This document shows, piece by piece, positions 1 to 64,000 of a stretch of 64,000 bases of DNA. The first letter of the stretch is position 1. Every line of letters begins with the position of its first letter. The position numbers were made by a program, and so were the translations under genes. Source of the stretch: Octopus sinensis (taxonomy: Eukaryota). The notes beneath the pieces are model-generated. The model was not told the DNA's origin. It made no database searches and worked only from the letters and a program-made list of their open reading frames with translations. Location of the stretch: contig NW_021832273.1 of assembly GCF_006345805.1 (NCBI RefSeq), positions 99,733 through 163,732 on the forward strand, written 5' to 3'.

Positions 1-1651
1 ACACCAAGTTTGTCAGTGATCTTCTTCAGTGTTCGACATCCAAACGCCGTATGCTTCGAGTTTAAGTTTCCGATAAGAAGGCAGTGAGCGATGTTTGAGA
101 AGAAATCGTCAATCAGACTGGTGCATGGCGGAAGATATTTGCAGTATATTCCACCGACCTTTAGCCTGAAAGATTCGGTTTTCACCTCAAGGGGGAGAAA
201 TTCACATAGTGTCCCCTCGATGATAGTGAGGTTACGGACTTGGAGTTTTTCGCAGTAGAAGATGCTCGAGCCAGTCCCAGGCGTAGAGCTGACCGGTAGC
301 CTGGGAGCTGGTAAGAGTCATCTTCCTTGAGCTTCGACTCGTTGACGATAATAATGTCTGGATGGCCGCTGTTCACCATCTCAACGAAGTCGTGATGCCG
401 TCTCTTGATAGATCGGGCATTCACAGCGATTATATTGATAGTGGCTATGTTGCTGAATTGTTCCCTTCTAGAAGGAGCTCTTACAGAATATTCATGTCCA
501 CTCAAAGTTTGGTCAGGGCTCCTACACAACGGCGGAAGAATTCCAGTAGGGCATCTCTGTTGTGTAGGTCATGATCCGAGTGGGGACCTCGTTGTGGCAA
601 AGCTTTGTCATGGCGGGTTTCTGCTTTCTTATGGGGGACAGCCGAGCGGACGACTTGTGTGTTTTGGACCTCGAGCTTGTGAGTGTGCTGGAGACCGGCG
701 ACGTCTGAATATAGACATCGACTTTGGACGGACTTGAGGGAGACCCTTTTGTCCAGACTGATTCTGTGGGATTGGCTTTTACCCAGCGGACTGGGCTTTT
801 GGCTTGTGGGTTCTTCGCAACCCTTGAGGCTGCTGTTGCTGCTTTAGCAGACGGACATCCACCGTAGCATGCCAAGTGCCCAGTGTTCTTGCAGTTAATG
901 CAAGTTTTTGCAGCTGGGACGCTCGGTATCGCCTTCGAACTCGGGCAGTTTTGGTGCCTGTGTTCTTTACCGCAGAGGAGACAACGGAGTTTGGGGGCTT
1001 GTGCCATTCGCAGCGGATATGGCTGAAGCCCGCAATTATTCCAAAACGGATGAGGGTGTTGGCCTCGGCTCTGGAATCCAGCGTGAGTCTGCCGACAGGC
1101 ATGTCGGTTCCATTGGGAGAGAATCTTTCGAACTTGAAGTCCGATTCTAGACTTTCTCTCAGGTGGAGGTTAAGATCCTCTGCCGAGATCCAATGAGGGA
1201 TTCCTTTAAGGACCAAGACTGAGGCTTTCTCAGCTACTGAGGCAAGTTTATGGCCGCCTTCGCCAAACATATTCGATTGAGACAGCTCTGCTTTGAAAGC
1301 AGCAGCATCCTCGGGGGATCGGAATTTTAGGATGAACGTGCCGGACTTCTGCAAAGTTATCCGGGCTTTGGAAGCAGTTGGCGACTTGGATAGGAGGTCT
1401 TGATCCTCTTGATCTTTCCAAGTGCCGGGTTTTCGATACTCAAAGTATATGTGAGGCTTGAGGTGTTAGGCTCAGTTTTCGTCTGATGGGATTGGGTCTC
1501 ACTGTGTTTTTGAGGCACAGTGAGACTTCGGAGGTTCTGTGGGATCTTCAGCTTTGATGGGTTCGCAAAAAGGCTGTGGCTTTATCGCTGTTCGTTTTTG
1601 AACTTTGGAGCAAGCTTTAACTGATGAGAGATTTTGATTTTTCTTGACCAT
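1..1651 (-). mobile_element. Family B LINE copy (ORF1 plus start of ORF2 AP-endonuclease), degenerate with internal deletions; continues off the window edge
   Basis: Closely similar to ORF1 at 20440-21732 and to ORF2 start at 28620-29100 (IIAVNARSIKRRH, IIIVNESK); first zinc knuckle deleted; preceded on the minus strand by (TTGA)n. Confidence 0.9.
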
Positions 1652-2330
1652 GAACAATCAATCAATCAAATGATTTTTTTTCAAATGAAACAAATAACTA
1701 TAAGAACAGCCATTAATAACATGAACAAAGTTGAGAAAAATGTAATATGTTGCTGGATTTTCAGAAAGATTTTTATGATTTGGAAAAAAAATTTATACGC
1801 AATTTAAAATTAAAAAATTACTCATTATTTTAAACAATTTTTGTTTTCCGTTAAATTCCAAGGTTTATAATCAACAGAGTATAGTTATGTACACAAAAAT
1901 AGTAAATTTTTATACGATTTTTGAAGCAACCTCTGTTTTTGAACGATTAATGTTCCAAACGAAGATTAGACTGTGACAATAAATTTTTACAATAATGTCT
2001 TGCAATTCATTCTTTTTAAAATTCCCTCTAGTCAAACAAAATTGGAAATAACTGTTGATGGCAGTAACGCTCTCCTCAATCAATTCTGTCCATTACTCTG
2101 TACGTCCATTCGTACTCCCGCACTTGTTTCAGTTTGTTGCGGACATGATTCAGGAGAGCCTCTCTATACTGCACATAACCAAGTTTCTTATATTCCAGAA
2201 AGTCCTTTAAATTCATTATTTTCGAATCACCCTATATGTAGAGCAGTTTATAGAATTAATTTATAAAAGTAAAATTGCCACAACCATTAACTGAAAGATA
2301 AAATATTTAATCAAGACGGAAAATAGGAAG

Positions 2331-2890
2331 ATGGGGACGAAAACTATTGATGTCACGTTGAACGGAATTCCAATACCACAAAAGAAAACACAGAAGATAT
2401 TGGGAGTAACGCTCGATACTTTCCTCTGTTTTTCACCTCAAGTAGAATCGAGGGTTTCAACCTGTATAAAGAAGATCAATTTTGTAAAAGCCTTCCTTTG
2501 GAACTGTGGGAGAACTTATCCGCCAGGGGTAGAGACCCTTTACAAGCAGTATATCGAGCCAACAATAGGGTATGCATGTGCTGCTTGGGGCTGTAACCTG
2601 GCGGCAACGAACCGGCTAAAAATAGAAAAAATTCAAGAAAGATCTATCAACCTACTGAAGGACCATATCGATAGGGAAATTGTCCATAGAACACTGGAGT
2701 CTCTCGTAGAGGCAAATGGGGGGATCGTGGAAATGGACCACAAACCATTCACCGTACATACAGAAAGTGTGTGGGGTCACGGTCGGAACATCGTGAAAAG
2801 ATGGTTCGACTGTTGAGAAGTGTCGGAATCACCTGAACGTGTTGGTTAATGGTTAAGACGGTGATTTTGTTTGGCTTAAATAATAATAAT
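2331..2890 (+). mobile_element. 5'-truncated LINE 3' fragment (post-RT domain) ending in (TAA)n
   Basis: ORF 2331-2816 KILGVTLD...LYKQYIEPTIGYACAAW resembles the LINE ORF2 C-terminus; TAATAATAAT at ~2881-2890. Confidence 0.65.
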
Positions 2891-3949
2891 TCACAGTTAA
2901 GACATAATCAATAAAATCCAAAGTATCCGCCAACACGGAAAAGATTCCCATGGAATCATTATGGTAGGATTTTCAACAGTCACGTCGGCCTCTGAATATT
3001 AGTATTATTAGCAAATACAGGTTTCGAAACTTATGCTGTTAAGGTAGCCAAAATAATTCTCAACTTAGGCACACTAAAAATACAAAAATATCCTTTTCGT
3101 CGTGCAAATCGACGCAACTTGTATTCTTTCACTAAAAAGACATAGAACAAATCATGGTCTCCCTTCCCACCAGTATTTGATTTCAAATTGTTCCTTAATA
3201 CAATGAAGAATCTTTCCACCGAGCTTTATCACTAACAAGCATCCTAAGAGTCATCCTTACTCTTAGCTGCTGTCGAGTAGATATAATATCTAAAAAATGC
3301 AAAGCAGGGGCACGCTAAAGAGAACTCCCAAAAATCAGTCCTCAAAGTAGAAAGTAAAGATTAAAAATCGGCAGTTCTGGATTAGGCTGATCGATTCTGC
3401 ACACACCCAAATCCACCAACAACTGGACAACCCAGGACGAGGAGGGACGTCGAAGTTGTTCAGAGACACGCAGGAAAATGTTCTGAAAAGACCGAGAAGA
3501 GTCTTGAAATAGCAATAAATAAATACTTGGATTGTGTCAGAACACGACATTGTTCCCTCGTGCTCACTGCCCTTCTCATTTATTAAATTGGTCTATCGGT
3601 TGAAAAGAAGGGATACTATCGACAATATCAACGTGGAATATAGTTCTTCCTGATCGGCCAACTCTTTCTTAGCAATTTCTATTTTGCTGTCGAAGGATGA
3701 TTCATTGAGGGAGTTGTAGAGTGACTCAAACCTCAAATGGTCGTCGGCATGTCAAAATTAATATTAAAATATTATTACATTTTATATTCAGAATTTAAAA
3801 TATTTATGAGATCCTGTTTTTGTTTAATGTGAAAATTCAGTTGATTGTTGGTCTGTGTATCATCATCTACATCCGACATAACCCGATCTTATTAACAAAT
3901 TTAAATACCTAAAAAATATACCATTATTTTATTACTTTTAAAGCATTTA

Positions 3950-4919
3950 ACAGTGCTTGCACGGTGTTAGTCGCTCTGGATATCGAAAATGCATTCGATT
4001 CAGTACCGAGGAAAACTTCAACATCAAAAATTTTCTCCACTGGGATCCATCCGAAGATCAAGATATGGCTGGCAAACTTCCTTAATAGCAGAAGTGGACA
4101 GGTTATAATGAATAACCGAAAATCAAAACAACGATATCTCCCAAACGGGGTCCCACAAGGATTCTCCTTATAACCAATTATTTACAAGAGATCTCCCAAA
4201 TCCAAACGACGAAGATACAATCCTTTTATCATACGCTGACAATCTAATTATTGCAGCAAAACATCAAGATTACAAAGAAGCCACGCGGAAAGTTCAGGAG
4301 ACGATTAATTGTATGAAGCCATGGTTTCTCAAAAACCGAATAAGATATCACCTGGGAAATCAAGCACTACGATTATCTCTTCATACAGGAAACATACAGA
4401 ACTGGACATACAAATAACTTGGGATGGACAACTAATCCCAGTTAAAAGGAACCCTTCAATCCTTTGAGTTACATTCGATCCATTAATGACGTTCAAAAAT
4501 CAAGTGGAGTCACTGGTTTCACGAATCCAAAGAAGATCGGAATTCTCAAAGCTTTTGCCAGATCTCCAATATCTTCTATTCCTCATTTTGAGTTATTATA
4601 CAAACAATATATACTGCCTACAATTGAACACGCATGTGCGTCATGGATTATGCCACTGTCAATACGCGCACAAAACAAACTGGAAGTCGTACAGAACCAG
4701 TGCTTACGGATTTTACTGAAACGTGGTAAAATGAAGCTGACTTTGGAATTGAGAAATACACTCAACGTCAAAAAACTAATGGACCATCTTACAGAAAGAC
4801 AGGACATCTTCTTAATGATGGCAAGATCTACCGGAGGTCCCTTTGAAGAGGAGTATCTTGCCTCCTTTGTCAAGATAATGCGGAGATCAACGTCCCATCA
4901 TTTTGTGCCAAACGCGTAA
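3950..4919 (+). mobile_element. Degenerate LINE reverse-transcriptase fragment
   Basis: ALDIENAFDSV, GVPQG, YADN-like motif and LYKQYILPTIEHACASW, broken by stops and frameshifts. Confidence 0.75.
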
Positions 4920-6184
4920 AGTCGAATGCGTTTCAATTTGAAGCAAAAAATAATCAGGAGTCGGTTAATTTTATTCATCTTGACAAAAGTCGTCTCAACT
5001 TATTTTATCGCTTAGATGTCCGAAAGCAGCCTCGGACGATGGACTCACTCGATGAAATATTGGGCGAGACTATACGGCCTCATAAATAATTTGAATTATT
5101 GTGACTTGTTGAGAAACTCTTCGGTGTTTAGGGTCGAGAGAATAAGACATAACTATGAAGATATTATTTACACTTGTAATTTTGCGTTGGTGAAACAAAC
5201 ACATACAAATAGATCTCAATAAATTACCGCAATGAAATTTATTAATTTTAAATATTAAAGATCTTGGGGAAACCCCGGTTGGGATTTGCTTTACTAGAAA
5301 ATCAGTCTAGTGAAGTTTCAATGGTTTACCTATTCCTCTCGCTGAACGTTTGGTCGTAGATTAAATACATTTAGACTAAATACATTTGTAAACATTTTTA
5401 AATAAATCATTATTCATATCTTTAAGTAGCATATATTTTTATCAACCTTGGATATTTGTTATTTCGTTGAATCTATTTGATCATAGATATGGATATTTTC
5501 GATTATTAGGATTTTCATAAATATCGTGTCTCAGTAGGACATTGTCTCCTACGACTAAATCTTCATATACACTTTGTTGATTCAAACAATCGTCGTTGTT
5601 TTCGAAATAGTTATTTCTGATTGACTTAATTCCTCCGTTTCATTTCCTTTGGAGAATAATAACGCTGATTCCGGAATTTGATTATTTCCTCATATGTTCA
5701 ATCTAAAATAATTATGTAACAATCACTTCGATAGTTTGCAGTTTAAAATGCGTAATCACTAGGGCAACCAATTGCAATTTTTTGCAATTAAATATAATTT
5801 AATTAAAATTCGATAAATAATAAAGTAATGAATAGACATTAATTTTAATTATATTTTTATTCGATTTAAATTTGCAATTTTTTGCAATTTTTTGTAGTCA
5901 TTTTACAATTTTTTGCAATTTTTTTAAATTAAAAAAAAAATTTTTTTATTAAAAAATAATATAATTATAAGTAAAAGATTATTAAAACGTGTTTTAGTTG
6001 TTTGTTGTAATGGGTAAAAGGACAGTGTCACAGAAAATTTCATTTTATGCAAAGAAATTCCCCGAGTTTGTTATTGACAGTGAAGGGAATTTATTTTGCT
6101 CCAATTGCTCAACTGTTGTACGGTGTGACACAAAATTTTTTGTTGATGCGCACCGTTCTTCAAAAAAACATTTAAAAGCACACA

Positions 6185-6210
6185 GTATTTCTTTGAATTT
6201 AAATTTATAG
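6185..6210 (+). other. 26-nt GT-AG intron in the hAT transposase
   Basis: Removing GTATTTCTTTGAATTTAAATTTATAG joins KAH to KWTNS...ANIPIYKIRH in frame. Confidence 0.75.
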
Positions 6211-6625
6211 AATGGACAAATTCATCTCAGAGTTCACAAACATTTCTTTCGGCGATAACGGATACTCGAAAGGATTGGGGGATCAAAGTAACACAAGCGT
6301 TTTTGGAGGCAAACATACCAATTTATAAAATCAGACATCCTTCCCTCATACGGCTTTTTGAGCAGGAAACATATCCTTTGCCATCTGAATCATCTTGCAG
6401 GTTAAATGTTAAAGAAATATCAAAATATAAAATTAATACCATTCAGACTCATTTACTGTTGTTTTTTTAAGTTATTCAATGTTTTCACGAATCGGAAATC
6501 CACCCGAAGTTGTGGTTACAAGATGGGGAAGCTGGCTAAAAGCAGCAAAATATTACTCCCAGAATCTTCCAGAAATTATTAAAATCGTATCTGAATTTGA
6601 AGGAGATGGAGTTTTAATACAAAAT

Positions 6626-6648
6626 GTTTTAGTTTTTAATTATTTTAG
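6626..6648 (+). other. 23-nt GT-AG intron in the hAT transposase
   Basis: Removal joins ORFs 6479 and 6661 as IQNAKKSVNNP, matching VMNAKNAVSS in the second hAT. Confidence 0.8.
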
Positions 6649-7639
6649 GCAAAAAAATCAGTGAATAATCCTACGTTGTTTCCAAGCTTAACCCAAATCA
6701 GTTCAAATTATTTGGGATTAATTGAAATGATTTCAAATACTGAATTGCTTGATTACTCCATTGCAACAGCTTATGGTGATCTAAACACCCTAGACTTTAC
6801 ATCAGATCCATGCGACATAAAATCCTATATATCAAAAAAGCTTGAGAAATCAGGAATACTAAGTATTCTTGAATTCTCAAATAAGAATCTATCGCCAGAA
6901 GTTTATTCACATCTCAGAAAATGTAGCGCAAGTTCAGCATCTATCGAAAGGGCAATATCTCTTTTGACGAAAATTCTTAGTAAAGAGAGGAACTTTAAAC
7001 CTGAAAATGTTCAGGAATATTTGATTTCCTATTACAATAAATAATTTCGTTAATTTTTTGCATAATGTAATGTTTACAATTAAAAAAAATTATTTTTGCA
7101 ATTTTTTACAATTTTTAAAATTCATTTTTGCAATTTTTTTTATTAAAAAGTGCAATTTTTTGGTTGCCCTAGTAATCACTGGTTTTGTATTTTATGTATA
7201 TTATCCCTTAGTCTTTAAAAATTAACTGTTCTGATAATTTTTTGTATCTTTTTTAGATTTCTCTAATTGGTTCATAAAAATAAATCTAATTGAACTTTTT
7301 TGATTATCCCAAGTTCATTTTTAGTAAGTTTAAGCAAAACCATTCCTGAAATATATATTTGATCAATAATACTTATTATTTTTTCAAATAGGAAAACTTA
7401 GATAACCAAAACAATTTTGCACACTGGATTAATTCAAAAAAGACTTTGATAAATTACCAAAATAATTAAGAGCACTCAAAAATTTCTACAATATGCACAA
7501 CTTTGCCAGTACCTGTCATTACTTTGAAAGGAAAGAGTCGGGCTTGCCCATCTAAATCATATGCGAATAGCAAAAGTTACAAATAGATGGAAAAAATTAT
7601 TTAAAGTTTAAAGCACAAATGATTTATAGATTGTAAAGA

Positions 7640-10600
7640 TTGTTTCCTGGGTTCTTGTGGGGCAAAATTTATCCCGAAAGGAACTGGAAAAAGAAGAAAG
7701 AAAAAAGAGCCATCGAACAAATAGAGTGCGTAGAAACAGTCTCCAAGATGCAAGAACACAACACTACGCACATTATCCCTGTGAGAGTTGGTCTGGTGTG
7801 TTCTTCGTGCGGTTGTGGCAATGCACGCAAGTACGGGCTTTTCTGCTCGATTTGCGGGAACTTTTTCCACCTCGGATGTGTAAGGATGTCCCGGCAGGCT
7901 GCATCCTCACTCAGTTTATGGAACTGCAATGTATGTATGGGCTTTGACCGGAAGACCCAGGCGAAAATATCGAATGAACCTGTCGTCTCTAGCGAGCCGT
8001 TGGATTTCGACAATACGGATTCTCTCCTGCTTTTCTTGTCTGAGCAAAGGAAGGCCAACAAGATTCCACTTAAGATCCCGAGACCCGTCCGGATCCCTGC
8101 AGCTATATGCCTGGCTTCCGCTATTGACGATGCACTCACGTCCAACGACCAAGAGGCCTGGCTCAAACTCTTCGGTTTCGCCCCGCTTGCACTTGGCATA
8201 CCTTACACTGAGTCAAAGGAGCCACATCGGAACACTAGAGAAAGTTCCATGAATGGAAACTCACTTTCCTCAAAAATGAAGAAAAATATCCACGATTTCC
8301 AATCACGATCTATTAACAAAACGGAATTTTCAAAAGCAAAACATCCGGACGCCGATCATACGCTCTTTCGGAATTGCCCAGATACACTCGGAGAGAGAGT
8401 AAATCGTAAACTTCTTGAAGGAGACGTCCGAGCGGCGTTGCGGGTCGTTTCCAGCGACGATAACGTCCTGGCTCCAACACCTGAAGTCCTCGAGCAGATC
8501 AGACGAAAACATCCATGTCCGCCGGAAGATTACCGCCTATTCGTGCTCCCGGGAGATATGCCAAGGACAACTATTACTGAAGGCGAAGTGCGCGCAGCAT
8601 TTCGTCGTTCGCGGCGAGCAGCAGTGGAGGTCTCGATGGCTTGCGACCAGGTCACATCAAGGATCTCACGGCTGGGGCTACTGCGGAGGCAGGCCGCAAC
8701 CTTGTCAAATCAATCACAAGACTGGTTATGCGTATTTTGAACGGGGATGATCTGGACGCAAGGGAGCTTCTTTTCAGCGCACATCTACTTGGCTTCAAAA
8801 AACCCGAAGGTGGGGCCCGCACTATCGCGGTCGGGAACTACTTCAGAAGGCTAACAGCTAAAATTGCATGCAGTCTTGTCTGTCCGAGAATATCTGAAGA
8901 ATTCTCCCCCTTCCAACTCGGAGTTGGGGTAAAGAACGGATGTGAGGCGGCGGTGCATGCCGCAAGGTGCTTTTTCACACAGAAAAACGAACAAAATCCA
9001 AAAATGGGAGTCAAGCTTGACATCTGCAATGCCTTTAATTCACTGCGGAGGGATCAAATTTTCGAGACTGTAAGCAAACGAGCCCCGGAACTCATTCCAC
9101 TCGTCTACCTGGCCTACGGAACCAAGTCTTCACTCGTCTTTGCGGACAAGATTATCTATTCGGAGACTGGAGTCCAGCAAGGGGACCCGCTTGGTCCACT
9201 TCTCTTTGCGTTGGCAATCGACGAAACTGTACGTTCCATCAGCGCGGAACTAAACCTCTGGTATCTTGATGATGCCACGATTGGAGGGCCGTGGGGAAAA
9301 GTTTTTGACGTTCTGTCACAAGCCGTGCCTGTACTACGAAAACTCGGACTTGATATAAATATAAAGAAATCGGAGCTGATAAATATCACATACTCGGAAA
9401 GTGATTTTATCAACGTGGTCAAGTCTTTCAAATCGATATTACCTGGGATTACTGTCTTACCTCGGGAGAGGGCATACTTTCTTGGGTGCCCACTTGGCGA
9501 AAAGGAACTGCGGTGCCATCTGCTGGAAAAAAACAAGGGTCTTTCTAGAGTTACAGAGAAACTTTCCTTACTCAATGCTCATACTGCATTCTTCCTTTTG
9601 AAAAATAGCATTGGCTTGCCTAAACTCCAATACGCTCTCCGTTGTTCTCCCTGCTTGGAACATCGAGACATTCTACAGACACTGGATAGGACTTTGAGAA
9701 GTTCAGCTGAATCGCTCTTGAACATCCACTTTGACGAACCTGGTTGGAATCAATGCAAGCTTCCTACACGCATCGGAGGAACGGGTCTCAGGTCGGCGCT
9801 GGATTTCGCATTCCCGGCATATCTGTCATCGCTTTCAAGCTGCAGTCATCTCGTCCAGGAAATCCTACGTAACACTACTGGACTCTCCTTGGACACAGTA
9901 TTTGACAAGGTTTGCTTGCAATGGAAGGAAGCCGGACTTTCAATCCCAGATGATGTCTCGAGACAGAATTGTTGGGACGCAATATCATGCAAGGCTGTCG
10001 TTGATGACCTGAAGCGGGAGTTGAACCAACACCGGCTCGTCTGTTTGCTATCCGGGGCACAGCACGGGAGTGGTGCATGGCTCCACGCATTTCGATGCAG
10101 TTCATTCGGTACGCTTATGGACGACGATTGTGTGAGAATCGGTGTTGCACAACGCTTGGGTCTTGACGTCTGTCAGGAACACAGATGCCGGTGTGGAGGA
10201 ATAGTCGATTCCAAAGGACTACACCCTTTGTCTTGCAAGAGGAGTGCAGGTCGCGCTCCCCGCCATGCCGCACTCAACGACATAATACGACGGGCCCTCG
10301 AGAGCGCAGGATTTCCAGCACACCTGGAACCCATCGGGCTTGACCGGGGAGATGGCAGAAGGCCCGATGGGATAACTCTTTTCCCGTACTCCCAGGGAAA
10401 ATCACTCGCATGGGATGCGACGTGCGTAGGCACGTTCTCCCAGTCCATGATTCTTCGGAATATTCATTCGCCCGGTTGGGCTGCTAATGCAGCAGAAAAG
10501 GCGAAGATATCTAAGTATTTGGAGATCGGAAAACTTTTCCGTTTTGTCCCAATCTCGATAGAGACGTCTGGTGTAGTGGGATCCAAAACCGCGGAATTTC

Positions 10601-10728
10601 TCAAGGAAATTGGGGCGATGCTGGCTAAACGAAGGAGGGACAGTCGCGAGGGGTATTGGCTTCGCCAACGTATCGGAATTGCAGTTCTTCGTGGCAACAC
10701 GCACGCGATACTGGCTGCCGGGTTGTAA
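7640..10728 (+). mobile_element. CRE-like non-LTR retrotransposon, single ORF (N-terminal PHD-like finger, RT, CCHC, restriction-like endonuclease) with one frameshift near 8605
   Basis: CSSCGC...CSICGNFFHLGC...WNCNVC; QQGDPLGP and YLDD; CRCG...HPLSC; RHAALNDI, RPDG, DATC RLE motifs. Confidence 0.88.
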
Positions 10729-11065
10729 ACTACGAAACAAAGTTAAAGATTGCTAAATTTTTTTTTTTTAATTCGAAAAACTAACGTGATTGTAAAGAGT
10801 AATTTCTTTTACTCAACCATAGTTCTCAATAAGTTTACAAGTAAGATCAATAAAGATAAGTGTAGATTAAACAAATATTTATGCACGCTACACTCATATC
10901 ATGTAACGGTAGGAGCCTAGCTAGTACTCAGACAGAAATTTCTTTATTAATTATACCGAATTTTTGAATAGTTGATTATAATATTATACTTTTAATTAAT
11001 TTATTAAACAAATTTAAATCTCGATCTATTGTTTTAACACTAGTTCGATGTGCAAAATATCTAAC

Positions 11066-11655
11066 ATGGGAGATTTACCAGATATAATTAATTTTGCAAA
11101 TTGTAACCTCATTTAATCATAATTTTCTAGCTGGGCCTCAACAGGAAATCGGTCCACCTATTCGGATGACACGACGCCGCAACAAAAAACAACCAAAAAT
11201 AATAACAAAGCATTTTACCAGCAAAGTAAAGAATGATCTCAAATTTGGTCGTCAAGACATCCCACGTCAGGTAACCACAACTACCTTTAAACAGATGTTC
11301 TGGCAAAAAAGATTACAAAACTACTTTCCGTCCGATGAGCAATTTGGTCAAAAAATTAAATCCTGTCTTCCCGATGCGTTTGTTTGCACAGACTCAGGTC
11401 CCTCAGTCATGACATTGGCAGTGAGTGGAGCTCTCCAGAGTGTGGTGCACTGCCTTCACGAGGAACGTCACCATTTGGTTGGTCAACGGAATAATGGCGG
11501 AGATCTCTACGTCGATCCTGATCAGCCTTTGATTGCTGTTTGTGGGTTGAGTGAGGTCATAGAACTTTAATGTGACTGACGAGGACGTGGATGCTCAGCT
11601 CGAATATGTCAACTCCATCAGAGGAAAACTTGCTGGGTTTACACACAATTCGTGA
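11066..11655 (+). CDS. MBD2/3: MBD2/3-like NuRD subunit (C-terminal region only); introns 11103-11130, 11271-11294, 11538-11562 and possibly 11421-11438
   Basis: Spliced product PIRMT...KVKND...PRQMFWQKRLQ...QPLIANFNVTDEDV...IRGKL aligns to recalled MBD2 PIRQT...KVKSD...PRQLFWEKRLQ...QPLCKAFIVTDEDI...VRKKL; an in-frame upstream ATG at 11048 is an alternative start. Confidence 0.85.
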
Positions 11656-13212
11656 TGAAACTACTTTTTTGACAGTTCTCATTTTAGTGCGCTTTTGAGG
11701 CGATAATAGTGAGATATTAGAGAATTCTTTTTTGTTTGGATTTTGGTAGGTTTGAAGAATTTCCTTTTGACATTGGTGATTTACTTTTTTATCAATGTAG
11801 CCACGACTGTTTTTCTTATTTTTACCCACGTAAGTAACAGCCAGTCATTTTGGGTGATTTGAGAGTTGATTTTGTGAAAAGCAAACGGTGGGTCTGGCGG
11901 GCGACGTTTGATGGGATACGCAGTTTTTCAATTACATAAAAATGGAGCTTTTGAAAATTTATAAAATTCTTTGTAAATATAGATTTGCCAGGGAAGTTTA
12001 AATAGCAATGTTTTTCTAAATTCAGACCGTCTGAACGGGCTAAGAAGAGAAAGAGTGAGAAATACGCTGGAACTGGGAACGGCAGAGTGTTTGTCCCCCA
12101 GGCTGTTAAGACGTCAGGAATACAGGGGCCTTCTATTTGGAGCCTACTCCTGCGAATTGGCTCACTAATCGAAAGGGTTACCGGCGACCCGTGTGAGGAC
12201 CGGTATTTGACCGAACGAATAGGCATAGTCAGAGGGAATACTCTGGGTATCTGCTAATGACCAGTTTTCTCTTGTCCTTTTATTCATAAAATTAAAATAA
12301 AAAATTCAGACGTTGTTTTTGAAATCAAAATATCACATTTGTAGTTGAATGCATATATCATTTGTCGAGTTTTAGAACCTTCATGTAAAGTGACTAAATA
12401 ATACTTATTTTGTTGTAGTCACCACTAGATTGTGTTGAACGACTAAAAATTTACTTTGCTAATTAAATATTTATGTGGAATGCCTTTAAAACACCCAATT
12501 ATGACAGCTTGTGTCTGCTAGTCGCCCTTTGTGCAATTCTATCGTTGCATATGTAAATCTTAACATTACTTACAAATCGTGATAAATGTACTTTTTCGTG
12601 AAAAATTCTGACTTTTTGTACTTTTACGAACTCAAATATTTAAAAAGAAGTCTTTTTGAAGGGGACTTGTATCGGTTTCTTTCAGGAGTGAACTGATACT
12701 CTTTTAGTCCTTGAAAAGTTTTAAAAGACAGTCAGCAGTATGCTTATGGAAGTCGGAAATCCTGCAAGTGATAAAAATACTGCACTTGGCTATAATTGCA
12801 GGTTTTTTTCCCTCGAAGTATACAATTCTCGAGAATATGGATTTTGAGTATATCAAAGATATTCAAAGAAAATGAATTATTCACACACAAGAAATAAGAA
12901 CAGTTAATAGAGCCTCTTGGTTTCTCTCTCGCACTCCATGAGAGCAATCACGTCTCCCACACGCACAGGGCCCTTGACATTCCTGATTATACTGCGGTGG
13001 GCAGTGTTCATCAGGGTGACTCGCACTTGAGTGCACTGACCCTGCGAGCCTACTCTTCCCAGTACTTTGGTCACCTTCTATATTACTTAGTCGTCACCTG
13101 TCCTAATGCAGCAGGGGCATCCATCACAACAATACTTAACGTGACTATATTTATTACAAATATTTAATAATGAGAAAATATAAACAAATAATAGAAAAAG
13201 AATAAAGTAAGA

Positions 13213-13945
13213 CTACTTAATTAGAAGACACTCTGAGTGCTTGACTGGAGTGGTGAAGTAACGTTTGGGGACTTGTACGTTGTTGGCATCAAACAAGCGA
13301 ATAGTGGAAGGATTTTCGGCCAGCCAGGGGTGTTGGAGGGCGAAGGAGAGGTGTTGTGGGTCATGAGTGGACTGTATATATTGCAGTATGCGTGGGGAGG
13401 GAGTGAAGTGTGATGGGGAAGAGGAAGGACACTTGTTGTGAGAGTACAGTCAGGCGGACACATCGACAGTCTGATTACAGTGTCGGCAGTGTTGTGGAGT
13501 TTGACAGTGGTGTGGAATGTGGACATCCCAGAGAACAAAAGGAATCTCGTCTCCTCTGTCTCCATGAGAGTACGGTATGCCCTGATTTCCGTGTCGAGGA
13601 TGTCCTCGAATATTCCCTTCCCACTCCTCACTGATCTGTCAAACATGGCTGTCTCTCATTGTTTGAAGGGAGTTCTCCGCCTCTCTCCTCCCCAATGTCT
13701 CCTTCTCCAACTGATCACGTGTCACACTCAACTGCTTCTCCACAATCTCCAAGTCCCGCTTTAACTTCTTCACATCCTCACACGCCTCTTCCAGGGCTAA
13801 CGACAGGCTCTCCATTTGTGCAGTCTTGTGACCCAACTGACTGCTCAGACTCCCTTCCTCAGTCTGGACACATCGCACTCACTCGCCTCCAGTCTGCAAT
13901 GTCACTCCACCCTCACTTTCCTCGCAGTTCCTCCCTTTCCGCCAT
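13213..13945 (-). pseudogene. Lamin-like sequence with large internal gaps and frameshifts (pseudogene or unresolved micro-intron structure)
   Basis: QLEKETLGRREAENSLQTMRD ~ lamin [39 protein letters not shown] ~ intermediate-filament consensus; VKLHNT and QHPWLAENPSTIRLFD ~ lamin tail domain; ends ECLLIK*. Confidence 0.7.
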
Positions 13946-14060
13946 CAATCGAAAAAAATTTATTTTGTCTGCGGGAAAATTTAGTAAAGAAAATAATCAA
14001 AAGTTAGATGCTAGGGTAGGTAATGAAAAGTAGTCGAGATCCAACTATCTTTTTAGTTAC

Positions 14061-15185
14061 TTACGTTGTCTGTTTATTATTATTATCCGCAACTTCCGTA
14101 GAAACATAATAGTTATATTTCCACACGTGCGGCACTTGAAACGATTTTCCAACCTCCCTGTTGCATGCTAGACTTCTCATTGCGTCCAGATCATCCCCAT
14201 TTTTAAGCTTGCGGTTGATTGATTTGAGGTCAGCATCCAGCACCTCCGGTAGAGTAATGCGCGGGAGTCCCCGAAATTTCTTTCCACTAGCGGCAAAATA
14301 TTTTTCCATTGCAAAGTTTGCGGGTGACATCTGGTCCATCCGTAGGACATGTCCGAACAGTCTCCATCGGGCTTCCATCACATCCAGAATTACAGGTTGC
14401 GCTGAGCATTTACGGTAAAGTGCCCCGTTGTTGATCCGGGTCGGCCATTGTACCCCACATAATATACGCAGTTGTCTTCGGTGGAAGGAGTTAAGGTTTT
14501 TAATTTCGGAAGCAGAGATCCCCCAACAGGAGGAGTTGTATAGCAAGACCGGTTCCACAAATGCATTGTAGAGGCGCAAACAAAGCGCAGTCGTTGCCGG
14601 CCTGTTAGCCACCCAATCCGTTTTCAGCCTGTTCAACGCGGCCGTCGATAGTACTTTCCTCCGGGTAACGTCCTCACTATCTCCGAGGAGTGTGCCCAGT
14701 TTTCTGGAACGTCTCCATTCATCATCTAGTCTTGAACTCGTGCGTGCGACTTCCGTGATTTCCGTTTTGGTTGTGTTCACAGTGAGGAGCCATTTTCCAA
14801 GCTCTGCTGGGGCAACATTAAGTAACCGCCTCAGGGCTGCTGTGTCGTGTGATACAAAATCCACATCGTCAGCGTATACAATTTCGGTGATTTGCCCGTT
14901 ATAGAAGAGCCTGAGACCACGCAGAGCCGCCTCCAGGTATATCACAAAAAGCAAAGGGGAAAGAGAGTCTCCCTGAGGGGTACCCACTGTCGTCGAAAAA
15001 TTTCTGGATGACGTACTGTCAATTCTGTGTTCGACAATAGGACTTCTATCATCCTGACGCAGTCCCCGTCGAGGAATCCCCGCAAAACACTAATAAGTTT
15101 TCCTCGGCGAATTGTGTCGAAGGCTCTTGACATGTCGATCCCTAGAATTGTAATCGCACTCTCGAATCTTTGGCAAGTAGCGCAA
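14061..15185 (-). mobile_element. RTE-like LINE, RT 3' half
   Basis: IDMSRAFDTI, GTPQGDSLSP, VYADD, LYNAFVEPVLLY, WRLFGHVLR. Confidence 0.8.
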
Positions 15186-15830
15186 CGCCTTGAATTGACA
15201 GCACGCAGAATTCCAGCTTTTCTCAGACACACATTAGATTTTCTTTCCAAATCATACAGGAATCGGAACAAGATGCATTCACTTCTGAACACGATTGAAG
15301 TGAGCTCTCTTCCAAGTTTATCTTTTGGTAAATATAGGCTCTCTTTATTTGCAGGCATTGAATGAAGTTTTGTCTCATAAAGAATACGCCGAACATCAAC
15401 ATCAATATCCTCAAACTCATGTGGTTCAATGTTGATTAGTCCAATATAATAATTGTAAAGTGATAGTGCGGATTCGTTAATTGCTTTGAACATATTTACT
15501 GCATTCAGTTTTGTGCTTGCCAAACCCTTAATTCTTTTTTTAACTTCATCGGAAATCTTTTCTAAAATTTCCTGTTTTAGAGTGTTACTCCATTTATCCT
15601 CCAACACTCCAAGGTATCGATAACCTTCAGCTCCATCAAAATATTTTGCTTCCTTTGATAAACATTCAACATTAGTAGCCGACTTTTCAATGTTTTTATT
15701 GAGTCCTGATGATTCAAAAAATAATTAAATATCATGCATCATCTTAATAATCGTGGCCTCTTCCTTGGCAAATATTTTTAGATCATCCATAAAAAGCAAA
15801 TGATTAGTGGCATAGGTAATCATCGATGGA
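15186..15830 (-). mobile_element. R4/Dong-like RT fragment fused to the RTE fragment
   Basis: NHLLFMDDLKIF, YRYLGVLE, AINE, LYLPKDKLGR motifs; clade assignment is by recalled similarity. Confidence 0.6.
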
Positions 15831-15853
15831 CTAGACTGGCTAATATGAACTGT

Positions 15854-16136
15854 TGAATGAATGAAGTTTATTGTAATTAACAGAGAAAGAGAAAGTGACA
15901 GGAATTAAGGACGGTGATAGGACGAGACTGATGCAAAGGCAACTGAACTCTTCTGAGCTTGCGTCCAATTCATCTGTCGTGAGCCAGAGTTAATGGTGAC
16001 TATGTTGCTGAATTGCTCCCTTCTAGCAGGAGCTCTTGCAGCATATCGATATCCACTCCAAGTAGGGTCAGGGCTCCTACACAACAGCGGAAGCATTCCA
16101 GTTGGGAATCTCTGTTGTGTAGGTCCTGATCCGAGT
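15854..16136 (-). mobile_element. 3' fragment of the ORF1-only family B element
   Basis: Nearly identical to 30545-30832, including the ORF1 stop/3'UTR junction and AATAAA-(TTCA)n tail. Confidence 0.9.
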
Positions 16137-16149
16137 CGAATTTTTCCTA

Positions 16150-16299
16150 ATGTCTGGACGTGGTAAAGGTGGCAAAGGAGGAAAGAGTGGTGCAAAACGA
16201 TTTCGAAAGATATTAATTGACAATATACAAGGAATTACTAAGCCAGCAATAAGAAGACTATGTCGAAGAGGGGGTGTTCAAAGAATTTCTGGAAAAATT
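16150..16299 (+). pseudogene. H4: Histone H4 codons 1-50 fused in frame to family A' ORF1
   Basis: Identical except R>Q to the start of H4 at 39004; only ~12 nt of H4-like 5'UTR upstream and no H4 promoter. Confidence 0.92.
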
Positions 16300-19200
16300 C
16301 ATGCAATTACAAGATTGGCTCGAGGAGGACCTCTTCCCAACGAAAAGGTTCCTGATGCGGACGGTTGGCATACCGTGGGGAAACCCAAACGTGTTGCCAG
16401 CCGTCCTTTTAATAGTTTAGGTACTGGGTGTGTGTCTGCGCAGGTAGATGCACACCCAAAGAAGACTGCTCGCGCCGGGGGTAGAATTACCTTCGGCGTG
16501 GTGGCTAGACTAGAAGTCTTTCCCACCAGTGGAAAGGCCTCGGTCATAAAGATCCTGGGGACGCTTGACTCTATACAGCCATCTAGGCGGTATAGAGTCC
16601 TGAAGAGGGAGCCCACCCAATTCCTGCTTGGGTGGGAGAAGAAGGAGGACTTTTTCAGCTTTAAAGGAGAGCTGGAGAAGTCCAGCCCGTTCGGTCCTGG
16701 CATGCATCGGCTTGTCAGGATTGAACGAAAGGTAAGGCAGGTAAGAGTCCTGCTCCTCGGGGTCCCCCGGGACTTCGAGGATAATGACCTTTTAGGACAC
16801 ATACAGCGGGAGTACCCCAGTGCCTCTGCCCTTGCACGCTTCAAGCAGGGTAACCGCCCTCTTGAAGTGGTGGAGGTCATCCTGGGATCTCATGCGGAAG
16901 CCGAGCGCCTAGTACTTCTGGGTACTAGGATCGGCTACGTCAGGCTTCGTGCTGTCCGGCCCCGCCCGAAAGCCACCCAATGCTTTCGGTGTCAGGGGTT
17001 CGGACACATAAGCACGAAGTGTCCGGAGAAGGCGAAATGCCTAATCTGCGGTGGGGAGCATGGTCGCAAGACATGCCCCTCACCATCTATGGTGAGGCAG
17101 TGTGTCAACTGTGGTAAGTTAGGACACACTGCCAACTTCAAGGGTTGTCGTAAGTTCAAGGAGGCAACCCGACAGGTTGGTGGGGATGTAATCCCGAAGG
17201 TAAGTCGCCCCCCTAGCGTCGCGGCCCCCGCGCAACCAACCGGCAAACAGGTAAAGCAGGCCAAACCTCCCAAGTCCGCTTGGGTGGCGAGGCCTGTGAA
17301 GCCTGCAAGCCACCGCACCCCTAGCGTCGCGGCCTCAGCGCCAAAACCTGGCAAACAAGCAAAGCAGGCCAAACCTCCCAAGTCCGCTTGCGTGGCGAAG
17401 CCTGTGATGCCTGCAAGCCACCGCACCCCCAGCGTCGCGGCCCCCGCTCCACAACCTGGCAAACAGGCAAAGCAGGCCAAACCTCCCAAGTCCGCTTGGG
17501 TGGCGAAGCCTGCGAGCCACATTGCTAGCGGGTCGGTACCGCCGTCGCCGACAAAGCTGGCAAAGCGGGTGAAAGCATCCGAGTCAGCTCGGATGCCGGA
17601 AGCCTGCAATGCCCTCCGAGTCGGCTACAGGTGACACCGCCCAGCAAAACCTGGGGCCGAAAAGGCTTCCTCCATACGTGGAGATGCCATTGCACTCACC
17701 CCCTTGCGAGCGTGTGCCGCAGGACAGTGTTAGTCCTGCGGACATCCTGGTGGTCAACGAAACAAAGTTAAAGCAGGATCGGTACGTAGTTGATGGCTAC
17801 AACTGCTGTCACATACCCTGGAAACAGGGGTCAACATGTGGCACTGGAACTAGCCTCTTATACAAGCCGTACCTTGCTCTCCGGAGCTCAGGTTTATGTT
17901 CTTGTAGCCTATGTGAATTCCTCCAAGTGAGGATTCGCATAGGTAATTTAACATTTTACCTAGGGGCGATGTATTCGAAGAACTTTACGGCGTGTTCTTG
18001 GCACGTACGGGAGTTCTTTGGAAAGCATCCGAAGGCGATGGTCGTTGGGGACCTGAATGCCAAGCACCAAGAGCTCGGTTTCAGGGTAACCAACGCGCAT
18101 GGTTTGGCTCTCAAGACGCTGGTTGAAGACCTCGGGTTGGAAATCAGATCTTCAAGCGAGCCAAACCACATCGATTCGCGGGGAGGACAAGACTGGCTAG
18201 GCCTTGCTCTGGTCAGCCCCGGGATGCTAAATTGGGTTAGTAACACAATCTTATTGCCTGATATTGGGAGCGACCATCTGCCTCTATTGCACGAACTCCG
18301 TGAGCCAGTTCCTCAAAGGGCCCCAGGATACTTTGACCTCCGGTCCGGTTCCTGGGCCAACCTGGAGAGGTTCATGGCCAGCAGGTTGCCCTCACTCCTG
18401 GTGGGGAATACCTGCGCCAACATACGAGAGTTGGAGGCGTTAGATAATGGAATCAATGCTGCCCTGTCTGATTATATGCGAGATAATTTCAAACAGAACC
18501 CAGTACAGGGCCAGGCACATTCCACGCTCCCGTACCGGGTGCTAAATAAAATTAGATTCAAGCGCCGGCTGTCCAGACTGCGGGACAAATGCGTCTACCA
18601 GGAGAACCGTGTTTGGTTTCGCGGCTGGATCAGCCGGATTCAGAGGGAGATCCGGAGGGAAATCCGTGAACACGAAAGTTCACGGTGGGAGCGGGCCTGC
18701 CAAAGAGTGGACCCGCGCTTTCCGGACTTCTGGAAACAACTGAAGAGCCTGTCGGGGAGAGGGGAGGCAAAGTCAGTGCGCCTTAAGCGCTCTGATGGAA
18801 CCCTCGTCTCGGACCCGGTTGAGGTGGCTGATATATTTTCAACCCACCTCAACAACATCTCGGGAACTGACGGAAGTCAGTTCGTAGAGACGTCGTCTTT
18901 TGTTACTATCCAGGAGGTATTGTCTTGGGACAAGCGCTGCCAGCTGGACATATCAAGGGTCGATGCAGGCGAAGTTTCCGAAAGGGAGATCCTGGCAGCG
19001 ATCTCCCGAAGTAAGAACACCGCGGCGGGGCTAGATCGGATCCCTATGTCCATCTTCAAAAAGGCCCCGCCGTTGTTGATCACGGCCTTACAGGTTTTGT
19101 TTAGCGGGAGCTTGCGACTTGGGATGATTCCTTCCAGGTGGAAAGTGGCTGAGGTAATCCTCATTGGAAAACCTGGGAAGCCTCATGAAGTCCCCGGGGG

Positions 19201-20400
19201 ATATATGCCCATTTCCTTGCTTCCCGCTATATCTAAAATCCTAGAAAGGATCATGCACCGAAGGCTCCTGGAGGAGCTGACGGTGGTTGACGCCCTCCCG
19301 GAGTTCCAATGGGGCTTCAGGGAGGGTCGTTCATGTGGAGACTGCTTGTGGAAGGTGTCTTCCGAAATGAAGAACGCCCTCCAGAAAAGGGAGTGTGGTA
19401 TGTTAGTTAGTCTTGACATAGAAAAGGCCTTCGACTCGGTGTGGCACGACGGCCTGCGGAGTTCCCTCGCCACGTGTGGGGTTTCTCCGTGTCTAAGGCG
19501 CTGGCTGTCGGGGTTCCTCGAATCTCGCGGTCAGGTCGTGCGACACCAGGGGGTCTTTTCTAAAGTCGCAACAGTCTTTCGCGGGGTCCCTCAGGGTTCT
19601 GTGCTGAGTCCCACACTGTTTAATATCTTTATGGCCTCTGCACCTATGCCAGTCAATGCTCGTACTGGAATGGTGATCTATGCAGACGACATTATCCTCT
19701 GGGATCAGTCGATGAAACCAGAGTGTGCGTGTCGTAGGCTACAGGTTGCTGTGGATGAACTTGTAAACTGGTGTGGGAGTAGGGGTCTAAAGATGTGTGC
19801 GGACAAGTGCAGTGTCCTTAAAGTCTGTAAAAGGACGAGGGGTTACACTAATTTTATCCCTAGGTTATCACTGGACGGGTCAGCGATCGCTGTAGTTGAT
19901 CGGACGATCTACTTGGGCATGGTCTTCAAGCAGTCAGGTAAGTTCGATGATCACATTGCACGTACTAAAATGCGTGCAATGCAGCGATTAGGCGCGTTGC
20001 GTGCTTTCCACTTGAGGAGAGGTGCCTGGTTCCGTGTGTTCAACGCCATGGTGTTACCCGTGTTAACCTATGGCGTGCACGCTTGGCACTTCTGCGAGGA
20101 CAGGGAGAAGTACGTTGACGCGCTTAAGAAAGTAAGAAGACGAGCCATCCGGCTAGCCTATGGCTTAGGATGGCGTGATGAGCTCTCCAACGCCCAGGAA
20201 TTGTCCCTCAAAGGCCTTCCTGAGGTCCTGGAGAAGATAATGACTGGGTGGCAGGTAAGACGGTAAGTCCTAACCTGTGGTTGTGTAGAGAGGCGAGCGT
20301 GTGTGCTGGACCGAAAAGGCAGGAATGCCGAAGGTCTCCTTATGTTACCTCACTAACAGCCTCTCTAACTAATTATTTAAAATGAAAATTTTCCTTCCCA
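16300..20400 (+). mobile_element. Family A' LINE (Jockey/I/R1-group-like): 5'-truncated ORF1 with 3 CCHC-type knuckles, ORF2 APE-RT (ORF 17609-20266)
   Basis: [26 protein letters not shown]; GDLNAKH, SDHLP, QGSVLSP, YADD; 3' end abuts GAACTTGCAAA. Confidence 0.93.
17211..17520 (+). repeat. 108-bp (36-aa) coding tandem repeat, about 3 copies, in A' ORF1
   Basis: Units start at 17211, 17319, 17427: [34 protein letters not shown]. Confidence 0.9.
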
Positions 20401-20411
20401 GAACTTGCAAA

Positions 20412-21886
20412 AACAGAATTGTTGTGAGAATCCAGCTGCATGGTAAAGGAAAATAAAGAAAAAATGGTCAAGAATAAACAAAATCTCGCATCAATCAAAG
20501 CTTGCTCCAAAGTTCAAAAACGAACAGCGGCCAAGCCACAGCCCTTTTGCGAACCTGAATATCCCACCGAACATCCGAACCCTACTGTGGCTCAAAAACA
20601 CAGTGAGACCCAATTCTATCAGACGACAACTGAGGCTAACAGCTCAAACCTCACATATTCTCTGAGTATCGAAAACTCGGCACTTGGAAAGATCAAGAGG
20701 TTTAACCTCCTCTCCAAGTCTCCAACTGCTTCCAAAGCCCGGATAACCTTACAGAAGTCCGGCACCTTCATTCTAAAATTCAGTTCGCCAGAGGATGCTG
20801 CTGCGTTCAAAGCAGAGCTGACTAAATCGAATATGTTTGGCGAAGGCGGCCATAAACTTGCCTCAATAGCTGAGAAGGCCTCAGTCTTGGTCCTTAAAGG
20901 AATCCCTCATTGGATCTCGACAGAGGATCTTAACCTCCACTTGAGAGAAAGTCTAGAATCGGACTTCAAGTTCGAAAGATTCTCTCGCAATGGAACCGAC
21001 ATGCCTATCGGCAGACTCACGCTGGATTCCAGAGCCGAGGCCAGCACCCTCATCCGCTTTGGAATAACTGCGGGCTTCAGCCATATCCGCTGCGAATGGC
21101 ACAAGCCCTCAGCAACGAGATGCTTCCGTTGCAATCAGTTTGGACATACGTCCTACAGATGCTCCGAAAAACTCCGTTGTCTCCTCTGCGGTAAAGAACA
21201 CAGGCACCAAAACTGCCCGAGTTCCAAGCCAAAACCGAATGTCCCAGCTGCAAAAACTTGCATTAATTGCAAGAACACTGGGCACTTGGCGTGCTACGGT
21301 GGATGTCCATCTGCCAAAGCAGCAACAGCAGCCTCAAGGGCTGCGAAGAGCCCACAGACAAAAAGCCCAGTACGCTGGGTGAAAGCCGAACCGATAAAAT
21401 CAGTCTGGACAAAAGCGGCTCCCCGAAGTCCGTCCAAAGTCGATGTCTCTACTCAGACGTCGCCGGCCCCCAGCACACTCACAAACTCGAAGACAACCAC
21501 TAATGAGTGCCATAACTCAGAAGTGGTCCGCTCGGCTGTCCCTCATAAGAGGAGAAAAACCCACCGTGACAAAGCTTTGTCACAAAGAGGTCCCCACTCG
21601 GATCAGGACCTACACAACAGAGATTCCCAACTGGAATGCTTCCGCTGTTGTGTAGGAGCCCTGACCCTACTTGGAGTGGATATGGATATGCTGCAAGAGC
21701 TCCTGCTAGAAGGGAGCAATTCAGCAACATAGCCACCATTAACTCTGGCTCACGACAGATGAATTGGACGCAAGCTCAGAAGAGTTCAGTTGTCTTTGCA
21801 TCAGTCTCGTCCTATCACCGTCCTTAATTCCTGTCACTTTCTCTCTCTCTGTTAATTACAATAAACTTCATTCATTCATTCATTCA
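20412..21886 (+). mobile_element. ORF1-only non-autonomous family B element (intact 430-aa ORF 20440-21732)
   Basis: Gag-like CCHC ORF followed directly by the family B 3'UTR, AATAAA and (TTCA)n; flanked on both sides by GAACTTGCAAA. Confidence 0.93.
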
Positions 21887-21897
21887 GAACTTGCAAA

Positions 21898-23582
21898 TGG
21901 TGTTTCGTGCAAGCTCAGTTCTGCAAGATGAAGTATTTATTGGATACAATACAAATCAAACGAATTGGCCCCTTGTGTCCCTATTCCTGACAACCTCGCT
22001 AGAGTCACTCATACATCGGGCAGCAGTTCACACGACAAAACAAATTGAAAGTCTGGACCAGCTCGTTAGGAATCTCATCAACACTTCTTTGGAGAAGTTT
22101 TCCAGGAAAAAGTTCATTAAACACTCTGGTGGTGGGACTCATGAACTCGACGACACAGTAGTGAGTCTCCTGAAAGAAAAGGCAAGATACCAGAAGAGGC
22201 TACGCAGATGTTTTGACCCAACAGACTGCACACGCCTACGAGCAATGATTTCCTCTCTTAAAAAGAGGATCGACAAAAGGTCTAAAGAAAACATTGACTC
22301 AGCTTGGAGATTGGAATGTTCTAAGCTTAATCGAAGACACCCAAGTTTCTGGAAGGCATATAATCGCCTAAAGGAAACGGAATGCAAAGGAGATGAAATC
22401 AATTTAACCACAGAAAATGGCTATGCCATCAACCGAGACGATGTACCTGACGCTTTACGTCAACAACTGGCGAAAATTCAAGATGTCGACCCGAGCTGTT
22501 TTGTCCCGACAGATATAATGGACGAGAAAAAGAGGGCAATAGCCTCTGCGAAAATGTCCCCTGGTCGACTTTGTCACGCAATCACCCTGGACGAAACCCT
22601 ACTAGCAATTAAAAGATGCAAGGACAACGCCTGTGGAAACTGCTTTGACCAACTGGAAACGCAAATCTCGAGGGCCCTTACACACAAGATGGGGATGACA
22701 GCTGTTTGTCTGGACATTTCAAAGGCGTTCGACAGCGTTTGGCACCTAGGCCTCCTGGAAAGGATCATCAGTATCCATCCGGGGCAAAGGATTGTCAAAT
22801 GGCTAGAGAATTTCTTACACATGCGAAAGTCTTTTATCAGATGTGGTAACCGGACCTCGGATACAATCAATCTAAGGAGGGGAGTGCCTCAAGGGTCGGT
22901 CCTGAGCCCTCTACTTTTCAACTTATACGTTGCCGACATCCCGAAACCAGTAAATTCGGAGTTGGAAAAGGCTGAGGGAATATGTAGCGAGGGTTGAGTC
23001 TTGGGCAATGGAGAAAGCCCTCTCTATAGCACGAGACAAGTCTACCATCACGTGGATTTCTAAAACTCGGAAAGGAAGAGAACCACTTCTGGAGACAATG
23101 GGACTAAGAATCTCTGACGACCTACGCTACCTTGGGGTAACGATCGGGGCTGACGGATCGTTCCTTAAGTTCGTGGAATCTAGAAGAAGGAAATGTTCGG
23201 GGATCCTGAGAAGCCTTATACGCTTCCATCTCTCCCCAGACACCTTTCTCTTCATCTATAAGGCGACTGTAGAACCAGTCCTTATCTATGGACATGAAGG
23301 TTGGTACCCTACAGACGAGAGAAATCGCATAATCACCAAACTGGAGAAAACAAGGCGCTTTGCGATTAAACTGGCGTATAAGCTACGGCTTGATCAGGAT
23401 CTCCCCAGAGAGCTAGACGAACAAACTCAAAACATTCGGCAAGTCCTCTGCTCATTGCAAAGGGCATGAGAAGTGAAAAGGAAAGCAAGGAGGAGGCATT
23501 CGGTGTCTCGATTTTAAATAAAACCTTTTCTAATAACTCTTCTCTTTTGGTTGCTAAGTTAATAAAATCTGTTCGTTCGTTC
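21898..23582 (+). mobile_element. Family D LINE, 5'-truncated ORF2 with internal deletions, (TTCG)n tail
   Basis: CLDISKAFDSVWH, GVPQGSVLSP, RYLGV, KLAYKL; flanked by GAACTTGCAAA. Confidence 0.88.
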
Positions 23583-23593
23583 GAACTTGCAAA

Positions 23594-23881
23594 CTAGCCT
23601 ATATGCTAAATCCATGGGAGCCTGTCCCAAGCTGGGCGGAGAGCAAGTCTCCAGAGCTACGGCAGGCCATCGAGGCTTCTATCCGAACTTTTCGGAAACG
23701 CTCTAAAGTGGCTGACCTATTCATCGATCGTGGAGAATAGCAGGTGTCCCTGCTCATAGACAGACAAAGCGGACGAACCATGGAAGAGCTCGAATGCCCA
23801 AAGCAATCGTCTCGTCAAAATTATTTTCCGCACTAAGTTTCTGTCTCGTTTCTTCTTTCTTACAATAAAATTCTTCATTCA
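23594..23881 (+). mobile_element. Family E LINE 3' fragment
   Basis: Translates LAYMLNPWEPVPSWAE...SIRTFRKRSKVADLFIDR*, homologous to the B and C C-termini; AATAAA-TTCATTC tail; flanked by GAACTTGCAAA. Confidence 0.85.
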
Positions 23882-23892
23882 GAACTTGCAAA

Positions 23893-24154
23893 GATGTTCT
23901 ACTGGAGTGCTTCCGCGATTATGTAGGAGCCCTGAAGATATCTGGAGTGGATATGAATATGCTGCAAGAGCTCCTGCTAGAAGGAAGCAATTTAGCTACA
24001 TAGCCACTATTAACTCTGGCTCATGACAGATGAATTGGACGCAAGCTCAGAAGAGTTCAGTTGCCTTGGCATCAGTCTCGTCCTATCACCGTCCTTAATT
24101 CCTGTCACTTTCCCCCTTTCTCTGTTATTACAATAAAATTGATTGATTGATTGA
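23893..24154 (+). mobile_element. 3' fragment of an ORF1-only family B variant with (TTGA)n tail
   Basis: Same ORF1-stop/3'UTR junction; flanked by GAACTTGCAAA. Confidence 0.88.
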
Positions 24155-24165
24155 GAACTTGCAAA

Positions 24166-26218
24166 GAGCTAGACGAACAAACTCAAAACATTCGGCAAGT
24201 CCTCTGCTCATTGCAAAGGGCATGAGAAGTGAAAAGGAAAGCAAGGAGGAGGCTTTCGGTGTCTCGATTTTAATAAAACCTTTTCATATAACTAGGGCAA
24301 CCAGAAATATGACCTTAAAAAAGTTAAATATGACCGTAAAATATATGACTTTATGACTTTAAAATTCTAAAATATAACTTAAAAATATTAAAATATGACC
24401 TAAAAAATCAAAATATGACCTATCGAATTTTGATTTTTAGATATTCTGAATTCGAAAATATGAAAAAATTAAACATTTCAATCAATGAATTTATTATAAT
24501 ATTGCATCATATAATATTTAATATTTTCTGGCTTGAAGTTTCTATCCTTTTCGAGCAATTTATTCAGCATAGAAAAGCTTCTTTCTGCAGATATTGATGT
24601 TGAAGGACATTTCCATAAGTAAATAAATGTTTCTTGAGAAATACTAGAAATTCTAGCATTTTTAATATTCGTCCATGGTAATCGTCCATTCTAGTATTAC
24701 TTATCCGCTTTAAAAAATACTTGTTGATGTCACAATTATCCTCACCAAAATTAACGGAATCAATGAATTCAATTGCATCTTTAATTGTATAAAATTTTTT
24801 TTGGCATTTTCTGATTTCATCAATAATAGGGTTGTATGAAGCCATTAACTCTGCCAGATTTTTCTCCAAATTTTCAGAGCTAACAGCATTTTTCGCATTC
24901 ATCACAATCTTTCCACAATTTGGATAGGATAAGACAATTTCGCGAACTCTTGAAAGATGTCGACTATAATATTTTGCTGCGTCCAACCAGCTGCCCCATC
25001 TTGTTAGAACAACATCAGGTGGAAGTCTAATAACTGTAAAAAGATTCCTCCGGGAGGGATTTTTTACAATCGACATTTTGATAGACGAGATTAAGTCGTC
25101 AATATATTTATAGTGTGCTCTAATCTTTAATGCACAATTGTGCAGAAGATGAGCAAAACAAGTTATATGAATCATTTTAATATATACATAACCTTCAATG
25201 TACTCGCTGCTAAAGTCATATAACGGGCAGCATCAGAAATAAATAATAAAAAATTTTCCCTTTTTATATCATAAATTCGAATTGTGTCATCCACAATTCT
25301 ACAAATTGCAGATGCATCACAAATTTCAATTTCCAAACAATTTAATAAATAAATTTTTCAGGACTTTCAATAGTCCCACAAAGAACGTTAACAAATTTCT
25401 GTTTATTGATTTCCGTTTCATCAACAAGTATGAATATATCTTTTCCAGAAATAATTGTTTTAAGCATTTCAATCAATTGATATTGCAAATCTGGAACTAT
25501 ATTTCTGCACCAACTTTCGCTGGGAACAGTAAATCCGAGATTATTAAAAAAATTAATAAATTGTGCATTTCTTATTTTGTAAAGAGGTATATTCGCCTTC
25601 GTCATCATTTCGACTAAGCAAATTCCGAAATTTTTCTTTGCTTCAAGTTTCGGAAGAGTGTTGAGTTGCGTTTGAAATTTTGTCTGTTCCTTTTTATGCC
25701 GGGTAGTTTCCCTGTGCTGCACCACATTAAACGTTTTCGTAAAATTAACAAAAACTGAGCATTTCAAACAAAATAAACGTCCAGCTGAATCAATCTGAAA
25801 TTCAGACGGGTATCGTTTAATTATTTTATTTAACTTTTGATTGTTAGATTGCTTTTGTTTCGGCATGTAAAAATCTATAATATTTAAGCGGCCAACTACC
25901 AAAACGTGTGAAAACGTGTTATTGTCAAAATTTAAACAAAGATTAATAAAAATATATGATTTAATAAATATAAATATGACCTAACAAAAAAAATATGACC
26001 TAAAAAAATAATATGACCTAACGGCATAAAATATGACCTATAAGACCTAAAAAAATTAATAAAACTATTAAAAAATATAATAATAGTTTATTAATTATAG
26101 AAATAACATCAATATGATCAATAAAAAATAATATGACTTATATGACTTTTGGTTGCCCTACATATAACCCTTCTCTTTCGGTTGCTAAGTCAATAAAATC
26201 TGTTCATTCATTCATTCA
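24166..26218 (+). mobile_element. Family D 3' fragment interrupted by a hAT transposon, (TTCA)n tail
   Basis: 24166-24292 plus 26161-26218 reconstruct the 3'UTR seen intact at ~23408-23582. Confidence 0.88.
24293..26160 (-). mobile_element. hAT DNA transposon (second family), frameshifted transposase
   Basis: TIRs TAGGGCAACCA; 8-bp TSD CATATAAC; subterminal AATATGACC repeats; LFCLKC, ANIPLYKIR, DET, HITCFAHLLH, TRWGSWL. Confidence 0.92.
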
Positions 26219-26229
26219 GAACTTGCAAA

Positions 26230-26335
26230 TTTTGTGGATAATGGCACCTAAAGTTAGCATAAAGGCCCGAACGGATTTGCTTTTAGCCTTTGACCGTACT
26301 TTTCCTCCTTTTCCTCTTGAAGACATTATACTCTG
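26230..26335. pseudogene. H2B 5' remnant (+, ATG 26241) joined tail-to-tail to an H2A 5' remnant (-, ATG 26326)
   Basis: Near-exact matches to H2B start at 44404 and H2A start at 38848. Confidence 0.88.
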
Positions 26336-29189
26336 AATGAATTGAATTAAGTTTATTGTAAATTAACAGAGAAAGAGAAAGTGACAGGAATTAAGGACGG
26401 TGATAGGACGAGACTGATGCCAAGGCATCTGAACTCTTCTGAGCATGCGTCCAATTCATCTGTCGTGAGCCAGAGTAGGTTCATTAATTTTTGACGAGTG
26501 CAGAGAGTTACCGGTCGATAAACAGGTCGGTCACTTGGGATCTCCTCCGAAAAGACCGGATAGATTTCTCAATGACCTGTCGTATCTCCAGGGACCTGTT
26601 CTCCGCCCAGCTTGGGACGGGGCCTCGTGGGTCAAGCCTATAAGCTAGCTTCAGCGCGTAGCGTCGGATTTTCTCGCATTTCCTGTAAATTTTCTCGAGA
26701 TTTTTCGAGTAGTACCATGCTTCCATTCCGTACAGCAAGGTGGGTAGGATGGTTGCATGGAACACAAAGAGGAATGTCTTAGGATCCAGATGCATGCTTC
26801 TTAAGAGGCAGAGAGCCGCAATGGCTTTTGCTCTCTTTTTCTTTACATGCAGACGGTAGCCCGAGTTAGCGTCGATCGTAAGCCCCAGGTAGCGTATGCA
26901 GCTGGGGCGCCCAATTTCGGCTAGGGGCCCAGAGCTCTGATCTGATGACTTTTTCGAGTTGATTTGTAGGAAAGCGGATTTATCCATTGCTAACGAGAGC
27001 TGTTTGCTGGCGCACTACTCCTTTATTACCTCAATGTAGGTGAAAAGCCTCTTTTCTGAGGCCATCACATCTTTTGAGGTGTCAAGGATAAGGACGTCAT
27101 CAGCATAGAGAAGTAGATTTGTCCGAGGGTCCCGGGGCAAAGGGAAACTGCTCATAACCAGATTGAAAAGAAGTGGACTGAGGCAGGACCCCTGCGGAAC
27201 CCCTCTTCGGAGTGAAATATCTCTTGAGCGGAAACCAGATTCGGAGATAAACGAGTATCTTTCGGAGAGAAAGCAGCGCAGCCAGAGGTAGAGTTCCGCT
27301 GTAGGCACACAGAGTTGGATCCTTTCCAGTAGGTCTCTGTGCCAGACGGTGTCGAAAGCTTTTGAAATGTCCAGACATACAAGAGATAGAGTTTCTTTAA
27401 ATTCCATTGCTCTCGAAATCATGGACTGTACCGTTATGAAACAGTCACTGCAGCTACGCCCAGAACGAAAACCCCATTGCTGCGTTAGCAGCACTCTCTT
27501 TTCTTCGGAGTGGAAGTCAAGGCGCTTGGCCATGATTTTTTCCATCAGCCTTGAGATAGTTGGGATTAGGCTTATGGGACGATAGCTGCTAGCGAGGTTC
27601 ACAGGCTTCGCAGGCTTTTTGATCATCCGGACCTCTGAGATTTTCCATTTTCCCGGCACATGGCCCCACTTGAGACTTGCCGTAAACAGATCCGCAAGGA
27701 ACACATGTAGGTCTTCGGAGGCTTCCTTAAACAGCCGCATCGGTATTTTGTCGTGGCCTGGTGCGTTGCCTTTTGACGAACGGATGGCCCAGGTCACCTC
27801 TGCAGTGGTGATCGGTTGATGTTCCGACGACAGTGCGCACGGCAGTGGCTCCGACTCCCTGCCTTGCGGCGTTTTTGGATTGGCCTCCTGGATAATGGCC
27901 AGGTGTTCTGCGAAAATGTTCGGGATTTCCTGTGGCGAGGCGGGCATACCAAATTGGTTGCACAGCCTCGGGGGTGAGGATTTTCCTTCGAGGTTAGCCA
28001 CTTTGCGGAAACAGTCCCAGAAATTTGGGTTTCTGTAGTCTAAGTTTTGACAAGCCTTCTGCCATTTCCTGGCAGTTTCCAGCTTTGTCACGACTTGAAC
28101 TTCATAGCCAATTTTCGAGATCATGTTTTTAAGTCTACCCCTGTCAGTGGGGTCAACACAGCGTTTGAGTTTGTTTCTCAGCCGCTTTCTCTTATTGAGG
28201 AGAAGTTTCACCTTCGTGCTTAGAGTAGATCTTCGTAGGCGGTCAGCACACGGCACTGTTCCGTACGATTTTAGATAATGGCGCATGAAATTTGTTAGCT
28301 CATCGCTTGCGTAGTCGATGTCGCTGGCAGTGTTGTAGTATGTAAGGTGAGTGTTCACAAGTAGGAATGCACTCATGGAGCTTCTATAGTGTGGCCAGTT
28401 GATTCTTGAAAGACTGTAGCCTGTGGATACGTGTTCTTGTTTAATAGAGCTAGAGTGAATTTTGATCTCCATAGGAAGGTGATCACTTCCGATATCGTCA
28501 AGCACAGTAGGCTTTTCCATAATGGTAGCGATCGAGTGAGAACAGATGCACAGGCATAGGTTGTCCTCGCCGTAGGGCGATTGGTGGTTCGGCACTTCAG
28601 ATGTCCTGACGAAAACACCAAGTTTGTCAGTGATCTTCTTCAGTGTTCGACCATCCTGGTTGCTTAATCGACATCCAAACGCCGTATGCTTCGAGTTTAG
28701 GTCTCCGATAAGAAGGCAGTGAGCGGTATTTGAGAAGAAATCGTTAATCAGACTGGTGCAGGGAGGAAGATATTTGCAGTATATTCCACCGATTTTTAGC
28801 CAGAAAGATTCTGTTTTCACCTCAAGGGATAGGAATTCACACAGTGTCCCCTCGATGATAGTGAGGTTACGGACTTTGAGATTTTCGCTGTAGAAGATGC
28901 TCGAACCAGTCCCAGGCGTAGAGCAGCTACCCCATTTAAGATCCACTGACCGGTAGCCTGGGAGCTGGTAAGAGTCATCTTCTTTGAGCTTCGACTCGTT
29001 GACGACAATAATGTCTGGATGGCCGCTGTTCACCATCTCAACGAAGTCGTGATGCCGTCTCTTGATAGAACGGGCATTCACAGCGATTATTTTGATCGTG
29101 GCTATGTTGGTGAATTACTCCTTTCTAGCAGGAGCTCTTGCAACATATTCAAACTTATTCCAGCCTTGGTCAGGGTATCTACCCAACGG
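26336..29189 (-). mobile_element. Family B LINE, 5'-truncated within ORF1, near-complete ORF2 (27015-29081 plus 26508-26987), inserted at the H2A start
   Basis: APE and RT motifs; 12-bp TSD CAGAGTATAATG (26324-26335 and 29190-29201 on the minus strand); (TTCA)-type tail. Confidence 0.93.
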
Positions 29190-29201
29190 CATTATACTCT
29201 G

Positions 29202-29320
29202 CTAACTATTTTTTATTTACATAATAAAAAAATGGCATTCCGAAATTTAGTTGAAAATTTTTTTCTAGTCAAAAAAATTCGGAATAATGTTGTTTAACTA
29301 TATAAAACAAAAATAACTCG
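29202..29320. promoter_or_regulatory. Divergent H2A/H3 promoter fragment
   Basis: Left half matches the H2A upstream sequence (38860-38920), right half matches the H3 upstream sequence with TATATAAAA at 29299; TTCGGAAT motifs. Confidence 0.7.
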
Positions 29321-29332
29321 TCTGAATCAGTT

Positions 29333-30832
29333 GCATCGTCTGAATCGTCAGAAGGGCTGCGAAGAGCCCACAGACAAAAAGAATCCAGTTGCATGGTAAA
29401 GGAAAATAAAGAAAAAATGGTCAAGAATAAACAAAATCTCGCATCAATCAAAGCTTGCTCCAAAGTTCAAAAACGAACAGCGGCCAAGCCACAGCCCTTT
29501 TGCGAACCTGAATATCCCACCGAACATCCGAACCCTACTGTGGCTCAAAAACACAGTGAGACCCAATTCTATCAGACGACAACTGAGGTTAACAGCTCAA
29601 ACCTCACATATTCTCTGAGTATCGTAAACTCGGCACTTGGAAAGATCAAGAGGTTTAACCTCCTATCCAAGTCTCCAACTGCTTCCAAAGCCCGGATAAC
29701 CTTACAGAAGTCCGGCACCTTCATTCTAAAATTCAGTTCGCCAGAGGATGCTGCTGCGTTCAAAGCAGAGCTGACTCAATCGAATATGTTTGGCGAAGGC
29801 GGCCATAAACTTGCCTCAATAGCTGAGAAGGCCTCAGTCTTGGTCCTTAAAGGAATCCCTCATTGGATCTCGACAGAGGATCTTAACCTCCACTTGAGAG
29901 AAAGTCTAGAATCGGACTTCAAGTTCGAAAGATTCTCTCGCAATGGAACCGACATGCCTATCGGCAAACTCACGCTGGATTCCAGAGCCGAGGCCAACAC
30001 CCTCATCCGCTTTGGAATAACTGCGGGCTTCAGCCATATCCGCTGCGAATGGCACAAGCCCTCAGCAACGAGATGTTTCCGTTGCAATCAGTTTGGACAT
30101 ACGTCCTACAGATGCTCAGAAAAACTCCGTTGTCTCCTCTGCGGTAAAGAACACAGGCACCAAAACTGCCCGAGTTCCAAGCCGAAACCGAGTGTCCCAG
30201 CTGCAAAAACTTGCATTAATTGCAAGAACACTGGGCACTTGGCGTGCTACGGTGGATGTCCGTCTGCCAAAGCAGCAACAGCAGCCTCAAGGGCTGCGAA
30301 GAGCCCACAGACAAAAAGCCCAGTACGCTGGGTAAAAGCCGAACCGATAAAATCAGTTTGGACAAAAGCGGCTCCCCGAAGTCCGTCCAAAGTCGATGTC
30401 TCTACTCAGACGTCGCCGCCCCCCAGCACACTCACAAACTCGAAGACAACCACTAATGAGTGCCATAACTCGGAAGTGGTCCGCTCGGCTGTCCCTCATA
30501 AGAGGAGAAAAACCCACCGTGACAAAGCTTTGTCACAAAGAGGTCCCCACTCGGATCAGGACCTACACAACAGAGATTCCCAACTGGAATGCTTCCGCTG
30601 TTGTGTAGGAGCCCTGACCCTACTTGGAGTGGATATGGATATGCTGCAAGAGCTCCTGCTAGAAGGGAGCAATTCAGCAACATAGTCACCATTAACTCTG
30701 GCTCACGACAGATGAATTGGACGCAAGCTCAGAAGAGTTCAGTTGCCTTTGCATCAGTCTCGTCCTATCACCGTCCTTAATTCCTGTCACTTTCTCTTTC
30801 TCTGTTAATTACAATAAACTTCATTCATTCAT
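29333..30832 (+). mobile_element. ORF1-only family B element (430-aa ORF 29393-30685) inserted upstream of an H3 start
   Basis: 12-bp TSD TCTGAATCAGTT (29321-29332, 30833-30844); near-identical to the copy at 20412. Confidence 0.93.
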
Positions 30833-30863
30833 TCTGAATCAGTTCTGCCTGAAATAAAAAAAT

Positions 30864-30881
30864 ATGGCTAGTACCAAACAA
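30864..30881 (+). pseudogene. H3: H3 5' remnant (MASTKQ), truncated
   Basis: CTGAAATAAAAAAATATGGCTAG(T)ACCAAACAA matches the H3 5'UTR and start. Confidence 0.7.
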
Positions 30882-31584
30882 GTTTTAATTAAAATTATCT
30901 TAATATTTAGTTACTCAATTATTAATAGAAAACATAATAAATTTTTGCACGTGTGAGCACTCTTTTGACATACCTTGTTGTCCTGTTACATTATTTGGTC
31001 AATCTTTATTTTTTTATTTAATTGGATTAGAAGGAATATTTTGCAGATGTAGTTTCTTTTAATTAATAAATTATCTGAAATTTCATCATTTTGTAATATT
31101 TGCGAGTTTATTCTTTCAATCTGTTTATATCGCTTATTTGAAATCTTCTCATTTATCTTTATTCATTGAATTTCACCTTATTTTTTGATAGAAAGTTCTA
31201 TTCTTTATATTCTTATTGCAAAATTTTATTTATTTGTTCCCGGATTTGGCGATCTTGTATTTTAGCGCCCTAAAATCTAAAATGATCAATTTCTACCAAA
31301 TTTTAATCATTATTGTTATATTTTTTTTTCTAGATTTTTTTAAACTGAACACGAATTTAATTATTGCTATATTATTTTTATAAATTATTATGTCACAGGC
31401 CTAGGGTGTACCGAGCCTAGCTGGTTATACTTTCGGACTTGGAAAAAAATTCAAAAAAAATATTTGAATTCTATCTCAAAATCTATTTTGTCAAGATAAA
31501 TATTATAAAATGACAAATAACAGAACAGAATTTTTTATTGTAAAGAACAAGAGACTGGTACATAAATATTTTTGACCAACAAAA

Positions 31585-31636
31585 TTTCGGAATGATACTT
31601 TTTTATTATATAAATTTTTTCCCTTCAGAACTTGCA
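31585..31636 (+). promoter_or_regulatory. Probable H2B promoter ending in the GAACTTGCA target sequence
   Basis: TTCGGAATGATAC motif, TATATAAA at 31607, then TTCAGAACTTGCA; an H2B 3' fragment lies downstream at 32464. Confidence 0.65.
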
Positions 31637-32320
31637 GAATGTTTGATCAATTATTGCAGCCAATTTATCAACATCACGGTCAGAAACGTAGCCATCAGCC
31701 CACGTTTCGGCTTTTTTCTTCTCAATGGATTTATAGTTTAGCAGACACATCGCTGTCCAGCGGTCCAGGAATGTCTGCCTGGCTTGGATGGCCGATGATG
31801 GTATGACTGAGAGTCTAAGTGGAAGTAGACACTTGAAAACCGCGAATTGTATCAAACCCTCAGGCCGTCTTTGTGTTGGCTCAACCCTCTTATCCCCATA
31901 AGTGATACCGATTGACGTGCCTACAAATTGACATAAGTTAGGCTGTGTGTGCTCAAGACTCAGGTCCTTCTTGAAAAAGACAATCTGATCTATCTCGACT
32001 TCGCAGGCTACACGTAACGTCTTGATGTATTCGTACAGAAAAGCAACAGCTAGGCCTTCATCCCATGAACTCGAATTTTCTATTTTCTCAGCTAATGAAT
32101 ATATAGGTGAATTTTCCATGTACGTAGTGTTGATGGAAACACCAAGCAGACTGTTTGCTATGTCTCCCCAATCTTCCTCACTTGGGGGGTTGTGGAACAT
32201 CGTTACACCACGGCTGACGATCATGCCATTCTCGCGTGGTGTCCTTTTTGATTTTGCAGTTCCAAACTTGATTAAGTCATATTGACCAATATTCTCGGAC
32301 ATATTACTGATTTTGAACTG
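31637..32320 (-). other. Putative endogenous viral element: N-terminal half of a rhabdovirus-like nucleoprotein (ATG 32302)
   Basis: About 222 stop-free codons; FLYEYIKTLR ~ VSV N YLYGALKDIR and SDRDVDKLAAIIDQTF ~ NDSNYTKIVAAVDMFF in the same order (recalled sequence, by eye). Confidence 0.5.
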
Positions 32321-32460
32321 CCGAAGTCTACTGGGCCTCAAAAACAGAGTGAGACCCAATCCCATCAGACCCTCACATATTCCCTGACTATCGAAAACCC
32401 GACACTTGGAAAGATCAAGAGGTTTAACCTCCTATCCAAGTCGCCAACTGCCTCCAAAGC
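32321..32460 (+). mobile_element. Family B-like ORF1 5' fragment
   Basis: Matches the minus-strand copy near 1375-1535 ([19 protein letters not shown]). Confidence 0.85.
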
Positions 32461-32463
32461 TGC

Positions 32464-32562
32464 ATACAGACTGCAGTTCGTCTGATTCTTCCCGGTGAAT
32501 TGGCAAAACATGCTATTACAGAGGGTGCAAAGGCAGTTACTAAGTACACGAATACAAAATAA
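32464..32562 (+). pseudogene. H2B: H2B 3' fragment
   Basis: [32 protein letters not shown]. Confidence 0.9.
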
Positions 32563-32621
32563 CACTTTAAAAATAATTGTTTTATTTATTTGTTCTTTAA
32601 ATAACTATTTCAACAATCCAA

Positions 32622-32818
32622 ATGCAACTAGTAATTGTCCCTTTGGCATTCGAGATCTCCGCAGCCTTTCTCCCGCAAACATCCAAGTTCTTAAAACACG
32701 TCTGCCTCCTTATCGCTCGGAGAAACATGGATGCAAGCGAATCTTCTTGGCTAAGACAGAGGATCTCTGGTACAATCATGCGCGGCAACACGAAGCTATT
32801 CTTTTGACCGGGATCTGA
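32622..32818 (+). mobile_element. Relic 3' end of a second CRE-like family downstream of H2B (also 44830-45026, 58091-58288, 63528-63725)
   Basis: VPLAFEIS...WLRQRISGTIMRGNTQAIL aligns with the end of the CRE ORF (VPISIETS...WLRQRIGIAVLRGNTHAIL). Confidence 0.8.
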
Positions 32819-32922
32819 TCGTTCTCTGTTTTTTCTTTAATTAGTTCACTAGTAATTTAGTCTGTAATCTCGAAAAATTCATCAATTTAAGCAATAGTTA
32901 CAATTATTTGATGGTGCTTTTA

Positions 32923-35900
32923 GGGGGGAAAAATTTATTAGTTAAGGGAGGCAGTTAAAAACTAACTAAGTAGACCTTCGGCATCGCTGCCTTTTCAGTC
33001 TCCATCACACACACGCCTCCCTACACACAACCACAAGTTAAGACTTACCGCCTTACCTGCCATCCAGAAATAATCTTCTCTAGGACCTCAAGCACGTCAA
33101 CATGCTTATCCCTGTCCTCATAGAGGTACCAAGCGTGGACGCCATAGGTCAAGACGGGTAACACCATGGCGTTAAACACGCGGAACCAGGCACCTCTGCT
33201 CAAGCGGAAAGCACGCAACGCACCTAATCGCTGCATTGCACGCATTTTCGTACGTGCAATGTGATCATCAAACTTACCGGACGGCTTAAAGAGCACGCCC
33301 AAATAAGTCATCCGATCAACTGCAGCGATTGCTGACCCGCTCAGCAATAACCTAGGAACAAAATTAGTGTAACCCCTCGTCCTTTTACAGACTTTAAGGA
33401 CACTGCACTTGTCCGCGCACATTCTCAGGCCCCTACTCCCACACCAGTTTGCAAGTCCATCCACAGCAACCTGAAGCCTACGACACGCACACTCCGGTTT
33501 CATTGAGTGATCCCAGAGGATAATGTCGTCTGCATAGATTACCATTTCAGTACGAGCATTGACTGGCATAGGCGCAGTGGCCATAAACACATTGAATAGT
33601 GTCGGACTGAGCACAGAGCCCTGAGGGACCCCGCGAAGGACTGTTGCGACTTTAGAAAAGACCCCCTGATGCCGCACGACCTGTCTGCGAGATTCAAGAA
33701 ACCCCGACAGCCAGCGCCTTAGACACGGAGAAACCCCACACGTGGCAAGGGAACTCCGGAGGCCGTCGTGCCACACCGAGTCGAAGGCCTTTTCAATGTC
33801 GAGACTAACTAAAATACCGCATTCCCTTTTCTGGAGGGCGCTCTTCATACTAGACGACACCTTGTGAAGGCAGTCCCCGCATGAGCGGCCCTCCCTGAAG
33901 CCCCATTGGAACTCAGGGAGGGCGTCTGCCACCATCAGCTCCTCCAGGAGCCTTTGGTGCATAATTCTTTCTAGGATTTTAGATATCGCGGGGAGCAAGG
34001 AAATGGGCCTATATCCCCCGGGGACATCATGTGGCTTCCCGGGTTTTCCGATAAGAATCACCTCAGCTACTTTCCACCTGGAAGGAATCATCCCAAGTCG
34101 CAAGCTCCCGTTAAATAAAACCTTTAGCGCAGTGATTAACCGCGGCGGGGCCTTCTTAAAGATGGCCATCGGGATCCGATCCAAGCCCGCCGCGGTGTTC
34201 TTACTTCGGGAGATTGCTGCCAGAATCTCCGCTTCAGTAATTTCGCCTGCATCGTCCATTGATATATCCAGCTGGCAGCGCTTGTCCCACGACAATATCT
34301 GCTGGACAGTATCAAAGGACGATGTCTCTACGAACTGACTTCCGTCAGTTCCCGAGATGTCATTGAGATGGGCTGAAAGTATTTCAACCACCTCAACCGG
34401 GTCCGAAGCGAGGGTTCCATCAGAGCGTTTAAGGCGCACTGACTTAGCCCCCCTTCTCCCCGACAGGCTCTTCAACTGCTTCCAGAAGTCCGGAAAGCGA
34501 GGGTCCACCCTTCGGCAGGCCCTCTCCCACCGCGAACTTTCGAGTTCGCGGATTTCTCTTCGGACCTCCCTCTGAAGCCGGCTAATCCAGCCACGAAACC
34601 AAACGCGGTTCTCCTCGTAAATGCATTTGTCCCGTAGTCTGGATAGCCGGCGCTTGAACCTAATTTTATTTAAGATCCGGTGAGGGAGCGTGGAATGTGA
34701 CTGACCCTGCACTGAGTTCTGTTTGAAATTATCTCGCATGTAATCAGTCAGGGCAGCATTGATTCCATTATCAAGCGCCTCCAACTCACGTATGTTGGCG
34801 CAGGTATTCCCCACCAGAAGTGAGGGCAACCTGCTGGCCATGAAACTCTCCAGGTTAGCCCAGGAACCCACCCGGAGGTCAAAGTATCCTGGGACCCTTT
34901 GAGGAACTGGCTCACGGAGTTCGTGCAATAGAGGCAGATGGTCGCTCCCAATATCGGGCAATAAAATAGTTTTACTAACCCAATTTAGAAGACCGGGACT
35001 GATATGATATGATGTTGAGCATCATATCGGTTCTTCGCCAAGGATCTTCTTGGCCTCGGCAACGTTGTGTAGCATTTCATCTACACTGCAATTCATCTCC
35101 CTACAAAATTTTAATAGGGAAACGCATAATTGCACCGCAGGACTAATACTGTCCTGCGGTACACGCTCGCCAGGGGCTGAGTGCAATGGCATCTCCACGT
35201 ATGGAAGACGCCTTTTCAGCCCCAGGTTGTGCCGGACGGTGCCGCCGTTAGCCGCCTCGGAAGGCATTGCCGGCTTAGGCAACCAAGCGGACTCGGAAGC
35301 TTTCGCCTGCTTTGCCAACTTTGTCGGCGAAGGCTGCACCGACCCACACGCAGCATGGCTCACAGGTTCCACTGGCTTCGCCACCCTAGCGGGTTTGGAA
35401 GGTTTGGCCAGTATCGCCTGCTTGTCAGGTTTTGGGGCAGGGGGCGCGACGCGAGGCGGGCGCCTTACCTTTGGGATTACATCCCCACCTACCTTTCGGG
35501 TTGCCTCCTTAAACTTGGGGCAGCCTCTGAAGTTGGCAGTGTGTCCTAACTTACCGCAGTTGACACACTGCCTCTCCTTGGATGGTGAGGGGCACGTCTT
35601 GCGACCATGCTCTCCACCGCAGATAAGGCACTTGGCCTTATCCGGGCACTTCGTAGAGATGTGCCCGAACCCCTGACACCGAAAGCATTGGGTTGCTTTC
35701 GGGCGGGGCCAGGCAGCTCGGATCCTAATGTAGCCGATCCTGGTACCAAGAAGTACCAGGCGCTCGGCTTCTGCAGGAGATCCCAGTGTTAGCTCCGCCA
35801 CTTCAAGAGGGCGATTACCCTGCTTGAAGCGTGCAATGGCAGAGGCACTGGGGTACTCCTGCTGCAGGTGATCTAGGAGGTCATTATCCTCGAAGTCCCG

Positions 35901-36756
35901 AGGAACCCCGAGGAGGAGGACACTTACCTTTCTTACCTTACGTTCGATCCTGACTAGGCGATGCATGCCAGGACCGAACGGATTTGACTTCTCCAACTCC
36001 CCTTTGAAGTTGGAGAAGTCATCCTCCTTCTCCCAACCAAGCAGGAATTGGGTGGGCTCCCTCTTCAGGACTCTATACAGCTTTGAAGGCTGGATAGAGT
36101 CCAAGGTACCTAGGATCTTTACGACCGAGGCCTTCCCACTTGTAGGGAGGACCTCAAGTCGTGCCACAGCACCAAAGGTAATTCTACCCCCGGCGCCAGT
36201 GGTCTTCTTTGGGTGTGCATCCACCTGAGCGGACGCACACCCAGTACCTAAAACATTAGGGGTTGGACGGCCAGCAACACGTTTCGGCTTCCCCACCGTG
36301 TGCCAACCGTCCTCGGGGGGAACCTTATTTCCTGCCGGACCCACCGGAGCGGGCCCAGGAGACGACACCCTGTTAGCATTAAATGACTTAAGTTGGCTGG
36401 GTTTGGCACCACTAGACAAACCGCAAACACGTGGCGAACCAGCATGCTGTGCGGTTGTCGTGGCTACCAAACAATTAGTACCTGTTGCAGCTGCTGCTCC
36501 CCCGACACCAGCCAAAGGGGGAGCAGAGGGAGAAGAGTCTCCAGTGAGTGCTGAACCCATCTGGGAGGGTCCAGGCTTCGACCTCCTGCTTTGACCTAAA
36601 GAATTAAAAACACCACTAGAATAGCCGAAGCACGTGGCGGTGAACCACGGCTCCGGCAGTTCATCGTAGTGGCACACTGAACCGTCTTGTCCTCCGGGGA
36701 GTGCGAAGCGGGAACGCCTCCACTTCGACATAGCCTTCTTAGTGCAGACAGTTGTC
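32923..36756 (-). mobile_element. Family A LINE, inverted, full ORF1, endonuclease part of ORF2 deleted
   Basis: ORFs 35022-36731 and 33045-34961 nearly identical to the copy at 39915; deletion junction near 35005. Confidence 0.93.
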
Positions 36757-36846
36757 TCTTTGTAGCGACGGAAACATTTTTTGTTTTAATGGGAGCTCTT
36801 TTTTGTCCTTTTGTGCTAACTTTAGGTGCCATTATTAACAAAATTT
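36757..36846 (-). pseudogene. H2B: H2B 5'UTR plus about 25 codons (ATG 36832) fused to the family A leader
   Basis: MAPKVSTKGQKRAPIKTKNVSVATK followed directly by [15 protein letters not shown]. Confidence 0.9.
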
Positions 36847-38237
36847 TAACATAGATTAAAGTATTTTACATTTTTTTAGTTTTTTTTAATAAATATATAT
36901 TTATGCCCGTTTTTATGATATCGAAAATTTAAAACCAAAAAAATACTGAACAAATTTAAATTACTTATATATATCAAAAAAAAGGTTTTATTTTTTAAAA
37001 TTCGTTCAAATTCAATCATTTGTAACCTCTCTACATAGCCAATCATTGAACATTTGAAGAAAAAGGCAGAATAATTGGCATGTATAAATCTGGAAAAACA
37101 TACAGAGAAATACAAGATATCACGAAAAAGTATGCTTGGCACGATATTGCAAATTATCAAAAGCTATTCAAATAAGTGCTTGACGGACAAAAAAGTTGGG
37201 TCTGGTTGACCATTCATTGCTCAATCGTCAAAAATATTTTAAATTAAAGAGGCTTGAAAAGTGGATGTCAATTTCAACTGTTTTTAATTTACTAAAACAT
37301 TTACAGAAAAAAAGGGAAATCAGTAACAGCTCAAACAATAAGAAATACCACGAAAAAATTGGTCTGAATGCATATCCGCCCACGAAAAGACCACTTCTTA
37401 CCAAAAACCCTAAACTTCAATGATTAAAGCTATGCCAAACATGCAATATGCTCTCAAAATATTTCGGGAGCGAGTTATTTTAAGTGATGAAAGTAAATTT
37501 AATATGTAAAATAGTGATGTAAGAACTTTAGTATGGAGAAATCGCAAGGAAAAATATTTAACAAGCAATCTTACAAAAACAATAAAATTCGGTAAAGGAA
37601 CTATCATGAACTATCATGCCATAATCAATATTGGATTCATTAATTTGGTTTTGATAAAAGAGAAGATTGGTGGAGCTTTGTATGTTAACATATTAACGAA
37701 TAATATGATCTCATTTCTGAACAAAATCGAACATAAAGATCCTAGTTTCCAACAAGACAATGATCTGAAACATACTTCGGCAATAGCAAAGAGCTTTTTT
37801 CAAGTAAATAATATCGAATTACTACTATGGCCAACACAAAGCCCAGATTTAAACCCTATAGAGAATGTTTGGGCCTTTATTAAAGAAAAAATCAAAGGAA
37901 GAGAATTTTTGAAAAAGGAACATTTATTTGCAAAAATATCATCCATTTGGAATTAACTCAAAATAGAATACGCAAAAAGTCTTATTAATAGCATGCCAGG
38001 CCGAATACTAGATGTAATTAGAGCTAATGGAGGACATAATAGATATTAAATAAATTTGTTCATTTTTGGGTTCTGAATTATGAATGAATGGAAAACTGTA
38101 TAAATATAATATTTTTTAGACAAAAATAAAGCAAAACTTTATTTAATTTTTTTAAATCAATAGAAGTTATTTTTTAAATATTGTTTCATAGTAAATTCAT
38201 GAGAAAATGCTTTTTCAGTTTTTATTTTTGTTCACTG
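36847..38237 (+). mobile_element. Tc1/mariner transposon, left end lost, frameshifted
   Basis: EEKGRIIGM helix-turn-helix start, FQQDNDLKH, SPDLNPIENVW (DD34E); right TIR ends ...GTTCACTG followed by TA. Confidence 0.88.
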
Positions 38238-38488
38238 TATATATTTACTATTTTTTGGGATAATTTAGCCTAAGTAAATAAATTATATTGGACTAAAAAA
38301 ATATTTCGCCAATGATAAAATAACACAGTATTGCGATATTTTATCTATACTTACTTCTAAATGTTTATTCGTTGATTGTGTTTGAATTTTTTTTGAAATT
38401 CGTTAAAAAAACTTAACTGGTTGATCTATTGTATTTCGAAAACAATATTACAAAATAACAGTGCATTATTCAAATAATTAATTTAAAG

Positions 38489-38848
38489 TTAGGAAGTTGT
38501 TTTAGGAGTTTCTGCAGTTTTGCGAATCATAAATCCACCAGATGAAATAATAGCTTTCTGAGTTAATTCTTTTAATTCGTCGTCATTTCCAATTGCAACG
38601 ACAATGTGACGTGGTTTAATTCTTCTTTTTCCACATTTTACTGCTGTATTTCCAGCAAGTTCAAGCATTTCAGCCACAGCATATTCCAATACTGCGCACA
38701 TATATACTGCGGCAGGAATTCCTACTCGCATTCGGGTTTCATGACGGAGACACCGGTGAATGCGTCCAACTGGAAACTGTAACCCGGCCCGAACGGATTT
38801 GCTTTTAGCCTTTGACCGTACTTTTCCTCCTTTTCCTCTTGAAGACAT
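38489..38848 (-). CDS. H2A: Histone H2A, divergent
   Basis: [36 protein letters not shown]. Confidence 0.95.
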
Positions 38849-39003
38849 TATACTCTGCTAATTATTTTTTATTTACATAATAAAAAAAATGGCATTCCGA
38901 AATTTAGTTGAAAATTTTTTTCGGAATGGTCCTTTTGAAAAAATTTGGCAATGATACTTTTTGTGCATAGGTTGAAAATAGTGTTCATTTAGAGAATTTT
39001 TCA
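38849..39003. promoter_or_regulatory. 155-bp bidirectional H2A/H4 promoter
   Basis: Lies between divergent ATGs; inverted ATTCCGAA and TTCGGAAT motifs; repeated at 51961-52113. Confidence 0.8.
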
Positions 39004-39312
39004 ATGTCTGGACGTGGTAAAGGTGGCAAAGGAGGAAAGAGTGGTGCAAAACGATTTCGAAAGATATTAATTGACAATATACAAGGAATTACTAAGCCAG
39101 CAATAAGAAGACTATGTCGAAGAGGGGGTGTTCGAAGAATTTCTGGAAAAATTTACGAGGAGACACGTTCTGTCCTTAAGATTTTTATTGAGCAAACTGT
39201 TCGTGATTGTATTTCCTATACTGAACATGCCAAAAGAAAAACTGTTATCGCAATGGACGTTGTTAATGCCTTGAAACGTCAAGGTAGGACAATTTACGGA
39301 TTTGGTGGATAA
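39004..39312 (+). CDS. H4: Histone H4, divergent
   Basis: SGRGKGGK...[14 protein letters not shown]...TEHAKRKTV...GFGG; AATAAA downstream. Confidence 0.97.
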
Positions 39313-39580
39313 ATTATACATAATTTTTTTAATAAAATACATTGATATTCCTTACAAATTAACCAGATAAAAATTAGCAATTTCATAAATACTAACTAGC
39401 TACCAAACGACGGTGAAATACTACGATTGCTTTTTTAATTGGTAAGAAATCTTGTTGAAATAACAAAAAGTATATTTATACAGTAAATTAGAGTTATATC
39501 GTTTGAAAAATTTATTTTTTTCTAATATTTTATTTTTTTGCATCTGTTTATAATTATGTTTATTTAGAGAATTATTTGCG

Positions 39581-39800
39581 AGTGGACCCCAGAGCTCCGG
39601 CCAATCGGGCAATGGACGATTATTTCTCCGAACATGGAGACAAATATCGTGGAAGACCTAGATCCACTCTTCCGACAGTTCTTGAAAGGGATCTCAAACT
39701 TCATGACAAAAGTTTCAAAAACTGGGACGACCTAGAATCTTTACGGGATCTCGCCCGCAACAGAAGGGCATGGACAAGGATGGTCCAGAAGATTGTTTCG
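39581..39800 (+). mobile_element. RTE-like C-terminal fragment abutting the H3 5'UTR (also 52692-52911)
   Basis: PANRAMDDYF...RGRPRSTLPTVLERDLK aligns to PANFAMEKYF...RGLPRITLPEVLDADLK in ORF 14061. Confidence 0.78.
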
Positions 39801-39830
39801 CTGAAACTGTCCTGTCTGAAATAATAAAAT

Positions 39831-39914
39831 ATGGCTAGAACTAAACAAACTGCTCGAAAATCTACTGGAGCAAAAGTTCCAAGGAAACAATTGTCTGCAA
39901 AATCTGCTCGCAAG
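39831..39914 (+). pseudogene. H3: H3 N-terminal tail (Met to K27) fused to family A (also 52942-53024 and 58558-58641)
   Basis: Identical to the start of intact H3 at 49236 up to GCTCGCAAG. Confidence 0.93.
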
Positions 39915-42900
39915 CTGTCTGCACTAAGAAGACTATGCAGAAGTGGAGGCGTTCCCGCTTCGCACTCCCCGGAGGACAAGACGGTTCAGTGTGCCACTAC
40001 GATGAACTGCCGGAGCCGTGGTTCACCGCCACGTGCTTCCGGCTATTCTAGTGGTGTTTTTAATTCTTTAGGTCAAAGCAGGAGGTCGAAGCCTGGACCC
40101 TCCCAGATGGGTTCAGCACTCACCGAAGACTCTTCTCCCTCTGCTCCCCCTTTGGCTGGTGTCGGGGGAGCAGCAGCTGCAACAGGTACTAATTGTTTGG
40201 TAGCCACGACAACCGCACAGCATGCTGGTTCGCCACGTGTTTGCGGTTTGTCTAGTGGTGCCAAACCAGCCTAGGTAAGTCAATTAATGCCAACAGGGTG
40301 TCGTCTCCTGAGGCCGTCCCGGTGGGTACGGCAGGAAATAAGGTTGCCCTTGAGGACGGTTGGTACACGGTGGGGAAACCCAAACGTGCGGCTGGCCGTC
40401 CAACCCCCCCTAATGTTTTAGGTACTGGGTGTGTGTCCGATCAGGTGGATGCACACCCAAAGAAGACCACTGGCGCCGGGGGCAGAATTACCTTCGGTGC
40501 TGTGGCACGACTTGAGGTCCTCCCTACAAGTGGGAAGGCCTCGGTCATAAAGATCTTAGGTACGTTAGACTCTATCCAGCCTTCAAAGCTGTATAGAGTC
40601 CTGAAGAGGGAGCCCACCCAATTCCTGCTTGGGTGGGAGAAGGAGGAGGACTTCTTCAGCTTTAAAGGAGAGCTGGAGAAGTCCAGCCGTTCGGTCCTGG
40701 CATGCATCGGCTTGTCAGGATTGAACAAAAGGTAAGGCAGGTAAGAGTCCTGCTCCTCGGGGTCCCCCGGGACTTCGAGGATAATGACCTTTTAGGACAC
40801 ATACAGCGGGAGTACCCCAGTGCCTCTGCCCTTGCACGCTTCAAGCAGGGTAACCGCCCTCTTGAAGTGGTGGAGGTCATCCTGGGATCTCCTGCGGAAG
40901 CCGAGCGCCTAGTACTTCTGGGTACTAGGATCGGCTACATTAGGATGAGAGCTGCCTGGCCCCGCCCGAAAGCCACCCAATGCTTTCGGTGTCAGGGGTT
41001 CGGGCACATCTCCACAAAGTGCCCGGATAAGGCGAAGTGCCTTATTTGCGGTGGGGAGCATGGTCGCAAGACGTGCCCCTCACCATCCAAGGAGAGGCAG
41101 TGTGTCAACTGTGGTAAGTTGGGACACACTGCCAACTTCAGAGGTTGCCCCAAGTTCAAGGAGGCAACCCGAAAGGTAGGTGGGGATGTAATCCCAACAG
41201 TAAGTCGCCCGCGTCGCGTCGCGCGCCCTGCGCCAAAACCTGGCAAGCAGGCGATACTGGCCAAACCTTCCAAATCCGTTTGGGTGGCGAAGACAGTGGA
41301 ACCTGTGAGCCATGCTACGTGTGGGTCGGTGCAGCCTTCGCCGACAAAGTTGGCAAAGCAGGTGAAAGCTTCCGAGTCCGCTTGGTTGCCTAAGCCGGCA
41401 ATGCCTTCTGAGGCGGCTAACGGCGGCGCCGTCCGGCACAACCTGGGGCTGAAAAGGCGTCCTCCATACGTGGAGATGCCATTGCACTCAGCCCCTGGCG
41501 AGCGTGTACCGCAGGACAGTATTAGTCCTGCGGTGCAATTATGCGTTTCCCTATTAAAATTTTGTAGGGAGATGAATTGCAGTGTAGAGGAAATGCTACA
41601 CTGCAACGTTGCCGAGGCCAAGAAGATCCTTGGCGAAGAACCGATATGATGCTCAACATCATATCGGTGAACGCGCGTTCCTTGGAAGGAAAAAGGGACG
41701 CCGTTCAGAGGATGTTGGCCACCACGAGTGCGGACATTCTGGTGGTCAACGAAACGAAGGTAAAGGGGGGTCCGTACGTAGTTGATGGCTACAACTGTCG
41801 TCACATACCCTGGAAACAGGGGTCAATATGTGGCACAGGAACTAGCCTCTTCTACAAGCCCTACCTTGCCTTGCAGAGTCCAGGTATATGTTCATGTAGC
41901 TTGTGTGAATTCCTCCAAGTGAGAATTCGCAAAGGCGAGTTAACATTTTACCTAGGTGGAAAGTACTCGAAGAACTTTACGGCGTGCTCCTGGCACGTAC
42001 GGGAGTTCTTTGAAAAGCATCCGAAGGCCATGGTTGTTGGGGACCTGAATGCCAAGCATCAAGATCTTGGTTTCAGGGTAACCAACTCGCATGGTTTGGC
42101 TCTGAAGACGCTGGTTGAAGACCTCGGGCTGGAAATCCGGACTTCGAGCGAGCCAAACCACGTCGACGCGAGGGGAGGACGTGACTGGCTAGGGCTTGCT
42201 CTGGTCAGTCCCGGTCTTCTAAATTGGGTTAGTAAAACTATTTTATTGTCCGATATTGGGAGCGACCATCTGCCTCTATTGCACGAACTCCGTGAGCCAG
42301 TTCCTCAAAGGGTCCCAGGATACTTTGACCTCCGGGTGGGTTCCTGGGCTAACCTGGAGAGTTTCATGGCCAGCAGGTTGCCCTCACTTCTGGTGGGGAA
42401 TACCTGCGCCAACATACGTGAGTTGGAGGCGCTTGATAATGGAATCAATGCTGCCCTGACTGATTACATGCGAGATAATTTCAAACAAAACTCAGTGCAG
42501 GGTCAGGCACATTCCACGCTCCCTCACCGGATCTTAAATAAAATTAGGTTCAAGCGCCGGCTATCCAGACTACGGGACAAATGCGTTTACGAGGAGAACC
42601 GTGTTTGGTTTCGTGGCTGGATTAGCCGGCTTCAGAGGGAGATCCGAAGAGAAATCCGCGAACTCGAAAGTTCGCGGTGGGAGAGGGCCTGCCGAAGGGT
42701 GGACCCTCGCTTTCCGGACTTCTGGAAGCAGTTGAAGAGCCTGTCGGGGAGAAGGGGGGCTAAGTCAGTGCGCCTTAAACGCTCTGATGGAAACCTCGCT
42801 TCGGACCCGGTTGAGGTGGTTGAAATACTTTCAGCCCATCTCAATGGCATCTCGGGAACTGACGGAAGTCAGTTCGTAGAGACATCGTCCTTTGATACTG

Positions 42901-44378
42901 TCCAGCAGATATTGTCGTGGGACAAGCGCTGCCAGCTGGGCATATCAAGGAACGATGCAGGCGAAATTACTGAAGCGGAGATTCTGGCAGCAATCTCCCG
43001 AAGTAAGAACACCGCGGCGGGTTTGGATCGGATCCCGATGGCCATCTTTAAGAAGGCCCCGCCGCGGTTAATCACTGCACTAAAGGTTTTATTTAACGGG
43101 AGCTTGCGACTTGGGATGATTCCCTCCAGGTGGAAAGTGGCTGAGGTAATCCTTATCGGAAAGCCCGGGAAGCCACATGATGTCCCCGGGGGATATAGGC
43201 CCATTTCCTTGCTCCCCGCAATATCTAAAATCCTAGAAAGAATTATGCACCAAAGGCTCCTGGAGGAGCTGATGGTTGCAGACGCCCTCCCTGAGTTCCA
43301 ATGGGGCTTCAGGGAGGGCCGCTCATGCGGGGACTGCCTTCACAAGGTGTCGTCTGGTATGAAGAACGCCCTCCAGAAAAGGGAATGCGGTATTTTAGTT
43401 AGTCTCGACATTGAAAAGGCCTTCGACTCGGTGTGGCACGACGGCCTCCGGAGTTCCCTTGCCACGTGTGGGGTTTCTCCGTGTCTAAGGCGCTGGCTGT
43501 CGGGGTTTCTTGAATCTCGCAGGCAGGTCGTGCGGCATCAGGGGGTCTTTTCTAAAGTCGCAACAGTCCTTCGCGGGGTCCCTCAGGGCTCTGTGCTCAG
43601 TCCGACACTATTCAATGTGTTTATGGCCACTGCGCCTATGCCAGTCAATGCTCGTACTGAAATGGTAATCTATGCAGACGACATTATCCTCTGGGATCAC
43701 TCAATGAAACCGGAGTGTGCGTGTCGTAGGCTTCAGGTTGCTGTGGATGGACTTGCAAACTGGTGTGGGAGTAGGGGTCTGAGAATGTGCGCGGACAAGT
43801 GCAGTGTCCTTAAAGTCTGTAAAAGGACGAGGGGTTACACTAATTTTGTTCCTAGGTTATTGCTGAGCGGGTCAGCAATCGCTGCAGTTGATCGGATGAC
43901 TTATTTGGGCGTGCTCTTTAAGCCGTCCGGTAAGTTTGATGATCACATTGCACGTACGAAAATGCGTGCAATGCAGCGATTAGGTGCGTTGCGTGCTTTC
44001 CGCTTGAGCAGAGGTGCCTGGTTCCGCGTGTTTAACGCCATGGTGTTACCCGTCTTGACCTATGGCGTCCACGCTTGGTACCTCTATGAGGACAGGGATA
44101 AGCATGTTGACGTGCTTAAAAAAGTAAGAAGACGAGCCATAAGGCTAGCCTATGGCTTAGGATTCCGGACTGAGCTCTCCGACGCCCAGGAATCATCTCT
44201 CAAAGGCCTCTCTGAGGTCCTAGAGAAGATTATTTCTGGATGGCAGGTAAGGCGGTAAGTCTTAACCTGTGGTTGTGTGTAGGGAGGCGTGTGTGAGATG
44301 GAGACTGAAAAGGCAGCGATGCCGAAGGTCTACTTAGTTAGTTTTTAACTCCCTTAACTAATAATGTTTTTTCCCCCC
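39915..44378 (+). mobile_element. Family A LINE, near full length: ORF1 to 41649 (two small indels), ORF2 41646-44258 intact APE-RT
   Basis: Three zinc knuckles; SVNARSL, NETK, GDLNAKH, SDHLP, QGSVLSP, YADD; 3' end joins AAACTTGCAAA upstream of H2B. Confidence 0.95.
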
Positions 44379-44403
44379 GGAAAACTTGCAAATTTTGTGG
44401 ATA

Positions 44404-44770
44404 ATGGCACCTAAAGTTAGCACAAAGGGACAAAAAAGAGCTCCTATAAAAAGCAAAAATGTTTCTGTTGCTACAAAGAAAAAAAAGAAAAGGAAAACTT
44501 TTTCCATATATCTTATGAAAATTTTAAAGACAGTACATAATCAACTTGGGATGTCAAAGAAGGCTATGATGGCTATGGACAGTTTCACATTTGATGTTTA
44601 TGACAAAATAAAAACCGAGGCATCAAATCTAGTCTATCAGAATTCGAAGGCTACCATTACCTCACGTGAAATACAGACTGCAGTTCGTCTGATTCTTCCC
44701 GGTGAATTGGCAAACACATGCTATTACAGAGGGTGCAAAGGCAGTTACTAAGTACACGAATACAAAATAA
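44404..44770 (+). CDS. H2B: Histone H2B, one apparent 1-nt insertion near 44714
   Basis: [30 protein letters not shown]; correct frame seen in the 32464 fragment. Confidence 0.88.
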
Positions 44771-45184
44771 CACTTTAAAAATAATTGTTTTATTTATTTG
44801 TTCTTTAAATAACTATTTCAACAATCCAAATGCAACTAGTAATTGTCCTTTGGCATTCGAGATCTCCGCAGCCTTTGTCCCGCAAACATCCAAGTTCTTA
44901 AAACACGTCTGCCTCCTTATCGCTCGGAGAAACATGGATGCAAGCGAATCTTCTTGGCTAAGACAGAGGATCTCTGGTACAATCATGCGCGGCAACACGC
45001 AAGCTATTCTTTTGACCGGGATCTGATCGTTCTCTGTTTTTTCTTTAATTAGTTCACTAGTAATTTAGTCTGTAATCTCGAAAAATTCATAAATTTAAGC
45101 AATAGTTACAATTATTTGATGGTGCTGATAAAATATTATTTTAAAAATATTTAATTTTTTAATTTTAAAAATGATGAGCAAAAA

Positions 45185-45261
45185 ATTTTCGGAATGATAC
45201 TTTTTCTCGAAAAAATTCGGAATAATGTTGTTTAACTATATAAAACAAAAATAACTAGCCT
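45185..45261 (+). promoter_or_regulatory. H3 promoter (also ~58445-58528 and ~63880-63950)
   Basis: Two TTCGGAAT motifs and TATATAAAA; uninterrupted version precedes the H3 ATG at 58558. Confidence 0.78.
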
Positions 45262-48200
45262 ATGTCGAAGTGGAGGTGCTCCGACGGTCCAGATGGTTCA
45301 AGGAGAGCCCTCCAAAGTTGAAGAATCCACCGAACCCCCGAGGTCTGACCTTAACAGCTCAGGCCTCACATTCACTCTGAGCATTAATAACCCGGCACTT
45401 GGAAAGATCAAGAGGTTTAACCTCCTATCCAAGTCGCCAACTGCCTCCAAAGCACGGATTACATTACAACGCTCAGGCTCCTTCACTCTTGAGTTCAGGA
45501 ACCCCGGAGATGCTGATGCATTCTCGGCTGAGCTTGCAAGATTGAACCCGTTTGGCGAAGGCGGCCATAAACTTGCCTTAGTTACTCCGCAAAAGTCAGC
45601 ACTAGTCCTAAAGGGGATTCCGCGATGGATCTCAATCGGGACCTAGAGCTGCACCTGAAGGAAACCCTCAGTTCGGTGTTCGTTCTCGAGCGATTCACGC
45701 GAGATGGTCTCAACATCCCAGTTGCTAAGCTGACGCTTGACTCACGAGCTGAAGCTACTTCTTTGATCCGCACCGGAATCACAGCTGGTTTCTGCCTTAT
45801 CACCTGTGAATGGTTCAGACCTCCTGTCGTCCGATGTTTCCATTGTCAGAGATTCGGACACCTGTCCCGTAACTGTCAAGAAAAAGCCCGGTGCTTATAC
45901 TGCGGCAAGGACCACGACCGAAGGGAATGCCCAGGCAGCAAACAAAGTCTAGTGGAGCCCTGCGGTCGGCATTGTATCAATTGTGACCGCCCCGGCCACC
46001 TCGCTTCGTATGGTGGATGCCCGACGGCCAAAGCTGCAACAGCAGCTAAATGGGCCGCCCGCGCAGAAGCAATGCCTCGGTCTCCTAACCCAACCCGCAT
46101 GGTAATGGTAAAAGCTAAGCCGGTCACGCCTATCTGGAAAGTACGGCCGCTAATAACCCCGTGTGTGGCGGACGCCCATACCCAGACGACGCAAGTCGTT
46201 GAGGTTGGTGCGCAGAGCATGCAGGCCCCTGTCGCCGAGGCTGTGAAACCGAGGCCCGTCAGCCCAATAAGGAACGGTACTCAGCAGGCCAAAACGCAGG
46301 CGAAGGTAGACTCTCACAACAAGGATGCTCTGTTGGAATTTTACCAACGCTGTGTCGACGCACTGCTGAAACTGGGAGTCAAACCCAAGAAGCTAGAAGA
46401 GCTCCTATCAGAGAGGAGCTCGCCAGCAAAATGACCACGCCACTAAAAATCATCGCTGTGAATGCCCGATCTGTCAAGAGACGGCACCTCGACTTCGTTG
46501 AGATGGTAAACAGCGGCCATCCTGACTTAATCGTCGTCAACGAGTCTAAGCTGAAAGAAGGTCAATGCTTCGAATTGCCAGGATACTGCTCCCTTGACCT
46601 GAAATGGAGAAATAACTCTACGCCTGGGACTGGGACGACTATCTACTACCTGCAAAATCTCAAGACACGTAACCTCAAGACTATCGAACGGAACCTATGC
46701 GAATTTATCTCGCTAGAGATTAAAACCCAGCGCTTTTGGTTAAAAGTGGGCGGAATATATTGCAAAAACCTTGCTCCATGCATCGGTCTTATCGAAGACT
46801 TCTTTGTCAGCTCAAATCATTGCCTCCTCATCGGTGATCTAAACTCCAAACACACGGCATTTGGTTGTCGCGTGACCAATCGGGACGGCCGGTTACTTGA
46901 AAGAGCGGCAGGTAGGCTAGACGTCTGTGTCCGCACCTCGAAAGCCCGGAACCACCGCTCCCCATTCGGCTGGGACAACCTTTGCGTAGCACTGAGCTCT
47001 CAATCAGTCGCGAATCTTATGGGAGAACCAATAGTACTCGACGATATTGGGAGCGACCACCTGCCAATGCAGGTCTGTGTCCACGTCTCGGTAGACACCC
47101 AAATCCGTTGCCCACCACGATACACCCTTTCGAACATCAACTGGGCGCACTACCGTTATGCTCTGAACTTGTTCTTTCGCAACAACGTACGCCCAGGCAG
47201 CTATCAATCTACCTCGGACATCGACAACTCGGGCGCCGAATTGACGGACTTCATGCGACTCTACTTGGAAGCCCACGCTAGGAGGGTGCGCCCAACTAGC
47301 AAGGGCATTACACATCAAAACCCCAAACTTCTCCAACTTCTGGGCGAAAAGAAACGCCTGCGAAACAAGCTCAAACGCTGTGCCGACCCAACGGACCAAG
47401 GTACCCTAAGGTCGGAAATCTCTCTGCTCAACCACAAAATTGAACTCACAAGAAAGAAAGATCTTGAGAGGATGTGGAAGAAGGCCTGCTCTGGTCTTAA
47501 TCACAGGAACCCAAACTTCTGGATAGCCTACAACAGACTCTCTAATCATCTCGTGAACTCTCCGGCACCAGAATTATCGAACTCAGCTGGAATGCCTGCG
47601 TCGGTGGAGGAAATCCCCAACATATTTGCTGATCACCTGGACCGTCCTCTGCCGGACCATGAGGATCGCTGGGGAAACTCACATGCCAGTCCTATAGACC
47701 AAGCAGACTCCCTATCTGTTGATCATCACCCAATCACCGCCGCTGAGGTGACCTGGGCCATCCTCTCGGCGAGGGACAACGCACCGGGGCATGACATGCT
47801 ACCAATGAAAATGTTCAAAGAAGGCCCTCCGGAACTGTCTGAGTTTTTGGCACGCCTCTTCTCGGCTAGTCTTCGCTGGAGCCACGTTCCAAGTGCCTGG
47901 AAAGTCGCCGAAATCCGGATGATCAAGAAACCTGCAAAACCAGCTAACCTTGCCAGCAGCTATCGACCCATCAGTCTAATACCAACGATCTCGAGGCTTA
48001 TGGAAAAAATTATGACCAAACGCTTCGACTCCTTCGCTGAGCAGAAATGCGTGCTTCTGCCCCAGCAGTGGGGCTTCCGCTCGGGGCGCAGCTGCGCCGA
48101 TTGTTTTCTGATTCTCCAATCGATGGCTTTGAAAGCAATGGAGTTCAACGAAACTTTATCTTGCATCTGCCTTGACATCTCTAAAGCATTCGACAGCGTG

Positions 48201-49203
48201 TACCACCCAGACCTATTGGACAGGGTTCGCAGTTGTGAGCCAACGAGAGAGGCATTTCTCTGGCTGAATTGCTTTCTTTCTAACCGTATCTCCTTTGTGT
48301 CCCAGTCGGGCTTCCACTCCAGAGATATACATCTCCGAAGGGGTGTCCCGCAGGGATCCAGTCTCAGCCCGCTGCTGTTCAACCTTGTGATGAGCAGCTT
48401 CCCTTCCTTCCCCAATCCGCGGACAACTTTCCTCTTGTACGCTGATGACGTCCTCATTATGGATATTTCAAAAAGCCCCGCACTCTCGGAGCACCGTCTT
48501 TCCAGCTACATCGGAATGATAGAGACCTGGTGTCGGGGTAAACAACTATCCATTGCTATGGACAAGTCGGCGTACCTTGAAATTAACTCACGGCGCAAAT
48601 CGAGGCAAGAGCCTGAGATTCTCAGAAGACTTCCCCGCCCGAGCCACATTCGCTATCTGGGCTTGACGGTAGACTCTAACTCGGAGTACTTACTGCACAT
48701 CACCCAAAAAAGGAAAAAGGCCGTTGCGGCCCTTCGCTTCCTGAGGGGTATGCATTTGGCCCCCGACACTTTTCTGTTTGTCTTTCGCGCGACGATTCTC
48801 CCAAGTCTCTTGTATGGGATGGAGGCGTGGCACTATTCAAACCAATTCGGAAAAATATTGAAAAAATGTGAGAAGATCCGTCGCTATGCGTTAAAGCTAG
48901 CGTACAGATTGGATCTACGCGCCCCGCTACCCAACTGGGCAGAGGAGAAATCTCCACTAATCGAGAAAGTCATCCTTGATTCCATCCGAACTTTTCGTCG
49001 GCGGTCTCAGGTGACCGATCTTTTCGTGGATCGCGTCTGAAATTCAATCAGAGAGTGACTCTTCAAAAACCCGGCTCATATATTCCCTTAGGACGAATCT
49101 CGGCAGAGCTCGACTGTCTTCGCAGTCGTCTCGTTTAACCTCGTCCAACCTTTTTACTTAGTCTCTGTTTTACTTACAATAAAACTTTCCATTCCATTCC
49201 ATT
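45262..49203 (+). mobile_element. Family C LINE, full length: ORF1 45293-46434 (frameshift near 45640), ORF2 46431-49040 intact (869 aa), (TTCCA)n tail
   Basis: Splits ACTAGCCT^GAAACTG of the H3 5' region with an apparent 3-bp TSD CCT. Confidence 0.95.
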
Positions 49204-49235
49204 CCTGAAACTGTCCTGTCTGAAATAAAAAAAAT

Positions 49236-49646
49236 ATGGCTAGAACTAAACAAACTGCTCGAAAATCTACTGGAGCAAAAGTTCCAAGGAAACAATTGTC
49301 TGCAAAATCTGCTCGCAAGTCTGTTTCACAATTTGGAGGGGTAAAGAAACCTCATCGATTTCGACCTGGAGTTGTTGCAATGCGAGAAATTAGACGATAT
49401 CAAAAGAGCACTGATTTGTTACTACGAAAACTTCCATTCCAGAGACTCGTGAGAGAAACCGCTCAGTTTATCAAAACTGATTTGCGTTTTCAATCGTCAG
49501 CGATTGTCGCTCTCCAAGAAGCGGCAGAGAGTTACCTAGTTGGAATTTTTGAAGATAGTAATTTGTGCGCAATTCACGGAAAAAGAGTAACTATAATGCC
49601 AAACGATATGCATTTATCGAGAAGAATTCGAGGTGAAAAAACATAA
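49236..49646 (+). CDS. H3: Histone H3, intact but divergent
   Basis: [12 protein letters not shown]...KPHRFRPG...RFQSSA...HGKRVTIM. Confidence 0.97.
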
Positions 49647-49875
49647 TTTGTATTTTAAATAAAAAATGATTTATTGTTTGGATAATTCTGAGACAATTTT
49701 TAAATTTTTTGTTGAAGTTTGTAGAAAATGTAATGTTGCACCTCGTTTAGATAAAAAGAGGATACTAGTTGTGTATTTTAGAAAATATATAATTAAAAAT
49801 TGTTTAATACGGATTTGTTGGATAATTAATATATAGCAGGAAAACAAACAAAAACCTATAACCATGAACAAGCTA

Positions 49876-51349
49876 TAGTGAACAAAAATAAAAACTGAAC
49901 ATGCTTTTTCTTATAAATTTACAATTGGACAATATTGCAAATATGTCTCAAATTTATTTTTAACATAGATTAAAGTATTTTACATTTTTTTAGTTTTTTT
50001 AATAAATATATATTTATGCCCTTTTTTATGATATCGAAAATTTAAAACCAAAAAAACTGAACAAATTTAAATTACTTATATATATCAAAAAAAAGGTTTT
50101 ATTTTTTAAAATTCGTTCAAATTCAATCATTTGTAACCTCTCTACATAGCCAATCATTGAACATTTGAAGAAAAAGGCAGAATAATTGGCATGTATAAAT
50201 CTGGAAAAACATACAGAGAAATACAAGATATCACGAAAAAGTATGCTTGGCACGATATTGCAAATTATCAAAAGCTATTCAAATAAGTGCTTGACGGACA
50301 AAAAAGTTGGGTCTGGTTGACCATTCATTGCTCAATCGTCAAAAATATTTTAAATTAAAGAGGCTTGAAAAGTGGATGTCAATTTCAACTGTTTTTAATT
50401 TACTAAAACATTTACAGAAAAAAAGGGAAATCAGTAACAGCTCAAACAATAAGAAATACCACGAAAAAATTGGTCTGAATGCATATCCGCCCACGAAAAG
50501 ACCACTTCTTACCAAAAACCCTAAACTTCAATGATTAAAGCTATGCCAAACATGCAATATGCTCTCAAAATATTTCGGGAGCGAGTTATTTTAAGTGATG
50601 AAAGTAAATTTAATATGTAAAATAGTGATGTAAGAACTTTAGTATGGAGAAATCGCAAGGAAAAATATTTAACAAGCAATCTTACAAAAACAATAAAATT
50701 CGGTAAAGGAACTATCATGAACTATCATGCCATAATCAATATTGGATTCATTAATTTGGTTTTGATAAAAGAGAAGATTGGTGGAGCTTTGTATGTTAAC
50801 ATATTAACGAATAATATGATCTCATTTCTGAACAAAATCGAACATAAAGATCCTAGTTTCCAACAAGACAATGATCTGAAACATACTTCGGCAATAGCAA
50901 AGAGCTTTTTTCAAGTAAATAATATCGAATTACTACTATGGCCAACACAAAGCCCAGATTTAAACCCTATAGAGAATGTTTGGGCCTTTATTAAAGAAAA
51001 AATCAAAGGAAGAGAATTTTTGAAAAAGGAACATTTATTTGCAAAAATATCATCCATTTGGAATTAACTCAAAATAGAATACGCAAAAAGTCTTATTAAT
51101 AGCATGCCAGGCCGAATACTAGATGTAATTAGAGCTAATGGAGGACATAATAGATATTAAATAAATTTGTTCATTTTTTGGGTTCTGAATTATGAATGAA
51201 TGGAAAACTGTATAAATATAATATTTTTTAGACAAAAATAAAGCAAAACTTTATTTAATTTTTTTAAATCAATAGAAGTTATTTTTTAAATATTGTTTCA
51301 TAGTAAATTCATGAGAAAATGCTTTTTCAGTTTTTATTTTTGTTCACTG
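49876..51349 (+). mobile_element. Tc1/mariner transposon with both TIRs, frameshifted transposase
   Basis: TA-flanked imperfect ~45-bp TIRs (C/T)AGTGAACAAAAATAAAAACTGAA; DD34E motifs. Confidence 0.92.
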
Positions 51350-51600
51350 TATATATTTACTATTTTTTGGGATAATTTAGCCTAAGTAAATAAATTATAT
51401 TGGACTAAAAAAATATTTCGCCAATGATAAAATAACACAGTATTGCGATATTTTATCTATAATTACTTCTAAATGTTTATTCGTTGATTGTGTTTGAATT
51501 TTTTTTGAAATTCGTTAAAAAAACTTAACTGGTTGATCTATTGTATTTCGAAAACAATATTACAAAATAACAGTGCATTATTCAAATAATTAATTTAAAG

Positions 51601-51960
51601 TTAGGAAGTTGTTTTAGGAGTTTCTGCAGTTTTGCGAATCATAAATCCACCAGATGAAATAATAGCTTTCTGAGTTAATTCTTTTAATTCGTCGTCATTT
51701 CCAATTGCAACGACAATGTGACGTGGTTTAATTCTTCTTTTTCCACATTTTACTGCTGTATTTCCAGCAAGTTCAAGCATTTCAGCCACAGCATATTCCA
51801 ATACTGCGCACATATATACTGCGGCAGGAATTCCTACTCGCATTCGGGTTTCATGACGGAGACACCGGTGAATGCGTCCAACTGGAAACTGTAACCCGGC
51901 CCGAACGGATTTGCTTTTAGCCTTTGACCGTACTTTTCCTCCTTTTCCTCTTGAAGACAT
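51601..51960 (-). CDS. H2A: Histone H2A, second copy
   Basis: Protein identical to 38489-38848. Confidence 0.95.
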
Positions 51961-52113
51961 TATACTCTGCTAACTATTTTTTATTTACATAATAAAAAAA
52001 TGGCATTCCGAAATTTAGTTGAAAATTTTTTCGGAATAGTCCTTTTGAAAAAATTTGGCAATGATACTTTTTGTGCATAGGTTGAAAATAGTGTTTATTT
52101 AGACAATTTTTCA

Positions 52114-52422
52114 ATGTCTGGACGTGGTAAAGGTGGCAAAGGAGGAAAGAGTGGTGCAAAACGATTTCGAAAGATATTAATTGACAATATACAAGGAATT
52201 ACTAAGCCAGCAATAAGAAGACTATGTCGAAGAGGGGGTGTTCGAAGAATTTCTGGAAAAATTTACGAGGAGACACGTTCTGTCCTTAAGATTTTTATTG
52301 AGCAAACTGTTCGTGATTGTATTTCCTATACTGAACATGCCAAAAGAAAAACTGTTATCGCAATGGACGTTGTTAATGCCTTGAAACGTCAAGGTAGGAC
52401 AATTTACGGATTTGGTGGATAA
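52114..52422 (+). CDS. H4: Histone H4, second copy
   Basis: Protein identical to 39004-39312. Confidence 0.97.
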
Positions 52423-53024
52423 ATTATACATAATTTTTTTAATAAAATACATTGATATTCCTTACAAATTAACCAGATAAAAATTAGCAATTTCATAAAT
52501 TACTAACTAGCTACCAAACGACGGTGAAATACTACGATTGCTTTTTTAATTGGTAAGAAATCTTGTTGAAATAACAAAAAGTATATTTATACAGTAAATT
52601 AGAGTTATATCGTTTGAAAAATTTATTTTTTTCTAATATTTTATTTTTTTGCATCTGTTTATAATTATGTTTATTTAGAGAATTATTTGCGAGTGGACCC
52701 CAGAGCTCCGGCCAATCGGGCAATGGACGATTATTTCTCCGAACATGGAGACAAATATCGTGGAAGACCTAGATCCACTCTTCCGACAGTTCTTGAAAGG
52801 GATCTCAAACTTCATGACAAAAGTTTCAAAAACTGGGACGACCTAGAATCTTTACGGGATCTCGCCCGCAACAGAAGGGCATGGACAAGGATGGTCCAGA
52901 AGATTGTTTCGCTGAAACTGTCCTGTCTGAAATAATAAAATATGGCTAGAACTAAACAAACTGCTCGAAAATCTACTGGAGCAAAAGTTCCAAGGAAACA
53001 ATTGTCTGCAAAATCTGCTCGCAA

Positions 53025-56000
53025 TTGTCTGCACTAAGAAGACTATGCAGAAGTGGAGGTGTTCCCGCCTCGCTCTCCCAGAAGGACAAGACGTTCAGTG
53101 TGCCACTACGATGAATTGCCGGAGCCGTGTTCACCGCCACGCGCTTCCGGCTATTCTAGTGGTGTCTTTAATTTTCTAGCGAAAAGCAGGAAGGAGAAGT
53201 CGAAGCCTGGACCCTCCCAGGTGGGTTCAGCACTCACTGGAGACACTTCTTCCTCTGCTCCCCCTATGGCTGGTGTCGGGGGAGCTGCAGGTGCAACTGG
53301 TTCTGATCGTTTGGTATCCACCACAACCGCACAGCATGCTGGTTCGCCACGTGTTTGCGGTTTGTCTAGTGGTACCAAACCCAGCCTAGGTAAGTCAATT
53401 AATGCCAACGGGTGTCGTCTCCTGAGGCCGTCCCGGTGGGTACGGCAGGAAATAAGGTTGCCCTTGAGGACGGTTGGTACACGGTGGGGAAACCCAAACT
53501 TGCGGCTGGCCGTCCAACCCCCCCTAATGTTGTAGGTACTGGGTGTGTGTCGATCAGGCGGATGCACACCCAAAGAAGACCACTGGCGCCGGGGGCAGAA
53601 TACTTCGGTGCTGTGGTACTTGAGGTCCTCCCTAAAGTGGAAGCTTCGCAGCGGATAAAGATTCTGTACGGCACCTAACGACTTAGGGAGTCCTCCTGCT
53701 CAAGGGCTGCTCGGTCATACGGATAGTCACCCCAAGAGAGTCTGGCTCCTGGAACGAGCCCGAGGAACTTTCTTCCCTGGCGGCGGGTGGGTGGTGAGGC
53801 CAAAGATCTGTAGTGTATCTAGAGTGGGAAGGCCTCGGTCATAAGATCTTATTACGTTAGACTTATCCGCCTTCAAAGCTGTATAGAGTCCTGAAGAGGG
53901 AGCCCACCCAATTCCTGCTTGGGTGGGAGAAGGAGGATGACTTCTCCAATTTCAAAGGGAGCTGGAAAGTCAAATCCGTTCGGTCCTGGCATGCATCGGC
54001 TTGTCAGGATCGAACGTAGGTAAGTAAGGTAAGTGTCCTCCTCCTCGGGGTTCCTCGGGACTTCGAGGATAATGACCTCCTAGGTCATCTGCAGCAGGAG
54101 TACCCCAGTGCCTCTGCCATTGCACGCTTCAAGCAGGGTAATCGCCCTCTTGAAGTGGTGGAGATTACACTGGGATCTCCTGCAGAAGCTGAGCGCCTGG
54201 TACTTCTTGGTACCAGGATCGGCTACATTAGGATGAGAGCTGCCTGGCCCCGCCCGAAAGCCACCCAATGCTTCGGTGTGCAGGGGTTCGGGCACATCTC
54301 CACAAAGTGCCCGGATAAGGCGAAGTGCCTTATTTGCGGTGGGGAGCATGGTCGCAAGACGTGCCCCTCACCATCCAAGGAGAGGCAGTGTGTCAACTGT
54401 GGTAAGTTGGGACACACTGCCAACTTCAGAGGTTGCCCCAAGTTCAAGGAGGCAACCCGAAAGGTAGGTGGGGATGTAATCCCAATAGTAAGTCGCCCGC
54501 GTCGCGTCGCGCGCCCTGCGCCAAAACCTGGCAAGCAGGCGATACTGGCCAAACCTTCCAAATCCGTTGGGTGGCGAAGACAGTGGAACCTGTGAGCCAT
54601 GCTACGTGTGGGTCGGTGCAGCCTTCGCCGACAAAGTTGGCAAAGCAGGTGAAAGCTTCCGAGTCCGCTTGGTTGCCTAAGCCGGCAATGCCTTCTGAGG
54701 CGGCTAACGGCGGCGCCGTCCGGCACAACCTGGGGCTGAAAAGGCGTCCTCCATACGTGGAGATGCCATTGCACTCAGCCCCTGGCGAGCGTGTACCGCA
54801 GGACAGTATTAGTCCTGCGGTGCAATTATGCGTTTCCCTATTAAAATTTTGTAGGGAGATGAATTGCAGTGTAGAGGAAATGCTACACTGCAACGTTGCC
54901 GAGGCCAAGAAGATCCTTGGCGAAGAACCGATATGATGCTCAACATCATATCGGTGAACGCGCGTTCCTTGGAAGGAAAAAGGACGCCGTTCAGAGGATG
55001 TTGGCCACCACGAGTGCGGACATTCTGGTGGTCAACGAAACGAAGGTAAAGGGGGGTCCGTACGTAGTTGATGGCTACAACTGTCGTCACATACCCTGGA
55101 AACAGGGGTCAATATGTGGCACAGGAACTAGCCTCTTCTACAAGCCCTACCTTGCCTTGCAGAGTCCAGGTTATGTTCATGTAGCTTGTGTGAATTCCTC
55201 CAAGTGAGAATTCGCAAAGGCGAGTTAACATTTTACCTAGGTGGAAAGTACTCGAAGAACTTTACGGCGTGCTCCTGGCACGTACGGGAGTTCTTTGAAA
55301 AGCATCCGAAGGCCATGGTTTTTGGGGACCTGAATGCCAAGCATCAAGATCTTGGTTTCAGGGTAACCACTCGCATGGTTTGGCTCTGAAGACGCTGGTT
55401 GAAGACCTCGGGCTGGAATCCGGACTTCGAGCGAGCCAAACCACGTCGACACGAGGGGAGGACGTGACTGGCTAGGGCTTGCTCTGGTCAGTCCCGGTCT
55501 TCTAATTGGGTTAGTAAAACTATTTTATTGTCCGATATTGGGAGCGACCATCTGCCTCTATTGCACGAACTCCGTGAGCCAGTTCCTCAAAGGGTCCCAG
55601 GATACTTTGACCTCCGGTGGGTTCCTGGGCTAACCTGGAGAGTTTCATGGCCAGCAGGTTGCCCTCACTTCTGGTGGGGAATACCTGCGCCAACATACGT
55701 GAGTTGGAGGCGCTTGATAATGGAATCAATGCTGCCCTGACTGATTACATGCGAGATAATTTCAAACAAAACTCAGTGCAGGGTCAGGCACATTCCACGC
55801 TCCCTCACCGGATCTTAAATAAAATTAGGTTCAAGCGCCGGCTATCCAGACTACGGGACAAATGCGTTTACGAGGAAACCGTGTTTGGTTTCGTGGCTGG
55901 ATTAGCCGGCTTCAGAGGGAGATCCGAAGAGAAATCCGCGAACTCGAAAGTTCGCGGTGGGAGAGGGCCTGCCGAAGGGTGGACCCTCGCTTTCCGGACT

Positions 56001-57642
56001 TCTGGAAGCAGTTGAAGAGCCTGTCGGGGAGAAGGGGGGCTAAGTCAGTGCGCCTTAAACGCTCTGATGGAACCCTCGCTTCGGACCCGGTTGAGGTGGT
56101 TGAAATACTTTCAGCCCATCTCAATGGCATCTCGGGAACTGACGGAAGTCAGTTCGTAGAGACATCGTCCTTTGATACTGTCCAGCAGATATTGTCGTGG
56201 GACAAGCGCTGCCAGCTGGGCATATCAAGGAACGATGCAGGCGAAATTACTGAAGCGGAGATTCTGGCAGCAATCTCCCGAAGTAAGAACACCGCGGCGG
56301 GTTTGGATCGGATCCCGATGGCCATCTTTAAGAAGGCCCCGCCGCGGTTAATCTCTGCACTAAAGGTCTTATTTAACGGGAGCTTGCGACTTGGGATGAT
56401 TCCCTCCAGGTGAAAGTGGCTGAGGTATCCTTATCGGAAAGCCCGGGAAGCCACATGATGTCCCCGGGGGATATAGGCCCATTTCCTTGCTCCCCGCAAT
56501 ATCTAAAATCCTAGAAAGAATTATGCACCAAAGGCTCCTGGAGGAGCTGATGGTTGCAGACGCCCTCCCTGAGTTCCAATGGGGCTTCAGGAGGGCGCTC
56601 ATGCGGGGACTGCCTTCACAAGGTGTCGTCTGGTATGAAGAACCCTCCAGAAAAGGGAATGCGGTATTTTAGTTAGTCTCGACATTGAAAAGGCCTTCGA
56701 CTCGGTGTGGCACGACGGCCTCCGGAGTTCCTTGCCACGTGTGGGGTTTCTCCGTGTCTAAGGCGCTGGCTGTCGGGGTTTCTTGAATCTCGCAGGCAGG
56801 TCGTGCGGCATCAGGGGGTCTTTTCTAAAGTCGCAACAGTCCTTCGCGGGGTCCCTCAGGGCTCTGTGCTCAGTCCGACACTATTCATGTGTTTATGGCC
56901 ACTGCGCCTATGCAGTCAATGCTCGTACTGAAATGGTAATCTATGCAGACGACATTATCCTCTGGGATCACTCAATGAAACCGGAGTGTGCGTGTCGTAG
57001 GCTTCAGGTTGCTGTGGATGGACTTGCAAACTGGTGTGGGAGTAGGGGTCTGAGAATGTGCGCGGACAAGTGCAGTGTCCTTAAAGTCTGTAAAAGGACG
57101 AGGGGTTACACTAATTTTGTTCCTAGGTTATTGCTGAGCGGGTCAGCAATCGCTGCAGTTGATCGGATGACTTATTTGGGCGTGCTCTTAAGCCGTCCGG
57201 TAAGTTTGATGATCACATTGCACGTACGAAAATGCGTGCAATGCAGCGATTAGGTGCGTTGCGTGCTTTCCGCTTGAGCAGAGGTGCCTGGTTCCGCGTG
57301 TTTAACGCCATGGTGTTACCCGTCTTGACCTATGGCGTCCACGCTTGGTACCTCTATGAGGACAGGGATAAGCATGTTGACGTGCTTAAAAAAGTAAGAA
57401 GACGAGCCATAAGGCTAGCCTATGGCTTAGGATTCCGCTGAGCTCTCCGACGCCCAGGAATCATCTCTCAAAGGCCTCTCTGAGGTCCTAGAGAAGATTA
57501 TTTCTGGATGGCAGGTAAGGCGGTAAGTCTTAACCTGTGGTTGTGTGTAGGGAGCGTGTGTGATGGAGACTGAAAAGGCAGCGATGCCGAAGGTCTACTT
57601 AGTTAGTTTTTAACTCCCTTAACTAATAATGTTTTTTCCCCC
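53025..57642 (+). mobile_element. Family A LINE copy with many indels
   Basis: Collinear with 39915-44378. Confidence 0.92.
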
Positions 57643-57666
57643 AAAAACTTGCAAATTTTGTGGATA

Positions 57667-58034
57667 ATGGCACCTAAAGTTAGCACAAAGGGACAAAAAA
57701 GAGCTCCTATAAAAAGCAAAAATGTTTCTGTTTCTGTTGCTACAAAGAAAAAAAAGAAAAGGAAAACTTTTTCCATATATCTTATGAAAATTTTAAAGAC
57801 AGTACATAATCAACTTGGGATGTCAAAGAAGGCTATGATGGCTATGGACAGTTTCACATTTGATGTTTATGACAAAATAAAACCGAAGGCATCAAATCTA
57901 GTCTATCAGAATTCGAAGGCCATTACCTCACGTGAAATACAGACTGCAGTTCGTCTGATTCTTCCGGTGAATTGGCAAAACATGCTATTACAGAGGGTGC
58001 AAAGGCAGTTACTAAGTACACGAATACAAAATAA
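57667..58034 (+). CDS. H2B: Histone H2B copy with apparent indels
   Basis: Collinear with 44404-44770. Confidence 0.75.
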
Positions 58035-58641
58035 CACTTTAAAAATAATTGTTTTATTTATTTGTTCTTTAAATAACTATTTCAACAATCCAAATGCAAC
58101 TAGTAATTGTCCCTTTGGCATTCGAGATCTCCGCAGCCTTTGTCCCGCAAACATCCAAGTTCTTAAACACATCTGCCTCCTTATCGCTCGGAGAAACATG
58201 GATGCAAGCGAATCTTCTTGCTAAGACAGAGGATCTCTGGTACAATCATGCGCGGCAACACGCAAGCTATTCTTTTGACCGGATCTGATCGTTCTCTTTC
58301 TTGTTTTTTCTTTAATTAGTTCACTAGTAATTTAGTCTGTAATCTCGAAAAATTCATAAATTTAAGCAATAGTTACAATTATTTGATGGTGCTGATAAAA
58401 TATTATTTTAAAAATATTTAATTTTTTAATTTTAAAAATGATGAGCAAAAAATTTTCGGAATGATACTTTTTTTCGAAAAAATTCGGAATAATGTTGTTT
58501 AACTATATAAAACAAAAATAACTAGCCTGAAACTGTCCTGTCTGAAATAAAAAAAATATGGCTAGAACTAAACAAACTGCTCGAAAATCTACTGGAGCAA
58601 AAGTTCCAAGGAAACAATTGTCTGCAAAATCTGCTCGCAAG

Positions 58642-61600
58642 CTGTCTGCACTAAGAAGACTATGCAGAAGTGGAGGCGTTCCCGCTTCGCACTCCCCGGA
58701 GGACAAGACGGTTCAGTGTGCCACTACGATGAACTGCCGGAGCCGTGGTTCACCGCCACGTGCTTCCGGCTATTCTAGTGGTGTTTTTAATTCTTTAGGT
58801 CAAAGCAGGAGGTCGAAGCCTGGACCCTCCCAGATGGGTTCAGCACTCACCGAAGACTCTTCTCCCTCTGCTCCCCCTTTGGCTGGTGTCGGGGGAGCAG
58901 CAGCTGCAACAGGTACTAATTGTTTGGTAGCCACGACAACCGCACAGCATGCTGGTTCGCCACGTGTTTGCGGTTTGTCTAGTGGTGCCAAACCCAGCCT
59001 AGGTAAGTCAATTAATGCCAACAGGGTGTCGTCTCCTGAGGCCGTCCCGGTGGGTACGGCAGGAAATAAGGTTGCCCTTGAGGACGGTTGGTACACGGTG
59101 GGGAAACCCAAACGTGCGGCTGGCCGTCCAACCCCCCCTAATGTTTTAGGTACTGGTGTGTGTCCGATCAGGTGGATGCACACCCAAAGAAGACCACTGG
59201 CGCCGGGGGCAGAATTACCTTCGGTGCTGTGGCACGACTTGAGGTCCTCCCACAAGTGGGAAGGCCTCGGTCATAAAGATCTTAGGTACGTTAGACTCTA
59301 TCCAGCCTTCAAAGCTGTATAGAGTCCTGAAGAGGGAGCCCACCCAATTCCTGCTTGGGTGGGAGAAGGAGGAGGACTTCTTCAGCTTTAAGGAGAGCTG
59401 GAGAAGTCCAGCCCGTTCGGTTCTCTGGCATGCATCGGCTTGTCAGGATTGACAAAAGGTAAGGCAGGTAAGAGTCCTGCTCCTCGGGGTCCCCCGGGAC
59501 TTCGAGGATAATGCCTTTTAGGACACATACAGCGGGAGTACCCCAGTGCCTCTGCCCTTGCACGCTTCAAGCAGGGTAACCGCCCTCTTGAAGTGGTGGA
59601 GGTCATCCTGGGATCTCCTGCGGAAGCCGAGCGCCTAGTACTTCTGGGTACTAGGATCGGCTACATCAGGATGAGAGCTGCCTGGCCCCACCCAATGCTT
59701 TCGGTGTCAGGGGTTCGGGCACATCTCCACAAAGTGCCCGGATAAGGCGAAGTGCCTTATTTGCGGTGGGGAGCATGGTCGCAAGACGTGCCCCTCACCA
59801 TCCAAGGAGAGGCAGTGTGTCAACTGTGGTAAGTTGGGACACACTGCCAACTTCAGAGGTTGCCCCAAGTTCAAGGAGGCAACCCGAAAGGTAGGTGGGG
59901 ATGTAATCCCAACAGTAAGTCGCCCGCGTCGCGTCGCGCGCCCTGCGCCAAAACCTGGCAAGCAGGCGATACTGGCCAAACCTTCCAAATCCGTTTGGGT
60001 GGCGAAGACAGTGGAACCTGTGAGCCATGCTACGTGTGGGTCGGTGCAGCCTTCGCCGACAAAGTTGGCAAAGCAGGTGAAAGCTTCCGAGTCCGCTTGG
60101 TTGCCTAAGCCGGCAATGCCTTCTGAGGCGGCTAACGGCGGCGCCGTCCGGCACAACCTGGGGCTGAAAAGGCGTCCTCCATACGTGGAGATGCCATTGC
60201 ACTCAGCCCCTGGCGAGCGTGTACCGCAGGACAGTATTAGTCCTGCGGTGCAATTATGCGTTTCCCTATTAAAATTTTGTAGGGAGATGAATTGCAGTGT
60301 AGAGGAAATGCTACACTGCAACGTTGCCGAGGCCAAGAAGATCCTTGGCGAAGAACCGATATGATGCTCAACATCATATCGGTGAACGCGCGTTCCTTGG
60401 AAGGAAAAAGGGACGCCGTTCAGAGGATGTTGGCCACCACGAGTGCGGACATTCTGGTGGTCAACGAAACGAAGGTAAAGGGGGGTCCGTACGTAGTTGA
60501 TGGCTACAACTGTCGTCACATACCCTGGAAACAGGGGTCAATATGTGGGGCACAGGACTAGCCTCTTCTACAAGCCCTACCTTGCCTTGCAGAGTCCAGG
60601 TTTATGTTCATGTAGCTTGTGTGAATTCCTCAAGTGAGAATTCGCAAAGGCGAGTTAACATTTTACCTAGGTGGAAAGTACTCGAAGAACTTTACGGCGT
60701 GCTCCTGGCACGTACGGGAGTTCTTTGAAAAGCATCCGAAGGCCATGGTTGTTGGGGACCTGAATGCCAAGCATCAAGATCTTGGTTTCAGGGTAACCAA
60801 CTCGCATGGTTTGGCTCTGAAGACGCTGGTTGAAGACCTCGGGCTGGAAATCCGGACTTCGAGCGAGCCAAACCACGTCGACACGAGGGGAGGACGTGAC
60901 TGGCTAGGGCTTGCTCTGGTCAGTCCCGGTCTTCTAAATAGGGTTAGTAAAACTATTTTATTGTCCGATATTGGGAGCGACCATCTGCCTCTATGCACGC
61001 GAACTCCGTGAGCCAGTTCCTCAAAGGGTCCCAGGATACTTTGACCTCCGGGTGGGTTCCTGGGCTAACCTGGAGAGTTTCATGGCCAGCAGGTTGCCCT
61101 CACTTCTGGTGGGGAATACCTGCGCCAACATACGTGAGTTGGAGGCGCTTGATAATGGAATCAATGCTGCCCTGACTGATTACATGCGAGATAATTTCAA
61201 ACAAAACTCAGTGCAGGGTCAGGCACATTCCACGCTCCCTCACCGGATCTTAATAAAATTAGGTTCAAGCGCCGGCTATCCAGACTACGGGACAAATGCG
61301 TTTACGAGGAGAACCGTGTTTGGTTTCGTGGCTGGATTAGCCGGCTTCAGAGGGAGATCCGAAGAGAAATCCGCGAACTCGAAAGTTCGCGGTGGGAGAG
61401 GGCCTGCCGAAGGGTGGACCCTCGCTTTCCGGACTTCTGGAAGCAGTTGAAGAGCCTGTCGGGGAGAAGGGGGGCTAAGTCAGTGCGCCTTAAACGCTCT
61501 GATGGAAACCTCGCTTCGGACCCGGTTGAGGTGGTTGAAATACTTTCAGCCCATCTCAATGGCATCTCGGGAACTGACGGAAGTCAGTTCGTAGAGACAT

Positions 61601-63086
61601 CGTCCTTTGATACTGTCCAGCAGATATTGTCGTGGGACAAGCGCTGCCAGCTGGGCATATCAAGGAACGATGCAGGCGAAATTACTGAAGCGGAGATTCT
61701 GGCAGCAATCTCCCGAAGTAAGAACACCGCGGCGGGTTTGGATCGGATCCCGATGGCCATCTTTAAGAAGGCCCCGCCGCGGTTAATCACTGCACTAAGG
61801 TTTTATTTAACGGGAGCTTGCGACTTGGGATGATTCCCTCCAGGTGGAAAGTGGCTGAGGTAATCCTTATAGGAAAGCCCGGGAAGCCACATGATGTTCC
61901 CGGGGATATAGGCCCATTTCCTTGCTCCTGCGATATCTAAAACCTAGAAAGAATTATGCACCAAAGGCTCCTGGAGGAGCTGATGGTTGCAGACGCCCTC
62001 CCTGAGTTCCAATGGGGCTTCAGGGAGGGCCGCTCATGCGGGGACTGCCTTTACAAGGTGTCGTCTGGTATGAAGAACGCCCTCCAGAAAAGGGAATGCG
62101 GTATTTTAGTTAGTCTCGACATTGAAAAGGCCTTTGACTCGGTTGTGGCACGACGGCCTCCGGAGTTCCCTTGCCACGTGTGGGGTTTCTCCTGTGTCTA
62201 AGGCGCTGGCTGTCGGGGTTTCTTGAATCTCGCAGACAGGTCGTGCGGCATCAGGGGGTCTTTTCTAAAGTCGCAACAGTCCTTCGCGGGGTCCCTCAGG
62301 GCTCTGTGCTCAGTCCGACACTATTCAATGTGTTTATGGCCACTGCGCCTATGCAGTCAATGCTCGTACTGAAATGGTAATCTATGCAGACGACATTATC
62401 CTCTGGGATCACTCAATGAAACCGGAGTGTGCGTGTCGTAGGCTTCAGGTTGCTGTGGATGGACTTGCAAACTGGTGTGGGAGTAGGGGTCTGAGAATGT
62501 GCGCGGACAAGTGCAGTGTCCTTAAGTCTGTAAAAGGACGAGGGGTTACACTAATTTTGTTCCTAGGTTATTGCTGAGCGGGTCAGCAATCGCTGCAGTT
62601 GATCGGATGACTTATTTGGGCGTGCTCTTTAAGCCGTCCGGTAAGTTTGATGATCACATTGCACGTACGAAAATGCGTGCAATGCAGCGATTAGGTGCGT
62701 TGCGTGCTTTCCGCTTGAGCAGAGGTGCCTGGTTCCGCGTGTTTAACGCCATGGTGTTACCCGTCTTGACCTATGGCGTCCACGCTTGGTACCTCTATGA
62801 GGACAGGGATAAGCATGTTGACGTGCTTAAAAAAGTAAGAAGACGAGCCATAAGGCTAGCCTATGGCTTAGGATTCCGGACTGAGCTCTCCGACGCCAGG
62901 ATCATCTCTCAAAGGCCTCTCTGAGGTCCTAGAGAAGATTATTTCTGGATGGCAGGTAAGGCGGTAAGTCTTAACCTGTGGTTGTGTGTAGGGAGGCGTG
63001 TGTGAGATGGAGACTGAAAAGGCAGCGATGCCGAAGGTCTACTTAGTTAGTTTTTAACTCCCTTAACTAATAATGTTTTTTCCCCC
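58642..63086 (+). mobile_element. Family A LINE copy with many indels, downstream of an intact H3 promoter and H3 tail
   Basis: Collinear with 39915-44378. Confidence 0.92.
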
Positions 63087-63111
63087 GGAAAACTTGCAAA
63101 TTTTGTGGATA

Positions 63112-63469
63112 ATGGCACCTAAAGTTAGCACAAAGGGACAAAAAAGAGCTCCTATAAAAAGCAAAAATGTTTCTGTTGCTACAAGAAAAAGAAAAGGAAA
63201 ACTTTTTCATATATCTTATGAAAATTTTAAAGACAGTACATAATCAACTTGGGATGTCAAAGAAGGCTATGATGGCTATGGACAGTTTCACATTTGATGT
63301 TTATGACAAAATAAAAACCGAGGCATCAAATCTAGTCTATCAGAATTCGAAGGTACCATTACCTCACGTGAAATACAGACTGCAGTTCGTCTGATTCTTC
63401 CCGGTGAATGGCAAACATGCTATTACAGAGGGTGCAAAGGCAGTTACTAAGTACACGAATACAAAATAA
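63112..63469 (+). CDS. H2B: Histone H2B copy with apparent indels
   Basis: Collinear with 44404-44770. Confidence 0.72.
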
Positions 63470-63981
63470 CACTTTAAAAATAATTGTTTTATTTATTTGT
63501 TCTTTAAATAACTATTTCAACAATCCAAATGCAACTAGTAATTGTCCTTTGGCATTCGAGATCTCCGCAGCCTTTGTCCCGCAAACATCCAAGTTCTTAA
63601 AACACGTCTGCCTCCTTATCGCTCGGAGAAACATGGATGCAAGCGAATCTTCTTGGCTAAGACAGAGGATCTCTGGTACAATCATGCGCGGCAACCCGCA
63701 AGCTATTCTTTTGACCGGGATCTGATCGTTCTCTGTTTTTTCTTTATTAGTTCACTAGTAATTTAGTCTGTAATCTCGAAAAATTCATAAATTTAAGCAA
63801 TAGTTACAATATTTGATGGTGCTGATAAAATATTATTTTAAAAATATTTTTTTTTATTTTTAAAATGATGAGCAAAAAATTTTCGGAATGATACTTTTTT
63901 TCGAAAAAATTCGGAATAATGTTTTTAACTATATAAAACAAAATACTAGCCTGAAACTGTCCTGTCTGAAATAAAAAAAAT

Positions 63982-64000
63982 ATGGCTAGAACTAAACAAA
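63982..64000 (+). CDS. H3: Start of another H3 (truncated by the window edge)
   Basis: ATGGCTAGAACTAAACAAA after an uninterrupted H3 promoter. Confidence 0.8.

Follow-up and report, generated by a model that had tools for sequence, protein, structure and literature searches.

The window, that is, the whole 64,000-nt stretch analysed here, is the final 64 kb of an Octopus sinensis contig and holds a cluster of divergent H2A, H2B, H3 and H4 genes packed with APE+RT LINEs bearing CCHC ORF1s. RT, APE and CCHC domains were detected in these LINEs, and the only ORF1 relatives found were jockey/X-element-like. The variant histone genes of the cluster are apparently polyadenylated. Rearrangements are visible, with H2B and H2A lying head-to-head at 26241/26326 and a LINE F piece inverted at 15854-16136. 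Beyond the window, the comparison covered 12 loci (L numbers below; 10 stretches on 8 other contigs and 2 overlapping the window), giving a total sample of ~190 kb from one genome, picked for carrying histone genes. The host reference genes and the Family A copies in the window are as follows.

38489..39312: native divergent pair, H2A 38489-38848 (-) and H4 39004-39312 (+)
51601-52422: second native H2A/H4 pair
16138..20401 (+): A1, H4 head, with a 5'UTR piece beginning 12 nt upstream of the ATG
16150..16299 (+): the A1 head, H4 codons 1-50, with 98% DNA identity to two intact H4 genes (39004 and 52114)
16300..16332 (+): A1 leader, in frame with ORF1, copied from H4 codons about 32-43 and diverged from them
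16150..17634 (+): H4(1-50)::A1 ORF1, 494-aa open frame with a CCHC zinc knuckle
17609..20266 (+): A1 "ORF2", 885 aa, APE and RT, opening with ORF1 C-terminal sequence
32923..36832 (-): A2, H2B head; its tail AATAAATTTTTCCCCCC stops at 32923 within an inverted H2B downstream spacer
36758..36832 (-): H2B codons 1-25, the A2 head, ATG at 36832
36743..36757 (-): leader part 1, AGA CAA CTG TCT GCA (RQLSA), H3 codons 19-22, 11/12 nt
36713..36742 (-): leader part 2, from H4 codons 34-43
36619..36635 (-): private 1-nt deletion in A2, C for CC, relative to 40031-40048, 53139-53156 and 58758-58775
35022..36731 (-): A2 ORF1, 569 aa from an internal ATG (MSKWRR...)
39801..44378 (+): A3, with H3 5'UTR (39801-39830), H3 codons 1-28 (39831-39914), leader, frameshifted ORF1 and tail
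39831-40274 (+): H3(1-28)::ORF1 of A3, same junction as in A5, 147 aa open
41577-44258 (+): A3 ORF2, 893 aa
52912..57642 (+): A4, same H3 head (head copy at 52942), missed by the sequence-only reading
58527..63086 (+): A5, H3 head, behind a native H3 TATA box (58504-58523)
58558-59322 (+): H3(1-28)::ORF1 of A5, 254 aa open

A head spans the 5'UTR, the AUG and the first 20-52 codons of a histone gene, joined in frame to ORF1. The joins lie at H3 codon 28 (CGCAAG/CTGTCTGCA), H2B codon 25 and H4 codon 50, and at all three the histone frame runs on into the element, as the sequence-only reading had proposed. In A1, the predicted 494-aa frame at 16150 was recovered at 16150-17634(+), with host H4 residues 1-50 followed by the CCHC ORF1. 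A1 is nonetheless not a fully intact element: the C-terminal end of its ORF1 is frameshifted relative to other Family A members, and the ORF1/ORF2 boundary is short by about 196 nt relative to A3, so that the endonuclease N-terminus is absent. Its 3' end reads ...TTTTCCTTCCCAG and runs into AACTTGCAAA, with which an H2B 5'UTR begins.

In A2, a native-looking H2B promoter lies upstream of the head at 36833-36960, and H2B(1-25) enters the leader in frame on the minus strand; the frame closes after 78 aa because A2 has C where the other copies have CC, which agrees with the shift at a CC>C change described earlier for 36832. By this 1-nt deletion the H2B frame leaves ORF1 and the internal ATG at 36731, which overlaps Leu-Cys codons of the H4-derived leader, comes into ORF1. 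The frameshift is private to A2; an H2B::A frame elsewhere is open for 403 aa (L009).

Alignment of the H3-headed copies upheld the 254-aa frame at 58558 and the 147-aa frame at 39831 with one C missing, the break lying at AAACC (about 40267) in A3 against AAACCC (about 58994) in A5. A4 lacks 1 nt at its junction, CGCAA-TTGTCTGCA; the head is therefore out of frame with ORF1 and its reading frame ends at 31 aa. A4 also has an internal deletion near 53643/53823. The A3 tail is followed by GG, a 23-nt H2B 5'UTR (44381-44403) and the H2B ATG at 44404, and the A5 tail likewise by an H2B 5'UTR. A3, A4 and A5 are 97-99% identical, flanks included, and are thus segmental or tandem duplicates rather than independent events. 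They carry many 1-nt indels; across 870 nt, A3 and A5 are set apart by five homopolymer indels of one base each, so some frame breaks may be long-read assembly errors. No complete copy could be demonstrated among those examined.

The leader between head and ORF1 is histone-derived too, which the sequence-only reading missed. Leader part 1 matches H3 codons 19-22 at 11-12 of 12 nt; the GCA that ends it in A2 is H4 codon 33 and, together with part 2, matches H4 codons 33-43 at 28 of 33 nt, where shuffles reach at most 21. The H4-derived piece of A2 keeps its codon register and retains a host-specific Cys, and the H3(22)/H4(33) join, in the ORF1 frame, is common to families A and B. Judged by these matches, the Family A leader is itself built from H3 codons 19-22 and H4 codons 33-43.

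For the frame test, histone start sequences were searched without regard to frame and their joins to LINEs were then scored. Head-to-LINE joins were in frame in 5/5 cases (p about 0.004); when older joins within leaders were added, all eight distinct joins, their independence judged by sequence only, were in frame (p about 1.5e-4). The frame bias extends beyond the window. Frames opening at histone ATGs include H4::A1 (494 aa), H2B::A (403 aa) and H3::A5 (254 aa), another H4(52)::A join, independent of that in A1, gives 146 aa in frame (L004), and a LINE B copy in L003 has a complete 457-aa frame, H2Bvar::H3::H4-like::...::B ORF1. In two LINE families the frame is held through three or four successive nested joins.

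The sequence-only reading had counted three independent junctions. Three junction types exist, each in frame, but they are not independent in the sense intended, each being inherited by an element subfamily. The H3 join was seen in at least seven upstream contexts and the H2B join in three, with identical junction nucleotides; what precedes the H3 join is in some copies LINE D or a native TATA box, and elsewhere another A tail (in L003 and L013), a promoter of native type (in L005 and L013) or unrelated sequence (at L013 7829). As their shared junctions indicate, the heads are heritable parts of the elements, rebuilt repeatedly into nested H2B/H3/H4 pieces. Two heads, those of A1 (H4) and L013 7829 (H3), have neither an upstream promoter nor a LINE tail before them. 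Each begins 12 nt upstream of its ATG, a position about 30 nt from the TATA-like box, where cDNA copies of a promoter-driven chimeric RNA would be expected to begin.

Head capture is not a habit of Family A alone, as the other LINEs in the window make clear; the sequence-only reading missed this.

20402..21886 (+): LINE F copy 1, first 10 nt from an H2B 5'UTR
29333-30832 (+; 29321..30844 with duplications): LINE F copy 2, 430-aa ORF1 and 3' end, (TTCA)n tail
26335..29151 (-): LINE C, APE+RT ORF at 27015-29081, tail abutting an H2A 5'UTR
39580..39800 (+): LINE D, C-terminal end of an RTE-like ORF2, ending exactly at the H3 5'UTR start of A3
52691-52911: LINE D duplicate, upstream of A4
45262..49205 (+): LINE B, full length, starting within an H4-derived leader piece (CTATGTCGAAGTGGAGG)
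49206..49646 (+): intact host H3 gene with 5'UTR, directly after the LINE B tail

The F copies and an element at 21887 bear UTR-only heads, 10-12 nt of H2B or H3 UTR; after the tail of F copy 1 come the beginning of another H2B 5'UTR (GAACTTGCAAAT) and an RT-bearing ORF. The first reading missed that the elements sit at a single point before the histone genes, right where the 5'UTR begins and 21-25 nt past the first T of the TATA-like box. At least five types of tail stop there, across all four gene types (H2A, H2B, H3 and H4): of 13 independent A-type 3' ends 10-11 do so, as do tails of LINEs B, C and F and of a (TTCG)n family; the LINE C tail ends 8 nt before a truncated H2A start at 26326. 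By its spacing alone, the AATAAA in LINE tails could take the place of a TATA box for the histone gene or head that follows.

Three insertions are clean. F copy 2 sits between an H3 TATA box (29299-29318) and the H3 5'UTR with an exact 12-nt target-site duplication, TCTGAATCAGTT, at 29321-29332 and 30833-30844; LINE B is inserted between an H3 TATA box (45237-45256) and the H3 5'UTR, reaching the latter directly with its (ATTCC)n tail; and an A element of L007, truncated at its 5' end, shows a 4-nt target loss. Small target duplications or deletions are expected for target-primed reverse transcription, and the octopus insertions at the histone point carry such marks. LINE-abutted H3 genes, among them the one at 49206..49646, are homologous to native H3 loci for >2.5 kb downstream, and homology of this extent means that they are not retrocopies. 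On the evidence of these junctions, integration occurs at the DNA level, with the element oriented like the gene, and at a single point before H2A, H2B, H3 and H4 genes. No shared sequence motif was found across the four insertion points.

On balance, we consider it probable that A, B, C/F and the (TTCG)n-tailed family, probably together with D, are a guild of promoter-proximal LINEs specialised on the histone cluster and translated from captured histone AUGs. Transcription of an element lying behind a histone promoter would begin where that of the histone gene does, some 12 nt upstream of the AUG, with start sites placed here by TATA spacing only. For both H3 and H2B the AUG stands in a strong Kozak context, with A in position -3 and G in position +4, so RNA from the histone start site would be translated from them. 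Ribosomes would start at this strong AUG and make a histone-tail::ORF1 chimera, and only lineages with the head in frame would make ORF1 protein and propagate. The chimeric RNA would then integrate at another histone promoter, giving the order promoter-head::LINE-tail/UTR-histone gene and tandem arrays; the join would be seamless because the carried 5'UTR matches the target. New heads probably arise either when a cDNA 5' end is joined inside the upstream histone gene (5' transduction after target deletion) or when the reverse transcriptase switches template onto histone mRNA. A point against this explanation is that ORF1 has in-frame internal Met codons: in A2 a 1-nt change lets an internal ATG open ORF1, so translation does not strictly depend on a head.

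A narrower version of this explanation, which we hold to be rather unlikely, is that the heads serve transcription only: the captured 5'UTR and first codons would contribute an initiator, downstream promoter elements or a favourable 5'UTR. The frame would be kept so that the unavoidable histone AUG makes no overlapping upstream ORF, and the tail would be a tolerated passenger. It accounts well for the UTR-only heads, for the window LINE B, which lacks a coding head yet sits directly behind an H3 TATA box, and for the low-complexity, variable N-terminal 150 aa of A ORF1. H2B, H3 and H4 heads swap freely and vary from 20 to 52 codons, which argues against one specific protein function. The sequence-only reading proposed that the tails carry NLS or modification sites and aid nuclear or chromatin targeting, and import, chaperone or chromatin binding might be functions that they add to ORF1p; a simpler reason for the frame bias would be that an out-of-frame strong upstream AUG blocks ORF1 translation. 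No direct evidence counters the transcription-only version, although families A and B have both kept H4 codons 33-43 while diverging by about 25%, a possible hint that the protein sequence matters.

It is improbable that the fusions are accidental by-products of LINEs in a recombining histone array, with joins made and spread by deletion, unequal crossing-over and gene conversion, frames due to chance and the histone AUG not used for translation. The three H3 copies of the window are indeed segmental duplicates, most copies are broken and rearrangements such as those at 26241/26326 and 15854-16136 are many. The heads also bear synonymous variants of local H3 alleles; this resemblance points to active gene conversion, which could spread junctions without retrotransposition, and Lys/Ala-rich codon repeats could push microhomology joins toward one phase. 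However, such accidents leave unexplained the in-frame joins (5/5 frame-blind, 8/8 overall), the complete 457-aa and 494-aa frames that begin at histone ATGs, nested heads that stay in frame over three or four joins in two LINE families, and heads that start at -12 in non-histone contexts.

We think it very unlikely that chimeras form anew at each insertion, with heads not inherited, by reverse transcriptase jumping from LINE RNA to abundant histone mRNA. U6/L1 chimeras provide a precedent for such template jumps, the heads start at or near the presumed mRNA 5' end, and the tandem tail/head layouts look like end-to-end jumps, but identical junction nucleotides recur in at least seven (H3) and three (H2B) contexts, families A and B have the H3(22)/H4(33) join in common, and histone genes behind LINE tails stand in native genomic context, not as cDNA copies. 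Template switching may still be the first origin of a new head. Domestication of the fusions as new octopus chromatin proteins is scarcely credible: long open frames do combine histone tails with nucleic-acid-binding CCHC domains, but an APE/RT ORF2 and a LINE tail lie behind every fusion, copies are numerous, variably truncated and decayed, and no annotated or conserved protein with a histone::ORF1 junction was found in the databases searched.

The favoured reading, a histone-specialised LINE guild, has partial parallels in known systems. APE-type elements of the R1/Tx1 clades target 28S rDNA (R1), telomeres (TRAS/SART) and snRNA, 5S and tRNA genes (Keno, Mutsu, Dewa). Like these, the octopus APE+RT LINEs occupy one position, in one orientation, within a multicopy gene family, would depend on host gene transcription, and have precise 3' junctions, variable 5' truncation and tandem arrays. 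Unlike them, they target the promoter-proximal start of RNA polymerase II histone genes rather than an RNA gene, microsatellite or telomere, use four unrelated target sequences, and have a protein fused to the host protein's N-terminus. SLACS/CRE/CZAR and NeSL elements insert in spliced-leader genes and, like the octopus elements, lie at or a few nt past the start of a highly transcribed multicopy gene, so that the element is driven by the host promoter and its transcript opens with a few host nucleotides; they differ in that their endonuclease is restriction-like, their site is sequence-specific and lies within a gene for a non-coding RNA, and no host protein is fused to theirs by translation. 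Published target lists do not include histone genes; one of them is the compilation of known targets of site-specific LINEs by Kojima and Jurka (2015; PMC4640811), where spliced-leader exons are listed. Because the four octopus target sequences are unrelated, recognition looks positional, not sequence-specific.

For such positional recognition, the best analogy for one insertion point at four different histone promoters is Ty3 (an LTR retrotransposon), which integrates at RNA polymerase III start sites, and Dictyostelium TRE, found near tRNA genes, although these belong to a different element class or polymerase system. Their position is set by the transcription initiation complex, not by DNA sequence; for the octopus elements we infer such a role from geometry only (21-25 nt after the TATA-like box). 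HeT-A/TART form telomeric LINE arrays in Drosophila, and the octopus head-to-tail arrays similarly place one element's 3' end directly upstream of the next transcription start, but the HeT-A 3' end is a demonstrated promoter. Heritable 5' transduction is known from L1 5' transductions and from the SVA_F1 subfamily, which carries MAST2 exon 1. There too, the transcribed 5' end of a host gene becomes the inherited 5' end of a subfamily and is thought to help expression, but the octopus piece includes the start codon and coding sequence, in frame into ORF1, and capture was repeated, always from the one gene family that is also the integration target. The in-frame borrowed histone starts suggest that these elements live off the promoters and translation starts of octopus histone genes.

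Among the Octopus sinensis histone loci sampled here, a guild of related LINEs sits at one set position close to the promoter in histone genes of all four types, and histone heads (histone 5′UTR, AUG and first codons at the element 5′ end) are heritable, repeatedly rebuilt and strictly in frame with ORF1. The window lies at the end of contig VCDQ01009797.1 (assembly GCA_006345805.1), and tblastn with canonical histones located in it a cluster of histone genes, listed below, together with numerous histone N-terminal fragments.

Histone genes in the window
38489-39312, H2A (minus strand) and H4 (plus strand), first pair
51601-52422, H2A (minus strand) and H4 (plus strand), second pair
49236-49646, single intact H3
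44404 (44404-44767), 57667 and 63112, three H2B genes

The host histones are strongly divergent, with identities to the canonical proteins of ~80% (H4), ~79% (H3), ~59% (H2A) and ~47% (H2B), and are present as many identical copies on at least nine contigs. No canonical histone 3′ stem-loop was found in the 64-kb window and AATAAA lies downstream of the H4 stop codon, so the histones appear to be polyadenylated variants. Judged by its sequence, the cluster resembles an array of polyadenylated variants that may be stage- or germline-specific. A TTCGGAATGATAC(T)n motif, in many cases present as repeats, and a TATA-like box recur in the promoters of all four histone types (for example at 38860-39003 and 58440-58526, and in the additional locus L001). 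Gene conversion with host histone genes is evident. The H3 5′UTRs of the window (39801-39830, 49206-49235 and 58527-58557) differ from the L001 type by an insert of 14 nt, CTGAAACTGTCCTG, which resembles the target-duplication footprint of an insertion that once occupied the LINE hot spot and has since been lost. A Tc1/mariner-like transposase remnant (~37080-37200) lies in the spacer between an H2B promoter and H2A.

Exact-protein look-ups in the same genome retrieved 12 additional loci: 10 other stretches on 8 other contigs (L001-L007, L009 and L013, with L012 being L001 reversed) and two, L010 and L011, that overlap the window’s own contig. The total sample is ~190 kb from one genome, picked for histone content. 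In these loci, 14 of 35 histone genes (roughly 40%) are cut off from their own promoters.

The elements concerned, which occupy the intervals separating the histone genes, are APE-type LINEs. ORF2 of the Family A copies A1 and A3 and of the LINE families B and C contains RVT_1 (E values of 1e-36 to 1e-38) and Exo_endo_phos(_2) domains, and ORF1 of A1, A2 and B encodes zf-CCHC knuckles, as expected of a nucleic-acid-binding ORF1 protein in the jockey/I/R1 groups. The elements show constant tails, many 5′-truncated copies and small target duplications or losses, which are signatures of target-primed reverse transcription. In database searches the best ORF1 relatives were X-element/jockey-type ORF1s, and relatives were distant throughout (~26-38% identical; ORF2 ~26%). 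ORF1, exhaustive ORF1-core and ORF2 searches returned remote or zero matches only; the junction protein had no database match, nor did an exact look-up of the H4::A1 ORF. Several further elements lie nearby. A PHD-finger ORF followed by an RT ORF at 7640-10728 represents another LINE type, and beyond the tail of the first F copy, at 21887-22997, 12 nt of H2B 5′UTR (GAACTTGCAAAT) precede an RT-bearing ORF that appears to be another LINE with a UTR-only head. The N-terminus of F ORF1 (20440-21732 and 29393-30685), ...ACSKVQKRTAAKP, is faintly like that of H2B (STKGQKRAPIK) and, on this resemblance, may be an old, diverged H2B head.

Directly after the A-type tail, ...AATAAATTTTTCCCCCC, or at most 2 nt beyond it, a histone 5′UTR begins in 10-11 of 13 independent copies, at -21 to -27 in H2B, -7 to -22 in H4, -15 to -18 in H3 and -10 in H2A. 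Tails of other elements end at histone genes as follows.

Other LINE tails preceding histone genes
LINE B, (ATTCC)n tail, before H3
(TTCG)n-tailed family, before H3 and H2B
C and F, (TTCA)n or (ATTCA)n tails, before H2B, H3 and H2A
AAATTTCC-tailed element, before H4
LINE D, probably before H3

In every case the element has the orientation of the gene. Thus, within a sample made up of histone-bearing loci only, A and the tails of at least four other families recur at the same position and in the same orientation, as in target-specific LINEs. Three clean insertions define the site: the second F copy, flanked on both sides by an exact 12-nt duplication (TCTGAATCAGTT), lies between the TATA box and the H3 5′UTR; a B copy lies between TATA...CTAGC(CT) and (CT)GAAACTG...H3; and a 5′-truncated A in L007 lies between promoter and UTR with a target loss of 4 nt. 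No motif common to the H3, H4, H2B and H2A junctions is evident, which argues against a single target sequence; what they share is their spacing from the TATA-like box: in native promoters, 21-25 nt separate the first T of this box from the insertion point downstream of it.

Several side features accompany these junctions. AATAAA lies 20-27 nt before the junction in every LINE tail type (44360-44378, 49170-49205, 21860-21886 and 26335-26350; L001 436 and L005 15255), a spacing equal to that of the displaced native TATA box, and on this positional basis it might serve the histone gene or head behind it as a substitute TATA box. At 26209-26343, an H2B start (26241, plus strand, 6 codons) meets an H2A start (26326, minus strand, 21 codons) head to head, with a LINE tail adjoining the 5′UTR of each. 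The C-terminus of the RTE-like ORF2 of LINE D (39580-39800 and 52691-52911), ...RDLARNRRAWTRMVQKIVS, stops exactly at the start of the H3 5′UTR without a stop codon or 3′UTR, and its frame continues into the H3 UTR up to a TAA.

From the 5′UTR through codons 25-52, the heads share 98-100% identity with the host H4, H3 and H2B genes and, as in 5′ transduction, are collinear with the transcribed 5′ end of the gene as judged from its putative start site. Moreover, the same junction recurs at several loci, the H3 join in at least seven contexts and the H2B join in three.

Contexts of the recurrent joins
H3 join (CGCAAG/CTGTCTGCA), behind an RTE-like ORF2 fragment: window copies A3 and A4
H3 join, behind the native H3 TATA box: window copy A5
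H3 join, directly behind another A tail: L003 4253 and L013 2922
H3 join, behind a native-type promoter: L005 9867 and L013 7500
H3 join, in unrelated sequence, with 5′UTR from only 12 nt before the ATG: L013 7829
H2B join, three contexts: window copy A2, L007 6748 and L009 1059

L004 holds a separate, independent H4(52)::A ORF1 join, which is also in frame. Both heads in foreign contexts have position -12 as their first base, which puts their start 5-10 nt further downstream than the insertion point and ~30 nt from the TATA-like box; from their sequence, these starts fit cDNA copies of a promoter-driven chimeric RNA, and by this spacing integration falls between the TATA box and the expected start site.

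Chimeric retrocopies formed by template switching, of the U6/L1 type, would have junctions made de novo, with a cDNA of a cellular RNA as partner. However, the junctions here are identical between copies, and the histone genes behind LINE tails retain more than 2.5 kb of native flank. For the H3 genes in this position, homology to a native locus extends more than 2.5 kb past the ATG; we therefore also reject the possibility that the histone genes behind LINE tails are template-jump cDNA copies, and regard the LINEs as insertions into genomic DNA. A domesticated gag-derived host gene would be one conserved, intact locus lacking ORF2, whereas the fusions exist in many decayed copies, each with ORF2 and a tail behind it. 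A long target duplication as the origin of the heads is unsupported, since the head type differs from the downstream gene type in the copies seen, and stem-loop read-through or 3′ processing as a cause of the tail/UTR junctions is excluded by the absence of the stem-loop in the window.

The sequence-only reading had described three independent in-frame junctions between histone N-termini and Family A ORF1, and all of these frames exist. In A1, the H4(1-50)::ORF1 frame at 16150 spans 494 aa without a stop. The H3(1-28)::ORF1 frame runs open for 254 aa in A5 (58558) and for 147 aa in A3 (39831), where one C is missing at ~40267, and H2B(1-25)::leader, the leader being the piece between head and ORF1 body, is in frame on the minus strand from the ATG at 36832 (A2) and closes after 78 aa because A2 has C where other copies have CC. 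A third H3-headed copy at 52942 (A4), which had gone unnoticed, has a junction one base short; it is the sole out-of-frame example and a decayed copy of an in-frame subtype. Self-comparison, however, identified the H3 copies A3, A4 and A5 as segmental or tandem duplicates. A3 and A5 differ mostly by single-base homopolymer indels (5 in 870 nt; 39831-40700 versus 58558-59430, 98.7% identical), a pattern that, on sequence grounds, is typical of an unpolished long-read assembly; some frame breaks are thus suspect, and ORF integrity should not be taken at face value.

The copies differ in completeness. A1 is incomplete: the end of its ORF1 is frameshifted relative to family member P0010, ~196 nt are absent at the ORF1/ORF2 boundary, which removes the endonuclease N-terminus, and no target-site duplication was found around it. 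An inverted 283-bp 3′ end of LINE F (15854-16136; direct-orientation counterpart at 21596-21878) adjoins the 5′ end of the A1 head. The frameshift of A2 is private to that copy, as the H2B::A copy of L009, with the CC state, is open for 403 aa. The 1-nt deletion in A2 puts an internal ATG (MSKWRR, 569 aa) into the ORF1 frame; we rejected this ATG as the ancestral ORF1 start because the histone frame runs into ORF1 in the same-subfamily copies of L009 and L007, in A3-A5, in A1 and in family B.

When all loci were scanned by regular expression for histone start sequences, regardless of frame, five distinct head-to-LINE joins emerged (H3-28/A, H2B-25/A, H4-50/A1, H4-52/A, and H2Bvar-20/H3-15 of B), all five in frame (p = (1/3)^5, ~0.004). 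With three older joins included (H3-22/H4-33, H4-43/ORF1 body and the B leader duplication), the count is 8/8. At the AUGs of both H3 and H2B, position -3 is A and position +4 is G, so a transcript containing either AUG would be translated from it. Translation of ORF1 from the histone AUG, as the sequence-only reading had proposed, is supported by the frame statistics and the anatomy of the elements, which fall short of proof.

The leader is itself built from histone pieces. Behind the H2B head of A2 the sequence reads AGA CAA CTG TCT GCA / CTA AGA AGG CTA TGT CGA AGT GGA GGC GTT; its first part is identical to host H3 codons 19-22 at 11/12 nt, and in its second part 28/33 nt agree with host H4 codons 33-43, in codon register and with the host-specific Cys retained (maximum for shuffled leaders, 21/33). 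A1 carries a diverged version of the leader directly behind a genuine H4(1-50). LINE B (45262-49205), of the sister family of A, starts at its 5′ end inside the same H4-derived piece, and its ORF1-like open frame is the H4 frame, its own ATG frame closing after 19 codons. The B copy in L003 has a single intact 457-aa frame through nested histone pieces, in the following order.

Parts of the B frame in L003, from the N-terminus
MAPKKNSKENAKANTEGQKR, H2B variant
TKVPRKQLS, H3 15-21
TIRNLCRSGSV, H4-like
B leader piece
QLSA, H3 19-22, 12/12 nt
IRNLCRSGGA, H4 34-43
full B ORF1 with zinc knuckles

The leader pieces common to A and this B copy indicate that the H3(22)/H4(33) join predates the A/B split, and the nesting indicates that newer heads were stacked on older ones.

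Based on these findings, we propose a plausible mechanism. The elements would be transcribed from histone promoters and ORF1 made from the histone AUG as a tail::ORF1 chimera, with propagation limited to in-frame captures. Integration of a head-bearing RNA at a histone promoter of the same type would give a seamless 5′ join through the matching UTR, which would account both for heads in “native” context and for the promoter-head::A-head::A dimer in L013. New heads might arise by 5′ joining inside a histone gene that lies upstream, the DNA in between being lost, and the tandem unit of the window (H2B-spacer-H3 promoter-H3(1-28)::A followed by H2B) has the form expected of this route; alternatively, they might arise by template switching onto histone mRNA. 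Since the four insertion points share no motif, our working idea is that promoter geometry or the initiation complex is recognized.

The tails of H2B, H3 and H4 carry known import and chaperone-binding signals and modifiable lysines. In its most extended form, which we consider rather unlikely, the proposal would make the open initiation complex of the histone promoter, between TATA box and start site, a sequence-independent LINE target; ORF1p would be a true histone-tail chimera whose H2B, H3 or H4 tail takes the RNP into the nucleus and back to histone genes, and the tail AATAAA, as a replacement TATA, would keep the displaced gene expressed. If true, a single host gene family would supply the elements with their integration target, their promoter, their start codon and their targeting domain.

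The APE-type target specialists fall in the R1 and Tx1 clades, and histone genes are not mentioned as LINE targets in the account of these (PMC4640811) or in a 2022 paper on transposons targeting small-RNA genes; literature searches found no description of histone-associated, histone-targeting or histone-fused LINEs. In mode of action, the octopus elements resemble target-specific, host-promoter-dependent LINEs with a heritable 5′ transduction, but they differ from known target-specific LINEs in target class, in apparently positional recognition and in the in-frame host protein N-terminus.

The histone::LINE association is real and unusual. Published LINE target lists comprise RNA genes, repeats and telomeres; if our reading is true, a protein-coding polymerase II gene family would be added, with an insertion point set by promoter geometry. 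Nature would then also provide a clear example of a retrotransposon whose promoter, 5′UTR, start codon and N-terminal segment come from the insertion-target genes and are recaptured in frame repeatedly, and the system offers an answer to how promoter-less LINEs are transcribed and translated. For annotation, caution is advised, as cephalopod “histone-like” gene models may be LINE heads. Finally, it bears on the tolerance of histone arrays for promoter-separated genes, and provides a natural experiment in which histone tails are attached to another protein.

Follow-up and report, generated by a model that had tools for sequence, protein, structure and literature searches.

Six non-LTR retrotransposon copies stand head-to-tail at a single H2B site in the histone gene cluster of Octopus sinensis, and we conclude, with a probability of roughly 85%, that they accumulated by serial insertion at one base, with an 11-mer regenerated by target-site duplication. 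The window analyzed here, by which we mean the whole 64,000-nucleotide stretch (positions 99,733 to 163,732 of contig NW_021832273.1), contains six exact copies of this 11-mer, GAACTTGCAAA, all on the forward strand and all where an earlier note on this DNA had placed them (Table 1); no further exact copies were found elsewhere in the 64 kb. The chance expectation for an exact 11-mer is ~0.03 per 64 kb, counting both strands. When up to one mismatch was allowed, we obtained 15 matches compared with 2.7 +/- 1.7 in shuffled sequences, and none of 100 shuffles reached 15. Directly upstream of every copy, as the note had also observed, lies an element end, namely a 3′UTR containing AATAAA and ending in a short tandem-repeat tail of (TTCA)n, (GTTC)n or (TTGA)n, and the six units, unlike one another in sequence, span 5.8 kb. 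The sixth copy runs into TTTTGTGGATA-ATG GCA CCT AAA, the H2B 5′UTR and start, which are also present at 44393, 57656 and 63101. The earlier description of the stack as leading into an H2B 5′UTR and ATG is thus accurate, but it does not extend to the gene as a whole, of which a 36-bp stump (26230-26265) is left; an inverted H2A 5′ end follows (26264-26335, which matches 38786-38857).

The stack members are those that the note had described, A′, the ORF1-only element B, D, E, a B variant and a second copy of D, and they represent at least four families (A′, B with its variant, D and E). A′ retains an ORF1 that begins at an H4 ATG (16150-17634, 494 aa) and carries a CCHC knuckle, an ORF2 of 885 aa (17609-20266) with APE endonuclease and RT domains, and a tail that ends in aaaattttccttccca. 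B encodes 430 aa (20440-21732) with three CCHC-type knuckles (CX2CX4HX4C-type motifs, identified by eye), directly followed by its 3′UTR and (TTCA)n tail. Its 3′UTR is common to element G (26336-26476), which is the autonomous partner of B. D has neither an ORF1 nor an endonuclease domain, its RT is internally damaged and its tail is (GTTC)n, while the second D copy (D2) is interrupted by a nested insertion that separates 24166-24293 from 26164-26218. Pfam searches identified Exo_endo_phos, Exo_endo_phos_2 and RVT_1 in ORF2 of A′, A and C, RVT_1 alone in the truncated D, and zf-CCHC in ORF1 of A′. The hallmarks of APE-type LINEs are present, with an APE-like domain followed by RT and a gag-like ORF1 with CCHC knuckles, and the families show variable 5′ truncation, a defined 3′ end and a flanking target-site duplication. 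Although ORF2 of A is only ~33% identical in amino acids to those of C and G, these are mutual best matches (394-402 bits, compared with 204-268 bits for the nearest database protein), and the PDB matches of the elements (L1 ORF2p, R2) are distant and uninformative. A, A′, B/G, C, D and E are a clade of APE-endonuclease/RT non-LTR retrotransposons that colonizes the histone gene cluster.

Table 1. Coordinates of the H2B stack and of further insertions at histone genes in the window.
Feature	Positions	Strand	Match or remark
H4 leader (~12 nt of 5′UTR + codons 1-50), in frame with A′ ORF1	16138..16299	+	98% identical to H4 at 38994-39153
Element A′, leftmost in stack	16300..20400	+	88% identical to A copies
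11-mer copy 1 (GAACTTGCAAA)	20401..20411	+	
Element B, ORF1-only	20412..21886	+	98.7% identical to B2 at 29380-30834
11-mer copy 2	21887..21897	+	
Element D, 5′-truncated within ORF2, RT remnant	21898..23582	+	RVT_1; 40-52% aa identity to C and G
11-mer copy 3	23583..23593	+	
Element E, 288-bp 3′ end of an autonomous G-like family	23594..23881	+	97% identical to 3′ ends of longer copies in L003, L008, L009
11-mer copy 4	23882..23892	+	
B-variant 3′ fragment (ORF1 end + 3′UTR), (TTGA)n tail	23893..24154	+	~90% identical to B 21630-21880
11-mer copy 5	24155..24165	+	
Second D copy (D2), last ~183 bp of D	24166..26218	+	alignment with D 23406-23582
Nested hAT-like DNA transposon, 1.87 kb	24294..26163	.	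TIRs TAGGGCAACCA...TGGTTGCCCTA; 8-bp duplication CATATAAC
11-mer copy 6, runs into H2B 5′UTR	26219..26229	+	
H2B remainder: 5′UTR (TTTTGTGGATA) + ~first 8 codons	26230..26265	+	matches 44393-44428
Element G (26336-29190) at H2A 5′UTR start	26325..29201	-	CAGAGTATAAT at 29191-29201 (promoter side) and 26325-26335 (gene side)
Element B2 at H3-variant 5′UTR start	29322..30844	+	CTGAATCAGTT at 29322-29332 and 30834-30844; left promoter intact
H2B-type promoter (CGGAATGAT motif, TATA-like box), then GAACTTGCAGA, then foreign sequence	31570..31638	+	apparently an occupied H2B site, promoter-side half
A-family tail adjoining AAACTTGCAAA + H2B gene	44382..44392	+	same junction at 57645 and 63090 inside segmental duplicates
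Element C, between H3 promoter and H3 5′UTR	45262..49206	+	H3 ORF 49236-49646

The 11-mer is host DNA, the first 11 bp past the end of the H2B promoter. Empty H2B sites exist elsewhere in the assembly, on contigs other than this one (L003 -10030, L003 -838 and L013 +959); there, GAACTTGCAAA occurs once, between promoter and UTR. Other histone genes carry different 11-mers at the equivalent position. The note had named two readings that would undo its interpretation, and neither survived. The 11-mer is not the 5′ end of the elements themselves, as the sequences that follow it are non-homologous, mostly 5′-truncated, and start at different places within their families: B at its position 1, D in the middle of ORF2, E at its last 288 bp, the B variant at about position 1219 of B, and D2 at the last ~183 bp of D. 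Nor is it a spliced leader in concatenated cDNA, as the genome itself carries one copy at each empty site, joined without a break to the promoter and to the H2B UTR; a search of the window for an SL or snRNA family found none.

At other histone genes the same families show what an insertion at such a site looks like. The order promoter, 11-mer, element, tail, same 11-mer, gene was found at H2A, an H3 variant and an H2B variant, with exact 11-bp duplications of CAGAGTATAAT (element G), CTGAATCAGTT (element B2) and GAACATACAAA (two loci, L008 and L009), respectively, and in each case the promoter lies to the left of the element and the gene to the right. An empty site matching the target of B2 was found in L007 (+12860 and +15888). 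Since the same 11 bp flank single insertions on both sides, they represent an 11-bp target-site duplication, and these duplications together with the matching empty site support serial insertion with target regeneration, as the note had proposed. In the stack, all six copies are the local variant, with G at position 1 and A at position 10, whereas paralogous sites carry AAACTTGCAAA, GAACTTGCAGA or GAACATACAAA, which fits local duplication rather than imported sequence. There is no 11-mer upstream of A′, on the promoter side of the stack, because A′ starts with an H4 leader beside an inverted B fragment, so that only the other loci show the complete duplication architecture.

We propose that the stack was built by ordinary target-primed reverse transcription. 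The element nuclease would nick the bottom strand immediately upstream of the 11-mer, reverse transcription would start at the short tandem-repeat tail, and the top strand would be cut 11 bp downstream, so that after repair the 11-mer would be present on both sides of the element. As the target site survives each insertion, the next element could use it, and six events involving at least four families would leave six 11-mers. If new copies always entered at the promoter-proximal 11-mer, the oldest insertion would be the one beside H2B and the youngest would be A′, and the order of the stack would presumably be a chronological record. The stack does display an age gradient: at its left end both ORFs of A′ are intact, as is the ORF of B, which is 98.7% identical to B2, while at its right end D is damaged and D2 bears the nested transposon.

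The same families occupy further histone genes. In our own tally of ~230 kb at loci chosen for carrying histone genes, 25 of 32 independent 3′ junctions fell at canonical sites, defined as the 5′UTR start of H2A, H2B, H3 or H4; three of the seven non-canonical junctions are within histone promoters or a short way upstream of them, and A′ junctions were canonical in only one of four cases. Tails of A adjoin the 5′UTR start of H2B, H3, H2A and H4, E adjoins H2B, an H2B variant and H3, and B/G adjoins H2B, an H3 variant, a long-form H3 and H2A. Independent copies thus share one nucleotide position in a repeated host gene, as expected of an R1/R2 lifestyle. The (TTCCA)n tail of element C adjoins CTGAAACTGTCC, and no target-site duplication was seen at this element.

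Two other explanations concern how the stack came to be. It could be an assembly artefact, with reads from single-insert H2B loci joined at their shared 11-mer and tails, and the setting invites caution: the stack is known from one unplaced long-read contig of a highly repetitive region, histone units on this contig are duplicated at 97-99% identity, and indel noise is evident in the assembly, in that frameshifts differ between near-identical A copies. However, an overlap of 11 bp falls well short of what would mislead a long-read assembler, the six differing units fit within 5.8 kb and so inside a single long-read span, and comparable head-to-tail arrangements occur on an independent contig, L007, where an A tail is followed by an H3-leader A copy and another A tail by GAACTTGCAGA and then another element. 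We consider an artefact very unlikely. Somewhat less remote, though still improbable, is an origin from cDNA concatenated in a single event or a few, in which RNAs read through into the 11-mer and RT jumps from a truncated 5′ end to the next 3′ end. Three of the six members are indeed very short 3′ fragments (183-288 bp), and template switching occurs in this system, judging from filler or carried sequences at 5′ junctions such as that of B2, which includes an internal B piece and a second GTCTGAATC. Read-through RNA, however, cannot supply the 11-mer found on the promoter side of single insertions. Moreover, E sits at GAACATACAAA or GTCTGAAATAA elsewhere but is followed in the stack by the local GAACTTGCAAA, and uniformly local 11-mers are likewise at odds with such concatenates.

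A third alternative accepts serial insertion and differs in how the site would be chosen, with element endonucleases that are sequence-specific for GAACTTGCAAA or its core, as R1 is for its 28S site, and a stack that results from the regenerated recognition sequence. In its favor, the same phosphodiester bond was used in all six stack events, H2B-type sites have a common core, (G/A)AAC(T/A)T(G/A)CAAA, and one off-target A insertion lies in TTCGGAATGAT, loosely like TTCG|GAAC. Against it, the same families use the same 11-bp stagger at CAGAGTATAAT (H2A), CTGAATCAGTT or GTCTGAAATAA (H3) and ATTTAGAGAAT (H4), and we saw no consensus by eye at either nick, the common feature being the distance from promoter motifs; we regard it as unlikely, if less so than the two explanations above. 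At least five unrelated 11-mers serve the same families as targets, which does not appear compatible with one endonuclease-recognized target sequence. What these targets have in common, regardless of local sequence, is a constant spacing relative to promoter elements: the insertion point lies 40-42 bp past a conserved promoter motif, CGGAATGAT (the CGGAAT motif), and a TATA-like box starts at -20 to -23 from the junction (~22 bp), across H2A, H2B, an H2B variant, three H3 types and H4, with the distances for H2A and H3b counted by hand. At H2B itself the figures are 40-41 bp from the motif and 21-22 bp from the first T of the TATA-like box. From this promoter geometry and from the leaders carried by the elements, transcription would start at or within ~8 nt of the insertion point. 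The earlier claim that several families used the same nucleotide is correct as far as it goes but understated, since that nucleotide would be dictated by where it lies in the histone promoter rather than by the sequence of the 11-mer, a proposition to which we assign about even odds.

Element copies carry histone 5′UTRs and N-terminal leaders, and these leaders start 0-8 nt after the junction. ORF1 of A and A′ is in frame with histone N-termini, namely H4(1-50), H3(1-28) and H2B(1-30), and the consensus of nine A copies is a single 608-aa ORF that runs from an H3 ATG. No H4 promoter was found upstream of the A′ H4 leader, which is carried with the element; the same H4-A′ ORF1 junction occurs in L015 (18468-18908), there behind a native H4 promoter. 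The sequence arrangement suggests that an element at a histone site would be transcribed by the histone promoter, and that A and A′ probably initiate ORF1 at the histone ATG and with the N-terminal tail, which could provide a translation start, a nuclear-import signal or a histone-locus address. More tentatively than for promoter position as such, we picture a LINE clade that reads the histone initiation region via promoter-bound machinery, cuts 11 bp apart around the start and leaves the site reusable, with copies driven by the histone promoter and with histone tails captured by A and A′. No DNA-binding or tethering domain was recognizable by Pfam in the element proteins.

Targets of target-specific LINEs are listed in PMC4640811, PMC5035012 and PMC3706591, and our full-text literature searches returned no report of LINEs targeting histone genes or a Pol II start site. 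If this wider picture is true, these elements would form a guild of retrotransposons specific for Pol II start sites, the first of its kind, the histone-like beginnings of ORF1 would amount to histone-tail mimicry by a transposon protein, and the stack would grow from its promoter side like tree rings. ORF1 proteins that start with histone tails are unexpected, and the stacks, along with the in-frame histone leaders layered at the 5′ ends of elements, form an unusual ordered record of competing families. The question of mechanism is how an APE-type element would read promoter position across four unrelated local sequences. What is sought in safe-harbour insertion tools is likewise insertion of this kind, precise, reusable and beside a strong promoter within a redundant gene family.

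Known systems share single traits with the histone elements. Ty3 inserts at Pol III start sites, and Dictyostelium TRE5-A and TRE3 insert near tRNA genes. As in those cases, the insertion point here appears to depend on spacing relative to promoter elements or to a bound transcription complex, irrespective of local sequence, and the target is a safe multicopy gene class; Ty3 and the TRE elements, however, use Pol III genes (Ty3 by means of an integrase), whereas the histone elements use TATA-containing histone genes, an APE nuclease and a fixed 11-bp stagger. SLACS, CZAR and NeSL, which insert in spliced-leader RNA genes, likewise enter a few nucleotides inside the transcribed region of a tandemly repeated gene, where the host promoter drives the element, as it would here, but they rely on a restriction-like endonuclease that is sequence-specific for one gene, and the 11-mer described here is no spliced leader. 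HeT-A relies on RT provided in trans, and HAL1 is an ORF1-only LINE derivative; B, with its ORF1 alone and the 3′UTR that it has in common with G, resembles both. The HeT-A/TART telomeric arrays also place different families head-to-tail, but they attach to chromosome ends without nicking or duplication, and a telomere-type array was rejected here because the stack is internal to a gene cluster and has the 11-bp duplication at the borders of all its units.

Known target-specific LINEs occupy rDNA, snRNA, 5S, spliced-leader and tRNA genes, telomeres and microsatellites, and those of multicopy genes include R1 and R2 (28S rDNA), Keno (U2 snRNA) and Mutsu (5S), both of the Tx1 group, and Utopia (U2); R1 has an APE-type enzyme, makes a 14-bp duplication and forms tandem arrays. 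These are close counterparts of the histone elements, which are also LINEs in a multicopy gene family, inserted at one defined nucleotide with a fixed-length duplication, often 5′-truncated, and arranged in tandem copies through reuse of the regenerated site. Like the R1/R2 group, they would depend on transcription of the host gene. Unlike that group, they target Pol II protein-coding genes, namely those of all four core histones, at sites with promoter position but no common sequence to unite them; their tails are 4-5-nt tandem repeats, and the habit is common to several deeply diverged families.

Scanning the window for GAACTTGCAAA returned six exact copies on the plus strand, at 20401, 21887, 23583, 23882, 24155 and 26219, and no others; with one mismatch allowed there were 15 matches, compared with 2.7 ± 1.7 in shuffled sequence. 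Each of the six is immediately preceded by a 3′UTR with AATAAA and a 4-nt tandem-repeat tail, and the last (26219) continues into TTTTGTGGATA-ATGGCACCTAAA, the H2B 5′UTR and start. This matches exactly the earlier note, which had described six such 11-mers, each after an element tail and the last before the H2B 5′UTR and ATG. Using Pfam and self-comparison of the window, we defined the six units of the stack, which we label by LINE family (B is ORF1-only and G is its autonomous partner; B2 and D2 denote second copies).

Coordinates of the stack units and of 11-bp target duplications at other histone genes (L007, L008 and L009 are other histone-bearing contigs)
Feature	Element	Position	Description
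Stack unit	A′	16300-20400	Full-length; ORF1 494 aa with CCHC knuckle; ORF2 885 aa with APE endonuclease and RT
Stack unit	B	20412-21886	ORF1-only, 430 aa; 98.7% identical to second copy at 29380-30834
Stack unit	D	21898-23582	RT damaged, 5′-truncated
Stack unit	E	23594-23881	288-bp 3′ end, G-like autonomous family
Stack unit	B variant	23893-24154	262-bp 3′ end; ~90% identity to B
Stack unit	D2	24166-26218	Last ~183 bp of D, interrupted by nested element
Nested in D2	hAT-like transposon	24294-26163	1.87 kb; TIRs TAGGGCAACCA; 8-bp duplication CATATAAC
Duplication at H2A	G	Window 29191-29201 and 26325-26335	11 bp, CAGAGTATAAT
Duplication at H3 variant	B2	Window 29322 and 30834	11 bp, CTGAATCAGTT; empty site in L007
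Duplication at H2B variant		L008 and L009	11 bp, GAACATACAAA

Several further features were seen in and around the stack. The C-terminal part of A′ ORF1 contains a tandem ~108-bp duplication (17206-17515, ~90% identity) encoding repeated ...PSVAA(P/S)[22 protein letters not shown]... units, and the hAT-like element has degenerate minus-strand ORFs and many ATATGACC repeats close to both of its ends. Directly upstream of A′ lies an inverted, 5′-truncated B/G fragment (15854-16136, -), the tail of which adjoins the RT region of another LINE (14061-15607, -), making this one of the few non-histone junctions. At the other end of the stack (26230-26335), 36 bp of H2B start meet 72 bp of an inverted H2A start head-to-head, with neither gene intact, and thus two occupied histone 5′ ends stand back to back.

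We considered several origins for the 11-mer. It is not the 5′ end of the elements, since the stack units start at unrelated internal positions, and a spliced leader was ruled out by the empty H2B sites, where a single genomic copy, as AAACTTGCAAA, lies directly between promoter and UTR (L003 -10030, L003 -838 and L013 +959, on two other histone-bearing contigs). At other histone genes the same families show the full duplication layout of promoter, 11-mer, element, tail, identical 11-mer and gene, and its presence at H2A, an H3 variant and an H2B variant indicates that the 11-bp stagger is a property of these elements. The 11-mers of the stack might instead have been imported with read-through RNA, or have arisen by recombination between paralogues, but all six carry the same local sequence variant, which counts against both. 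The simplest account of the stack is therefore serial target-primed reverse transcription in which the site is regenerated each time; the earlier note's proposal that each insertion re-creates its target is supported by the empty sites, by the 11-bp duplications elsewhere and by the local variant, and the stacked-insertion feature is real. Separately, the T5C6-7 tail of A resembles 'atttttcactcca', and we dropped the idea that it is a captured H2B promoter because the same tail adjoins H3, H4 and H2A sites.

To survey site choice, we examined junctions across ~230 kb of histone-bearing contigs, comprising the window and L003-L015. In this set, A-family tails adjoin the first base of the 5′UTR region in H2B, H3, H2A and H4; E tails adjoin H2B, an H2B variant and H3; B/G tails adjoin H2B, two H3 types and H2A; C adjoins H3 and D adjoins H2B. 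After removal of segmental duplicates, 25 of the 32 3′ junctions were at histone 5′UTR starts, and three of the seven exceptions fell within histone promoters or immediately before them. Inspection of the sequences flanking the surveyed insertion sites revealed no consensus at either nick. Their common feature is promoter geometry: for all gene types, a conserved (T)CGGAATGAT motif starts 40-42 bp from the junction, and a TATA-like 8-mer starts at -20 to -23 relative to the junction, as determined by regex scan, with hand counts where the regex gave no match. We put at roughly one in two the probability that the target is set by position in the promoter and not by the sequence of the 11-mer.

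Common to the promoters of all four histone gene types is a (T)TCGGAATGAT(ACTTTTT)-like motif, which keeps a constant distance of 40-42 bp to the insertion point (for example, window 31579-31627, 38858-38900 (-) and 58470-58526, and L003); in the related L014 cluster the motif is different, AAATTTGG(A/G)(T/C)TT(C/G)(T/C)GGC(G/T)AAAAATTT. Histone leaders on retrotransposed copies start 0-8 nt downstream of the junction (39801, 16138 and, on contig L004, +7829), which places the probable start of transcription either at the junction itself or within the duplicated 11-mer. The elements also carry AATAAA or TAATAAAT 18-27 nt before the junction (e.g., window 44355-44381, 21865-21886 and 23560-23582), about where the native TATA-like box lies; that this signal might stand in for a TATA box in the unit that follows is pure speculation.

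Should the promoter anchor targeting, every newcomer would enter at the promoter-proximal 11-mer, and the array would therefore run from the oldest member, D2, adjoining H2B, to the youngest, A′. The condition of the members (A′ and B intact, D damaged, D2 with a nested transposon) fits this order, which is suggestive but not proof. The 5′ junction of A′ took away the promoter-side 11-mer, a loss that would have closed the site.

The A families also carry histone coding sequence. ORF1 of A′ starts at an H4 ATG, with H4 codons 1-50 fused in frame to give the intact 494 aa (window 16150-17634), and the same H4::A′ junction lies behind a native H4 promoter in L015 (18468-18908). Individual A copies have scattered frameshifts; a majority consensus built from nine copies over their first 1.95 kb reads as a single 608-aa ORF, H3(1-28)::ORF1, from the H3 ATG (copies with this leader are at window 39831, 52942 and 58558 and in L004, L007 and L009). 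A third leader type, H2B(1-30)::A, is likewise in frame (window -36832, L011 6670, L013 981). Plain insertion into coding sequence was considered for these H3, H4 and H2B pieces and is only part of the story: copies beginning at the UTR start without an upstream promoter (39801, 16138 and L004 +7829) show that the leader moves with the element, and the fusion to ORF1 is in frame in the family consensus. A, A′ and C have in common a 5′ motif (window 39915-39960, 16300-16335 and 45262-45300; in A and C, ...QLSA(L/I)R(R/N)LCRSGG...) that matches H4 codons 33-43 at 27-28 of 33 nt and follows an H3-like CAATTGTCTGCA. In L007, one C-type copy (-18698 to -18433) has two histone-like layers behind an H2B-variant ATG, all in frame, like growth rings of captured histone sequence. 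In our reading, transcripts driven by the promoter took up histone 5′ sequence in successive rounds, which would account for these leaders and layers.

Comparison of ORF2 proteins gave amino acid identities of 88% for A and A′, 59-67% for C and G, 40-52% for D with C and G, and ~33% for A with C and G. A and C/G are mutual best matches, at 394-402 bits compared with 204-268 bits to the nearest database protein. The nearest database relative, P0001 (31% identity), is a dispersed element found in two different non-histone contexts with no histone neighbours, and so the histone-site habit is not shared with it. Together with the mutual best matches, this makes the habit look old and clade-specific, in a comparison with a database that holds few eukaryotic transposon proteins. 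A PDB sequence search with the elements gave only distant L1 and R2 matches, and no clade was assigned.

The window, a histone cluster, is part of contig VCDQ01009797.1 in the Octopus sinensis assembly GCA_006345805.1, which publications on octopus genomes cite. Read in the direction of the window, the native gene order is H2B(+), H3(+), H2A(-), H4(+), as on VCDQ01010301.1 (L003), which is almost without transposons and has an H4 identical to that of the window. All four histones of the cluster are unusually divergent, with H3 79% identical to canonical H3 and its close relatives limited to O. sinensis entries and one Logan contig (L014, 93%). Rfam matched no family in the window, and no histone 3′ stem-loop was found there or, even at E ≤ 1, in L003 or L014; AATAAA follows the histone stop codons in all three. 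The source of the contigs may be an animal associated with the octopus and not the octopus itself, or they may hold an odd variant cluster. On one contig, a nearby gene model has an innexin Pfam match. The window H2B copies (44405-44751; also 57668 and 63113) differ from L003 -10008 by one inserted base pair close to the 3′ end (gcaaacacatgc versus gcaaaacatgc), which alters the C-terminus; either these copies are pseudogenes or the extra base is an indel error of long-read sequencing.

Other elements were found nearby. An unrelated LINE 3′ fragment with an RTE-like C-terminus (...GRPRSTLP...NRRAWTRMVQKIVS) occurs at window 39562-39800 and 52673-52912 and at L003 -1491, L003 -10815 and L007 -19242. 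It is preceded by ATTTAGAGAAT, the 11-mer that starts the H4 5′UTR, which suggests that this LINE, too, may once have used the H4 site. At window 31639-32463 and L007 8570-9394, promoter plus GAACTTGCAGA is followed by sequence of unknown nature, which contains a 246-aa minus-strand ORF (31625-32365) with no Pfam match and a short B-like ORF1 piece (32315-32460); beyond it comes the 3′ portion of H2B. A further retroelement (7640-10728), with overlapping ORFs, a weak PHD-finger match and an RT domain, is unrelated to the histone-associated families.

The larger finding, outside the coordinates of the earlier note, is a guild of LINEs that target the 5′ ends of all core histone genes, perhaps by position. 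Full-text searches of the literature returned no histone-targeting LINE. The lifestyle of these elements is that of target-specific LINEs of multicopy genes, such as R1, R2, the Tx1 group and Utopia, and their logic is that of position-specific elements such as Ty3 and TRE5-A; B parallels ORF1-only elements such as HAL1 and HeT-A. They differ from these known systems in their target class, Pol II histone genes of all four types, in using it without a shared target sequence, and in their histone-tail fusions.

Follow-up and report, generated by a model that had tools for sequence, protein, structure and literature searches.

APE-type non-LTR retrotransposons in a histone cluster of Octopus sinensis probably place their insertions at a distance measured from the upstream core promoter

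The window analysed here, a stretch of 64,000 nt, forms the terminal part of an Octopus sinensis contig and contains a divergent cluster of polyadenylated histone genes (H2A, H4, H2B and H3), which is crowded with non-LTR retrotransposons of the APE plus RT type, labelled A/A', B and C/D. A search for the histone stem-loop found none. Two uninterrupted promoters serve as references. The divergent H2A/H4 promoter (38849–39003) shows the native insertion sites of H2A (TTAG/CAGAG, minus strand; the slash marks the bond at which elements insert) and H4 (GTTC/ATTTAGAG, plus strand). The promoter and leader of H3 type b (58455–58557, plus strand; ATG at 58558) represent an empty target, with TTCGGAAT boxes at 58455 and 58483, TATATAAA at 58504, and the insertion site between 58526 and 58527 (AGC/CTGAAAC), 44 nt from the box and 23 nt from the TATA.

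Element B (45262–49204, plus strand) has inserted cleanly into the H3-b site and carries a (CATTC)3 tail. Its flanks, ..AACTAGCCT/ and /CTGAAACTG, give a 2-bp target-site duplication (TSD), CT, and directly downstream stand the H3 leader and an intact H3 gene of 136 aa (49205–49646, plus strand). The first reading frame of B is split (45293–45646 and 45625–46434; CCHC), and its ORF2 (46431–49040) is intact, encoding 869 aa with APE and RT. The promoter of the H3 variant (H3v; box 29278, TATA 29299) is occupied by a C1 copy (29333–30834, plus strand), a 1.45-kb ORF1-only derivative of family C (ORF1 29393–30685) with a (CATT)n tail and a 10–11-bp TSD, (C)TGAATCAGTT, at 29322/3–29332 and 30835–30844; the H3v leader and first exon follow at 30835–30880, the native H3v leader being read in locus L001. 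Element D (26336–29189, minus strand) is a 5'-truncated family C copy inside an H2A gene, with ORF2 at 27015–29081 (APE and RT) and a 12-bp TSD, CAGAGTATAATG, at 29190–29201 on the promoter side and 26324–26335 on the gene side; the interrupted H2A gene has its box at 29244, the first T of TATGTAAA at 29223 and its ATG at 26326. An H2B-a promoter (31586–31639, plus strand; box 31586, TATATAAA 31607, regular site TTC/AGAAC between 31626 and 31627) retains 10–13 nt of native leader (AGAACTTGCAGAA), followed by an 823-bp insert of no assigned nature (31640–32463) and then by H2B codons 95–126. Pfam searches of a 246-aa antisense ORF (31625–32365) and other small ORFs gave nothing informative.

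Another H2B-a site holds a tandem array of five elements (16300–26240, plus strand), comprising A' (16300–20399, with an intact ORF2 of 885 aa), C1 (20413–21885), C2 (21898–23880), X (23894–24153) and Y (24167–26217, with a nested AT-rich insertion). Repeats of 12–13 bp separate the five, AGAACTTGCAAA(G) stands after every one of them, and the H2B leader runs from 26218 to the ATG at 26241. Nearest the promoter stand the copies that are intact or near-identical (A', C1), nearest the gene the degraded X and Y. At the 5' end of the array, the H4 leader (from AATTTTTCC) and H4 codons 1–49 (16137–16299, plus strand) are fused in frame to the first reading frame of A', giving an ORF of 494 aa (16150–17634); locus L021 shows the same 5' boundary. 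Elsewhere, the H3 leader and codons 1–28 (39801–39914) are joined to element A (39915–44380; the whole unit 39801–44380, plus strand; ORF2 41577–44258, 893 aa), which ends 3' in ..TTTTTTCCCCCCGG, directly against the H2B-b site /AAAACTTGC at 44381. A deletion on the 5' side of this copy has removed the H2B promoter along with other native DNA, about 550 bp in all, and duplicates of the unit lie at 52912–57643 and 58527–63088. An RT-like fragment at 39560–39800 ('E') was considered as a family ending at the H3 site and rejected, as it is native H4–H2B spacer (99.6% identical in L008) and its boundary is the 550-bp target deletion with CT microhomology. A minus-strand copy of A (32923–36852; the element itself 32923–36754, with an intact ORF1 of 569 aa) carries the H2B leader and codons 1–27 at its 5' end (36755–36852); it is an off-site insertion that replaces an H3 gene, with its 3' end in the H2B–H3 spacer.

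The ORF2 of A, A', B and D contains PF14529/PF03372 and PF00078, an APE-like domain followed by an RT, and is thus of the APE-type non-LTR retrotransposon kind; CCHC was also found, and the domain search of the element proteins detected no other DNA-binding domain. There was no match to a restriction-like endonuclease, the endonuclease being the N-terminal APE domain. A PDB sequence search matched the RT region to L1 and R2 structures; it had also been meant to show whether the endonuclease is close to R1Bm or TRAS1, but its matches were confined to the RT. ORF2 is 32% identical between A and B and 59% between B and D, and its best outside database matches are unnamed proteins with 26–30% identity. 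Exact look-ups of the B and A' ORF2 for copies outside histone clusters returned no record.

These elements display the hallmarks of target-primed reverse transcription (TPRT), namely TSDs (2–13 bp), 5' truncation (X, Y, D and a 19-nt B tail) and a defined 3' terminus carrying a short tail of repeat units, (CATTC)n, (CATT)n, (TTCG)n or (TTGA)n; target deletions are also present. The 3' end includes an AATAAA about 20 nt from the junction and in A nearly copies the H2B core promoter, and almost all insertions are in sense orientation. Given the clean insertions with TSDs and the five-element array, insertion is by ordinary TPRT. The element 5' ends are mosaics of histone mRNA 5' pieces (H3 codons 1–28, H2B codons 1–27, H4 codons 1–49), and the start region of ORF1 itself comes from H4 codons 33–46.

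The window was combined with 12 related loci, giving 13 histone-centred stretches. After obvious duplications had been collapsed, and with part of the junctions read manually, 26 of the 33 distinct element 3' junctions in these stretches lay on a phosphodiester fixed for each gene and 7 lay elsewhere. The counted junctions are told apart by element family, by tail or by target variant; the regularity is genuine and far exceeds chance. In the histone-centred loci sampled, then, most copies occupy one position of a repeated host gene, as target-specific non-LTR retrotransposons do. In each gene the bottom strand is nicked first, at a single fixed bond, and the second nick usually lies 6–13 bp downstream, which yields the TSDs; the promoter-side junctions had seemed scattered, a notion dropped once the TSDs were recognized, because they are then orderly (site + 2 to + 13). 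A family 'F' ending in ..AAATAAAAAAATTTCC before H4 in L008 was not counted; the same sequence precedes an intact H4 promoter in L009, so the boundary in L008 may be a deletion.

The first-pass annotation had placed four junctions at the G of a weak CWGAR consensus, 21–25 nt from the first T of a TATA-like box, and its measurements are correct: 21 nt in H2B (TATATAAAT, first T 31607 to G 31628), 24 nt in H2A (minus strand, T 29223 to G 29199), 25 nt in H3 (58504 to 58529) and 25 nt in H3v (29299 to 29324). The regular spacing holds, but the real first nick is 1–3 nt 5' of that G, at 20–24 nt. The junctions of D in H2A and of C1 in H3v are real and have TSDs, whereas the other two had been inferred and are absent in that copy: the promoter at 58504 continues unbroken into the H3 leader, and behind the promoter at 31607 native leader is left only at about 31637–31640, the far side of a 10–13-bp TSD. 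The matching positions are used in paralogous copies, by B at 45259/45260 and 49204/49205 and, for H2B, where tails abut AGAACTTGC at 20400, 21886, 23881, 24154 and 26218.

Measured from the nick, the first T of a TATA-like box lies 20–24 nt upstream at 8 of the 11 junction sites (H2B-a/b/c, H3-a/b/c, H3v and H2A), and the conserved TTCGGAAT box lies 41–45 nt upstream in all nine regular promoter variants. The distance from junction to ATG is not fixed (9–31 nt). The H4 site, used in three or four events, is without a good TATA at that distance and has its box 41–44 nt upstream; two off-site promoter junctions have no TATA 20–24 nt upstream, yet a TTCGGAAT-type box precedes them by 41 and 44 nt. 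It is on H4 and these two off-site events that the case for the box over the TATA rests; at the regular sites the anchor is inseparable because box, TATA and transcription start keep fixed mutual distances. The octamer alone is insufficient, since box-like octamers at 8367, 10454 and 25629 of the window carry no insertion. Transcription starts were estimated from the points at which retro-copied chimeras of histone and element sequence begin; the estimates are inconsistent, falling anywhere between 2 nt upstream and 10 nt downstream of the nick (H3, H3v, H2B, H4).

Copies of A are 97–99% identical to each other and copies of C1 98%. The bonds used by these same subfamilies are TTC/AGAACTTGC, TCC/AAAACTTGC, TCG/GAACATAC, AGG/TCTGAAAT, AGC/CTGAAAC, GTC/TGAATCAG, TAG/CAGAG and TTC/ATTTAGAG, with A found in H2B, H3, H4 and H2A, and C1 in H2B-a, H3v and an altered H2B-b site. 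With at least eight unrelated local sequences for one subfamily, no single conserved cleavage-site sequence explains the specificity. The altered H2B-b site is a natural swap known from a single locus, L019 (n = 1), in which a C1 copy with a 6-bp TSD follows CACTCC/ of the H2B-b promoter, the bond being as in native H2B-b. The sequence downstream of it is ACTTTCCATTCC, which contains no CWGAR and replaces the native leader; the flanks of the filled site are 99% and 96.5% identical to those of the empty paralogous site. That C1 took the usual bond despite foreign downstream sequence indicates that the site is set by the upstream promoter and not by CWGAR or the initiator. The distances and the swap together are those of positional integration, in which the distance to a promoter element is fixed and local sequence is irrelevant. 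Thus the proposal of the first-pass annotation that targeting is positional despite different target sequences is borne out, and its alternative, nicking of the initiator, is opposed by the C1 copy in L019.

Taking these results together, the elements probably form an old, diversified APE-type LINE lineage (A/A', B, C/D and deletion derivatives) that is specialized on histone core promoters and whose nick is measured from the upstream promoter. Upstream promoter architecture would set the position of the nick, local sequence at most fine-tuning it, and the measuring might fall to a protein of the element, which would bind either the box/TATA region directly or a factor present on it. An inserted element would then lie within a few bases of the point where histone transcription begins and be transcribed off the histone promoter, from which element 5' ends with histone leaders and first codons would follow. 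From the sequence, TBP or the preinitiation complex seems to us no likelier as the anchor than the histone-specific TTCGGAAT box or a putative factor bound to it. More tentatively, and with rather less than even confidence, we suggest that the lineage reads promoter architecture by being recruited by the TTCGGAAT-box factor or the preinitiation complex, nicks a measured distance downstream and so captures a strong, possibly germline-active Pol II promoter. On this tentative reading, the element 3' end may serve as a substitute TATA, keeping the displaced histone gene running and recreating the target.

A narrower reading has TBP or the Pol II preinitiation complex holding the elements in place, so that they cut a set number of nucleotides from the TATA. 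It draws on the TATA-like box in the eight promoter variants and on the upstream anchoring seen in L019, and both nicks would bracket the stretch in which Pol II promoters generally open and start. The H4 events and the two TATA-less off-site junctions speak against it, and a general factor leaves the restriction to histone promoters in the 13 stretches sampled unexplained; we consider this reading possible but rather unlikely. It is improbable that the APE instead reads a degenerate local motif (CWGAR/initiator) and that the constant TATA distance reflects promoter architecture only. A purine patch (GAA or GAG) does lie 1–6 nt after the nick in every native target, one non-histone A junction begins /TGAGATC (L009), and the bond is nearly invariant within each gene. 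However, the L019 copy sits at its usual bond with ACTTTCCATTCC downstream, positions -12 to -1 share no sequence, the H4 site lacks the C and has the motif shifted by 3 nt, and C[AT]GA[AG] occurs 40 times (25 + 15) in the native 5.1-kb unit, of which four sites are used.

Two further explanations dispense with targeting, and to each we give very little credence. In one, the junctions are merely the 5' ends of histone mRNAs, RT on histone mRNA (or R-loop-primed) jumping to element RNA at the cap. We had at first favoured this template jump, as leaders start at the junction and the leader after A is often preceded by GG, and the histone mRNA mosaics at the element 5' ends, with the H4-derived start of ORF1, agree with it. 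It was rejected because clean insertions have TSDs and retain the upstream promoter, the downstream genes keep native genomic context past the mRNA, and GG occurs at a non-histone junction too and so belongs to the 3' end of A; moreover, an antisense insertion in L001 adjoins untranscribed promoter DNA. In the other, a few chance insertions were multiplied by unequal crossing-over, gene conversion or misassembly of the repetitive cluster. Indeed, a 5.4-kb A-carrying unit occurs three times at about 98% identity, near-identical junctions are common to L002/L003 and to the window and L019, and the contigs are rich in repeats. Nevertheless, differences in element family, tail repeat, extra bases and the gene or variant hit persist among the collapsed junctions, the TSDs vary in sequence and length, and an empty site is preserved.

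The literature searched contained no paper on histone-targeting LINEs. Like R1/R2/Tx1-type elements, the octopus lineage is confined to a multicopy gene family, has precise 3' and variable 5' junctions and tandem or nested copies, and needs host transcription. Yet those elements recognize one conserved target, whereas the local sequences used by one octopus subfamily are unrelated and number at least eight; the targets listed for that type are rDNA, snRNA, tRNA, microsatellites and telomeres, and histone genes or core promoters are not in the list. SLACS/CZAR/CRE and NeSL-1 insert a few bases from the start of the multicopy Pol II-transcribed spliced-leader gene and are transcribed from the host promoter. 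They differ in using a restriction-like endonuclease, located C-terminal to the RT, which is not the arrangement found here, and a defined sequence inside a transcribed exon, in contrast to the APE and the lack of a common target sequence in the octopus elements. As in L1-type chimeric retrocopies (U6-L1), the 5' ends carry pieces of abundant cellular RNA joined at microhomologies; in octopus, by contrast, the captured pieces are a stable part of the element 5' end and come from the targeted genes themselves.

TRE5-A of Dictyostelium is an APE-type LINE, and both it and the yeast LTR element Ty3 reach Pol III genes via TFIIIB. Ty3 has been described as integrating upstream of Pol III genes, within a narrow window (10.1101/2021.07.27.453949). 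The octopus elements resemble both in keeping a fixed distance from a promoter landmark, with local sequence largely irrelevant, but differ in that their targets are not Pol III genes but TATA-containing, Pol II-transcribed protein-coding histone genes, and in that they insert between TATA and ATG and capture the promoter. Such upstream-measured aiming at Pol II genes appears not to have been described before. If it is true, the lineage would be without precedent among non-LTR retrotransposons, both in being tethered to Pol II promoters and in targeting a protein-coding gene family, and protein-coding genes would join the list of safe multicopy targets. Site-specific LINEs are natural models for programmable, RNA-templated gene insertion, and the octopus cluster, with eight natural target variants, TSDs and an empty site, would offer a tractable system for distinguishing ruler from motif in endonuclease positioning. 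Site-specific elements have so far been understood either as readers of one sequence (R2, R1) or as TFIIIB passengers at Pol III genes (TRE5-A, Ty3); nucleotide-precise placement in four Pol II core promoters would represent a third solution to the problem of having no promoter of one's own, and this would equally apply if the elements were guided by a histone-specific factor instead of by sequence.

In the window and in 12 more stretches of this genome, all non-redundant and retrieved with the window's H3, H4 and H2A and the H2A cluster representative P0006 (near-identical to the window's H2A), we listed the sequence upstream of each histone start and downstream of each element 3' end, and collapsed obvious segmental duplicates. 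In these histone-centred loci, assembled from a repeat-rich region, 26 distinct 3' junctions of APE- and RT-encoding non-LTR retrotransposons lie on one bond per gene. With the bond marked by a caret, these are TTC^AGAACTTGC, TCC^AAAACTTGC and TCG^GAACATAC for H2B, AGG^TCTGAAAT, AGC^CTGAAAC and TTT^TCTGAAAT for H3, GTC^TGAATC for the H3 variant, TAG^CAGAG for H2A and TTC^ATTTAGAG for H4. Family A by itself supplied junctions in all four gene types, and the remaining on-site junctions were those of B-like and C-like elements, among which four tail repeats occur. Seven junctions were off-site: two within leaders (one antisense), two within promoters and three in other DNA. The regular site follows the TATA box by 20–24 nt, counted from its first T, and is 41–45 nt away from the closest TTCGGAAT-type box; the spacing between site and ATG ranges from 9 to 31 nt.

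The first-pass annotation had measured four TATA-to-G distances of 21–25 nt. The arithmetic agreed with the sequence, and two of the four sites, H2A and the H3 variant, are indeed junctions; the copies at 58529 and 31628 contain none. Element D in the H2A gene (26336-29189, minus strand) is bounded by two copies of CAGAGTATAATG, reading ..TATGTAAATAAAAAATAGTTAG(CAGAGTATAATG)^CCGTTGGG on the promoter side and ..TTCAATTCATT^(CAGAGTATAATG)TCTTCAAG on the gene side. C1 in the H3-variant promoter (29333-30834) is flanked on both sides by (C)TGAATCAGTT, and the native leader is readable in L001, a related stretch. The promoter at 58529 is uninterrupted; in an identical promoter at 45188-45261, B (45262-49204) is inserted with a target-site duplication (TSD) of 2 bp, and ^CTGAAACTG and an intact H3 gene come next. 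At 31628 the native H2B-a leader is kept for 10–13 nt and the sequence changes at 31637-31640, as expected of a promoter-side TSD copy. The H2B-a bond, the first of the three H2B bonds, was used five times by the plus-strand tandem array A', C1, C2, X and Y, with AGAACTTGCAAA(G) after each element and the H2B start at 26241.

That targeting is positional, as had been proposed, is supported by near-identical copies of one subfamily that use unrelated local sequences, by a natural promoter swap in L019 and by the order of the array. In one L019 paralogue, the H2B-b promoter carries a 19 nt B tail at its usual site and then an H3 promoter (..TATATGAGATTTTTTCACTCC^ACTTTCCATTCCATTCCAT AACGTTG..); in the other, a C1 copy, 98% identical to those of the window, directly follows CACTCC with a 6 bp TSD (ACTTTC). 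The flanks of the paralogues are 99% and 96.5% identical. Since this target has no native leader, purine patch or initiator, the bond is set by the upstream promoter. The swap argues against nicking of the initiator, the alternative put forward in the annotation. C[AT]GA[AG] occurs 40 times per unit and therefore cannot define the site. In the array, the copies near the promoter are intact or young and those near the gene are decayed; this order, in a single array, weakly suggests that the native promoter must lie upstream for every new insertion.

The histone promoters each contain one, two or three TTCGGAAT boxes, and every type but H4 has a TATA box. At regular sites, box, TATA and transcription start are inseparable as anchors. 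H4 is without a good TATA, and two off-site promoter junctions (A in an H3-c promoter, L002; a B tail in an H3 type-2 promoter, L019) are without one at −20 to −24. All three lie 41–44 nt downstream of a box, and these few events hint that the box may be the anchor. Histone promoters were the only promoters used in the sampled loci, a restriction that a histone-specific box or factor would account for and TBP alone would not. The box-like octamers at 8367, 10454 and 25629 are insertion-free.

Transcription start was estimated, relative to the nick, from the 5' ends of retro-copied chimeras. These ends fall at +8/9 for H2B (window 36850, L005), +8 for H4 (window 16137, L021), +2 to +10 for H3 (window 39801-3, L013, L020) and −2 for the H3 variant (29337). 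By this estimate, the histone transcription start is close to the nick, probably within the TSD. With the promoter retained and the element downstream, transcription would begin a few bases ahead of the element. The TSDs, tails, 5' truncations, target deletions (e.g., 550 bp at 39800) and tandem array are the signature of target-primed reverse transcription, in which the first nick is precise and the second falls 2–13 bp downstream. Promoter-side junctions look scattered at first sight; most lie at site +2 to +13.

The large open reading frames comprise a first frame with CCHC and a second with APE and RT, and three groups were told apart: A with A' (89% DNA identity), B, and C/D, D being a C copy truncated at its 5' end and C1 a 1.45 kb derivative of C with ORF1 only. 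ORF2 identity is 32% over the full length for A versus B and 59% for B versus D, and among 5.8 billion database proteins the best matches to A reach 26–30% identity; the elements therefore form one old, diversified lineage, thinly represented elsewhere. Intact ORF2s (893, 885 and 869 aa) and element copies 97–99% identical indicate recent activity.

The 5' end of A is always an H3 leader plus codons 1-28 or an H2B leader plus codons 1-27, and A' begins with H4 codons 1-49 joined in frame to ORF1. This last fusion (16150-17634) is a 494 aa ORF with CCHC in which the A' first frame is represented by its C-terminal two thirds; L002 and L001 contain comparable H4-A fusions. In both A and B, the stretch around the start of ORF1 (GCAnTAAGAAGnCTATGTCGAAGnGGnGG) comes from H4 codons 33-46. 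An H2B-H3-H4 mosaic is present in L001, where the 5' leader of a B copy (18440-18700, minus) combines the start of an H2B-like variant with H3 codons 13-23 and the H4-derived segment, with one duplication, which suggests repeated template switching among histone mRNAs. The histone pieces fit long-term transcription from histone promoters, with element 5' ends formed by template switching or microhomology joining. At its 3' end (44351-44380), A reads AATAA(A/TG)TTTTTCCCCCC, a near-copy of the H2B-a core promoter at 31609-31626 (TATAAATTTTTTCCCTTC), and all B/C-type 3' ends have ACAATAAA 16–27 nt upstream of the junction. The element polyadenylation signal could also serve as a stand-in TATA for the displaced histone gene.

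In the window, blocks of 50–55% GC are interleaved with 30% GC DNA. Searching with canonical histones (tblastn) located H2A(-), H4(+), H3(+), H2B(+) and many fragments; identities of ~80% (H4), ~78% (H3) and ~59% (H2A) mark these as divergent histones. By exact look-up of the intact H3 (49236-49646), the window was mapped to the end of contig VCDQ01009797.1 (assembly GCA_006345805.1); the NCBI name of the H2A is 'histone H2A-beta, sperm-like [Octopus sinensis]'. A search of the cluster's genes for a histone 3' stem-loop found none, and AATAAA is present 3' of the stop codons. An intact unit of ~5.1 kb in L008 reads H2A(-) H4(+) H2B(+) H3(+). For an animal, this is an unusual set of histones (window 38489-39312, 44404-44767, 49236-49646; also L008 and L014). 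L014, a contig from run ERR12370323, has a 75%-identical H2A within a very compact 2.1 kb four-histone cluster, and a 72%-identical protein filed under the ant Vollenhovia emeryi (P0008) may reflect contamination. Half-palindromic TTCGGAAT(G/A)AT boxes, with fixed spacing to TATA and insertion site, are common to all four histone promoters (window 58455/58483, 45188/45216, 38901(-), 38920, 31586, 29278 and 29244(-)) and presumably bind a histone-cluster transcription factor. Several H3 leaders (window 58527-58557; L003 14380; L001 12860) carry an internal 15 nt duplication (CTGAAACTGTCCTGTCTGAAAT) of the (G/C)TCTGAA motif, which is single-copy in other H3 leader alleles; this may be a trace of an earlier insertion and its loss at the site.

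Behind the H2B-a promoter, an 823 bp insert (31640-32463; also L001 8572-9394) replaces H2B codons 1-94, and a Pfam search with its opposite-strand 246 aa ORF gave no match. Element Y contains an AT-rich insertion of ~1.9 kb (24270-26160), possibly a DNA transposon, which has an array of ATATGACC-like repeats at either end and encodes two ORFs on the minus strand (24564-25175 and 25342-25902). A Tc1/mariner transposase fragment (..DLKHTS..LLWPTQSPDLNPIENVW..) occurs at 37606-37956 and 50717-51067, within a duplicated 13 kb block. Retroelement remains unrelated to A–C comprise a PHD-finger ORF with an RT ORF after it (7640-10728) and a minus-strand RT fragment (14061-15607). A further C copy (1-1651, minus) lies outside histone genes, with a (TTGA)n tail adjoining its 5' end.

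Target-specific LINEs insert into rRNA, snRNA, tRNA and spliced-leader genes, transposons, microsatellites and telomeres (PMC4640811). The literature searched yielded no report of LINEs that target histone genes or the core promoters of Pol II. Positional targeting as such is known from the LINE TRE5-A and the LTR element Ty3, both of which insert at Pol III genes.
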